Positions 1 through 64,000 of a DNA stretch of 64,000 nt are shown piece by piece. The notes under the pieces are model-generated. The model was not told where the DNA came from and did not search any database. It worked only from the letters and a program-made list of their open reading frames with translations. This DNA comes from Chiloscyllium plagiosum (lineage: Eukaryota), in contig NC_057759.1 of assembly GCF_004010195.1 (NCBI RefSeq), positions 7,051,346 through 7,115,345 of the forward strand. The letters run 5' to 3'. The position numbers and the translations under genes were made by a program. How positions within the stretch are numbered: the stretch's first letter is position 1; each line of letters begins with the position of its first letter.

Positions 1-569
1 GTGTCCCCTGCCCTGTTTCCCCAAACTCCTACTCCATCCCCTCCACTGTTTCGCCTGCACCCCACTCTACCCCTCTCCACTGTTTCACATTCCCCACTCT
101 GTCCTCCTTCCCTCATTTCCTCTCAAGCTCACCCATTCAATCCCCCTTATTTCCACAGAGAGGAAGTGTCACTTGACTCTGATTTCTCTCCACAGATGCT
201 ACCAGATATGCTGACCTTTACCAGCAATTTCTGCTTTGGTTTCTGATTTATCTCATTTACAGTTCTTTCAGTTTTCATTCTTTGATAATCATCTCACATC
301 AGATCAACAGGGTTCCACCAGCTTCCTTTTATTTTTTTAAAATTAGCAATGTGTTATGTACTGGACTTTTGCTCATTATTAAATATAGGATTATTTTGTA
401 CAAAAGCAAAGACCAACAGGAAATTACATATCTCGTAACTCGGTGATAGACTAGACTCATCCCAATGAACACCATCCATGAATGGAACCTCCCACTGCTG
501 AATGACTACCGCGCCCGTTCTGTGTTTGTTTTGTTTTCATTCTCAACACAGAGTTTGGAGGGAGGGGGG

Positions 570-1332
570 TGGTGGGGGCTGTGAAAGACGATGCAGTGAT
601 GCTTCATTGTGATTTCCATAAGTTGAGTGAATGTGCCAATGCACAGTCATGCAAGTTACAGTTTAATGTGGATCGACATAAGGTTATCGAATTTAGGAGG
701 GAGAACAGAAAGGTGGATTATTATCCAAATGGCGATGTAATGAGAAAAGAGAATTGAGGACAAGATTTGGGAAGTCATGTTGCATCTGGACAAGGCATTG
801 ATAACACCACGTTTGGAATCTTCCATGCAATTCTCGTGGCCCTGCTATAAGAAGGATGTTATTCAACTGGAAAGGGTGCAGGAAAGATCTCCAAGGATGT
901 TATCAAGACTGGAGGGTGTGGGTAATGAGGAGAGGTTGGATAGGTTGGCTTTTCCCTGGAATGTCAGAGATTGAGGGGTGGACCCTGTTGAGGTTTAGAA
1001 AATCACGAGGGGCATAGATAAGATGAATAACGAAGGGTTTTACTTCCAAGGAAGGAGACTCCAAAATTGAGGGCATAAGTTAAAGATGAGAGGAAAGATT
1101 TAAAAGGGACCTGGGTGGTGCATATGTATGGAACGAACAGCCAGAGGAAGTTATGGAGGCGGGTACAGTTACAACATTTAAGAGACATCTGGACAGGTCA
1201 ATATATTGGAAAGGTTTAGGGTGATATGTGTCAACTGCTGGCAAATGGAGCTAGTTCAGTTTAGGAAGTCTGGTCAGCATGGATGTGTTGGGTGAAAGAG
1301 TCTATTTCAGTACTGTATGACTCTATGACTCG
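570..1332 (+). mobile_element. CR1 3' fragment
   Basis: LESSMQFSWPCYKKDVIQLERVQER; tail tatgactctatgactc. Confidence 0.85.
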
Positions 1333-2838
1333 ATGATCAGGGCACACACGCTGTCCTTATCAGCAATGCCCTACGTTCTTTGCCTGAATGAGGAGCCATG
1401 GTGTTTAGAAACCGATGACTCAAGCACAGTCTTTGTTCGCTCCGATCTCTTCTAATTAAATGGCATAGTCCTGCTTTTCCGTTCAAATACACATGGCACC
1501 TATTGACCAAAACCGTCGGCCCTCACGCTGTCTTTGTCCCTGATGGTGTTTATCAGTTTGTCACCAGACCTATACTGCTCATTTCTTGGTGGGCAGCAGT
1601 TTTCAGATCAGTACGAGGGCGGTGTTAAAATATTAACATCTTTAGCAAAGCCTGCATTTTTATCAAGCCGTGCCCTTATGTGTTGTCCTGGTAGTTTAGC
1701 TTCCTCCGGACTGAGTGGCCAACTTTCCTTTTATTCAATGCAGAAAGGCATCACCGGATAGGTCAGCATTTATTCCCCATCCCTAATTGCCCAGAGGGCA
1801 GTTAAGAGTCAACCACATTGATGTGGGTCTGGAGTCACATGCAGGCCTGACCAGGTAAGGATGGCAGTTTCCTTCCCAAAATCGATGTTAGTGACAATCG
1901 ATTCACAGTCAGCATCCGTGTCTTAATTCCAGAATTTTGTTGAATACTAATTCCACCATCTACCATGATGCGATTCGCACCGGGTCCCCAGAATATGACT
2001 GAGGTCTTTGGATTAACAGTACACTGATAAAACCACCAGGACATCGCTTCCCTTTTCCAAGTTCACGTCTGCTGCTTTGGAGGTGTCAGGCATCCCCATC
2101 TCTATTACCGTGGCGTTTCTAAAATATCTGCAGCGAGAGAAACTCCATACATACGCACAATGGGGTTCGAAATGTCAGAAAGACAGGCCGAGGCTTCCAA
2201 CACGTTGATGAATCATTGCGAGATCTATTCTCTTCCGTACATACTCCCTGTCAATCGTGCCTCCTCCATCCGGATCGTCAATGGCTGGTGGCTTAGTGTC
2301 CGTCCTATCCGTGAGTTGTGAGTTGAAGCCCCAGGCCTCAGGACACTTTCGCTCTAAAATAATAACCTTTGAAACTTCCCGGTTTCTGTTTTAGTATCTC
2401 CAGCCTGTTCGATCCCTCAGACACGTCCTGTTCAAAGTTAGTGAGAATGGGAGAGGTTCCTAATCGTCTATTCACAAAAGGCGACAGAGGATGTATTCCT
2501 TCCCTTAAACGTGGAGCAACTTAAAAGCTCAAACCTCATATATGTACATGATAGCGAAGAAAACACTCTCTTCGAAAGAGCACTAGCAGCTTAAAGAGTT
2601 TTGTAAATTCAAAACTAAGTGACTGCGAAGTCCAGATTAGATTGACCGTCTAAGTCACATAAAAAAACACCTTCCCAGAAGACAGTGAGTGGCGTCAAAT
2701 GCCTTGTGAAATAAGGTTTCTTTCATATAGTTCATAAGTTTGTTATCTGTACACGGGGGTTACATTGTATCTCTTCACCAGACGGTTGAAAGAATCTAAC
2801 AAACCCAATCCCTTCTCGCCCGTCTGTCTACTTGCTTC

Positions 2839-2958
2839 TTACTTGCGTGGAATATTTGCATAAATGTTTTCGTCTGTCCTATCATCTTCTTGCGAGGATT
2901 CGCTGAGTTTCAGTGTGGCGTATGTGACACAATATTCATCGTGGTCAGTCTTGGCACC
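2839..2958 (-). CDS. FCRL-like terminal coding exon with VTYATL and NIYANI
   Basis: aattgcag|GGT ... AAG TAA; encodes GAKTDHDEYCVTYATLKLSESSQEDDRTDENIYANIPRK*. Confidence 0.85.
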   Translation of the reverse strand, partial: GAKTDHDEYCVTYATLKLSESSQEDDRTDENIYANIPRK

Positions 2959-5457
2959 CTGCAATTGAATGATGTCAGAATGAAATTGGAATCGAGTGGG
3001 AGCAGGAAGGTGAAGAGGAGGGAAAGGTCAGTTGGGGTACAAGTAGCAGTGAGTATCAGGGGGAAATGGAAATCACCAGCGGGCCGTTGAGGCATTGCGA
3101 GTTAGAAATCTGGTGGCACAGTGGTAATGTCCCTACCTCGGAGCCAGGAGACCAGAGCTCAAGTCCCACACGCTCCTGCGGTGTGCCATATAGTTTATAA
3201 AATCAGGAAGGTAATGTTGAGCTGGACAGGACTTTGCTGAGGGTAGAGCTGAAACGCTGCTCAATTCCAAACTCTGTACTATAGGAAGGATATGATGGTA
3301 CTGGAGGGATGCAGGGGAGATTCACCAAGATGTCCCCTGGAATGGAGCACTTCAGCGATGAAGAGAAGCTGAATAAGCTCGGCTAAATTTCTTTGGAGCA
3401 GAGAAGGCATGTGTGGATTTGATTTTTCTGTCATTCATCTATGGGACGACGGCATTCCTGGCTGGGCCAATTTATTGCAGTGTCTGTAGTTGCTTCCTTG
3501 AAAATGTGATGGTGACCTGCCTTCCTGAGCCAATGTAGTCCCACTTGTTGTAGGTAGACTCAGAATTCACTTAGGGAGGGAATTCCAACATTTTGGCCCG
3601 GCGACACTGAAGGAGTGGCTAAATGCTTTTCCCAAGGATGGAGACTGGCTCAGAGCAGAACTCACAAGGGGGGTTTTCATCTCCAGCTCTTGTACATCGA
3701 GATAGAAGTGATTGTGGGTTTGTAAGGTGCCATCTGAGGACCTTTGGTGACTTTGTGCAGTGCATCTTGGAATTGCGACACGTCACTGCTGCTAATTGCG
3801 TGCAAATGACAATGGGTAGTTGGACGTGTATTGATAAACAATGAGCGCTCTACTGCGATCGAAGGCAGACACAGAACTGGGAGGGAGGGGGAACTGTGAA
3901 GGTGGATTCCAAGTTGTTTCAGAGTGATTTAGACAAGTTGAACAAGTGAGCCAACGCATAGCAGATGCGGTTTCATGTGGATCAGGGGAAGGTTATTCTT
4001 TTGAGCACAAAAACACGAAGGTTGATTAATTTCTGAATGGCAATGTCTGGGAAAGGGGGGAATGTAGTAAGTCACTGAAAGTGGGCATTGCAGGAGCCGC
4101 AGGTAGTGAAGAAGGTGAATGGGATGTTGGCCTTCTTAGTGAGAGGATTCAAGTCCAGTAACAGAGATGCCGTGCTGCGATTGGATGGGGTGATATGTTA
4201 TCCTGGTGTATGATCTGTGCAGTGTTGGGTCTCCTTATTTAACGAAAACGTTCTGGCTATGAACAGAGTTTCCCAGACAGATTCCTGGATGGCAGTACTG
4301 ACGGATGGAGACAAACCTGAACAGTTAGGTTTATATTCACTGGCATTTGGAAGAATTAAGGGGAATCTAATAGAAATCTACCAAATGCTAAGAGGACTAA
4401 ACAGGGTAAACACAGGAAGGATGTTCCCGATGAAGAGGAGAGAGTACAGTATCGGGTATTACAGTCTAAAAGAGGCAGGCTAGGACTGAGGTGGGGAGAA
4501 ATGTCTTCACCCTGAGAGTGGGGAGCATGTGGAATTCCGTGCTGCAGAAAATGGTCGGGGCCAGGACACTGAATGTTTTTCCAGGAGGAGTTGGATAGAG
4601 TGCTTAGGAGTAAAGGGAGAGCATGGAGGGAGTGTAGTACAGGGGACTGAATTGGATGACCTTATTGAATAGGGAGAGTAGGCTGGAAGATCTGAGTGGC
4701 TTACATCTGTTCCTACTTTCTAAGATAAATATTTTGATTAGTCTGATAAGTGTCAACAATTCCCTTTTACACTGTGGATGCTACCTACACTTTCTGTGGC
4801 AATAGCCGTGTTCTATTTAGACTTAAAACGTAACATACCTTCTTCCCATCGGAGGAGACACCAGGACTGTTGCCTGAAAATAAAAAGAATTAGGTGAGAA
4901 GAAACACTTTGCAGGCATTAAGAAATCGAACCGGACTCACTGAGGGCTTATCAACATCAAAGACGCAGCTGAAACATTCAGTAGCGTAGCTGTGCATTAA
5001 CCAACTTTTAAAACATAATGTAACACTTTCCTGGCCCTCCCAATCAATCCAGACCTTTCAGAATATCATGTTTAGAAAACTCGCTGTTTAAAGTCTTCAA
5101 GTTGTATTTAAATCATTAAGAAAGAGTGTTTTTCTTAACGATGCGGCACAGTGCAACACATTAGGCAGACCGTCTTAATCGCATCAGCCTTTGTAGCACT
5201 TGCCTGGCTGTCATACTTGAAATTACAGGAGTGAACCATGTAGATGACGTACATTAGGGTTTTAGCCGTTGTATGATGTTAGTTCCAAATAGTTCAACTG
5301 ACTGGATGGATGGCTTTTGTCATGCATTACATGCCAAATCTTGGGAATAGTGTGGGCAAAATTCCAACACCAGCTGAAGTTACCCTGAAGGACTCTCCTT
5401 CTGAACCTCTGCCCTCTCATGGGGAATGATGACCCTAATTTAAACCACCTCCAAGTC

Positions 5458-5501
<44 letters not shown>

Positions 5502-8500
5502 AGGGAGCAGGATGATAGTCTGGTAGAACATGACGATTTATTGCGCATCCGTCAAGGCAAAGACTAGAATGTGTTCTGAGATTTCATGTACATTATGTAC
5601 AAATGTTCCTTGCGGGTGTTCACAACTATCCATGTGATAATTGTTAATCGATCTTTTTGAGCAACAACTAACATGCAGTGTTTTTATTTTCTCTGTCATC
5701 TCCAATCAGTAGGTGATAGCACTTGGGAAATTGTCTTATCTTGAATATTAGATAACAAAAATAGCACTTTCTTTCTCTCTCTACACAGATGCTACCGGAC
5801 TTGTTGAGTTTCCCCAGCACTTTCCGTGTTTATAACCATAACACTAACGCTGTTTCTTTTGCTCTTCACAGATGCAACCAGAGCTGTGAAGGTTCTCCAG
5901 AAATGTCTGAGTTTATTTCAGCTCTCCAGCAAATGCAATTCTTAGTTTATGCGAAGTTTCTTTTTTCTGCCTCAGTTAGGAGTAAAATGCTCACCCCATT
6001 GCCTTTTTTCACGCACACAACGTGCAAAAAAGTAATTGTGAAGCAACCAGCATCGTAACCCACCCAACAACACACACGACTATAATCTTCTTTATTTGCT
6101 CTGCGTGTGTGTTCTGAATCGCTGACAACATATAAACCACCTGCGAAACGTTTATCTTTATCCTATCTGCAGGAGAGTAAACATACAGAGCAGATCAGAC
6201 TGGGGCTTGTTTCCGATCAGCTGATTCATTCTCTATTCCTCGTCAATGCTGCAGATTCCTTTTGGCAGATCCTCTGTTCCCTTACAATCGTGTCACTACA
6301 AATACTGTAATATTTCTGTGTTCTGAACTGGTCTCACACACAGATATTTCCACAGCAACTGGGTGGACCCTGTTATTTCTGGAGGTACAATGATTTCCCC
6401 TCTCTCACACTCAATCATAGAATTGAAGAAAAGAGATTTTTACCAGCCTCCATTGTTTTCTTGATGGTGACCACTGAATAAACCAGATCCGCAGAGGTGT
6501 TTTCTACAAAGAAATGCAGTACACAGAAGAAGCACCCATCAATGAGACAGCTTCATTATAATGGGCTAAATGATACATAGATTAGATAGATTAATGTACG
6601 ATGTAGATATTATTAAGACTGAAATAGATAGGGGCTTGATTTAGTAAGGGGAATCAAGGTTTATGGGGAGAAGGCAGGAGATTGAGGTTGAGAAATATAT
6701 CTGCCGTGTTTGAGTGCAAGCGCTGACTCGATGAACTGAATGGCCGAATTCAGCTCCTATATCTCATGGTCCTATCCAGACAAACAGATAAACATGCATA
6801 ACGATAGATACCATTTGTGATAACTGCGTTAGCTAAGATTACTCGAAGGCTACTGTACAGGAAACATGCCGCTCTTAGTTATCGTTAGCTCGAAGCCCTT
6901 ATGTGACTGAGGAAGCGGATCTTTGTAGTATTCACTCATAGTAACCAATGTCTGTTGGATTTCTTAACACCAGAGTACTGCGCCTTCAGTTTCGAATGTT
7001 ACTTAATGTAATTCATCTCTGGACTCTTTTTCACCATATATAAGGCACAAGTCAAGAGTGCGATGGAATGCTCCCCACTTCCCTGTATAAATACAGCCCC
7101 AACAACACTGAAGAAACTCGACACCATCACGGATAAAGCAGCCCACTTGACTGGCACTACATCCACAAGCTTCCACTCCCTCAAGCAATGATGCTCGGTA
7201 GCAGCAGTGTGTACTATCTCCAAGCTGAACTGCAGAAATTCACCAAAGCACCTTCAAAAATCATGAATATTTCCATCTAGAAATACAAGGGTAGCAGATT
7301 TATGGAAACACCACCACACCTCCAAGTCACTGACCATCCTGATTGGAAATACACCGTCATTACTTCACTGTCGCTGGGTCAAAATCCTCACATTCCCTCC
7401 CTCATGGCACTGTGGGTCACCCCACAGCAGGTGGACTGCAGCGGATCAAGCAAGTAGCTCATCATCACATTCTCAAATGCAATTCGGGACAGGCATTAAA
7501 TGCTGGGCCCTGCCAGTGACGCCCACATTCCACAAAGTGAATATTTTAAAAAAAAACTTGAGATAAAATAAACTATGCTGGGGCAGGTAAGCCAATCTGA
7601 TGGAGATCCAACCACAGGTTATTAACAGCAGGAGCCGTCTGGAAAAAAAGAGGTCTTTAGCACAGAAAAATGCCAATCGAACAATCGAGTCTGTGCCTGT
7701 CAAATCAGCCACCTCACTATTCTCTAATCACATTTCCTGAGCACTTGGCTCATAACAAATGCATATCTAAATCCTTCTTAAATGTGATAAGGATTTCTGC
7801 CTCTCCCACCCTTACAGGCAGTGAGTTCCAGATTCCCCACTACTCTCTGGGTAAAAATGTTTTCCTTCACAGCCCATTTACATTCAATCTATGCACCTCC
7901 CCGGTCATTGATCCTTCCATCAAGAGAAAAATATTTTTTTCCTTTCTACCATATATATGCCTCCTCATTATTTAATAGAACTCAACAAGAATGAGTTGGT
8001 GTCTTTGGGGTTAAAGGGATTGAAGTTTACAGGGGAGAAAGCGGGGAACTGGGGACTAAATTGGATAAAGAGCAGTGATCCGATCAAGAGGGCGGAGCAG
8101 GCTAGAAATGCCCAATGGCCTACTCCTGTACTCCAGCTTCTGTATTCCCCCTCAGCCTCTGCAGCTCCAAGGAAACCCGTCACACGTGAGCCCATCTGAT
8201 GGCTCAGATGTTTATCCATAACTTCTACCAGGTCATGGTGCACTGTCACTGTGTGGGGCTCATTAATCAGACCGATTCAATGGCACTTACCAGTATTCTG
8301 TGCTGCTCCAACTGCTGCATACTCTAGATTGCTGACTGCTGCCCCTTCAACAGAAGGTTGGGATCTAGTTCCAGTAGAAAGGGGAAGGAAACTAAATCGT
8401 CATTTCGAACAAAATGCTTGTAACACAATGTTCGAATTCAACAAAACGGCAAAGCTATCACAGAACATACAGAAGCCAGCGAGACCGGCTTTTCCCTGAT

Positions 8501-11500
8501 CCCACGTTCCTGGTTTCCAACCGAACGTTGAGTTTTCTAACCCACAAGGAGCCGCCAAATGTACTTTGGGAAAGAAAATATGCCGCCCTTAACTGGTCTG
8601 GCCCTGCATGTGACTTAAGACCGTGGTTAACTACAACTGCCAACTAGAGCAATTAGAGATGGGCAATAACTGATAGCCCACATCCCTGTGAATGAAGTAA
8701 AGGCATCTGGGACTTTCCTGCAATATGGTTTGCTAGTTTGTTAATTGGACTTGTGTTTAAAGGATGCACTCATATTCAAACTCCCTCTATGACCTCTCCA
8801 CTTTGGTCGTCTCTCCCTGATTTAGAGGGATCAGGATAAACGATAGCAAATATAAAAACTGTAGTTTCAGTCACTTACCTTCTGGGCGGTGACACAGTTG
8901 AGGAATTGCCTGCAGAGAAAGAGAGAATATTCTCCGCATATTGTACTGTAACTTTGCATTTTTAGAGACAGGAGCTGCCAAGACGTTATCTTATTCATAA
9001 ACGGGAAACAAAGAGATCAATAGATGAGTTGAAAAATGTGGTGCTGGAAAAACACAGCAGGACAGGCAGCATCCGAAGAGCAGGAGAATCGACGTTTCGG
9101 GCATAAGCCCTTCTTCAGGAATCAGGCTAGTGTGCAAAGCGGGCTGAGATAAAGGGTAGGGGGAGGAAATTTGGGTAACGGCGCTGGGAATACGATAGGT
9201 GGAAGGAGGTGAGGGTGAGGGCGATAGGCCGGAGAGGGTGTGGGAGTGGAGAGATCTGGAAGAAGATTACAGGTCAAGAGGGCAGTGCTGAATCAGGGGA
9301 TTTTATTTAGTCACAGTTCAAAGAGAGTGGGACAGGAAAGTGCAGTTGAGGTGAAGATGAGATCGTATTAAGTAATGGAGCAGGATCCTGAGGGGCAGAA
9401 TACCCTCCTCCTGTTCCCGATTCTCATGATCTTATGTCTCTCCTTCTCTCTGAGGTGCTATAACACAGAGTGGTGGTGGGTCACCCGATCCAGCAGGCTA
9501 ACATTGTGAATGCAGTTCCTCCTATTGTCAGGAACACAGCCCATCCCAGTTCCCAAACCAACATCGCCTTCCCCCCGGTCAGCTGAAAGGTTACAATGGG
9601 GCGGGGACGACAGTGTCATGATGTGGGGATGTTAAACAAATCCCATTCCCGTGGGATGTTACACACCTGTGTCTCTCCTCCGGTGGATGAAGCGCACCAA
9701 CACGATCAGGCTGGCAAGCAGCAGAACTGGGAGGAGTAAGGCCGCGATCTCCATGTAATAACTCCGAGCTGAAATCCAACACGAATATTCCACTCACATT
9801 AACAAATTCACCAGATTGTTTTACTACATTAGCTCTGTGTGAGGTACTCTGTCCCCATCAGACAGAACAATCCCCCACAGCTATGTAACACCCTGTTACA
9901 ATGCAGGTATCGTGAATCACACTGTGAGGGAGAACTCAGTCCATTGAGCTACCGACAAAAAAATCCCACTTTCCCACACTAACAGCCCACAGCCTTCAAT
10001 GTTACACACTTCAATTGTAATAAGGGACTTTGACATTTGTGAGGACAGCGTGAAACAGACTGATCTGCGAGATCAGGTTGATGATAGGAAGGAGTATGTG
10101 CTAAAAGTTTGAAAAACATAAGGATATCTAAATTCCTTGGGTGGGAATGCACATACCCTAGATCACTTCAAGCAGTGAGGGAAGAGATTGTTGAGCTATT
10201 GGCGATGATCTTTGCATGCATATTGCCCACTGGAACAGTGCCAGATGATTCGAGTGTGGCAAATGTTTTTCCCTTGTTCAAGAACGGGAATAGAGATTAT
10301 CTTGGGAATTATGGACCAGCTAGATTTCCGGCACTGGTGGACAAAGAATTGCAGAGAATTCTGAGACACGGGATTTATGATTACTTGGGAAACCATAGTT
10401 TGATTAGAAATTGTCTGCATGGCTTTGTGAGGGGCAGGCCATTCCTCACAACTTTATTGAATTCCTTGTGGGTATGACAAAGCGCGTTGATGAAGGTAGA
10501 GTAGTGGATGTGATGGAAAAGGACTTTAGCAAGGTGTTTGAAAGATTCCCCATTGCAGACTTATTCAGAAAATAATGAGGCATGGAATACAGGGGAGATC
10601 TATGATTTTTGAGAAGGTTGTATCTCAGGTTATGGTTCAGGTTGTAAATTTGCTCACTGAGCTGGTAGGTTTGATCTCATATGGTTCACTACCATGCTAG
10701 GTAACATCATCAATGAATCTCTGGTGAGTGCTGGTGTTCTGTCCCGCTTTTTATTTATGTGCCTTCGTCTGTTAAGGAACGTTATATGATTTTCCCTGCT
10801 TTTTGTACAAAAATTGATAAATGGGGACGAAATTGATGTGTTTATTACTGGAGTTCAGTTTGAATTCCAGGTCTCTAGGAACTCCCATGCGTGTCTTTGC
10901 TTCTCCTGTGTTCGGATGGATGGGATTTTCCAGTCTGCCCTTCGTCATTTATGTATAAGGATACCAGTGATAGCTGGTCATGTCTTTTGGTAGCTAGTTT
11001 GTGCTCATGTATGTTCGTGGCTAGTTTCCTGTCTGTCTGACCGATGTAGTGTTTGTTGCAGTCCTTGCATGGTATTTTGTAAGTTACATTCGTTTTGCTG
11101 GTCCTTTAGGTTAATCAGTAGTTGCCTCAGTGTGGTGGTAGGTTTGTGGGCTTCCTGCCTGTCTGGATACAGAATTGGCTGGCCCATAGAAGACGGAGGA
11201 TAATAGATGGAAAACATTCAGCCTGGAGCTCCGTGACCAGTGGTGTTCCATAGGGATTGCTTCTGGGAACTCTGTTCTTTGTGATTTTTAGAAATGACTT
11301 GGATAAGGAAGTGGAAGGGTGTATTAGAAAGTTTGCTAATGACACGAAGGTTGGTGGAGAGGTGGATTGTGTGGAGTGCTGTTATAGATTGCAAGTAGAC
11401 ATTCACAGGATGCAGAACCGGGCTGATAAGTGGCAGATGGAGTTCAAACTGGAAAAGTGTGAAGTCATTCACGATGGAAGGTCGAACTTGAATGCAGTAT

Positions 11501-14500
11501 ACAGGGTTAAATTCAAGATCATTGACAATATTGAGGAAAAGAGGGAGTTTGGGGTCCACATCAATGGATATCTGAAAGTTGCCTCTTAGGTTTACAGGGT
11601 TGTTAAGAAGGTGTATGATGTGTTGGTTTTCGTTAGCAGGGGGATTGAGTGTAAGAGCTGCGAGTTAATGCTGCACCTCTATAGACCCCTATTTAGACCA
11701 CACTTGGAATATTGTGTGCAGTTCTGCTTGCCTCGTTGTAGGAAAGATATGGAACCTTTTGAAAGGATGCAGAGGAGATTTACCAGAATGTGGCCTGGAC
11801 TGGAAGATTGAGGGAGCGAGGGATTTTCTCATCGGAGCTAAGAAGTATGAGAAGTGACTTGATTGAGGCGCACACGATGAGAGGCATAGATCGGATGGAT
11901 AGCCAGAGATTTTTTTGACACGACGGAAATGTCTATCACTAGGAGGCATAATTTTAATGAGATTGGAGGAACATTTAGGGGAGACGTCAGAGCTAGGTTC
12001 TGTACACAGAGATTGCTGGGTACGTGGAATGTACTGCCAGCAGTTGTAGTAGAGTCAGATACATTAGGAACATGTAAACGATTCTTGGATAGGTGATATA
12101 GGCACATGGAAGTTAGTACAATGAACGGTATGTAGGTTAGTCTGATCTTAGAGTAGGAAAAATGGCTGGCAAAACATCGAGGGCCGAAGGGCCAGTACTG
12201 TGCTGAACTTTTCTATGTTCATCCAAATACGTTTTTCAAGGTGGGAGGTTTCTCCCCTCAACTACACTCCCAGGCAGTGCTTTCCAACCCCCACTACTGC
12301 CAGTGTGAAACAATCCTCAAATCACCCCGACCCTCTTGGCTTTCACTTTAAAATGATGACCCCCATTCCCCCTAGTTACTGACCCTTCTACTGAGAGTAA
12401 CCACTGCTTTCTCTCTCCCTTCCATGTCCCTCATATTTTCCACACCTCTCTCAGGATCCCCCCTCAGCCGTCTCTCCTCCATAGAAGACAACCTGAGATT
12501 ATCCAGCCTCTCTTCATCGCTGAACTGTTCCATCCCAGGCCACATCCTGGGGAATCTTCTCTGCAGCCTCCCTCTACAACACTTACAGTTCCACATTTTT
12601 TATTGTGCTCAAGTTCCATCATCTGGGCGGGCTTTGAACTGGGTTTCTGGGAACATGACTAAGGTTGTTAGATTAATAATCTTACAGCCATACCACCCGT
12701 GCCTTCGCTTCCCCTATTGAGATGTTTAACTATTTCTGACTGAAACGGACTGGATCGACCAAATGGTCTTTCTCTGTGCTCTATGTTCGATCTGCCTGTC
12801 ACTGTTACCTCGCAGCGTGAAATTGATAGAGTTGCTGGTCACGTTGAAAATGGTGTTGTTGGTTCCTTTGTTGATTGCTGCACAGTGATACTTCCCGACA
12901 TTGTCTCTCTGGAATGAATGAATAACCAGTTCACTACCATTGGCAGTCACATGGTAGCTTGCACTGCCATTTCTCATCATCACGTTGTCACGGTACCAAA
13001 CGAACTGGGGCTCAGTGCCTTCCTTCACCAGACACTGGAGAACAAGACGCTCCCTGGACTGTATCTCAGTGCTGTTAGTGCAGGAAATCAGCATAGCATC
13101 TGCGACAGGAACTGAGGAGAAACCACAGGGAGATTAAAACGATAGAGATGCCCATCGATTCAGACTGTCAGTGAGAATCAGTTTGATGTAATGAATTTAA
13201 AAACATTCCAATGGCTTCAAAAGCTAATGAAGAGTTTTAACTCCTCCAACTATTAACACTTGGCAGTTATCATTGAGACACAATCTAACATTGCCCATTG
13301 ACGTTCAATCGAGTTTCAACCACTGAGTCCCCTCACTGTCAACATCCTAGAGATCATCGTGGAGAGATAATTGAAACATTGATGTTCAGTAAGGGCATCG
13401 CCCTTGATATTCAATGACGTTGTCATTACGGAATACTCCATCATCAACAACCTAGGGGTTAAAATTTAGAGAAAATTTAACCACAACCTTCTTTGAATTC
13501 AATGGTGTTGCCCATTACTGAATCTCCCACTATCAATATCCTTGGGAAGGGTTACCACTGGACAGTCATTGAGTCAGACAGCGCATTGGCCCATTGAATC
13601 TGCACTAACAAAGATTACCATTAAAGGAGCGTTGTTCGCAATTTCCTGCCCTTGTCCCATATCGTGGAATGTTATGGTATGACAAGTGTGCATCCAAATA
13701 TATTTTAAAGCTTATATGGCTTCCGCCCTGCGCTACCTTCCCAAGCACTTTATTGCAGATTCCCACCACTCACCAAGGGAAAAAGATTTTTCCCAAATTC
13801 CCTCCGAGATTTCTGCACCTTACCCTAAAACTATGCCTCCTTATGATTGACCCGTCAACCAAGGGGAACGGCTGTCCTTTCTCCTCATAATCTTATACAC
13901 CGCAATCATGTCCCTCCTCAGTCTTCTCTGCTCTAAAGAAAACAAACCAAGCTGATCTAGTCCCTCCTTATAGTTCAGTTGCTCCAGCCCAATCTATATC
14001 CTGACGACCTCTAGCGCTATCACATTCTTCCCGCAGTGAGGCGACCATAAATGCACACAGTACTGCAGAATCGAACAATTGCCCTTGATGTTCATCACTG
14101 AAATCCACCATGATCAATATCCTCGGGGTTGCCATTGAGAGAGAATCAAGCCATTGTTCACTTGATGATCAATGGTGCTGTCGTTATTGAAACCTCTCCT
14201 ATGTCAACATCCTTGGATTTCTCATTGACCAGAAACTAAACTGTTCGAGCCAGAGCAATACTATAGCAGCAACGACAGGTCAGAAATTTGAAATCCTGCA
14301 GCGAGTTATTCACTTCCTGATTCCACAAAGCATGTTCACCACCGACAAGGTACAAATAAACAGCGTGATGGAATATTCCTCTGCATTGTTGCAAATGCAG
14401 CAACACTCGAAAATCTCAGCATCATCCGGGTACAAAGCAAACCCCGCTTGATTGGCACAAACTCCAGAAACATTCACTTCCTTCCCCACTGACGCTCTGT

Positions 14501-17500
14501 AGTAGCAGTGTGCATCATCTATACGATGCATTGCAGAATTACGCCTAAGAACCTGAGACAGCACCTGCCAAACCGATGGCTGCTTCCATCTGGAAGAATA
14601 GGGACAGCACACACAGGATGAACTAGCTGCTGTAATTTTCCCTCTGAGCCACTCACCATCCTGACGTGGAAATAAATCGGCTGTTCCTTCAGTGTTGCTA
14701 AGTCATAATCCTGGAATTACTTTCCTAAGGCATCATGGGTCTACCTAGAGCAAATGGATTGTATCGATTTGCGAGAGCAGCTCACTACTACCAAAGGGGG
14801 ACCTATGGACGGGGGTGGACATTAAACGTTGGGTTGTGAGTGAATAAATAACTCTCAGTGACATCAGCGTGCCTGTCATCCGTCACCAACAATTGTACCC
14901 TGTTTGTTTGTTGTGTACAATTTAAGTTCCGTTTGTTCTTAAACAGCGAAAGTGCAAAACATCTTCAGTAATGATGAAATTTATGTTTCATGAAAATCCA
15001 TTGAACCGAGACAAAGGTCTGTCACTTAGAGAAGGAAATCAGCCATCCTTACCAGGTCTGGAGCTCTATGTGACTCCAAACGTATAGCAAAGTGAATTAT
15101 TTCTAAATGCCTTCCGAAAGGGCTCAGCAAGTCATTCGCTTCTCGGAAATTTAGTTTTTTGACAAACATCTCCCCAAGTAACGTTTTAATAAAAAAAAGT
15201 TCAAAAACACTGCTACTCCCAGATAATTATCGACACTTGACCAATCAGTTTACTTCTCAGTCTAAACGTCTGGCATTCTCTCCACAATCAACGTTAATGC
15301 GACACTCCTTGCTATTCTGTTCAGAAGACAAGAAGAGATTGGGACAGGAAGTAGTTTTGCGTGATTTTTGAAAATAACAGGGAGGAAGGCAGTGTGGGTA
15401 ATGTAGCGCTCTACGAGATGGAAAATTACGGCAGCAATAAGAGTGATATAGGACCAGATGGTGTGGAATCCATCATGGGCAGAGCGAAGACTACATGCAG
15501 AGTTTAGAAGAGTGATGGAGTTTAGAATCTCATAGATGTCTATAAAATTCTCAGAGGACTAAAAATAAGAAGAACGTTCTTGATGACAAGACGGGAGGTG
15601 GTATAAGAATCGATAACCAAGGTATCACAGCCCAAAGGAGACGAGCTCGACTGAGATGGGGAGAAATGTCTTCACCCAGAGAGTGGGGCTTTTGTGAAAT
15701 TCTCTGCCACAGAAAGTGGTTGGTACCAGAACATTGAATGCTGTTTTGGAAAGAGCTGGATAAAGTTCTTAGGGGTGAAAGAGAGAAAGAGCGAGCGGGA
15801 GGACATGAACTGAATGGGATGATCAACCACTGTCCCACTAAATGGTCAGAGCAGGGTAGTAGGGCCGAATGGCCTACTCTTGCTTTTATTTTCTATGATT
15901 CCATGTTAACAGGCTGTTGAGTTGGATGATCTGCAATGGTCATATTGAATGGCTGGGCAGACTCAAAGCGTCGAGTGCTTGTATATTCCGGGTTCCTACG
16001 TTTTGATGTAACATGAAGCTTTAAAACATGGAATGAACTTGTTGACTTTATTTACCAAGTTCCATGTTCCCTGTTTATGGCATTTGATTCAGAGAAATGT
16101 GAGCTGTTGCATTTTGGTCAGGCAGACCAAGTTAAGACTAACATAGTTAATGGTAGGGTCCTGGGGAATGTTAACGAACTTAAAGACCATGGAATGGAGC
16201 TATAAATCAGTGAAAACGGTATCGCAGAGACAGAGGCAATGAAGAAGGTATTAGGCACGCTTGCCTTCATCGGTCAGAGCATTGAGTACAGGAGTTGATT
16301 TGCCCTACTCCAGAAAGGATTTATTTAACTGGAAAAGGTTCAAAAATTTAGAAAGGTATTCGCAAGAGAGAATAATTTGATTGACAACAAGAGGCTGGAT
16401 AGGCTGGGGCTTTTATCCTGGATTGTAGGAGGCTGAGGCATGACCACATTGAGATTTATAAAATCATGAAGTGTATTGATAAGGTGAATAGCCAATGTAT
16501 TTCCCTTCAGTAAAGGAGTCTCAAGCTGGACTGTACGCAGGTTTAAGTTCAAAGGGGAAAGGAAACCAAATGGCAACGTTTTCACACAGAGGTTGCTGCA
16601 TATATGAAATGAGCTGCAGAACAAGTGGTAGAGGCGGATACAGTTGCAACATTTAAAACACGTTTTGACAGGTACATATGTAGGAAACATTTGAAGGGAT
16701 ATGAGCCAAATGGAGGCAAATGGTACTAGCTTAGTTTGGGAAACCTGGTTGGCATGGATGATTTGGAACTGTTTCTATGTAGTATATCTCTGTGACTCAA
16801 ACATCCAAGGTTGTGTCACTTTAATCTAGTGTGGTCTTCGAAGTCAAAGCACCAACTTTTCCCCTGTGCTGATGGTTCAAGAACTCTTTGGGGGAGAACC
16901 CTTGTGAACTCACCTATCACTATGATCTCTATGCCTTCACTGTGCAGACGGACTGTTGCTTCATTACTCACTGAGCAATGGTAAAACCCTTCGTGCCTTC
17001 TGCTGACGGCTCCAATGTTGTAAACAAGTTCAGTGCTGTTGGAAACCCTCCAATAAAATTCCTCGCTTGGGTCCTTGTAGAATTGGTAATAAATCGGAAG
17101 AGAGCCATTGGAGACGGAACAGATTAAAGATCCTGCGTTTCCTTCGATTAGTTCATTTCTGGGTTGAATTATTAGAAGTGGTTTTGACACTGGAATTCCT
17201 GAAAACAAAAACAAATGTTAGGTCCCTTTGTTAGGCAGAGTTAATTGCTAACTCAAGTATGAACTTCTTCAAAGTCACATCATTCTTATTTCCTTCTTAT
17301 TCATGCATAGGGTGTGGGCATCACTGCGTAGTCCAGCACATATCTCCCGAACCTAATGGCATAGAGGGCAGATAAGGATTGTAGGGCTGGAGTCACATTG
17401 ATTTCTTTTTCAAATGAATTCATATTCAAGCCCAAAACTAGCTGGGACTCTGATTTCATAGGATGTAGAACAGTGTAGAACAAGAAGAAGGAGAAAGTGA

Positions 17501-20500
17501 GGACTGCAAACGCTGGAGATCAGAACTGAAAATGTGTTGCTGGAATGGCGCAGCAGGACAGGCAGCATCCAAGAAACAGGAGAATCGACGTTTCGGGCAT
17601 AAGCCATTCCTGAAGATGGGCTTATGCCCGAAACGTCGATTCTTCTGTTCCTTGGATGCTGCCTGACCTGCTGCTTTTTTCCAGCAACACATTTTCAGAA
17701 CAAGAAGAAGACCGTTTAGCACGACCATGCTGTTATTCTATTCTGATCCAATCTGCCTGCACATGGTCCATGCCTCTCCATTCCTTGCCTGTTCAATTGT
17801 CTGTCTAAATGTCTCTTAAAATCTACAATCGTATCTACTTCTATCTCCTCGTTCCAAGGTTCTCTGACTAAAGAACCTTGACTCACAAACCTTCTTTCCA
17901 TTCTGTTCCTCCCATTTTAAAGCTGTGTTCCCTCTAGTATTTGACACTTGCAACCTGAGAGAAAGACTCCGATTCTCCACCTTGTCCATGCCTCTCATAA
18001 TTTTATATACTTCGATCAGGTCATGCCTCAGCCTCCCGTGCCCTCGCAAAAAACAATCCCATTTTGTACAACCTCACCTCATAACTAATGCAGCCCAATC
18101 CAGGAAACATTCCGGAAAACCTCTTTTGCACCATCCCCAAAGCCTCTTCATGCTTCCTATAATGTGGGGACCAGAATTGCACACGATCCTGCAAATGTGC
18201 CCAACTGAAGTCTTACACAGCTGCAGCATAAGTTTTTTACTCAATGCCCCGATCAATGAAGACAAGCATGCCATAAGCCTTCTTTAATATCTTATGTTGC
18301 CACTTTCAGGAACCATGGACTTATATCCCAATTCCCAATAAGTTGCAGCTAACATTCACAACACCTAAACGGCAGGCAATGATCATCTCTAGAGAGAACA
18401 GAAACACCAACTTTAGATATGGTGTAACCATCACTGATTACTCCAATTACCAACATCCTGGGAGTAGCCATTGAGAGGAAATCTAACTATCGCCCCTTGC
18501 CAGGATTAGTGTAGCTCGCGATATTACTTGAGAATCTCAATACTATGCATGAAAAAACAGCCTCCGCTTAACAGGTACCACATCTCCAAACATACATCCC
18601 CTCTACTGCCGATGTTCAGTCACAGCAAGATGAACTGCAGAAATTCACCAAAATTCCTTGGACAGCAGCTTCCAATCACACATCCACATTCATCTCGGGC
18701 AGCAGATACATGGTAACATCAACCCGCAAGTTCCCCTCAGAGCCATTCACTATCCCAGATTGGCAATATTTAGTTTTGATGGGATAACATTCACAAGTTC
18801 ATTGGTTAAGAGCATGGTGGGGCTTCCTATCAGAAATGGACTGCAGTGATTTAAGAAGGGAGCTCTATATAACCTTCTCAAGGGTATATCGAAGGAGAGG
18901 CAACAAATGCTGGCACACAGAGAGATGCCTACATCCCACAAATGACAAAAATAAATAAATACATGCACTGACAGGGAGTCATAAAGTCTATACCGTCTAC
19001 ATGAAGAGAAACATAGGGAAATGCTCAGGTCACTAATCTGAAAATGAAATGTGGTTTTCTCTTTCTTTCCAATGGCTCTGTCTTAAGGTCCAGTCAGCTT
19101 GAACCAACGCAGATTGTTCTTTATTTTGAGATAACCTACCAGCATAAAGTGCACCAATGGGTACATTCTATCACTGGCCACGCTGTTGAATCGTGCTTCG
19201 TCACAGAATTTGGGCCCCAAAGGGAATTTCTGCCAGCTGCATCCTCCCACTTTGATAATTGACTATATGGCATATCCCAGCTTCCCAAATGAATCGAAAG
19301 CAATTCCATATCCATTTGATTAGACTCACACAGTTACCCTTAGGTCCACTTCTTCCAGGCTGGCCAGACATCCCAATGATGCCTAGTCCCACATGCTAGC
19401 ATTTAGCGAGTGTCGCTCGAAACTTTCCTATTCATGTACCTTCAGATTCCTTTTAAATGGTGTAATTTTACACTCCTCCACCACCTCCACTGGCAGCTCG
19501 TTCTACACACGAATCACCTTCTGTGTGAAAAGGTTGCCACTCAGGTCCCTCTTAAATATTTCATCTCTTAGTTTTAACCTATACCCTCTAGTTTTGGACT
19601 CCCTATCTTGGGGAAAATATTTTGGCTATATACCTTATCCATCTTGCTCATTATTTTTTAAATGTCTATAAGATTAAACCTCAGACTCTAACGCTCTTGG
19701 GGGGAGAAAACCCAGGCTTTTTACTCTTCTTAACATTAACAGTAATTTTCACAAATATCCAAGCTCCACTTAGCCCCTCTAGTCCTGTTGAGAAGCGAAG
19801 CTTTTCCTCTCAAAGTGGGGAGCAGTGTAATGAGACCTGGGAGTCCCTCATACACGAGTCGTTGAAAGTGAGCATTGCAGGTGCATTAGCGTTGAAGAAA
19901 GTAAATGGAATTTTGGCTGTCATAGCGAGATGATTTAAGTCCAGGAACAGGGATGTCTTGCTGCAATTGTAAACTGAGACCATAACCTGGCATATTGTGT
20001 GGGCAGTTTGGGATCAAATATCTGAGGGAGGATGTTCTGGCTGTGATTAGAGTGCAGCGAAACTTTCCCAGACTGATTCCTGAGATGGAAAGACTGGCAT
20101 ATGAAAGGAAACTATCAGTTAGGATTAAATTCGTTGGAATTTGGGAGGGGGTGAATGGGGGATGGGTGGGGAGGAGGGAGTGTAGAACGAAGGAGTCGCA
20201 GTCGAAAGGAGACGGCATTGATCTGAACTGAGGAGAAATGTCTTCACGCAGAGAGTGTGGAGCCCGTGTAATTCTGTACCACAGAAAGCAGTCAGGGCCA
20301 GAATATTGAATGTTGCTCAAGACGAAGCTGGATAGTGCTCTTGGGGAATAAAGGGAGAAAGTGTGGGAACAGGGGACTGAACTGCATGATCAGCCATGAT
20401 CCTTTTGAAAGAATGGAGCAGGCTAGTAGGACCAAGTGGCCTAATGCTATCAATGTATTTCCATAATTTTCTGGGGCAGTGAATCCCACAGGCTAATCAC

Positions 20501-23500
20501 TCTCCGGGTGAAGATATTTCTCGTCATCTCAGTCCTCAATGACCAGCCCAATGCCCTGTTTTGTTTGTCTCTAGATTTCCATAATATGGCTGTGAGATGT
20601 GGCGTATAATGATAATTAGTCTCTATTCAGAATCTTTAACAGTTAAAAAAAGTAACGATAATTAATAGTACTCACGCTTGATGGACAAATGGAGCTGATT
20701 ACTGCGTTTCCACACCTTCCCGTCCGTGACTTCACAATGGTAAGTACCCGAGTCTGCTGGATGAGCTGATTCAGAGATGTAATCACTATGGTCGGATGGG
20801 GACTGGAGAGGGGCCCCATTTCTGTAAAAGCTGTACCGCAACGAAGCTTGAGAGGGATTCTCTTCAACCCAGCAGACCAGTTTAACCCGTTGGCCATCAA
20901 GCAGCTGTCCCCCAGGGTGAATTTTCAGCATAGGGAGAGCGAACGCCTCTGGAATTCAGAAGGACATGTTTCTGTTTCAGTCCATAGAGTTTCTGGGCGT
21001 GGGAAAGCTCAGTGATCAGAACGATTGCAAGACAATTCCTAGGCAGGGTTCAGTGCACGAGACTACTAACAATTCTTCGAGGCCAATCAAGGTTGTTAGT
21101 ATCGTGACAGCATGAGATCTGAAGTGGTAACGGTCACGATCGCTTTTGAAATGAATACTTGTAACGGCAGAGGGAGTATTGTACCCGGTTCTAGAATTTA
21201 CATTCTGGGAGCGACAAGCTATCACTGGGAGAGGGTGCAGAGTGAGATTTACCAGGATGTTGCCTTGGGGGCGGGAGAGTTTCAGTGATGGAGTGAGATT
21301 GGGAAGACTGGAGTTGTTTTCCTTAGATGAGGGGACATAAATAGAGTTGACAGGAAGAAATCTTGCCCCCATGATGGGATCAGTAACAGGAAGATATGCA
21401 CACAGTTTGAAGGTAAGCGGTAGGAAGTTTAGGGAGGATGTGAGGAAACGCATTTTCACGCAGCGGGTCTGGAACTCACTGCCTGTAAGGGTGGGACAGG
21501 CAGAAACCCTCATCACACTGACGAGTATTTAGATATGCACTCACTAAGTCACGGTTGTGGGGAAACTGCTGAGGCAAAGGGGATTAGAGAATAGTGAGGT
21601 GGCTGCTTCCCACTGGCTGGGTCAAATGTTCTTTCATTTGTTCTGGGCACTCTGCAGTGATGATAGATAGTTACGTTTAATGGAAATGAGAATGCTGTCG
21701 CTCTTCTTCCTCAGACTGTAAACCGTATCGATCGCTTCACAGGCATAACTCCCAGAAACGTTTGCAGCTACTGCATTGATGGTGTATATGCTGCCATGAT
21801 CAGGTCCGGCCTCCAGAGCGCTGTCTCTGTAAAACGTGTAGTGAAGCCGGATGAAGGGCCGTGCTGCCTGGGCAGTGCACGTCAGCGTAAGCCACAGCCC
21901 CTCGAATACTTCAGCCGCTGGCTCCACCATCAGCAGGGGCTTGGCAAAGCGTTCTGGAATGTAACACACAATGGTGGCTCATCAATCAACTGTTATCATC
22001 ACAAAGCAAAAGGCACAAACGTGACATGGGAGGAAGGATGTGAGCATTCACTGACAAAAGACAGGCGAGAGGGCGAATCTGTATCTCTTTCTTCCTCCTA
22101 AATTTTATGTTCCATTTTGATGTCACTAGGTTCTTAGAATCATAGTGCCTTACAACACGGAAACAGACCCTTTATCCCAACACGTCCATGCTGACCAGGT
22201 TTTCTAAGCTGATCCATTTCTATTTGCCAGCATTTACCCCCTATCACTCTGAGTCTTTCCTGTCTGCGTTCCTGAATATACGTTTGTTAGAATTGTACCA
22301 ACCTCCATCATTTCCTCTGGCAACTCACTTCATATATGTTCCACTGTCTGTGTGAAGAAGTTGGCCATTTTGGGCCTTTTTAAATCTTTCCACTTTCAAC
22401 CTAAATCTCTGCCCTCCCGTTTTGAACTCTGGCATCCTGCGGAAAAGACTTTGGCTATTTAAGTTTTGTATGCCCTGAGCAATTCTATGAACCTCTATAG
22501 CGTCACCCCTCAGCCTCATGTGCTCCCGTATATTCATTAAACATAAAGCCTCCACTCTGGATAACATTCTTGTAAATCTGTCTTTCGCACCCATTCAAAG
22601 TCAATGTCCACAGCAGGACTTGAACCCACTTCCTAAGAACTAGGCCGGGGTCTCTGGATTAAAAGCCCATTGGTAATTAGATTAGATTACAGATTAGATT
22701 ACAGTGTGGAAACAGGCCCTTCGGCCCAACAGGTCCACACCGACCCGCCGAAGCGAGACCCACCCATACCCCTACATTTACCCCTTACCTAACACTATGG
22801 GCAATTTAGTATGGCCAATTCACCTGACCCTGCACATCTTTGGACTGTGGGAGGAAACCGGAGCACCCGGAGGAAACCCACGCAGACACGGGGAGAACGT
22901 GCAAACTCCACACAGTCAGTCGCCTGAGGCGGGAATTGAACCCGGGTCTCAGGCGCTGTGAGGCAGCAGTGCTAACCACTGTGCCACCGTGCCGCCCACC
23001 GTGCCGCCCACAATGCAACTAGGCCATCACACAACTGACGCCTGGTGCGAGTCTGCAGCCATGTGATGCTTGAACTGCACTTTTCTCCTTTATAATGAAG
23101 GTTTCCATCATGTCTTCATTCATGAAATACTGAGCATTTGTCTTCATTATCTGAACGACAAAATTAAAATGATTCCTATCTCCTTTGCTACACTAGTTAA
23201 TGCACCTTGAACGTTTGTGGTCTGGTTCGCTAACTGTCATCAAATGAGGACAGATTCCTCACCTTTGTACTCAGAACATACTCTTTATGATGTAAAATAA
23301 CGGCATCCAAACACATCATGATCTTCGCCTCTATTAAACAGATTTCAGCTACGGTTTTTATTTCCCTTACAGATCACCATACGTCCACACAGGATTTTGG
23401 GAACCTTTACAGGGCCTCCTCAATGCCTCGGCACATTTCTTAATGTGTGGGAACCGGGTGAGGGGGGCACCATGATTGCATTATGAAAACATGCATTGTG

Positions 23501-26500
23501 TTATGAAGCTGGAAAGGGCTTAACAGGATGTTATCGAGACCGGAGGGTCTGAGTTATAAGCAGACACAGGTTAGGCTGGAACTTATTTTCCTGGATTGTC
23601 AGAGGCTGAGGACCTCGTAGCAGTTCATAATATCACGAATGGCAGAGATGAAATGAATAGACAAGATCTTTTCCCCAGGGTAGGGAAGTCCAAAACTAAA
23701 GGCCATAGCTTTACACTGAGGGGGGAAACATTTAAAAGGAAAGTGAGGTCAACTTTTTCACACAGTGGGTATTGCATATATTGAAGGAGCTGCCAGATTA
23801 ACTGGTGGAGACTGGTACAAGTACAACATAAAAAAGACATTTTGATACGTATATGGACAGGAACACTTTAGATGGGTATGTGCAAAACACAGGCAAGTGG
23901 GACTAGTTTAGTTTAGGAAACCTGGTCGGCATGGACGAGTTGGCCAGAAGGACCTGCTTCCGTGGTGGAGTCAATGTTTAGGACTCTCAGGGCTGCATGG
24001 TATTCACTGTACAACAATGCCACTTGGGGATCTGTCCTGCTGGAAGAATAGCACCACCAACAGCGTGGGTTCAATTCCTGCACTGGCTAGAATCACCGTG
24101 AAGGGCTCTCCTTCACATCTATCGCCTGTTCCAATGTGTAGTGATGCTCAGATTAAACTGCCACCAAATATCCTCTCCCTAACGATGCAGAGTGACTGTG
24201 GTGGCTTTACTATCTTTCCCATTACTCATAAGCCGGTAAAAGGAGCGGGATTGACAAAGGGCGCACAGAGAGTATTCTCCTCCAGTGGGAGAATCTTGAA
24301 TGCGAGGTTATCATTTCGGGATAAGGGAGTGTGACAGACTAAATAATGAAATTAGGAAGAATGATTTCTCTCAAAGGAGCGGGCGGCGATGACTAGAGAG
24401 TGAATAAGCTTGGGTTGTTTCCTCTGGGGTAGAGAAGGGTCTTTGGTGGGGATGGCGAGGCGGGGCGGAGGGAAAAGTGACCTGGAAGAGATGTGTAGGA
24501 TTTTGAAAGATATGGACTGGGGGGAAGCAACTATTCCCCTTAGTCAAAGGGTCAATAAGTTGGGGGTGGGGTCATCATTTTTAAATGAAAGGAAGAGAGG
24601 GATTTGAGCATAGTTTCACCCACAGGTTACTGGCAGTCTGGAATTCTCGGACTGAGAGGGTAGCTCAGGAGGGTAGCCTCATAAACTTTAATTGGATAAG
24701 CACTTGAAATGCCATAACTGTCAAGGCTGTGCGGCCTAGTGCAGGGAAGTGGGGCGAGTTTTAATTTAGTTTTGCTTTGGCAGTACAGACATAATGGACC
24801 GAAGGGACTCATTGGTACTGCATAATTCAGAATGTCTCCAATGTTTAAATCAACCCTCTAGAGAAACATAAACATTTTCTCCCGCAAATTGTAACATGTA
24901 CCTTGAATCTGAACATCAAAAGACTGTGATACGGATAAATTCTACAGCTGTACAATCCACTGTCATCAGTGCTGTTTATGTTACTGCTATGAGAAGATTC
25001 ACGTCTTTTAGACTTCATTGAATGAGTTTTCTCGACTTTTTTTTTATTAAAGGTAAATTCTCTCTCCCCCTAAAAATTGAATCCATACTGACTATTCAGA
25101 ATCACTGTCACTCCTTCCAAAGGTGAACTGTGACAACATGGAAAGCCATATCTCTATCTCAGACTGAAAGAAAAGTTGCATCATTACAGCTCATTTCACT
25201 GGTAACTGCTCCAAGCACATTCACCATCACATTCTTTCTGGAATGGATTTAGAAGTAACAATTCAGTCAACATATCCCCGAGATTTTGCACAATCTGGTC
25301 TGAATAAATAAACTTATAACATGAATTTGCTTTCATCTCACCTTCAGAATTGAGTATGGTTTAGGTCTTCTTACATACGAAATTACATTAAGACAATAAG
25401 AAATCAGGACAAGGATATTCAGCCCCCTTGTCACTCGTAAAGTGTCGAGTAATATCAGTTAGAAAAATTTCCTCTGTCAGCAGAAATGAAATGCAAGTAG
25501 AGGTGCGGAGAAGACGTACAGATGCAACATGAGGATTGAAGCATTTTAACAAAACGTTATCAGAGTAAAAGACAAGGACAGAAAATATTACAATAGCAGA
25601 AAGATGCAGACATGACTGCACAACCATCAAGATAAATCGGTGGAGGACTGACAATTCTTAATGATCTTATATGACATTCTCAGACTTCAGAGTAAAGGGT
25701 TCTGTAGGCAATAGCGATCATAAGTTATTGTTGACACAGTTACTTTGATAAGAAAACGAATGGATGAGTTGGTAGAGAAGGGAAGGGCAACGCTGTCTGT
25801 GTGAAGGCACCTCTCCTCATCTCAGTTTTACTCCAACTCCTTGACACTGTGAAACCCTGCTTCTCGACATCCACTCACATTCCAAGTGTCACTGGGATCA
25901 TCCTTCTGGCGTTTACAATGTCTAGTCATATAGTCAAACAACATGGAAACAGAGCCTTTTGTCCAACAAGTCCACACCAACCATGTTCCCAAAATAAACT
26001 GACCCCACAAACCCGCATTTCCAAAACTTTCCTACTCATGAATTTAGGAGCAAGTGAGGACTGCAAATGCTGAAGATCAGAGTCGAAACGCGTAGTGCTG
26101 GAAAGGACATCAGGTCAGGTAGCATCCGAGGAGCAGCATAAGTCAGTATTTCAGGTACAAGCCTTTCATTAGAAATATGGAGGGGGAAGGAGGCTGAAAG
26201 AAAGAAAGGGCGGTGGGCGTCGGACAGGGTGTAAGGTAGCTGAGATGAAGATTGGTGAATGCAGGTGTGGGGTAGTTATGACTGATCGGAGGGGATGGTG
26301 GAGCAGGTATGTGGGAAGGAAGATGGACAGGTTGCACAGTTCAAGAAGGCAGTGACAAGTTGGAAGATTGGATTTGGATGAGCCGGAGAGAATAGATTTT
26401 GAAACTAATGAAGTCAATGCTGATACCATGTGGTTGAGGCTCCCAAAGTGGAAAATGAAGCGTTCTTCTTCCGGTTGGTGGGTGGCTTTGATTTGGCAGT

Positions 26501-29500
26501 GAAGTTGGCCCAGGACTTGCATGTCCTTGGCAGAGTGGGAAGGGGAGTTGAAGTGGTTGACCACAGGCCAATGGGCGTTTTTGGTATGTTTGTTCCAGAG
26601 ATGTTCCCTGAAATGCTCCGAGAGTTGACATGCTGCATTACCGATGTAGAGGAGACCACATCGAGAGCACAGACACAGTAGATGAGCTGGGTGCATGTGC
26701 AGGAAAACCTCTGCCAGATTTGAAAGGATCCTTTGCTACTTTAGAGAAAAATGAAGGAGGAGATGTGGGCGAAGGTTTTACACCTCTTGCGGTTTCACAG
26801 GAAGTTGCCAGGTGTGGAGGATGGATTGGTGGGCAGGGGAATATAGACTAATGAGGGAGTCACAGAGAGAATGGACTCTGAGGAACGCAGGTAGGGGTGA
26901 AGACGGAACTATATGTCTGGTGGTGGGGAGTGATTGTAGTTAGCGGAAATGGAGGAGGATAATGCACTGTATCCAGAGATTAGTTGTGGAAAGTGTGGAA
27001 AAGCGGGATTTTTTTCCTTTGTGCGGTTGGAGGGTTGGAGTTCAAGGGCAGAGGAGCAGTAAATAGAGGAGATGCGTTGGAGGTCCTTTTTGATCACGTG
27101 TGAGGGGAAATTATGATCCTTCAATTCGGAGGACATCTGTGGTGCCCTGGCGTGAACTTATCCAAATATCTTCGAAACATTGTAAGTGTACCTGCATCCA
27201 TCATTTCCTTTGGCAGATCATTCCATACACCAAAAACTCTGTGTAAGTAAAAGCTGCCACTAGTGCTGGTTTCAAAGTTTGAACTCCGCACCCGGGGGCA
27301 AAGACCCTTGTAATTCACCTTACCTATGTCCGTCATGGTTTTGTAAGACTCAATAAGGTTACCCCTCAAACTCCTTTGATGCAGTGAAAAATGCCCCAGA
27401 TTTTCCAATCTATTTATATATCGCAACCCTCCATTCCCAGCAACATACTTGCAAATATCATCAGTACCTTCTCTGGTTTAACAATATCCTCCCTATTACA
27501 GAGCGACCAGAACTGCACTCAATATTCCAGAACAGACCTTACCAACACCCTATACAATCTCATAATGGCACCCCAACTTCTGTACTCAAAAGTCTGACCA
27601 ATGAAGGCAAGCATGATAATTGCCTTCTTAACCATCCTGTGACGCAAATTTCAAAGAACTATTTAACTGAACCTCTATGTCTCTCCGTTCCACAACACTA
27701 TCCAAACCGCTTCCATTACTTGCATCAACTGGGTCTTTATATCACTTATACACTTATCCAAATTTCATTCCACCTGCCACTCCTCCGCCTATTGATGCAA
27801 TTCATCAAGACAAAAATTTTCACGATGCACTATACTAACAATTTTGATGTCATTTGCGATCTTACTAACCACGCCTTCAATATTCTCATCCAAATCATTT
27901 ATATAAATGACAAACTGCAGTGCACCCAATACCGATCCCTGTGGAACACCACTGACCACAGGCCTCCAATCTGAAAAAAAAGCGTTCCACCATTACTCTA
28001 TTTTCTGCTGTTAAATCAATTTTGTATCCAATTGGAAAGCTCACCCGGAACCCCATGTGAGCTAACTATACTAATTAGTCTACCTCATTCTTCTCTACTA
28101 AGGTGAGTTTAACCCTAATCATTCCAGCCTCCATTTTCTGTCAGTCCTGCCATCCCAGGAATCAGTCTGTGAAACCTTTGCTGTCCTCCCTCCATAGCCA
28201 GAACATCCTTCTTCAGATACTGAGACCAAAGCTGTTCACGGAATACTCCAGTGTGTGGTCTCATCCTTTACAATTGCTGTAAAAAAAAAATTATATTCAC
28301 TCATGGTATATGGTCATCACTAACTGGCTAATATCTACAGATTTGTCTCTAGTTGCTCACTTGAAAGGGTGGTGGTGAGCTGCCTTCTTGAATCAATGGG
28401 TCCATGTGCTGGGGAGAGATCCACAATGCCCTTAGGGAGAGAATTCGAGGATTTTCACAAAGCAACATTAAAAGAAGTATTGACATATCTCCAAGTCTGG
28501 ATCGTGAATGGCTTAGAGGGGAACTTTGGAGGGGGTCATGTTCTCATGTATCTGATGCCCTTATTCTTCTAGATGGAAGTTGTCGTGCGTGTGGAGGGTG
28601 CTGTCAGAGGATCCTTGGTGAATTTCTGCAGTACATCTAGTAGATGGTACACACTGCTGCTACTGAGCATTGGTGGTGTAGGGAGTGCATGTTTGTGGAT
28701 GTGTAACCAATCAAGCGTTTGCTGCTTTTCCCTTGAACGGTGTTGAGCGTCTCGAGTCTTCTTGAAACTGCACGCATACAGGAAAGTGTGGAGCATTTCA
28801 TCACTCTCCTCAATTGCAACTTGTCGATGTTGGACAGGCTTCAAGGAGTCAGAAAATGAGCTTCTCACTGTCGGATTCCCAGCCTCTGACCTGCTCTTGG
28901 AGTCACTGTGTTTATGTGGTCAGTCCAGTTGGGTTTCTGATCAACAGGATGTTGACAATTGGGGATTTAGAGATGGTAGCAATATTGAATGTCAAGGGGG
29001 TGATGTTTCAGTACTCTGTTATTGGTAATGGTCAATGCCTGGCATTTGAGTGGCACAGATATTATTTGCCACTTGGTAGTCCAAGTCTGTTATTGTCCAG
29101 ATCATGCTGTAATTGAAAATGGACTGCTTAAGTCTCTGAGAAGTGGTGAATTATGCTGAACGTTGTGCAATCATCAGTGGACATTCCCACATATGACCTT
29201 ATGCTAGAGTGAAGATCATTGATGAAGCATCCCTGCTCCTGTCCTTGAGTCTCCATCACTGGGAGGTCTTGTCAAGAGCAGCGTACACAGACGTGGCATA
29301 GAATCATCAATACGTTCATCAGCACTAACTAAACAAAGGAATGACCAACCTGATACTGTGAGGTTTATGATGTTCGAAACCCATTTTCTATAGGCAATTT
29401 TTAACTCACACCGATAGAGTGCTTCATCTGAAAACGCTGCACTTTCTATCGTGAGTGACTCGTACGTAGCTTTTTCCATTAACCTATTATTTCGATACCA

Positions 29501-32500
29501 TCGGAACCACTTTCGTCCTCTCGGGTTCTGGGATGGAGTCTGGCAGGTCATTACAATCTTCTCATATCTCAGTGCATGTTGTGGTTTTACTTCCAGAGTT
29601 AGAGCTTCGTCAGAAACTGCAAAATAATCGTGAGCAAAGTTGGACACAAAATCAGATCGGAATACAACAAATTACAGTTGAAAGATCAAAGGCATTGGGT
29701 TCAAGGTGACATCAGACTGTACAAGACCTTGATCAGGTTATTTTCTTTAGCAGAGGGAGGATTGGTGGCTGGGAATGGGGGTACTGACAGAAATGTGTAC
29801 GATTCTGTAGGGCATGGACAGAATAGATTAGAAGCAGCTGATCCCCTCAGTTGAAGGTTCAATAATAAGGGGGGCATCTTCTTGAGGTGTAAGGCAGGAT
29901 GTTTAGCGAAGGATTTCCAGATTGTTCTACCCAGAGGATGGTGGGCGTTAATGACCCAGCCTTCACAGCTCTCTATAATAAGTAATTCCACAGATAGGAG
30001 CCTCCCCCCTCTCCCAGACTCTCCCACAAAAGCTGAAACAAGCTCTCTCCGCATCTCCCCTGCCAAGTCCCTGGAAGGATCTTCATTCTTCTAATCTCCA
30101 ATGAGCTGAAAATGTGTTGCTGGAAAAGCACAGCAGGTCAGGCAGCATCCAGGGAACAGGAGAATCGACGTTTCGGGCATAAGCCCTTCTTCAGGAATGA
30201 GGGACGAAATGTCCATTCTCCTGTTCCCTGGATGCTGCCGGACCTGCTGCGCTTTTCCAGCAACACATTTTCAGCTCTGATCTCCAGCATCTGCAGACCT
30301 CACTTTCTCCTCAATAATCTCCAATGAGGACAGGCTTAATCTACTTGACCTCTCCTCATGAGAAATCATCAAGTCCCAGTCCAGGGACCTAACCTTAAGG
30401 AAGTGGCTTATGTGGAAAAATGCATACTTGGCTGAACATGGTCTGGGTGGTCAGGAAAAACGTAAAGTCAATGGTTATTGCACCTCCATATGGCGTTCTC
30501 CGATTAACGTGAAGTCAATCCACACTACATATGACTCCAGACCCAAAGCAATGTGGTTGACACTTAACTGCCTTTGGGGATGGGCAACAAGTACTTGCCG
30601 AGATAGCGATGCCCTCATACCATAAATGAATTTTTAAGAAGTACACTTACTGGTCACGACGCCTTTTCCAGGTATCATGCAGTACTGTGAGAAAGTTGTG
30701 CTGCAGCAGTAAAACCCACCAGTTTCTCTATTAACAAGCATTTCAACAACATTACGCTGTGTCTCAATGATTTTCACGCCATTTTTGTACCAATAAACCG
30801 TTCTTCCTTTAAGTGTTCGGCATTCCAATTTTAAAGTCTCTCCTTCTTTTACGAATCCACTTGAGGGATATACATAAATCGTGTCCCTGCCAAAAGCTGA
30901 AGCGAGAGAGAAGCAAGAGGATTGTGAATCCAATCATTGCATCTTGTTGACCTCTCACTATTATAAACACAGTGTGCAGTTCAGCCTCAGTGTACTGGCA
31001 TACGGTACATTGAGCTTTATTTCACCTTGACTTCTGACCGAATAATACAGGAATAAAAAAAGGTCTGAACTTGATGCATTTCATTGGCAACTAACCCTGG
31101 ATTTCTTGACATATCATTACTGTGACACCAATCATTTAGCGAGTTTCATTTCTTTTTGAATGGCTGATCACTGACAGGTATCAGTGTATCTGCTTCTTAG
31201 AAGAGTTAACTACACCGAGTATGTTTAGCCATAAAAAAACAGCTTTATTACAGTGTGAAACGTTTTCAGTGATACCCAACGCTTTGGTTTAATCTCAACT
31301 TGACCAGTGAACCTCAAAGGAGAAAACGTCCAAATGTTTTCTATGTTCTGCCGAAGACGGCCCCACCCCACGCAAATATTACTCAATTTACCAGGCAGAG
31401 ACAATCTCCAGTAAGAGAGAATCCAAACATCGCCTGTTGACGTTCAATGATGTTAGCATCAACGTACCTCCCATCCCTTGTACATTTGCAATAAAACTTT
31501 GTTATTCTGATCCAAACCCTTGAAATAAGGACCAACATTGCCTCCGCCCTTCCTGATTACCTGCTGCCTCCGATGTGCTAGCTTATTGTTTTTCATGCCC
31601 AGGTACCTGCCAAGTCTCCTTGTATTGCAGCTCTCTGACGTTTCTCTCCATTTAAATAATACAATGTTCTCCTGCTCAAAATGATCGTAAAACTGTGTTT
31701 TCCCAAACACCCTGTTTTAAATCGCATGCCCATTTGAAATATAGTGTTGGAGTTAAACTTTGATTCAGATATGCTGAATGGACTCTACCCAATGTGACCA
31801 AGTCTAAGAAAATGGCCATTGGTTGTCATTGTAACTGGTGGGGTATCCTCCATGGAAAGAAGTTAAAAATGATTCTGATGTTTCAGAGACAAAGCCTAAC
31901 CTTGGACCAGAAAGACTGGAATCAAATTCCATTCGATGCAAATTTTGAAAAGTACGGAGAACAATTGGGGCCAGCAAGTCTCCAAATTTCCAAATGGTTT
32001 TGCAAAAAATTTTCAATTCTTCCTACCTTGGATGATCCCATGGAGCGCAAGATTCACTGGAAAACATAAAGGAATTGAAGTGTAAATGCCATTATTTCTG
32101 TCAGTGTCTTCGAAACAACAAGGCAAAGACAATATCAAAGCAATAAAATTGGAGAAGCAGCAGCGAAGCAGCAAATTCCATGACTGTTACTCAATGGGAA
32201 CTGTTGACTCTTTAGCCTCATTGAAGTCGGTGTGGAAATATGAATTGCGTGATGACCCCTTCAGCTTCTCGCTCATCTTTCATTCTAAAATCAATTTTTG
32301 CTTTGTACCTTTCTTCTCTTATTTGCCCCTCATTTTTTACTCCTGTTTTTTTCTCTGCTCAGGTTCCCATTCCATGCCATTCTTTTTTAACAAATAAATG
32401 GAACTGTAAATCTAGATATGTTTTGAAAAATGAAATACGAATTGAAAAGACTACTGTATAAGGAATCACGTTCACATAACTTTCCATTTCTTGCCTCGAA

Positions 32501-33672
32501 TACGTTCTCGGAAACCCCGAAAGTTAGTCAAGACTTACCAAGGATCTCCGCACTGAGGCTTCTGGTTTAGGGACAAGAGGCTACAATTACAGCAGGTCTC
32601 CTAGTGTAACATCTCTGATCAGTTTCAAGATGCATACACATCTCCCCCTGCATCTAAAGAATCTTCACGGGAGAGCGAGGGCTACTTTCAGCTTAACTGC
32701 AGAGCTAGAGAGGTCAGAAGCCCAGGAAAAGGCCCATGATGCCATCATCTCAGAACTATACAAAAACAGCCAAATCACTATTCTCTGAACCAAATTCCCC
32801 AGCACTTGGCCCAAAGCCTTGTCATCGCAAATGCATATCTAAATACTTCTTCAATGTGATGTGGGTTTCTGCCTTTCTCACCCTTACAGCTAGAGTGTTC
32901 CACATTTTCTACCACCCTCTGGGTGAAAATCTTTTTCCATATATTCGCCTCTAAACCTCCTGGCCTGTACCTTTAATCTATGCCCCTCTCTAGGTCATTG
33001 ATCCCTCCCGGAAGGGGGAAAGCTTTTTTCCTATGTAGCCGATGTATTCTCCCTCATCATTTTATACATCCCAATCATGTCCCCTCCCACTCCCCATTCC
33101 TCTCTGCTCTAACGAAAATAACCTCAGTCTGTCCAATCTCTCTCAGTCATTGAAACCCTCCAACCCACAAGGCAACAGTCTGCTAAATCTCGTTATGTTT
33201 ATGAAAAATGATGGTGTTTCCTTTCACTGCTCAGTGAGATTACTTGCCCTCTATCTTATTGGACATTATCCTCCGTTTGGCGGGTTCTGAAATTCTACTG
33301 ATCCATCCATGACTTAACATTTTTGGTTTGCATGTAACATGCATCCTTTTCCGCAAAGATCAGATAATATTGCACTAAGTGGAATCAAATAACAATAATT
33401 GAAATATTCAATTCTTCCTCTCTCTCTCTCTCAGTTTTGAAATGCTATCATCAAAGCTTCTAACACTTTGTTATTCCCGATTTTTTCAAAGATTTTTTTT
33501 ATGATGGGCGCAGCAATTATTTTTTGCACTTGAGGAACTGCGAAGGAAGTGTCGGGTTATCTGCAGTAGAATAAAACTTCACGTGACCGGGCAACAGAGC
33601 AGGTTTGTCAGGGACAAGATTCCATTGTAACACACACTTACACAGGATAAAAAGCACGGAGATCTGCAACAT
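2839..33672 (-). CDS. FCRL: Fc receptor-like (FCRL-family) inhibitory-type Ig-superfamily receptor; join(33642..33672,[32539..32559],30651..30896,29350..29616,21675..21953,20676..20948,16914..17198,12809..13111,9667..9768,8879..8909,8291..8364,6444..6503,4839..4873,2839..2958); 708 aa with mini-exon S2, 701 aa without
   Basis: All exons except S2 have GT-AG boundaries with mutually compatible phases and join into one open frame: leader, 6 Ig domains, TM, and a tail with Tyr motifs. Domain starts (SDEALTLEV, ERFAKPLL, RIPVSKPLL, VPVADAML) and the 31-nt + 21-nt split leader resemble FcR/FCRL genes. Family-level call only; orthology to a numbered mammalian FCRL cannot be assigned. Confidence 0.85.
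4839..4873 (-). CDS. FCRL-like cytoplasmic exon 4: GNSPGVSSDGKK
   Basis: tttattttcag|GC ... AAG|gtatgt; 35 nt, phase 1 to 0. Confidence 0.8.
5460..5495. repeat. (TC)n microsatellite (others at ~35352, ~38651, ~52818, ~62707)
   Basis: Directly visible dinucleotide runs. Confidence 0.95.
6444..6503 (-). CDS. FCRL-like cytoplasmic exon 3 with ITIM LVYSVV
   Basis: tttctttgtag|AA ... GCT G|gtaaaa; 60 nt, phase 1/1; encodes ENTSADLVYSVVTIKKTMEA. Confidence 0.82.
8291..8364 (-). CDS. FCRL-like cytoplasmic exon 2 with ITIM LEYAAV
   Basis: aactag|A ... ACT G|gtaagt; 74 nt, phase 2 to 1; encodes RSQPSVEGAAVSNLEYAAVGAAQNT. Confidence 0.82.
8879..8909 (-). CDS. FCRL-like cytoplasmic exon 1: GNSSTVSPPR
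   Basis: tctttctctgcag|GC ... AG|gtaagt; 31 nt, phase 1 to 2. Confidence 0.8.
9030..9295 (-). mobile_element. Penelope-like terminal fragment
   Basis: Same gtgctggaaaa..cagcatcc..gaatcgacgtttcgggcataagcccttcttcagg terminus and purine-rich tract as the copies at 26.1 and 44.9 kb. Confidence 0.75.
9087..9122 (-). ncRNA. Minimal hammerhead-ribozyme-like motif (PLE-associated)
   Basis: Minus strand: ATTC-CTGAAGA-A-GGGC ttat GCCC-GAAA-CG-TC-GATT. Confidence 0.6.
9667..9768 (-). CDS. FCRL-like transmembrane exon: ARSYYMEIAALLLPVLLLASLIVLVRFIHRRRDT
   Basis: atttcag|CT ... ACA G|gtgtgt; 102 nt, phase 1/1; hydrophobic run followed by a basic stop-transfer segment (HRRR). Not the frame shown in the ORF track. 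Confidence 0.88.
10020..12220 (+). mobile_element. CR1 LINE fragment interrupted by a nested Penelope-like insertion
   Basis: VANVFPLFK, KFANDTK, HLEYCVQF; the CR1 sequence breaks at ~10598 and resumes at ~11159. Confidence 0.9.
10600..11158 (-). mobile_element. Penelope-like element fragment (GIY-YIG region), nested in CR1
   Basis: Minus strand reads AHKPTTTLRQLL, then (frameshifted) NVTYKIPCKDCNKHYIGQTDRKLATNIHEH. Confidence 0.85.
12809..13111 (-). CDS. FCRL-like membrane-proximal Ig domain 6 exon (101 codons)
   Basis: ttctcctcag|TT ... CGA G|gtaaca; encodes VPVADAML...LVLQC...FVWYRDN...NVGKYHC. Confidence 0.92.
16060..16800 (+). mobile_element. CR1 3' fragment (homologous position also at ~53850-54350)
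   Basis: Similar to the CR1 3' ends elsewhere in the window. Confidence 0.8.
16914..17198 (-). CDS. FCRL-like Ig domain 5 exon (95 codons)
   Basis: ttttcag|GA ... ATA G|gtgagt; encodes IPVSKPLL...SLICSVSNGSLPIYYQFYKD...HEGFYHC. Confidence 0.92.
17491..17698. mobile_element. Short hairpin (inverted pLTR) Penelope-derived insertion with 14-bp TSD
   Basis: Inverted arms ctgaaaatgtgttgctgg... / ...ccagcaacacattttcag; direct repeat agaacaagaagaag at 17477-17490 and 17697-17710. Confidence 0.85.
17606..17641 (+). ncRNA. Minimal type I hammerhead-ribozyme-like motif (PLE-associated)
   Basis: ATTC-CTGAAGA-T-GGGC ttat GCCC-GAAA-CG-TC-GATT: intact CUGAnGA and GAAA core, 4-bp stem II, palindromic ACGU at helix III. 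Confidence 0.6.
20676..20948 (-). CDS. FCRL-like Ig domain 4 exon (91 codons)
   Basis: attccag|AG ... AAG C|gtgagt; encodes AFALPMLKI...VKLVC...LRYSFYRNG...DSGTYHC. Confidence 0.9.
21675..21953 (-). CDS. FCRL-like Ig domain 3 exon (93 codons)
   Basis: attccag|AA ... AAA C|gtaact; encodes ERFAKPLL...FEGLWLTLTC...LHYTFYRD...SGSYACEA. Confidence 0.9.
22675..23009 (-). mobile_element. HE1-type tRNA-derived V-SINE, full length
   Basis: A box TGGCACAGTGG, B box GGTTCAATTCC, V-domain (gtggagtttgcacgttctccccgtgtctgcgtgggtttcctccgggtgctccggtttcctcccaca), CR1-like 3' end and (taatc)n tail. The 5' 12-mer is duplicated. Confidence 0.93.
24902..25163 (-). pseudogene. Decayed Ig-domain pseudo-exon inside the FCRL-like gene
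   Basis: ttttctttcag acceptor and caag|gtacat donor. Pieces read SPLEGVTVILNS, TDDSGLYSC and VSQSFDVQIQ. The exon has stops (TGA 25161-25159, TAG 25072-25070), frameshifts, and AGT in place of the B-strand Cys. Confidence 0.7.
26046..27148 (-). mobile_element. Penelope-like element 3' portion with GIY-YIG endonuclease remnant
   Basis: CSRCGLLYIG...HFREHL...VNHFNSPSHS...EEERFIFHFGSL, followed by the same terminal sequence found in the other PLE copies. Confidence 0.85.
27150..28085 (-). mobile_element. CR1 fragment
   Basis: Reverse complement carries the PQGSVLG, DDIKI and EYCVQFW-type segments seen in the other CR1 copies. Confidence 0.8.
28290..29235 (-). mobile_element. Old LINE fragment of a second CR1/L2-group family (related pieces at ~7000-7545, ~14220-14810, ~18340-18960, ~3420-3800)
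   Basis: Shared motif ...gcagcagtgtgtaccatctac...gcagaaattcaccaa... recurs between these loci; no intact ORF. Confidence 0.65.
29350..29616 (-). CDS. FCRL-like Ig domain 2 exon (89 codons)
   Basis: ttttgcag|TT ... TCA G|gttggt; encodes IVMTC...WYRNN...LTIESAAFSDEALYRC. Confidence 0.88.
30106..30314. mobile_element. Short hairpin Penelope-derived insertion with 14-bp TSD
   Basis: Same inverted arms; direct repeat taatctccaatgag at 30092-30105 and 30315-30328. Confidence 0.85.
30163..30198 (-). ncRNA. Minimal hammerhead-ribozyme-like motif (PLE-associated)
   Basis: Minus strand: ATTC-CTGAAGA-A-GGGC ttat GCCC-GAAA-CG-TC-GATT. Confidence 0.6.
30651..30896 (-). CDS. FCRL-like Ig domain 1 exon (82 codons)
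   Basis: ttcag|CT ... ACC A|gtaagt; encodes EGETLKLEC...VYWYKNG...GGFYCC. Confidence 0.85.
32539..32559 (-). CDS. FCRL-like 21-nt leader mini-exon S2 (C)LSAEIL(A), in-frame acceptor defective
   Basis: GC CTC AGT GCG GAG ATC CTT G|gtaagt completes the signal peptide MLQISVLFILCLSAEILA, but it is preceded by ...ccagAA rather than AG. Confidence 0.6.
33642..33672 (-). CDS. FCRL-like coding exon 1 (leader S1): MLQISVLFIL, phase 1
   Basis: Minus strand reads ggaaATG TTG CAG ATC TCC GTG CTT TTT ATC CTG T|gtaagt: 31 coding nt, hydrophobic, with a perfect donor. Confidence 0.8.
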
Positions 33673-34044
33673 TTCCGACGCGGTTTTGTAGCACAACAGT
33701 GTCCAACTCAGTGTGACCTGGTGACTGCTACGTCAAAGCTTTCTCTCTCACAGTTACCTGCAACAGAAGGCGATATGTTCAGAAACAGCAGCAGGAGGCT
33801 GCTCTCTCCATACTCTGCTCGCCCTTCCAATTAATTAGCTACATTCACAGGAACAGCAGTAGACCAACACTTCGAACCTGTTCCAATAAACAATGCTTGA
33901 TCTGCGGCCGAGCTCCACATATATTGCTTTGGACACATCCCGTTCATATCGTTGCTGAACAAACATTGATCCATCTGGGACTGAAAAGGAAGAACAGAAC
34001 GAGCATCCACTGGTATTAGTGGAAGACATTTACCAACCTGTCCC

Positions 34045-35280
34045 AACGAATAGTCGATAGGTTACGTGCTGGAAGACTGGAGGTTGTCTGACATGTTGCC
34101 TCTTTTTAAGAAGGGTGGTAAGGACAAGCCAGGGAATTATAGACCAGTGAGCCTGACGTCGGTGGTGGGCAATTTGTTGGAGGGAATCCCGAGGGACAGG
34201 ATGCACATGTATTTGTAAAGTCAACGACTGATTAGAGATAGTCAACATGGCTTCGTGCGTGGGAAATCATGTTCAAAAACTTGATTGAGATTTTGAAGAA
34301 GTAACAAAGAGTATTGATGAGGGCAATGTGGTGGACGTGAACTATATGGACTTCAGAGAGGCGTTCCACAAGGTTCCCCATCGGAGACTGTTCAGCAAGG
34401 TTAGATCTCATGGTATATAGGGCGAATGAGCCATTTGGATACCAAACTGGCTCAAAGGGAGAAGACAGAGAGTGATGGTGGAGCGTTGGTCGGTTTTCAG
34501 ACTGGAGACCTGTGACCAGTGGAGTGCCACAAGGATCTGTGCTTCCTCCAGTACTTTTCATCACTTATATAAATGGTTTGGATGTGAGCAGAAGAGGAAT
34601 AGTTAGTAAGCTGTCAGATGACACCAAAATTGGAAGTGTAGTAGACAACGAAGAAGATAGCTTCGGATTGAGTCCAGGAGTTGGGAGGTCATTTAGCGGC
34701 TGTAGAAGATATTGGCGAGGCCACGTTTGGAATATTGCGTGCAAATCTGGTCTCCTTCCTATTGGAAGGGTGTTGTGAGACTTGAAAGATTTCAGAAAAG
34801 ATTTAGAAGGATGTTGGAGGATTTGAGCTACAGCGACAGGCTAAATGGACACGGGCTACTTTCCCTGGAGCTTCACAGGCTGCGGGGTGAACATATAGAG
34901 GTTTATAAAATCATGAGGGGCATAGATAGGATAAATAGACAAAGTATTTTCCATGACATGCGGAAGTCCAGAACTAGAGGTCATAGGTTTAGGGTGTGAG
35001 GGGACAGATATAAAAAGAGACCTAAGTGGCAACTTTTTCATGCAGAATGTGATGTGTGAATGTAATGAGCTGCCACAGGAAATGCTGGAGGCTAGTACAA
35101 CAGCAATATTTAAAAGGCATCTGGAAGGGTATCTGAATAGGATGACTTTGAAGGGAAATGGGCCGGGTGCTGGCAGGAGGGACTGAATTGGTTTGGGATA
35201 TCTAGTTGGCATGGACGTGTTGGACCAAAGGGTCTGCTTCCGTGCTGTAAATCTCTATGACTCCAAGATTCTATGACTCT
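34045..35280 (+). mobile_element. CR1 LINE 3' fragment with internal deletion
   Basis: EDWR, NYRPVSLTS, SGVPQGSVL, LEYCVQIWSP; ends in ctctatgact. Confidence 0.92.
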
Positions 35281-38200
35281 TTGCCCAGAGTTATTGCTAC
35301 TTACAGGACAAGAAAGAAACAAGAGCCAACTTCTGTCTGACAGCCATTTCTGAGAGAGAGAGAGAGAGAGAGAAAGAAAGAAAGAGAGAAAGAAACAGGA
35401 AACATCCTGCGATACATGGCACTTATAAGCACTCCCATCGTGACACAACCCCTCCCGGAGGAGGGAACGCAAATCAATCCTGGAAAGCCTTTGGAATGAG
35501 TTTTATCAGAGTTTAACTGCCAGTACTGAGGCTGAGTACACTTCTGCAGCTGTCATGACGATGGCATATTGCCACGGCTCTTTCTGCCGTTAAAGCAGCA
35601 ACATCTGTGAATAAAACAGAAATCACGGTTTAAAGTGAAAGCAAAAAAGTCGTGCAGCCCACAAAGACACAACGACTCTCCATTTCACCACCGTAATATC
35701 CATCCATTTTATGTCTCTATTTTGTTTTCACCACATTTAACAACCGCTTTGTCCTTTCCACCAGTAGTGACCATTTCCATTCACTCCTCCCCTACCAAGT
35801 GTATCACAAAAACCGTTTTTCCCATCACTTTCAGTTCTGAAGAAGGGTCACTGAAGTCGAAATGTTAACTGTGTTTCTCTCTGAGTTTCTCTGGCACTTC
35901 CATTGTTTATAACCAGTAACATAGAACAATACAGCAGAATTACTAGGCCCTTCTGCCCCCCATGTTGTCTCAAACAGAACACTAAATGAAGCTGATCACT
36001 TCTGCTTGCTCTTGGTCCATGTCACTCCATTCCTTGAATTTTCAAAGTCTTATCTAAAATTCTCTTAAAAACCTGGACTGTGCCTGTCTCAACCTCCATC
36101 CTTGGCATTGCGTTCCAGACTCCTTTCACTCTCTGTGTAAAAACAGCTTGCACCTCTAATCTCCTTTAAACTTTCCCCTTCTCACCTTAAATGTATGCCC
36201 CCGAATATCAGAAATATTAACTCTGGGCAATAGATTCCAACCGTCAACCCTATCTATGCAAAGCATAATTTTAAACTCTTCTGTGAAGTTTCCCCTCGGC
36301 CTCAGCCGCTCAACAGAAAAAAGTACAAGTTTTTCTAGCTTCCCATTATAGTCCATTCCCTCAACTTCAGGCAACACCCAGATACCCGTATTGTGTATCC
36401 TTCCAAATCCTCCATATCCTTCCTGTAATGTGGCGAACACAATTGCACACAAAACTCTAAGTATGGCCTAACCACCGTCATATGAACCTGCAATATTACT
36501 CCCTGACTCTTGTACTCATTTCCCTATAGAATAAAGGCAAGCATGCTGTACGACGTCTTCACCAACCGATTTACTTACATGGCTACTTACAGCGAGCTAT
36601 ATACTTGAACTGCAAGATCTCTCTGTGCATCAGTGCTGGATGCTGAACTGAATGATTTTCTTTAATATTTGATCTCGCAAAATGTAGCACCTCACATTTA
36701 CATGGATTCCACTCCATCTGCCATTTCTCTGTCAATATCTGCAACCGAACTGGATCCCGTTGTATCCTATGACAGCCTTCTACACTACCCATAACCCCAC
36801 CAATCTTTTTTAATATTTGCAAACGTACTAACCCACCCGTCTACACTTTTATGTACGTCATTAATGTAATCACAAACAACAGAAGTCCTAGGGCATCATT
36901 AAACACGGACCTCCAGCCTAAAAACCGCTATTCCACCATTACCTTCTTTAAGCAAGCCCATTCTGAATCTACGCAGCAAAGTCACTCTGGATCCCACGCA
37001 TCTTAATCTTCTTTATTAGCCAGCCAAGAAAGGCCTTTTCAGAAGCCTTATTAACACCTATGTAAATAAACTCCACAGCTCCATCCTCATTGATTGTCAC
37101 CTACATGTAAAATTCAATCAAATTAGTAAGACATGAGCTGTCCTGCAAAAAGGCAGACTGACTGTCCCTGATTAAGGCATGATTTTCTAAATGTGCACAA
37201 ATCCTACCCGGGGAATTCTCTCCAATACCTTGAAGAGCATTGATGTGAGTTTCACTGGTCTATGGTTTCCTGCTTATTCACTATTTTCCTTCTGGAACGA
37301 AGGAACAACATTATCTGCCTGCCAGTCCTCCAGCATCTCTCCATTAAACAGCGAGATATAAAATCTTACCAAAGGCCCAAGAAAATTCCCTCTATTTCCT
37401 CTCTCAATAAATGGTGTTGATAAAATCAGGCCGTGGGGAATATATCATCGGGCCCTGAGGACGTATCCACCTTAATGCTCTTCAAGAGACCCATCATCAC
37501 TTATTTCTTGATCTTAGCATGCTGTAGTATATTCGTATGCTCATTACACATCTCACTAACTCCTTCATAGCCATTTCCAGGGTGAATATCAATGCTCATT
37601 TAGGATCTTGCCCACACCTTCTGCCTTCAAACTTAAGTTCCTTCCTTTAACCTTGACTGGTCCTACAGTCTCTCTCGTTATCCTCTGTTTACACTGAGAC
37701 CTGCTGATTTTCCTCAGCACTTTCTGCGTTTATAAACTATAAAATTAACTCTGTTTCTCTCTCTCTCTCTCTCTAACTCATTTCTGGTTTTGTTTATTCT
37801 TTTGCTCATCTCATACTCACGATTCAAAAAATAACATTTTGACAACACAAATTTGCATATAACAATTTTTGAACACAGTTGAAATGTCTTGATCTCATAT
37901 TTCCAATGCTATACGTGGCACTGACTCATCTGGTTTTATTTTACAGCACAGGGTATTATTTTTAAAATATAAGTGGTCTGACAGTCAGTGCTGACACGGG
38001 ACCAGTAATGCAATGATTGAATTGCTTTATTCATTAATATAAAAACTGTGGAATTGCAGGAGATCTGAAACAACAAAAAAAAACTAAAAGTGCTGAAAAA
38101 TCTCAGCAGGTCCGGCAGCATTTAGGAGTAGAGACAGAACAAAGTTAAAGTTGCAGATTATACACGCAGAAAGTATTGGAGAAACTCAGCAGGTTTGGCA

Positions 38201-38649
38201 GCATTTGTGAACAGAGGCAGATCACAGCTAATGTTACAGATTATAGATACAGAAAAGTGCTGGAGAATCTCAACAGGTCTGTCTGCATGCGTGAATAGAC
38301 ACAGAACAGAGTTAATGTTACAGGATTTAAACACAAAAGCCGCAGGTGTTGTGTGTGAATGTAATGAGCTGCCAGAGCAAATGGTGGAGGCTCGTACGAC
38401 AGCAATATTTAAAAGGCATCTGGAAGGGTATCTGAATAGGAATACTTTGAAGGGATATGGGCCTGGTGCTGGCAGGTGGGACTGGATTGGTTTGGGATAC
38501 CTGGTTGGCTTGGACGAGTTGGACCAAAGGGTCTGCTTCCGTGCTGTAAATCTTTATGACTCCATGATTCTATGACTCATTGCCCAGAGTTATTGCTACT
38601 TACAGGACCAGAAAGAAACAAGAGTCAACTTCTGTCTGACAGCCATTTC

Positions 38650-38684
<35 letters not shown>

Positions 38685-41621
38685 CAGAAAACATCCTGCG
38701 ATTCATGGCACTTATAAGCACTCCCATCGTGACTCAACCCGCCCCCGAGGAGGGAACGCAAATCAATCCTGCAAAGCCTTTGGAATGAGTTTTACCAGAG
38801 TTTAACTGCCAGTACTGAGGCTGAGTACACCTCTGCAGCTGTCATGACGATGACATATTGTCACGGCTCTTTCTGCCGTTAAGCAGCAAAATCTGTGAAT
38901 AAAACAGAAATCACGGTGTAAAATGAAAGCAAACAAGTCGTGCAGCCCACCAAGGCACAACGACTCTCCATTCCACCACCGTAATACCCATCCATTTTAT
39001 ATCTCTATTTTGCTTTCACCACATTTAACAACCGCTTTGTCCTTTCCACCAGCAGTGACATTTTCATTCACACTTCCCCGACCAAGGGTATCGTAAACAA
39101 CGTTTTTCCCATCACTTTCAGTTCTGAACAAGGATCACTGAAGTCGAAATGTTAACTGTGTTTCTCTCTGAGTTTCTCTGGCACTTCCATTCTTTATAAT
39201 CAGTAACATAGAACAATACAGCAGAGCTACTAGGCCCTTCTGCCCCCGATGTTGTCTCAAACAGAACACTAAATGAAGCTGATCACTTCTGCTTGCTCTT
39301 GGTCCATGTCACTCCATTCCTTGAATTATCAAACTCTTATCTAAAATTCTCTTAATAACCTGGACTGTGCCTGTCTCAACCTCCATCCTTGGCATTGCGT
39401 TCCAGACTCCTTTCACGCTCTGTGTAAAAACAGCTTGCACCTCTAATCTCCTTTAAACTTTCCCCTTCTCACCTTAAATGTATGCCCCCGATTATCAGAA
39501 ATATTAACTCTGGGCAATAGATTCCAACCGTCAACCCTATCTACGCAAAGCATAATTTTAAACTCTTCTGTCAAGTTTCCCTTCGGCCTCAGCCGCTCAA
39601 GAGAAAAACAAATCCAAGTTTTTCTAGCTTCTCATTATAGTAAATTCAGGCAACATCCTGATAACCGTATTGTATTTCCTGCCAAATCCTCCATATCCTT
39701 CCTGTAAGGTGGCGAATACAATTGAACACGAAACTCTAAGTATGGCCTAACCACTGCCATATGAATCTGCAATATTACTCCCTGACTCTTGTACTCATTT
39801 CCCTATTCAATGAAGGTAAGCATGGTGTATGACTTCTTCACCAACCTCTCTACTTACATGACTGCTTACACCGAGCTATACACTTGAACCACAAGATCTC
39901 TCTGTATATCAATGCTGAATTCTGAACTGAATGATTTTCCTTAACATTTGATCTCGCAAAATGTCGCAACTCACATTTACATGGATTTCACTCCATATGC
40001 CATTTCTCTGTCAATATCTGCAACCGATCTGGATCCCTTTGTATCCTGTGACAGCCTTCTACACTACCCATAACTCCACCAATCTTTGTATCATTTGCAA
40101 ACGTACTAACCCACCGTCTGCAACTTTTATGTAAGTCGTTAATGTAATCAAAAACAACAGAAATCCTAGAACACCACGAGACACTGACCTCCAGCCTAAA
40201 AACCGCTAATCCACCACTACCCTTTGTCTTCTTTAGGCAAGCCCATTCTGAATTCACGCAGCAAAGTCACTCTGGATCCCACTCATTTCAATCTTCTTGA
40301 CTAGCCAGCCAAGAAAGGCCTTTTCAGAAGCCTTACTAACACCTATGTAAATAACACCCACAGCTCTACACTCATCGATTGTCAGCTCCTTGTAAAATTC
40401 AATCAAATTAGAAGATATGAGCTGTCCTGCAAAAAGCCGGACTGACTGTCCCTGATTAGACCATGATTTTCTAAATGTGCACAAATCCTACCCTAGGAAT
40501 TCTCTCCAATAGCTTGAAGAGCACTGATGTGAGTTTCACTGGTCTATGGTTTCCTGCGTATTCTCTATTTTCCTTCTTTAACAAAAGAACAATATTAGCT
40601 GCCTGCCTGTCCTCCATCATCTCTCCATTAAACAGCGAGGATATAAAATCTTACCAAAGGCCCCAGAAAATTCCCTCTATTTCCTCTCTCAATAAATGGT
40701 GTTGATAAAATCAGGCCTTGGGGTATATATCATAGGGCCCTGAGGACGTATCCACCTTAATGCTCTTCAGGAGACGCATCATCACTTCATTCTTGATCTC
40801 AACATGCTGTGGCATATTCGTATGCTTATTGCACATCTCACTAATTTCTTCATATCCTTTTCGTGGATGAATACCAATGCTCATTTAGGATCTTACCCAC
40901 ACCTTCTGCCTCCAAACTTAAGTTCCTTCCGTTTTTCTTGACTGGTCCTACAGTCTCCCTTGTTATCCTCTGTTTACACTGTGACCTGCTGATTTTCCTC
41001 CGCACTTTCTGTGTTTATAATCAATAACGTTAACTCTGTTTTTTTCTTTGTCTCTCCCTCTCTCTCACTCACTACTGTTTTTCTTTAGTCTTTTGCTCAT
41101 GCTCACACTCGCGATTCAGAAAGTAACATTGTGAAAACATAAATTTGCATATAATAATTTTTGGCCACATGGTGGAAACGTCTTAATGTGATATTTCCAA
41201 TGCTATATGTGCTACTGACCCAAATGGTTTTATTTTACAGCACAGAGTATTTCTTTTAAGATATAAGTGGTCTGACAGTCAGTGCTGACATGGGACCAGG
41301 AATGCGATATTCTGAATTGCAGCATTCATTGACACAAAAACTGTGGAGGATGCTGCACGTCTGGAAAACAAAAAAACAGGAAGTACTGGAAAGACTCAGC
41401 AGAGACAGAACAGAGTTAAAGTTACACATTTTCGATGCAGAAACTCAGCAGGTCTTTCAGCATTTGTGAATAGAGACAGATCAGAGTTAAAGTTACAGAT
41501 TATCGATACAGAAAATACTGAAGAATATCATCAGGTCTTTATTTTTGTTTGCGTAAATAGACACAGAGCAGAGTTTAATATTACAGGTTTTAAACACAAA
41601 AAGCGCAGGTGTTGTGTGTGA
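35053..41621. repeat. Tandem duplication, two ~3.3-kb units (35053-38351, 38352-41621)
   Basis: Collinear similarity throughout (CR1 tail, GA microsatellite, unique sequence, minus-strand CR1, short array); TGTGTGA at all three boundaries. Confidence 0.95.
35920..37680 (-). mobile_element. Old CR1 fragment (duplicated at ~39205-40970)
   Basis: KIGGVMGSVEGC...KWQMEWNPCKCEVLHF remnants. Confidence 0.85.
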
Positions 41622-44600
41622 CCAATCTCCTGCATCCATTATAAGGACGGTGAACAGTTCTGTACGGTACTGCAGATGCAGAAGCACCAATCCCCATGTA
41701 TAGCTGAAGCATAGCCTCCCTAACATTAAATTCCCGTCACAATGATCCAGAGCATCCTATGAGCTTTCCTGATTGCTTGCTGTAGCTGTGCACCAACCTT
41801 CTATTCTTACAGAACTAATTTCCTGTAATGTGCTGATTTCCCCACTGGCAGTTTCTCAGAAAATTACGTGTGTTGTAATTTTATTCTAAAAGAGAAAGGG
41901 GAACTACAGGGGTAGAAGGAACAGCTGTGACGCTCTTTCGATTCAGTTTCCACTCAATGTCCCAGTCAGTCCCCGGTCCCTGGGGGCCACTGAAAACAGC
42001 ACGAGTGCTGGAACCATTTTTAGCAGCGGGCGCTGTGGGGCAAGAGGTTCCCATTCTGTAAATGTCATGTTCAGTGGAGCAGAGAGGGGCAGAGAGGGAT
42101 TGAGCAAGTCAAATTATGTGTTGGAAAGAGAAATTTGAAGTGCCGACTGATGGTTGCTCATGTACAAGTTATATAAAAGACTAGAGGCTTCACTGCATCG
42201 TGTCTGCTGTATGAGCGTAAGGCAACTTAAGAACACAGGTCCACTATACTTCAACGCTCAGATTGGACTCAAAAAACCACAATGGATGTTGGCAACTAAG
42301 TTCAACAGCAGAGACAATACCTCCGCTCAGAGTATAAAGTCAACTTATTATCTCAATGGGGAGAAACTTCAGAGTGATTCAGAAAAGAGGGACCTGGTTG
42401 TCCTTGTGCATGAATTTCGGAAAACGAATGAGAAAAATTCCATGAGTCTGTTATCCTATAACAAATTCCCGTTTTATTTCTATATGCATAGTACATGACA
42501 CTGACCCACCTGGCTCAGAGTCGGACCCTAGAGTGAACAAAACCCCTTTGGCAGCCAGGACTCTCTAATCCGACCAGGATAACAGCCAGAATCAGGGAAA
42601 CTATATTCTGATGGAATACACATCCATCAAAATTTCACCATTTCATTAACACTATAACTCCTGAGCCCTGGTTTAACGTGCATGACTTCCTTTCGTACCT
42701 TTATGCACCTACCCATTGTTGATAAAAAGTCAACTATTAAATAAAAAGGATTTGTTGTTGGACATAGTTCCAAGAATGGAGTTATCTCTAGTCAGGTTTA
42801 AAAGTTAAAAACAAAAGCAAATCACAAATGTTAAATCTTAACCCTTGTGGGAAAAGAAAGCACGACTTAGACAATAACTCCATTGAAATAATGATCTAGT
42901 ATTGCACTGAAATGCTACATCATCTGACAATGTTTCCCACTAAACTTGCGTCAGAATTCAGGCACATATAAATTATTTTCTCAGTTACTTACACCGCTGT
43001 TTTGATGGAACGAAAAAATCCAACTCATAGTTGCACACAACATCCCGTGTCAGGAATGGATAGGTGTGGATTCTTCCCAGAACATTAACAGTCCTGAAGC
43101 TAGCAGCCTCTCCAATCGCCTCTCTCTCTACAGAGTGTGTGAACCACACTGATAAACTCTGCATGAAGAATCTGTACGCTATTTCCTCTTAAAAGTAATC
43201 TTTTAATCACTCACCACAACCAGTGGAGTGTTTTTGTTTTCGCAAGATGTGTGAAAGCAGTATTGCAATTACAACAAAATAAGAACTGAAAACGGGCACA
43301 GAAATTAAACAAGATTGCTATTTCAGACGGGTGGGTAACACTACTTCTTGGATTTGCATTTCACCCCGCAGTGTGCAGTGGGCAGATCTCTGCCTGGAAC
43401 CTTCACTTTATAAGTGAAGTACAACGTGTCCTTCCAAATGTGTTACGCCTAGCAGAGGGAATCTGTCACTGGAGACAACACTTCAACATTTCTGACATAA
43501 CCACGATAACCACATAACCTTCTTGCCATTGTCTGTTGCCTTCAACTCAAAAAAAGAGAAATGATTATAATCCATCAGCACAAGTTCTAAAAGTTTGAAC
43601 TCATGTGTATTGCTGAGAGATAAAGAAGTTCACCTTGTGTGAAAATGAGAATCAGCAGATACACGCACACACAAGCAATGGTTACTGTCACTGCCCATAC
43701 TGTTCACAGCGTGGAATTACAGATTGGAACTGGACTAGTGTATCATGTGGTATGGAAAGATTCTTGGGTCCCAGAACATTTTGTGAAGATCGACAGAGCC
43801 AAAGGGGGAGTAATTTCTTTAATACTGCACCTTGGATCAGCTTATTTTCTCTGTCGAATTTATCGGCATGTAGTTGACAGTTCTCTAACCAATCTGTGTC
43901 AAGTACCGACTGGAAGATGGTTATTTAAGTTCTGGGTAGCTTGTGACAGCAAAAAGCAGGAAAACAGCTTGGCAGCAAAAATGTGAAGGTGGACTATTAT
44001 TTGATTGACTGTGAACTGAGATAGTGGAATTTTAAACCAGGCTTGGGTGTCCCTTGAACACCAGTCGCTGGAAATGTACACTGCAGACACAACAGACAGT
44101 AAAGAAATTGTATTGGCATTCATAGCAACATGATTTATTAGCGCAATCTAATTTAGAAATGTGCAAACTAATGAACAAATCAATGAATTCGAACTGCTTT
44201 AGATATATTCGATAAGTAGTCTCCCCGCCTTGTCTTAAGCCAGGGTGAGCCCTCGCATTTAGAGCTCGAGTCCACCTTCCAAGTCGCATGACTCTGACCA
44301 ATAGTGGAAGGTTCCATAGTGAAGGATACCAAGAACTGTGAAATTTCGCTGATGTACTGCCATAAATCTGACATTGCGTGCTGAATTGCTATTCTGAAAA
44401 CGTTCCCAAGCTTTCCTTTTTGCTAGGTGATCACATACATATCCAGGTGTTGATGCAAAACAGCCTTTTCCCAAGATAAGGCAAGCTTATTGCCAGTCAA
44501 AACAGGCTGCTTACACATGAACAAAAACGGAAGGTGCTGGAACAGCACAGGAAGTCTGATGGCATCTGTGAAGATAAATCAGAGTTAACATTTCGAGTCA

Positions 44601-44901
44601 TGTGACCCTTCCTCCGAACTGATGATAGCTCGGAAAATGTATGTTTATACACCGAAGATAGTGTCAAGACAGATAGAAAAGCGTAAACGATATGTATGGA
44701 TAGTACCCAAAGAGATTGAGAAAACAGTTGGACAGATAAAGAAGTCGATAATGATTTGTTTGGGAGGGTAAATAGCTGTTAATGGAGACTGTTAGTGGAT
44801 AACAATAGGTAGTGTTCAATGGCAGGGCATGTGATAAGAAGCCTAGTGTGTTGGGTAAGAGGCTAGGACACAGTGGAATACTGGACCTAAAATTATTGAA
44901 T

Positions 44902-45450
44902 TCTGGGTTAGTGGTGCTGGAAGAGCACAGCAGTTCAGGCAGCATCCAAGGAGCAGTAAAATCGACGTTTTGAGCAAAAGCCCTTCATCAGGATTAAAGG
45001 CAGTGAGCCCGAAGCGTGGAGAGATAAGCGAGAGGAGGGTGGAGGTGTGGAGAAAGTAGCATAGAGTACAATGGATGAGTGGGGGAGGGGATGAAGGTGA
45101 TAGGTCAGGGAGGAGAGGGTGGAGTGGATAGTTGTAAAAGGAGATAGGCAGGTAGGACAAGTCCGGACAAGTCATGGGGACAGTGCTGAGCTGGAAGTTT
45201 GGAACTAGGGTGAGGTGGGGGAAGGGGAAATGAGGAAACTGTTGAAGTCCACATTGATGCCCTGGGGTTGAAGTGTTCCGAGGCGGAAGATGAGGCGTTC
45301 TTCCTCCAGGCGTCTGGTGGTGAGGGAGCGGCGGTGAAGGAGGCCCAGGACCTCCATGTCCTCGGGAGAGTGGGAGGGGGAGTTGAAATGTTGGGCCACG
45401 GGGCGGTGTGGTTGATTGGTGCGGGTGTCCCGGAAATGTTCCCTAAAACG
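44902..45450 (-). mobile_element. Penelope-like element 3' fragment
   Basis: RFREHFRD...VAQHFNSPSHS...RRLEEERLIFRLGTLQPQGIN; homologous to 26046-27148. Confidence 0.88.
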
Positions 45451-45540
45451 TTTCCTGTACAATAGCCCATACATAGACGCTATTCACATTAATTTTGAAT
45501 ACAGTTTAAAAAAAAATTCAACTACTTGTTTTCAGCATCT

Positions 45541-45890
45541 ACACCATGCCACGACCAGAGTCCCGCTGCAGGCTTACCAGCCTATGCCATGCAGCTGAGA
45601 GTGATCCCTTCGGGCTTGCGATCCCATGCCATGCAGCCGAGAGTGTCACGCTCAGGGATTCCCAACCCACATCATGCAGCCGAGCGTATCTTCCTCCGGG
45701 CTTCCCACCCCACGCCAGTGCTGCCAAGAGGGTCCAGCTCCGGGCTTTTCAATCCTCAAAGTGCAGCTGAGTGTGTCTCGCTCCGGGATTTCCAACCTAC
45801 GCCATGCAGCCTTCGAGCTATCCAACCTACACCATGCCATAGAGAGGATTTTGCTCCAGGCTTCTCAGCACATGCTATGCCTCCATGAGG
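45541..45890. repeat. Degenerate GC-rich minisatellite, ~43-bp unit x ~8
   Basis: Units resemble gccatgcagccgagagtgtc..gctccgggcttcccaacccac. Confidence 0.85.
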
Positions 45891-46189
45891 TTCCTAGTCC
45901 ATGCTCAAGTGGGAGTCCTGCACTAGGTTTCACAGACTGACCAGTTCTGTAGGCACACTGTCTCTGAAGATGCCTCCACTGGTCCAGAATCCATCGAAGC
46001 CATCTCCTGCTAAACTCTCGTCAATAGGTAAGTTTGAGAAGAAATGTGAAGAAGGGAAAAGGAAAAGAAAAGAAATGTGCAGTGGAGAGGGTAAGTCCAG
46101 GTGCAGATGTCCATGCTCCTTACTCTGCTGCCGCGATGTTGAATTAGAGATGTTGTGAAAAGTATTGATTTGCATGCTAACCAGACAAA

Positions 46190-46750
46190 TCATATCTTAC
46201 AAAAGTACATCAGGGTATTGTAACATAATGCAGATTATCGTGTTACCGATAGAGAGTAGGTGCAGTAAAAGATCAACACTAATATAAGAGAGGTTGCATT
46301 CATTAATCTGATTACAGCGGAGAAGAAGCGATTCTTAATTCAGTTGGTATATGATTTCATCATTTTGTATCTTCTGCCTGATGGGAGGGGATGGAAGGAG
46401 GGCAATTACGTTGTGAAGAGTCCTGGATTATGTTGGTTGCTTTCCCAAGTCAGTGGGAAGGATAGACAGAAGCCATGGGTAAAAAATTAGTTTTAATATC
46501 GGACTCGACCGAGTTCACAACTCTCTTTTATAACTTGTGGTCTCGGACAAAGCAGTCGCCACACCACGTTGTGATTCAACCAGATAGGATGGTCTCTCTG
46601 GTGCACCTATCAAAATTTGGAAAAGTCATTGTAGATAGCACGTAGAGGCATTGGTGCACTTTCTTGACTGTCGTGTCGATTTGGATGAAGCAGAATAAAT
46701 TATTGTCAATATTTACTCCTAGGACATTGGAGCTCTTGATCACCTCCACC
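46190..46750 (-). mobile_element. Old LINE 3' fragment, probably Rex/Babar clade
   Basis: The pattern aatctgattacagcggagaagaagcgattctt...ttttgtatcttctgcctgatgggagggg...gtagaggcattggtg resembles, from recall, reverse-strand Rex1/Babar 3' ends. Confidence 0.55.
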
Positions 46751-49700
46751 ATTGATAAAGATTTAATTTTAAAATAAAATCACTATGTTGTGAATTCAGT
46801 GAAAGCGAGGCAGGTTTAGCTGGGCTTGTTCGTTTGTGTCTTTATCAACACGAATTGCAAAGTCAAGGTATTGGCTGGGTCAGGAGCTGATCAGAAATTA
46901 AATCTGAAATCTGGCATGAGTCCTAACATGTAATTGAAGACAAGGAAATCACTGTGCGCTTTATACATCAATGATGGAACAGTCTCAAGGGGCTGAATGA
47001 CCTCCTCTTCTCCCTTATTCCATATGAGCTCACACTTCGAGGATGTTCCCTTAACTGGAAAAGATTTGTTACAATTCATCCACTGCAATGTCATGCAGGT
47101 AAACGCACATTGCCTGGATCAATAATAAATGTGTATTCATTCAAGAATAAAATGCCGTCACTTGAACTGACATATACTATTTGACAGCGGACTGAAGAAT
47201 TAGGCCATTGAGTCCCTCGAGCCTGTTCCGCCATTCAGTGATCAATCTGTCAGCTAACTTTGCAGACTTACCATTAGCCTCTCTCACCTTTTTACCTTCG
47301 CTTAATGAAAAATTCTCTCTCTCCAATCGAAAACTAACAACTGGTCCAGCATCCACTGCCATTTGTGGAAGAGAATTCCAAATCATTACCACCCTTTGTG
47401 TGCAGAAGTTCCTCCAAACAACCTTCCTCAATGGTATGGATGCAAAATATGAAAATCTAAGATCTCGGTGGAATAATTTGCTCCAACTGTGAGCTGTTTC
47501 CAAGGAGACGATCATGTCAATGGTGAACTGCACTGTGATCCCTTGAAGAAACCATTGAGTTCCCCTTCATTGATCAGCTCATCTTTCTCTCTTTGACTGT
47601 CACTGACAAATTTTCTTCAACACAGAAACGTAGAAGATGGCAGGAGGAGGGCATTCTGCCGTTCAAGCCTGCTCTGCCCGTTCGATGTAATTGTCAGTGA
47701 TCATTGAATTCAGTACCCTCATCTTGTCCTATGCTCAATTTTCCTTATGAGACATGAGTTATAATCTTCCTGAAAGCACAATGGTTTGGCATGAAATACA
47801 TATGCTCAACACTCTATGGGGGAAAGACATTTCTCGTTATCTCATTTCTAAATTGCCTAATGTCTTTCTTTAGACAGTCACCCTTGTTCTGGACGTCTCC
47901 ACCATCAGGAATATCCTTTCTGCATCTACCCTGTCTCGTCCTATTAGAATGTTATAGTTTTCTATCAGATCCCCTTCTCGTTCTTCTAAACTCCAGTTAA
48001 TATAATCCTCCCTGATCCATTTGCCATCCCAGGAATCAGTCTGGGAAATATTCGTTGCATTCCATTCATAGTCACAATATTCTTCATTAGATAAGGAGAG
48101 CCAAACTGCACACTCAATACTCCAGGCATAGCCTCGAACCACTGGCCGTGTGTTTTCTAACTTTTTCACTTTGAACACTACAACCACAGAATAAGACAAT
48201 AAGAACCAGGAACAGCAGTAGGCTATTCGGTCACTTCAGCCTGCTCCAGCATTCAATAGGATCATGGCCCATTTAACTTTCCTGCCCTTTCATTCCCTTG
48301 ATTCCTCAACTGATCAAGAACCTATCTGTCTCTGCTTTCAATATATGCAAGGGCTCTGTCTTCACACAGCTCTCTGTGAGAAGTAGTTCCAAAGACTCAT
48401 AACACTCTGAGTGAAGAATCCCTCCTCATTTCAGTCTTCAGTTGGTGCCCCTTTATTCTGAGATTGTGCCATCTGGTCCGAGACTCGCCCATGAGGGATA
48501 AACATCCTGTCAGCATTGACCCTGTCATACCCCTATTGGTTTCAAAGGGATCATCTCATTCTCGTATGTGCCAGTGAGTAGAGTCCCAATGTTTTCAGCA
48601 TTTTCTCGTAAAACAATCCCTCTATACCAAGGATTATGCTAATGAAACTTGCCTGGACTGCTTTCAATGAAGTGATATCTTTTCTGAAATAAGGGGAGGA
48701 AAACTGCTCACAATGCTGCAGATTTGGTCTCACCAGCACCTTGATACAGTTACAATAAGGCTTCCATACTCCTATACTCCAAGCCCCTTGAAGTATGGAC
48801 CAACATTCTATTATCCCTCCCTGATTACTTGCTGCCCTTTGTGCTAGCTTTCTGTGTTTCATGCACAGTTCCCCCCAAAATCCCTTTCTGTTAGACCGTC
48901 TTGTGTTTATCTCCTTTTTAAAAAAATTCGGTTCTCTTGTTTTGGAGGCCAACTATTATCCACAAATCCAGTTTCTATGACTTCAGTTAGCCACGGTTTG
49001 CGATGCCCGGCCTTATCCCAATTTTGCACAATTCCAAGTAACATGGTACAAGCTTCTTGCCCCTTTGAGATCTATACATGACTCACCTTCTTTGTTTATA
49101 TATCGATGCTGGGCCGCTTAACACTTAATTTAGCTTAAAATGGACACAAAGCGCAAACGTTTTGATGAAGACAGTGTTGGTGAATACCCACAAAAGGTTA
49201 AGATTTTTAAAAATAAATAATGCAGTAAAGGGTAAAGTTAATAACATCATGATTGGAGGAGCCAATGTTGGACTGGGGCGTACAGTGTTAAATGCAAACA
49301 TCACAAACCCGTTCAGTCCAGAGTGAGCACAGGTATAATAATATACTGTCCAATGTATTTTATTGTTATTTCATGTTGCTAAAGTCTAGTTGTACGTAAT
49401 TTCTCAATTAGACATGACTTTACATATGTGTGTGTAAACGGAAAACGAGTTATATACACAGTTCATTGCTATCTCCATTTTCGGCTATCCGTAGTAAGTC
49501 TCGGTACTGTAAACTACTTCACATTTTTCCACACCATACCCCATTTGTCAACTTATTGCCCCTGACTTATTCAAATAAAATCTCTCTGTAAGCCATTTGT
49601 ATCCCTCTTGCCACTTGCCTTTCCACATATTTGTGAGTCTTCTGTAAGTTTGGTTACAGTCCAATACACTTCCTTCCCTCAAGTTATGTTTAACTAACCT

Positions 49701-50050
49701 TCAGGATGTCCAGTCTGGCCTTGTGATGTAGTCTTTCACAGACTTCAACATTCATTGATTGGTCGTAAGTCATTGAAAACACAACAGCTCCCAAAAAGTA
49801 AATTCTTTCGATTAGAATCATTGGACGTTTTAATGCATGCATCTGAACTCATCCTATCACCTCTCCACATAATCAGTACTGTGCAGTATATTCATTGCAA
49901 AAACTCTCCAGGGCACCTCTGTCATTACTTTCAAAATCAGCAATTGCAGAGATCTACACAATGAATTGGAAGACGATCAACTAAATATTCTCCTCAAATG
50001 CAACCCGTTGTTGCAGCTGGGAGTCCTTGAATCGACTGTACATATTTGTT

Positions 50051-50241
50051 CTGAAAATGTGTTGCTGGAAAAGCGCAGCAGGTCAGGCAGCATCCAGGGA
50101 GAATCGACATTTCGGGCATAAGCCCTTCTTCAGGCCCGAAACGTCGATTCTCCTGTTCCCTGGATGCTGCCTGACCTGCTGCGCTTTTCCAGCAGCACAT
50201 TTTCAGCTCTGATCTCCAGCATCTGCAGACCTCACTTTCTC
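50051..50241. mobile_element. Short hairpin Penelope-derived insertion with 15-bp TSD
   Basis: Same inverted arms; direct repeat ctgtacatatttgtt at 50036-50050 and 50242-50256. Confidence 0.85.
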
Positions 50242-50349
50242 CTGTACATATTTGTTGCCAGTTCACAGATCTTCAGGTTCCACTGATGGAAATTTTGCAT
50301 TCTTGTGATCCAGTAGAAGTGAACATGCATGATCATTATAAAATGAAAA

Positions 50350-50602
50350 CATGCATTAAATTACAAAGTCAGCTTAAACAAAGATAAAGAATATGAGACC
50401 TCAATAGTCTAACTGAAATATTCTTGTTCGAACAAAAGCTCATGGATTTAGGATTTTGTGATGCTAAACCTTCATCATGCATTAAATTACAAAGTCAGCT
50501 TAAAACAAAGATAAAGAATATGAGACCTCAATAGTCTAACTGAAATATTCTTGTTCGAACAAAAGCTTATGGATTTAGGATTTTGTGATGCTAAACCTTC
50601 AT
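50350..50602. repeat. Near-perfect 126/127-bp tandem duplication
   Basis: catgcattaaattacaaagtc...gctaaaccttcat occurs twice, with one indel and one substitution. Confidence 0.95.
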
Positions 50603-52812
50603 GTAAGATTGCAACAAAACGGAACAAGGACAGTCTGACCCAAAGCATTGAAAAAAATTGCAATCACTGTAAAATAGGAAAGAAATTCAATATTTCAAGA
50701 ATGTGACATTTCACAGATTATTATTTTGAAGATTGTTGATTGAAACGTCGTCCTGTGTGGAGTCACAGATTCCCATCTGTTGCACAGCAAGTAATGTCAT
50801 ACATTTACGAGTTAAATTCCGTGTTCAACAATCAGCTTATCTGAAGATCCAAGAAGTGTTCCTTGACCTTCATTTTTAAGCCTTCTCCGTTTGCTGTTCC
50901 AACGCACATATAGACCATCGGACCATAAGATAGAGGTACACATTTACACCATTCAGATTTCACCTGAAGAAGGAACAACGCTCTGAAAGCCTGTCCAAAT
51001 AAACCTGTTGGACTATAACCTGTAGTAGGACTTCTGACTCTGTCCAGTCCAGTACAAAATCAGCATTTCCATATCATAGACTAATGAAGTCATTTATGTG
51101 TTCTGCAATGCGATCATGGATGTTATGTTTCTCAACCCCATTCTCCTGCCTTCTCTATGTGTCCCTCGATCCCCTTATCTATCAAGAACTTATTCATCTC
51201 TGTTTTAATATGCTCAATGACTTAGCCTCCACAGCCCCTTGCGGAAATGGGTTCCATGAATTCACCACCCTCTAGCTGAAGAAATTCCCCATCTCGGTTC
51301 TAAAGAGCCATCTCTTCAGAAGGCGGTTGTGCCCCTCAGGTCCTAGTCTTTCCTACGAGTGGACACATCTTCCCCGTATCCACTCTATCCAGACCTCTTA
51401 ATATTGTGAAAGCTTCAATCAGATCCAGTTCCCCATCCTTCAAAACTCCAGTGAGTGAAGACACAATGTCCTCAACTGCTTCTTATATGACAATGAATCG
51501 CTCTTGCTGGACCCCCATGCAAGCTCAGCACATCCTTCCTTAGATAGGGTGCATAAAACTCCTCAAAGTATTCCAACTGTGGTCTGACCAGATCCTTATA
51601 CAGCCTCAGAATTACGTCTGCTCTCATATTCTAAACCCTTTGAAGTGAATGCTAATAATGAATTTGTCTTCCTGATTGACTTAATTTGTTAGTTAAGATG
51701 GGCACTGCTCTTTTCCAGTCAAAGCAAAGATACTGATAACAATTAGGAACGACAGAAATCCTTCAGGTCTGTTAACCCATCGGATGGTACTTCATACCCT
51801 ACCACCGCCAGCCTGATTAACAGACCAGGCTTAAGAGTGACAGTAAAGGAACATGTTAGACATGTTAGGAACACGGAGAAATACAGCAGCCACCCATTCA
51901 CTGGTGCTCCAGTTGTACATTTGGAACGTTTGTTAATCTTTACCAGTCAATGTAGTTTTCAGATGATTCCAATAAAAGTAATTGCCACATCAGTTGGAAT
52001 TGGAAAATAAAACAGTTTTTTTTAAATACCATCCTGCAACAAGGTGCTTGGGTAATTAACTACATTCAAAGGAACTTTTTGCTTATAAATTTCATATGAT
52101 ATGTCAACTCATTAATGCTTATCCCAAAATGTTAGATTCCCTCCAAGGAATTAAGACTCAGGCACAAGTAGGACATTAATTCAAAGTAGTAGCAGTCATC
52201 CAATGGTCCGAGATGGATGCACAAAGTGTTGGAAATTTCCAGTGACTTTGTCAGTGGTCCTTGTAACTTTTCAGACAACCATGTCATTTCACTGAAATGG
52301 AGACAGTACAAACCTGAGATCATCTCGGCAGACAAATCTGTTAAAATATTTTTTTAAAATTCTCAAATGTAGTGAAACCATAACTATACAACAGCATCCA
52401 GGGCAAACCAATCCGCTTGATGGGCATCACATCTTCAACAATTCATGCCCTTCACGGTGTGTCATTCGCAAGATACACTGAGAAATTATCAATAAACAAG
52501 GCAAAGGGAATACATGGTATATGGCAGGATCCTACGAAACATCGAAGATCATATGGATCTTGGTGTCTATGTCCACCAGTCCCTGAATGTATCAGGACAG
52601 GATAAAATGGTTCAGATGTTGATTAGGGATACTTACCTTTATTAGCCGAGATTAAAAACCGAGGTAATACAGGAACTGCATGAAACATCATTTAGGCTAC
52701 ACAATCAGAGTATTGCATGCGGTTCTCGAATCCACCTTCTGAGGGGTGGGTGTACAGGGGAGCACTGGGAGAGGGTGGAGAGGGAGATTTACCAAGATGT
52801 TGTCTTGGGGGC

Positions 52813-52849
<37 letters not shown>

Positions 52850-54499
52850 ATAGACTGGAATTATTTTCCTTAGGGTAGAGGAGATTGAGAGAGGAGCACA
52901 TGATTGAGATATATCAAATGTTGAAAGACATAAATGGGGTAGAGAAGATGAATCTTTTCCCACTTGAAGAGGGGATCAATGACTAGGGGAGGCGAATTGA
53001 TGTTAAGGGGCAGAAGGTTTGGAAAGGATCACCCAAAGTGCGATGAGGAATCTGGAACTTACAGCCATTAGGATTGAAAATGCAGAAACTTTCTTCACGT
53101 TGAAGAAGGTTGTCCATATGCACTATCGCCAAATTCGCAATGTATTAATTGATAAAATCATGAAAGGCAATGAGAACACGATCATCACTAACAGAATCTT
53201 CACACCTTCATTACCATTTATACTCCTCAGTTCCTAGAATTTATTTTTCAATTCCAACACAAGAAAGATTTTGAGCAGAACCAAACCAATGAGTATAAGA
53301 CACAGATGAAATAAATGTTCAATGGAATAACTGCAGGGAGGTGTAAAAAAGGGACTTACCATGTTAAATCGGGACACGTTAACACGAAGAAGATTCTATC
53401 ATTTTGTGCTCAGTATGTTGTTATGACAATTCACATATCCTGCGTTGGGACTTGCAAATTCTGACCCATAGGTATTCTCCTCATACATTACAATGTGAGG
53501 CTCCCATGAACACTACTGGATTCACAATATTATTGCTGGGCTAATAATTTGTGCAGGTTACTTACTTTGGAATAACCTAACACTCCCGGGAACCAACCTT
53601 GTATTTTCTAAAATGAAAACGACATATTTCTCGAAAGAAAAATGCAGAAAAATAAACACCGGTGTCATAATTTTGTATTAATGTAAATGCTTGGTGGATG
53701 CAGAATGAACGAGGACGACAAAAGTATGATAGACAGTGTGACATTGTGTTGTGTAGATTCTTTCTATTGAAGTGACAAAATGAAAATTCACTGCAATGTT
53801 GATAATTTAGTTAATATTAGCAATTGTAAGGTTACTTTTGAAGTACCACATAAATTCTGGGCATCGTGCTACAGGAAGGACGTTATTAAATTGAAGAGAG
53901 TGCAGAAAATATTTACAAGGATGTTACTGAGGCTGGAACGTTGAGCGATAAGGGCAGGCTGGACAGATTGGAACTTCTTTCACTGTAGCATAGGAGACTG
54001 AGGAGTGAATGTATCGAGATTTATAAAATCGTGAGAGGCAAAGATAATTGGTAAGATCTTATTTCACAGAATAGGGGAGGAGTCCAAAACTGGATGGCAC
54101 AGGTTTAAGGTGAGAGGGGAAAGATTGAAAAGAGATCTCAAGAAAATTCTTCTCACCCATTGAGTGATATGTATATGGAAAGAGCTGCCAGAGGAAGTGG
54201 TACAGGTGGGTACAATGACAACATTGGGGGAAAAAAATCGACAGGGACTTGGAAAGGAATAGTTTTGATGGACATGACATTACATTGACAAATGGCACGA
54301 GCTCATTTTATGAAATGGAAATGGACGTGTTTGGCCAATGGGCCTGTTTGCATTCTGACTCGAATATAGAGGACAGTGTTGCTTTAATCAAAAGTGTGGT
54401 CTTCAAGTATGAAGAACCAACGTTGAGCTGATCCCACGAACAGTTATCCCTGAGCCGATGATTCAGTTACTCTTCAGGAAATAATCCTTGCAAACTCAT

Positions 54500-54616
54500 C
54501 AGCTGCTTGATCTCTACATCTTCACTGTGCAGGAGGTCTGTCACCTCAGTTCTCACTGAGCAATGGTAAAACTCTTTTTCCGTTCTGCTGAATGCTCCAA
54601 TGTTGTAAACAAGCTC
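54500..54616 (-). pseudogene. Truncated relic of a paralogous FCRL-like Ig exon (3' half of the 16914..17198 type)
   Basis: ELVYNIGAFSRTEKEFYHCSVRTEVTDLLHSEDVEI versus ELVYNIGAVSRRHEGFYHCSVSNEATVRLHSEGIEI (24/36 identical by hand). The donor is changed from gtgagt to atgagt and the exon is cut by a CR1 tail at 54617. Confidence 0.85.
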
Positions 54617-56905
54617 GTAGAGTCATAGAGTCATAGAGATGTACAGCAAGGAAACGGACACTTCAGTCCAACTCATCCATGCAGACCAAATATCCCAACC
54701 CAAACTAGTTCCACCTGCCAGCACCTGGCTCGTATCCCTCCAAATCCTCCCTTTTGATATATCCATCCAGATGTGTTTTAAAATGTTGCTATTGTACCAG
54801 CGTCCATCACTTCCTCTGGCAGCTCATTCCATTCACGTGCCACTCTCTGAGTGAAAACGTTGCCCCTTTGGTCTCTTTTCTATCTTTCCCGTCTCACGCT
54901 AATCCTATGCCCTCTAGTTCTGGACTCACCGAACCCAGGGAAAAGACTTTGTCAATTTATCCTATCCATGTCCCGCACGATTTTATAAACCTCGATAAGG
55001 TCACCCCTCAGCCTCCGATGCTCCAATGGAAAACAGATCTAGCGTATTCAACGTCTCCCTATAGCTCAAACCATCCAACCCTGGCAACATTCTTGTAAAT
55101 CTTTTCTGAACCCTTTCAGGTTTCACAACATTTTTCCGATAGGAGGGAGATCAGAATTGCACGTCATACTCCAACAGTAACCTAACCAATGTCCTGTACA
55201 GTCGCAACATGACCTCCCAACTCCTATACTCAATACTCTGACCAATAAAGGAAAGCATACCAAACGCAGACTTCACTATCCTATCTACCTGCGAGTCCAC
55301 TTTCAAGGAGTTATGGACCTGCACTCCAAGGTCTCTTTGTTCAGCAACACTCCCTATGACATTACCATTAACTGGATAAGGCATGCTAAGACTTGCTTTC
55401 CCAAAATGCAGCACCTCACATTTATCTAAATTAACCTCCATCTGCCACTTCGCAACACATTGACCCATCTGGTCAAGATCCCTTCTAAGCTGAGGTAATC
55501 CTCTTCTCTTTCCATTAAACCTCCAATTTTGGTGCCATCTGCAAACTTACTAACTGTACATCCAAATCATTTATGTAAATGACAAAAACGTATAGAGGAC
55601 CCAGAACCAGTCCTTGTGGCACTCCACTGGTCACAGGCCTCCAATCTAGAGAACAACCGTCCACCACCACCCTCTGTCTTCCATCTTTGAGCCAGTTCTG
55701 TATCGAAATGGCTAGTTCTCCCTGCATGCCGTGAGATATGACCTTGCTCACCAGTCTCCCTTGGGGATCCTTGTCGAATGTCTTACTGAAGCCCATATAG
55801 TTCACATCTACCGCTCTTCCATCATCAATCCTTTTTGTTACTTCCTCAACAAACTTAATCAATTTGTGAGACATGATTTCCCACGCACACAGCCATGTTG
55901 TCTATCCCTAATTAGACCTTGTCTTTCCAAATACCTGTACATCCTGTACCCCAGGATTCCCTCCAACAACTTGCCCACCACCGACGTCAGGCTCACTGGT
56001 CTGTAGTTCCCTGGCTTATCCTTACCACTCTTCTTAAACAATGGCACAACGTTAGCCAACCTCCAGTCTTCTGGCACATCACCTTTGACTATCAATGATA
56101 CAAACATATGAGCAAGAGGCCCAACAATCAGTTCTCTAGCTTCCCACGGAGTTCTCGGGTACACCTGATCAGGTCCTGGGGATTTATCCACCTTTATGCG
56201 TTCCAAGACATATAGCACTTCCTCCTCTGTAACTTGGACGTTTTTCAAGGTGTCAACATCTATTTCCATCCAGACTATATCTTCCATATCATTTTGTTCA
56301 GTAAACACTGATGCAAAGTCCTCGTTTAGTATCTCCCCCATTTTCTGTGACTCCGCATAAAGGCCGACTTGCTGATCTTTGAGGAGCTCAATTTTCTCCC
56401 CAGTTACCCTTTTGTCCTTAACGTATTTGTCAAAACCCTTTGGATTCTCCTTAATTCTATTTGACAAAGCTATCTCATGCCCCTTTCTGCCCGCCTGATC
56501 CCCCTCTTAAGATCCCCTTTTTACTCCTACTGCCTTTGTAGTCTTCTAAGAATTCACTCGATCCATCCTGTCTGTACCTTACATATGATTCCTTCTTCTT
56601 CTTAACCAAACCCTCAATTTCTTCTGTCATCCAGCATTCGCTATACCTACCAGCCTTTCCTTTCACCCTAACATGAATATACTTTTTCTGGATTCTCGTT
56701 ATCTCATTTCTGAAGTTTTCCCATTTTCCAGCCGTCCTTTTACCTGCGAACATTTGCCCCCAATCAGCTTTCGCAAGTTTTTGCCTAATACCGTCAAAAT
56801 TGGCCTTTCTCCAATTTCGAACTTCAACATCTGGTATATCCTTTTCCATCACTATTTTAAAAGTAATAGAATTATGGTCGCTGGCCCCAAACTGCTCCCC
56901 CACTG
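54617..56905 (-). mobile_element. 5'-truncated CR1 LINE
   Basis: ORF2 pieces ([43 protein letters not shown]) and a CTCTATGA tail; collinear with the 58674-62974 copy. Confidence 0.95.
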
Positions 56906-58673
56906 AAAATCACCCTGAATTGTAAACAGAAACACATCCTCCTTTTGCATGCCTGGCCAATCGAAATTCCACTTGCACGTTCACATGACACACTTCGCGA
57001 GTTTTCCTTCCATCTTGCGTTTTTATTAAATAATTCATCTCACTTAATTTCATTCTAGTAGAGATTGCCCAATAGGCTTTGTTTTTAGAAGTTCATCTAT
57101 ATAACGTAGGAATATTTACACTATATCCATTAGTGAAACTTCACATTTTTACTGCTTGTTTGTTTTCTGTTTGCTCACGTGCTGTCCTACCTTAAGAAGC
57201 TGTTGAGCAAACTTACCCAGTCTATTTAATCTCCCCTAACATTTGACATACAGTCCAAAACCTTGGTCACTTAACCCTGCCTTAGCAATTTCTCCTTAAT
57301 TAATTTAAGTGGTCCTCTCACCTCATATCCGCAAACTAATCCAAATGGACTGGATTCAGTTGATTCTTTATGTGAATCCCTAATTATAAAAAACGTATAT
57401 TTTGAATTATTTTATCCCAGTCATCTGGATATTCTTGACAATAGGCCGTCAACTTGGTCTTTAATGTCAGATGTCGCCGTTCCACTACTTCCTGTAATTC
57501 TGGATGGTGTGTAGCTAATTTAAATAGCTTTATGCTGACGCTATTCATAACCGCCATGTACAATTTGATGTAAAAGTTGTTTATAGATTCATTTGAATCT
57601 CTGTGGGAGTCGATATCGAACTTTTAAAATTGGGTAAGTCTTCTTGAATTCTTTGAGCCACAATGTTGTATAATGGAATGGCCTATGGTAATCTATTAGA
57701 CACTGCATTATAGTCAACAAACACTGATTCGCACTTTTTGATTTAGAGCCTGCACTATACAATCAATTAACACTCTTGTAGTAAGATCCTCAAATGCTGT
57801 GATAGTTATTCAGGGTGCTGAGGTTTCCCTATTACTTGACATGTCTTGTAAAATTCAAACACTTCATAACACAGCCCGGGCCAATAAAAATACAATGGTA
57901 GTTTGGGTGGAGTTTTCCTTATTCCCAAATGACCTCCTCTTGATAACTCATGCGAACCAGAACATTTCTTTTCTATAACCCACTGGTAATACAACTTGAT
58001 GAATGTTTGCCCGTTTTCTTCCGCCAATATATGTGAAGGTACCCATTTCTTCATCAGAACTTCAATTTAAACATAGTAGCATTCTGTGATGCACTCTGAA
58101 GTCTTCTGCTGTGTACACCTTTTGATGCAACTACTTTGTTCGTCTTTCTGTTGTAATGCAGGTAAAATCTTGGAACTAAAAATATCCATTTTATCATTCA
58201 CTTGTTCTTTTTTTTTGATCATTTGAGCATACATGGGTTATGAGAATTAATCGACAACTTCCTTATCTTTACACTGACATCCCTTCCTGTTTCAATCCAA
58301 ACGTTGTGACCTTGCGGTGACACAGCCCGAAATAAATCCAAGGGTATATTACTGGAATGCCACAGCTTGTTTTTAATCTTCCACTGGTGTTTCAATCATA
58401 GGAAGCATCAGTCTCATCTGTGATCCAGCTCTATCATTAGAAATGCTAAATTGCATGTCCAGACCAAACAATTTCTCTGTTACTCTTGTTACAAAACTGG
58501 TCCGTCTTTCTAAAACCTGTTGCTTTTCTCAAGGATACTGTGCTCTTGATACTTTTCAGGGGGTTGCAAAACACTCCAGGCTCCGAAACGGCTGGGTTCA
58601 GTTCAGAGATAAAAGCGCATTGAGAGGCCTTTTTGTCACATGCAAACAGATGAGACTTCAGCACAAATCTTTT
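56906..58673 (-). mobile_element. Degenerate Gypsy LTR-retrotransposon internal fragment, Gmr1-like
   Basis: Minus-strand remnants in order: SNDRAGSQ, GCVTARSQ, GGHLGIRKT...FYWPG...KTCQVIGKP, RVLIDC, HPELQEVVERRHLTLKT, SPFGLVCGYEVRGPLKLIKEK, NYLIKT...CHVN. Many stops. Confidence 0.8.
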
Positions 58674-61600
58674 GTCATAGAGTCATAGAGTCATTGAGAT
58701 GTACAGCATGGAAACAGACCCTTCGATCTAACCCGTCCATGCCGACCAGATATCCCAATCCTAACTAGTCCCACCTGCCAGCACCCGGCCCATATCCCTC
58801 CAAACCCTTCCTATTGATATACCCATCCAAATGTCTCTTAAATGTTGCAATTATACCAGCCTCCACCACATCATCTGGCAGCTCATTCCATACACGTACC
58901 ACCCTCTGTGTGACAAAGTTGCCCCTTAGATCTCGTTTATATCTTTCTCCTCTCACCCTAAACCTATGCCTTCTAGCTCTGGGCTCCCTGACCCCAGGGA
59001 AAAGACTTCGTCTATTTATCCTATCCATGCCACTCATAACTTTTTAAACCTCTATAAGGTCACCGCTCAGCCTCCGACGCTTCAGGTAAAACAGCCCCGG
59101 CCTGTTCAGCCTCTCCCTGTAGCTCAGATCCTCCAACCTTGGCAGCACCCTTGTAAATCTTTTCTGAACCCTTTCAAGTTTTGCAACATCTTTCCGATAG
59201 GAAGGAGACCAGAATTGCACGCAATATTCCAACAGTGGCCTAACCGATGTCCTGGTCCAGATCCTGTTGTAATCTGTCCACTACACCTCCAATTTTGGTG
59301 TCACCTGCAAACTTACTAACTGTACCTCTTGTGCTCGCATCCAAATCATTTATGTAAATGACAAAAAGTAGAGGGTCCAGCACTGATCCTTGTGTCACTC
59401 CACTGGTCACGGGCCTCCAGTCTAAAAACCAACCCTCCATCACCACCCTCTGTCTTCTACCTTTGAGCCTGATCTGTATCCAAATGGCGAGTTCTCCCTG
59501 CATTCCATTATATCTAACCTTGCTAAGCAGTCTCCGATGGGAAACCTTGTTGAACGCCTTACTGAAGTCCATATAGATCACATCTACTGCTCTGCCCTCA
59601 TCAATCTTCTTTGTTACTTCTTCAAAAAACTCAATCAAGTTTGTGAGACATGATTTCCCACGCACAAAGCTTTGTTGACTATCTCCAATCAGTCCTTGCC
59701 TTTCCAAATACATGTACATCCTGTCCCTCAGGATTCCCTCCAACACCTTGTCCACCAGCGAGGTCAGGCTCACCAGTCTATAATTCCCTGGCTTGTCTTT
59801 ACCGCCCTTCGTAAACAGTGGCACCACGTTTGCCAACCTCCAGTCTTCCTGCACCTCACCTGTGACTATTGATGATACAAATATTTCAGCATGAGGCCAA
59901 GCAATCACTTCTCTAGCTTCCCACAGAGTTCTCGAGTATACCTGATCAGGTACGAGTAATGTATCCACCTTCAACCGCTTCAAGACATCCAGCACTTCCT
60001 GTCTGTCATCTGGACGTTTTGCAAGATGTCACCATCTATTTCCCTACAGTCTATATCTTCCGCATCCTTTTCCACAGTAAATACTGATGCAAAATATTCA
60101 TTTATTATCTCCCCCATTTTCTGTGGTTCCACACAAAGGCCGCCTTGCTGATCTTTGAGGGGCCCTATTCTCTACCTAGTTACCCGTTTGTCCTTAATAT
60201 ATTTGTAAGGATTTTGGATTTTGGACTTTGGATTCACCCTAATTCTATTTGCCAAAGCTATCTCATGTCCCCGTTTTGCCTCCTGATTTCCCTCTTAAGT
60301 ATACTCGTACTTTCTTTATACTCTTCTAAGGATTCACTCGATCTATCCTATCTATATCTGACATATGCTTCCTTCTTTTTCTTAACCAAACACTCAAATT
60401 CTTTAGTCATCCAGCATTCCATATATCTACCAGCCTTTCCTTTCACCCTGACAGGAATATACTTTTTCTGGATTCTTGTTATCTCATTTCCGAAGCCTTC
60501 CCATTTTCCAGCCGTCCTTTTACCTGTGAACATCTGCTTCCAATCAGCTTTAGAAAGTTTTTGCCTAATACCGTTAAAATTGGCCTTTCAACAATTTAGA
60601 ACTTCAACTTTTAGATCTAGTCTATTCTTTTCCGTCACGATTTTAAAACGAATATAATTATGGTCGCTGGCCCTAAAGTGCTCCCCCACTGACACCTCAG
60701 TCACTTGCCATGCCTGATTTCCCAAGAGTAGGTCAAGTTTTGCAATTTCTCTAGTAGGTACATCCACATACTGAATCAGAAAATTGTCTTGTACACACTT
60801 AAGAAATTCCTCTCCATCTTAAACATTAACACTATGGCATCCCCAGTCGATGTTTGGAAAGATAAAATCCCCTACCATAACTACCCTTTTATTCTTACAG
60901 ATAGCTGAGATCACCTTACAAGTTTGTTTCTGAATTTCCCTCTGACTATTAGGAGATCTATAATACAATCCCAATAAAGTGATGATCCCTTTCTTATTTC
61001 TCAGTTCCACCCAAATAACTTCCCTTGATGTATTTCCGGGAATATCCTCCCTCAGCACAGCTGTAATCCCTTATCAAAAATGCCACTTCCCCTCCTCTCT
61101 TGCCTCCCTTTCTATCCTTTCTGTAGCATTTGTAACCTGGAATATTAAGCTGCCAGTCCTGCCCATCCCTGAGCAATGTTTCTGTAATTGCTATGATATC
61201 CCAGTCCCAGGTTCCTAACCATGCCCTGAGTTCATCTGCCTTCCCTGTTAGGCTCCTTGCATTGAAATAACAGCGGTTTAATTTATTAGTCCTACCTTGT
61301 CCCTGCCTGCCCTGACTGTTTGACTGACTTCTGTTCTCAGCTGTACCCGTCTCAGAGCGATCTCTTTCCTCACTGTCTCCCTGGGTCCCAACACAACCCT
61401 CCCCCACCCCACCCCTCCCCCACCTTACTAGTTTAAATCCCCCCAAGCAGTTCCAGCAAATTTCCCTGCCAGTATACTAGTCCCCTTCCAATTTAGTTGC
61501 AATCTGTCCTTCTTGTACAGGTCACTTCTATCCCAAACGAGATTCCAATGATCCTAAAATATGAATCCTTCTCACATACACCAGCTCCTCAGCCATGTAT

Positions 61601-62703
61601 TCACCTGCTCTATCCTCCTATTCCCGCCCTCACTAGCTCGTAGCACTGGGAGTAATCCCGATATTACTACCCTTGAGGACCTCCTTTTTAAATTTCTGCC
61701 TAACTCTCTGTAATCTCCCTTTAGAATCTAAACCTTTCCCTTCCAATGTCGTTGGTTCCAATGTGGAAAATGACCTCTTGCTGGCCCCTCTCCCCCGTGA
61801 GAACATTCCGCAACCTCTCTGAGACATTCTTGATCCTGGCACCAGGGAAACAACACACCATTCTGCTTTTTCTCTGCTGGTTACAGAAACGTCTGTCTGT
61901 ACCTCTGACTAGAGAATCCCCTAACGCAATTGATCTCTTGGAAGCCGACGTATCCTTCATTGCATTGGAGCCGGTCTCAATACCAGAAACTTGGCTGTTC
62001 GTGCGACGTTCCCCTGAGAATCCGTCATTCCCAACATTTTCCAAAACAGCATATCTGTTTGAAATGGGTATATCTACAAAAGACTCCTGCACTAGCTGCC
62101 TACCTCTCTTAACCTTACTGGAGTTAACCCATCTATGTGACTGTATCTGAGACTTTCCCCCTTCCTATAACTGCCATCCATCACATACTGTTGCTGTTGC
62201 AAATTCCTCAGCGCTTCTCTCTGTCTCTCCAACCAATCCACTCGATCTGATAAGATTCGCAACCAACAGTATTTATGGCAGATATAATCCGCAGTAACCC
62301 TTAAACTCTCTTTAAACTCCCACATCTGACAAGAAGTACCTATCACTGCAAAGGCCATTTTTGTTCCTTCACAATCTACAGACCCAAAAAATAACACGAT
62401 CTTATTCCTGTACAAACACTGCCCCAGGTTAAATTAATAGCTATGGCTTATATTTTAAATTTAATCAAGAGACTTATCTCCAAAAACATATAATCAAGAA
62501 AGAATCCACTATACTCACTCCTACAGCCTTTCTCTTGGACAGACTTAAAACAACAATTAACTTATCTGATTTTGTGCTGCGAACTTCACCCAACAGTTCC
62601 TCTAAGATTAGTTGTGAATTTCACTGTTTGTTAATTTTCCCAGATGCACTCCGATGTCCAGCAATACACGAATTCAAACAGCAAAAGCGGTAACTGTGCA
62701 GGT

Positions 62704-62751
<48 letters not shown>

Positions 62752-62974
62752 GCACTGTCCTCACTATGTGCTTATTTTGTCTATTCTTCTCCTTTGTAAA
62801 CTGCTGTTGTTTTAACTTTTTTCACCAAAGTTCCAAAACAATGCAACAGCATACAAAACAGTAATTGCTGCTCCTGGAATTCGAGGAAATCACCTCCAAC
62901 GCCTAAAATACCTCAAAAAAGGATCAGCTCTTACAGCCAGAAACTTTTCCCGTCCTCCATCTTGGATTACCCAG
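58674..62974 (-). mobile_element. Near-full-length CR1 LINE (shark HER1-like), disrupted
   Basis: ORF1 Cys-rich/coiled region and SGNH-esterase motifs (LGDSLVRG, HIGTNDIG); APE endonuclease (YFNARSL, IIAITET); RT (NYRLVSLTS, YMDFSKAF, GVTQGSVL, KFAGDTK); (CTCTATGA)n tail. Contains frameshifts and an internal deletion near 59250. Confidence 0.95.
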
Positions 62975-64000
62975 GATTCTTGTGTGTTCAGAAGTGACCT
63001 GTATAATGAACGGGAAGTGGCCAGTCCTGGAAACTGAAGTTAAGTTAGAGTCAGTTCAGTTATGGAGTCATGTGGAAACTGGCTACGAAGCCCTCTCTCC
63101 ATCTGCCCTCTAACTTTAACCTGGATTCCTTTATTTCATGTTCTTTTTTTTTGCTCTGTGTTAAAGTCGTTTCTTTTTTGTATTACGACATGGGGTAAAC
63201 TGTCTTGCTTAATTTAACACCAGCAACACAGAGAAGACTGATCCCATGCAGTAATCTGTACATATTTGATAGGCCAAGAAATAGTTAAAGTAAAAATTAA
63301 CGACTTTGTTCTTAAAATATGCCAGAGAATATTTAATGAACAACTATTTACAATTCCTAACTCTAATCTACGTTTTATCTTCCCTTCTATAATGCTAGTC
63401 CGATAAAACTCCCAAATACTGTTGCTGAAAGAAAGCGTGCAGATTCAACATACTTGAAAGATGACAAATCGTATACTGCCATAGAGAGGAGATTTAGGTC
63501 CAGGAGCAGGGATGTCTTGCTGTAATTCTACAGTGTGAAACAACACCCAGGAATGTTGAGGGGTGTTTGGGTTAGCTTGATCTTTGATTAAGATAAATGT
63601 TTGACATAATATCGTCAAGAGCCTGCACTGTGCTGTTTTGTTCTATTTTCTTTATCCTATATCAATAGCAAATATCAAGCAAAAATTGATAAAAGTTCAT
63701 TGTGTCAGTTTAATTTTTTTTTTCAAATTAGTATTTTGTATTATACCTTGAAAAGAGAAACGAAACAATGTATGGGAGAAAAACGCTGTTGTAAACTGAA
63801 AGAAGGATTTGGTATGTACTCATTACATATACAATTATAAGTCAATTAATCCAAGCTTTTTTTATTGCCATTAGTGTAACATACGCTAATAATTCAATAA
63901 TCAACTATCATAATTTGCACACAATTAAATGTGCATTTTGAGACAAAACTCCTTTGTCCGTAAAGTTGTGGACAGTTGGTTTTACAGATGCTGGGTTAAA

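Follow-up and report, generated by a model that had tools for sequence, protein, structure and literature searches.

A PECAM-like gene of the shark Chiloscyllium plagiosum as a probable member of the FcR-like receptor family

Does a shark gene with a PECAM-like name encode an FcR-like (FCRL) receptor, and what might such a receptor do? The gene lies in a window of 64,000 nucleotides of Chiloscyllium plagiosum (NC_057759.1, positions 7,051,346 to 7,115,345; coordinates below count from its first letter). In a survey of 2014 (PMC4016189) and a review of 2026 (PMC13337447), cartilaginous fishes are described as devoid of FcR-like genes, and both ask how antibody-driven functions are handled in them; we found no dedicated study of shark FCRLs in the open-access literature. 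Shark genes have already been given automatic FcR labels in print (PMC7677710 Table S10; PMC11372145). From sequence comparisons, the receptor most probably belongs to the FcR-like (FCRL/XFL) family, and a dampening effect on B-cell signalling is likely (probability about 0.78 for this reading as a whole).

Exon chain and splicing

The gene is intact and spliced, and encodes a type I membrane protein that carries six Ig domains and, in its tail, four tyrosines. It has 14 coding exons and 13 introns on the minus strand, and its 711 aa product equals, letter for letter, RefSeq XP_043539714.1, labelled 'PECAM-like isoform X1'. The gene model itself is already known and the gene is not hidden, being fully modelled in RefSeq, but under a PECAM-like name. 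Coding runs from the ATG at 33672 to the TAA ending at 2839, exactly the limits set by the preliminary description. Its GT-AG introns, matching phases and single open frame hold for the whole chain, but it counted 13 exons, one too few. The layout it gave, with six single-exon phase-1 Ig domains, one transmembrane (TM) exon and five cytoplasmic exons, agrees with the exon chain and the RefSeq protein. In the following, d1-d6 denote the receptor's own Ig domains and D1-D6 the FcR/FCRL domain subtypes.

33642..33672, minus strand: leader exon 1, 31 coding nt with ATG and phase-1 donor; in RefSeq isoforms X1, X3, X5
32027..32056, minus strand: leader exon 2, 30 nt, best-scoring candidate; in RefSeq isoforms X1, X3, X5; matching exon in neighbouring paralogue
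30651..30896, minus strand: d1, short, shark-specific, weakly FcR D1/D2-like; skipped in RefSeq isoforms X3, X5
29350..29616, minus strand: d2, shark-specific, weakly FcR D1-like; skipped in RefSeq isoform X5
~24905..25163 (ends approximate), minus strand: decayed Ig exon of FcR subtype D2, with frame break and in-frame stop
21675..21953, minus strand: d3, FcR subtype D3; profile 64 bits D3 against 28 best PECAM; tree 95/90
20676..20948, minus strand: d4, FcR subtype D3; 59 bits D3 against 22 best PECAM; joint to d5 in reads
16914..17198, minus strand: d5, D4/D5/PECAM-like; 62 bits shark-PECAM d4 against 39 FCRL D4/D5; joints in reads
12809..13111, minus strand: d6, membrane-proximal, subtype D6 of Xenopus XFLs; 68 bits D6 against 27 best PECAM; tree 99/99; joints in reads
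9667..9768, minus strand: transmembrane exon without NxxR activating motif; joints in reads; helix 577-602 in predicted model
8879..8909, minus strand: cytoplasmic exon 1, 31 nt; reads
8291..8364, minus strand: cytoplasmic exon 2, 74 nt, Tyr631 LEYAAV; reads
6444..6503, minus strand: cytoplasmic exon 3, 60 nt, Tyr649 LVYSVV; reads
4839..4873, minus strand: cytoplasmic exon 4 (C4), 35 nt; equals the loose end of a run X2 contig at the C3 donor
2839..2958, minus strand: last coding exon, Tyr685 VTYATL, Tyr705 NIYANI, stop codon

The signal peptide is split over two exons of 31 and 30 nt, as the two-exon arrangement of FcR and XFL genes demands, although the 30/21-nt leader of mammalian FCRL1-6 does not apply to it. 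That leader occurs in only a fraction of XFLs (PMC2413239) and, not being universal in the family, is not defining outside mammals. The 21-nt second leader exon described earlier did not hold up: the real exon has 30 nt, and the 16 AG-(21 nt)-GT/GC windows found between leader exon 1 and d1 yielded no convincing exon, so this hallmark is absent.

Splice joints were sought in assembled reads, where the testable ones cover the 3' half of the gene; the leader-to-d3 joints and the last joint rest on RefSeq models. Run X2, which is not on record as RNA, contained six of seven testable joints among those listed (15 of 46), at a depth of 228-440 against 5-44 for intron contigs; the d3-d4 joint was not among these 15 of 46. 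Run X1 contained 2/7. The single-cell runs X8 and X9 gave no joints (254 of 255 X8 reads fit only partly).

A decayed seventh Ig exon at ~24.9-25.2 kb had been missed by the preliminary description. It shows 44-63% identity to paralogue proteins (tblastn), is 75% identical in DNA, over 244 nt, to the exon that the neighbour keeps intact, and occurs in none of the five RefSeq isoform proteins. Its intact paralogous counterparts group with bony-vertebrate D2 (97/96). About ten paralogues lie on the same chromosome (C50); apart from paralogues, the surrounding 264 kb contain just a GPCR and a broken histone gene. The last coding exon is one of 13 related exons in the genome, itself included, and the other 20 matched proteins are at most 73% identical to the receptor in d5.

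Domain subtypes and cytoplasmic tail

We extracted 220 Ig domains, of which 47 were removed as redundant repeats, leaving 173; 76 entered a careful tree, which is unrooted, spans only 86 columns and has a bootstrap that is not fully settled. This tree recovered clades for D3 (95/90), D6 (99/99) and D2 (97/96), each free of PECAM domains, and the same three groups appeared in two quick trees of all 173 domains. With profiles derived solely from bony vertebrates, d3, d4 and d6 scored 64, 59 and 68 bits, and at most 28 bits on PECAM profiles. Subtype D6, for which the supplement of PMC2413239 has rows, we found in sharks, paddlefish, caecilian, turtle and kiwi; in the receptor, d6 carries six N-glycosylation sequons.

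The per-domain phylogeny called for earlier gave a divided answer. While d3 and d4 fell with D3 and d6 with D6, three of the six live domains (d1, d2, d5) stayed unplaced; d1 and d2 join no bony-vertebrate subtype, and d5 prefers the shark-PECAM d4 profile (62 bits) over FCRL D4/D5 (39 bits). PECAM placements survived the AU tests (d6 p=0.053, d3 p=0.37, d5 p=0.48). No V-set match of the CD22/Siglec N-terminal kind was found in d1, a short C2/I-type domain with 38 residues between its cysteines.

Structure-chain matching aligned the receptor in a single collinear run with domains 1-5 of human FCRL5 (116.7 bits) and gave a match to FcgammaRI at 4e-14, with d4 matching FcgammaRI D3 at 5.5e-12; no PECAM1 chain stood among the best 60 of 68 structure matches listed. 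We rejected the top match as proof of FCRL membership because the best match of shark PECAM is also FCRL5 (4e-64). A whole-chain AlphaFold model was uninformative (mean pLDDT 64.6, pTM 0.36, d6 poorly modelled), as was Foldseek with this model (TM <=0.26, generic multi-Ig matches).

The uncharged TM segment, five tail exons and four YxxL/I/V-type motifs fit the inhibitory class of FcR/XFL proteins (1-5 tail exons). In alignments, tail conservation runs from sharks and rays to tetrapod FCRLs, with Z of 10.6 for turtle, 9.4 for caecilian, 7.9 for lion, 7.2 for Pseudophryne and 5.9 for kiwi, and weak cases in squirrel FCRL5 (0.2) and devil (2.7); four shark and ray PECAM tails gave 0.3-1.2. A tetrapod tail profile scored 37 bits on the receptor, 8-13 on PECAM and 21-22 on teleost CD22/LITR-like tails. 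ITIM-like hexamers alone were discarded as evidence: the three coding-strand frames of 2839-9666 hold 12 against a shuffled mean of 19.5, and being below chance level they leave the case for the tail to splicing and conservation. Domain trees, profile scores and tail homology support the initial proposal of a cartilaginous-fish FCRL with an inhibitory tail, and we regard FCRL membership as well supported but not proven.

Signalling and possible ligands

FCRLs that cluster with the B-cell receptor have their tail tyrosines phosphorylated by Src-family kinases, and phosphorylated ITIM tyrosines recruit SHP-1/SHP-2 or SHIP, which lowers activation. By analogy the shark receptor would cluster with the B-cell receptor, be phosphorylated by the same kinases and recruit SHP-1/SHP-2 or SHIP, turning B-cell activation down, and it is likely a brake on these cells. 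FCRL genes are typically expressed in lymphoid cells, chiefly B cells. In the bamboo-shark cell atlas, the RefSeq name of a neighbouring paralogue is a B-cell marker (43% vs 3.7%; PMC11372145 supplement), and the atlas marker LOC122544513, 'PECAM-like isoform X5', could be either the receptor gene or one of two other paralogues.

The two outer, fast-changing shark-specific domains may read a ligand, with D3-D3-D5-D6 acting as a stalk. Among paralogues, dN/dS was 0.65 for d1 (21 pairs) and 0.39 for d4 (28 pairs); single pairs exceeded 1 in 2/21 and 0/28 cases, respectively, and as no mean was above 1, positive selection is not demonstrated. Two possibilities, taken together, appear likely: a ligand other than antibody, or coupling to the B-cell receptor that needs no ligand. 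Fc binding, the less likely mode, appears doubtful. The receptor itself is probably not a classical antibody receptor.

A role as a genuine inhibitory Fc receptor that binds shark IgM, IgW or IgNAR in the manner of FcgammaRIIB or human FCRL5 is unlikely. The antibody-binding idea of the preliminary description is weaker for this copy because its D2-type exon is dead. According to one study (PMC12757038), FCRL5 contacts IgG via the D1-D2 boundary, D2 and D3. The same study reports that only FCRL5 among human FCRL1-6 bound polymeric IgG and that mouse FCRL5 bound neither IgG nor IgM. The outer domains evolve fastest, unlike those expected of a binder of a conserved host protein, and an inhibitory tail is not expected to promote opsonic uptake. 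The paralogues P0027, P0009 and P0017 keep the D2-type domain that this receptor has lost. Such D2-bearing copies are the better antibody-receptor candidates and the D2-less copy a natural control, so that the long-standing search for a shark IgM receptor becomes testable.

Ancestry and comparison with known receptors

The FCRL family probably predates the split of sharks and bony vertebrates, its ectodomain then already of the D1-D2-D3-D4/5-D6 form and its tail already bearing four tyrosines, and D6 would be ancestral instead of Xenopus-specific. On this evidence the family would date back to the ancestor of jawed vertebrates, against the 2014 survey and the 2026 review. The sum of FCRL ancestry, a C50 cluster supplying the missing shark antibody receptors and an inhibitory Fc-receptor role of this gene on B cells is, as one statement, unlikely.

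Synteny markers of FcR/FCRL genes at human 1q21-23 are the SLAM/CD2 family, IGSF9, DUSP23 and TAGLN2. None of the FcR markers mapped to C50: UFC1 was on one small contig (C95364) and nicastrin on another (C88014), C29 carried PIGM, other chromosomes held the zeta/FcRgamma exon and calponin-repeat genes, and SLAM was not found in the synteny probes of this assembly.

The receptor could also descend from a sister lineage that split off before FCRL, LITR, PECAM1 and LRC receptors separated, FCRL-like in action but not orthologous. The shark-only clades of d1, d2 and d5, the unrooted domain tree and a LILR-labelled gene beside FcR-labelled genes on chr50 (PMC7677710 Table S10) would fit this, as would the nesting of PECAM d5/6 inside FCRL D5, by which domain types are common to several families. 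We nevertheless consider it improbable, as the shark receptors have three domain subtypes, arranged in the same order, and a four-tyrosine tail in common with tetrapod FCRLs but not with PECAM or teleost CD22-like domains.

A separate, single PECAM1-type gene sits on C24 (P0216) and has orthologues throughout sharks and rays. Its product contains PF17736 and hits PECAM1 structures at 1e-12. PF17736 is absent from the receptor protein, d1 and d2 scored only 0.4-6.6 bits on PECAM d1/d2 profiles, and the receptor shows no orthology to this locus and no similarity to shark and ray PECAM tails (Z 0.3-1.2). In a comparison set with no full-length mammalian or bird PECAM1 and only a partial coelacanth one, squirrel FCRL5 scored 183-192 against shark PECAMs and 140 against the receptor, and guinea-pig FCRL3 138-171 and 138. 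An expanded PECAM1/allergin-1 offshoot, combining adhesion with inhibitory signalling as the RefSeq name implies, would share the outline (split leader, six Ig domains, TM, tyrosine tail), the preference of d5 for PECAM d4, the AU results and the PECAM clusters in 6/10 ESM Atlas feature rows (below four top FCRL rows), but is very improbable given the gene already on C24, the dissimilar tails, the missing PF17736 and the D2, D3 and D6 subtypes common to FCRLs only. FCRL membership would account for the misleading PECAM label.

Set beside known systems, PECAM1/CD31 of the shark resembles the receptor in its six Ig domains, tyrosine tail and d5, but differs in its chromosome, PF17736 domains, unrelated tail and lack of D2, D3 and D6 subtypes. 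Shark and ray relatives, named automatically and inconsistently as FCRL2/3/5/6-like (XP_038642882.1 catshark, XP_072884648.1 stingray, XP_069783097.1 numbfish), have the same domain order and tyrosine tail. Human FCRL5, FCRL4 and FcgammaRI (PDB 9loc, 9mbz, 8din) offer the collinearity with FCRL5 domains 1-5 and the d4 match to FcgammaRI D3, whereas the receptor has no working D2 and has a D6 unseen in sampled mammalian FCRLs; IgG binding is, in PMC12757038, a trait of human FCRL5's own. The amphibian XFLs and the FCRL-like proteins of turtle, kiwi, caecilian and paddlefish (XP_039369031.1, XP_025934861.1, XP_030043361.1, XP_041087892.1) share D3 repeats and a membrane-proximal D6 with the receptor. 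XFL/FCRL-like models (PMC2413239) likewise have an uncharged TM, a two-exon leader, up to five tail exons and four collinear tail tyrosines. The receptor differs from them in its overall identity of about 25%, its two shark-specific outer domains and its 30-nt second leader exon, and, unlike on the XFL side, no activating NxxR partner was seen among the shark proteins inspected non-systematically.

Gene model and transcript support

The gene under study, which encodes a receptor with six Ig domains (d1-d6), spans window positions 2839-33672 and is read from the minus strand. Its 14 exons (two for the leader of 31 and 30 nt, six for Ig domains, one for the transmembrane segment and five, C1-C5, for the tail) form a 711-aa frame with GT-AG introns and matching phases. 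The preliminary description had proposed such a single open frame, and the translation is identical at every residue to RefSeq XP_043539714.1 (Chiloscyllium plagiosum, 'PECAM-like isoform X1'). Its count of 13 exons was one too low, and the 21-nt second leader exon it described is absent here. Other RefSeq isoforms of this gene lack domain 1, lack domains 1-2 or use an internal start.

Sequencing contigs were mapped on 5520-22600, where six of the seven joints were present in run X2 (depth 228-440 versus 5-44 for intron contigs) and two in run X1. A loose contig end further connected tail exons C3 and C4. For the joints at the 5' end and for the final one, RefSeq is the sole source. The exact removal of introns argues for run X2, whose library type is unrecorded, being RNA. 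The gene is real and expressed, and a RefSeq model already exists.

Relative to the window, run X2 showed an Ala-to-Thr change in domain 5 and a silent change in domain 3 (positions 17136 and 21895). Domain 1 (30651-30896) carries two additional cysteines near its end, found in none of seven paralogous exons compared, and domain 6 carries one.

Paralogues and a decayed D2-type exon

Between domains 2 and 3 we found a seventh Ig exon (about 24905-25163) whose reading frame is broken and carries a stop, showing 75% DNA identity to the intact exon of a neighbouring paralogue. The exon chain had been called complete, which holds for the intact 14-exon frame but overlooked this decayed exon. Intact versions of it clustered with FcR subtype D2 in a 76-domain tree.

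Contig C50, which includes the window at 7051346-7115345, carried at least ten domain-4-like exons and at least 11 last-exon matches, the gene itself counted and some of them broken. Two family members lie within 90 kb of the gene, and an exon fragment lies in the window:

C50, 6969345-7000936, plus strand: gene of P0011, an intact convergent paralogue, RefSeq 'HSPG core protein-like'
C50, 7026865-7037061, minus strand: further family copy downstream of the gene, divergent subfamily, frame-broken first domain, 57-82% to the zebra-shark relative P0117
Window 54509-54616, minus strand: orphan domain-5 exon fragment, 62-69% to paralogues

The D2-type exon is open in the DNA of the P0011 gene (6980468-6980821), yet missing from the P0011 protein. 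The orphan fragment lies 21 kb upstream of the gene start with no further exon close by. Also upstream are a tandem duplication of about 3 kb (35053-38081 and 38352-41376, 90% identity) and, at 55.5-61.5 kb of the window, LINE-like reverse-transcriptase remnants. The nearest non-family genes found on C50 were a rhodopsin-family GPCR frame (7157656-7158588) and a broken histone H3 gene (about 7212576). Relatives were present in carpet, horn, cat, hound, basking and saw sharks and in two rays.

Predicted function and published record

ITIM tyrosines inhibit through SH2 phosphatases. The tail tyrosines of the shark receptor would be expected to act likewise, an inhibitory role being predicted because the transmembrane segment lacks an NxxR motif and the tail holds four conserved tyrosines. 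The NxxR motif marks activating Xenopus FcR-like proteins (PMC2413239). Outer domains diverged faster than inner ones (dN/dS 0.65 vs 0.39, not above 1), as expected for a ligand-reading role. According to PMC12757038, human FCRL5 grips IgG via D1-D2-D3 and is the only one of six human FCRLs to bind polymeric IgG. Because its D2-type exon is dead, whereas human FCRL5 uses D1-D2-D3, the gene is by analogy a weaker candidate Fc receptor than its D2-bearing paralogues. A single TCR-zeta/FcR-gamma-type transmembrane exon, either zeta or gamma, was found in the genome (C12, 49769721-49769807).

In the supplement of a bamboo-shark atlas (PMC11372145) the RefSeq name of P0011 is listed as a B-cell marker, as is a 'PECAM-like isoform X5' gene, which may be the gene under study. 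The atlas also names fcrl3 and fcrl5 in shark B cells, with orthology untested there. FcRL was reported as not found in shark genomes in PMC4016189, and this absence was restated in PMC13337447 in 2026. Table S10 of PMC7677710, an automatic annotation, lists three FcR-labelled genes and one LILR-labelled gene on that paper's chr50, which may correspond to C50. No dedicated study of shark FCRLs was found in the openly accessible literature.

FCRL or PECAM1 membership

FCRL5 was the best structure-database match of the protein. This alone proves nothing, since a shark PECAM1-type gene shares the same top match:

C24, 48062074-48096453, plus strand: shark PECAM1-type gene

Several shark orthologues of the latter carry the name 'Fc receptor-like protein 5'. 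Its domains 5-6 nested within the FCRL D5 clade, which points to PECAM1 and FCRL having a common origin or having exchanged domains.

We extracted 220 domains from 34 proteins and calculated trees on 173 and on 76 domains. In the 76-domain tree, domains 3 and 4 clustered with tetrapod and paddlefish D3 (support 95/90), and domain 6 grouped at 99/99 with frog, caecilian, turtle and paddlefish membrane-proximal domains, joined by kiwi in the larger trees. By eye, this membrane-proximal domain matches the rows given for D6 in the PMC2413239 supplement, a paper in which D6 is termed Xenopus-specific. Against profiles made without shark sequences, domains 3, 4 and 6 reached 64, 59 and 68 bits, compared with at most 28 bits for PECAM profiles. 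Tyrosine for tyrosine, the tail could be aligned to those of tetrapod FCRLs (five of nine at Z 5.9-10.6, the other four at 0.2-3.4), and no such alignment was obtained with four PECAM tails.

Against an FCRL assignment, domain 5 scored higher on PECAM d4, domains 1 and 2 found no placement in the domain trees, none of three finished AU tests rejected a PECAM placement, two mammalian FCRLs matched shark PECAM as well as or better than they matched the receptor studied here, and none of the synteny markers was located on C50. The per-domain phylogeny proposed earlier favours the FCRL assignment for domains 3, 4 and 6. Balancing domain trees, profiles and tail against these points, we put the probability that the gene belongs to the FCRL family at roughly 0.8; most likely it is a true inhibitory FCRL under a mistaken PECAM-like label.
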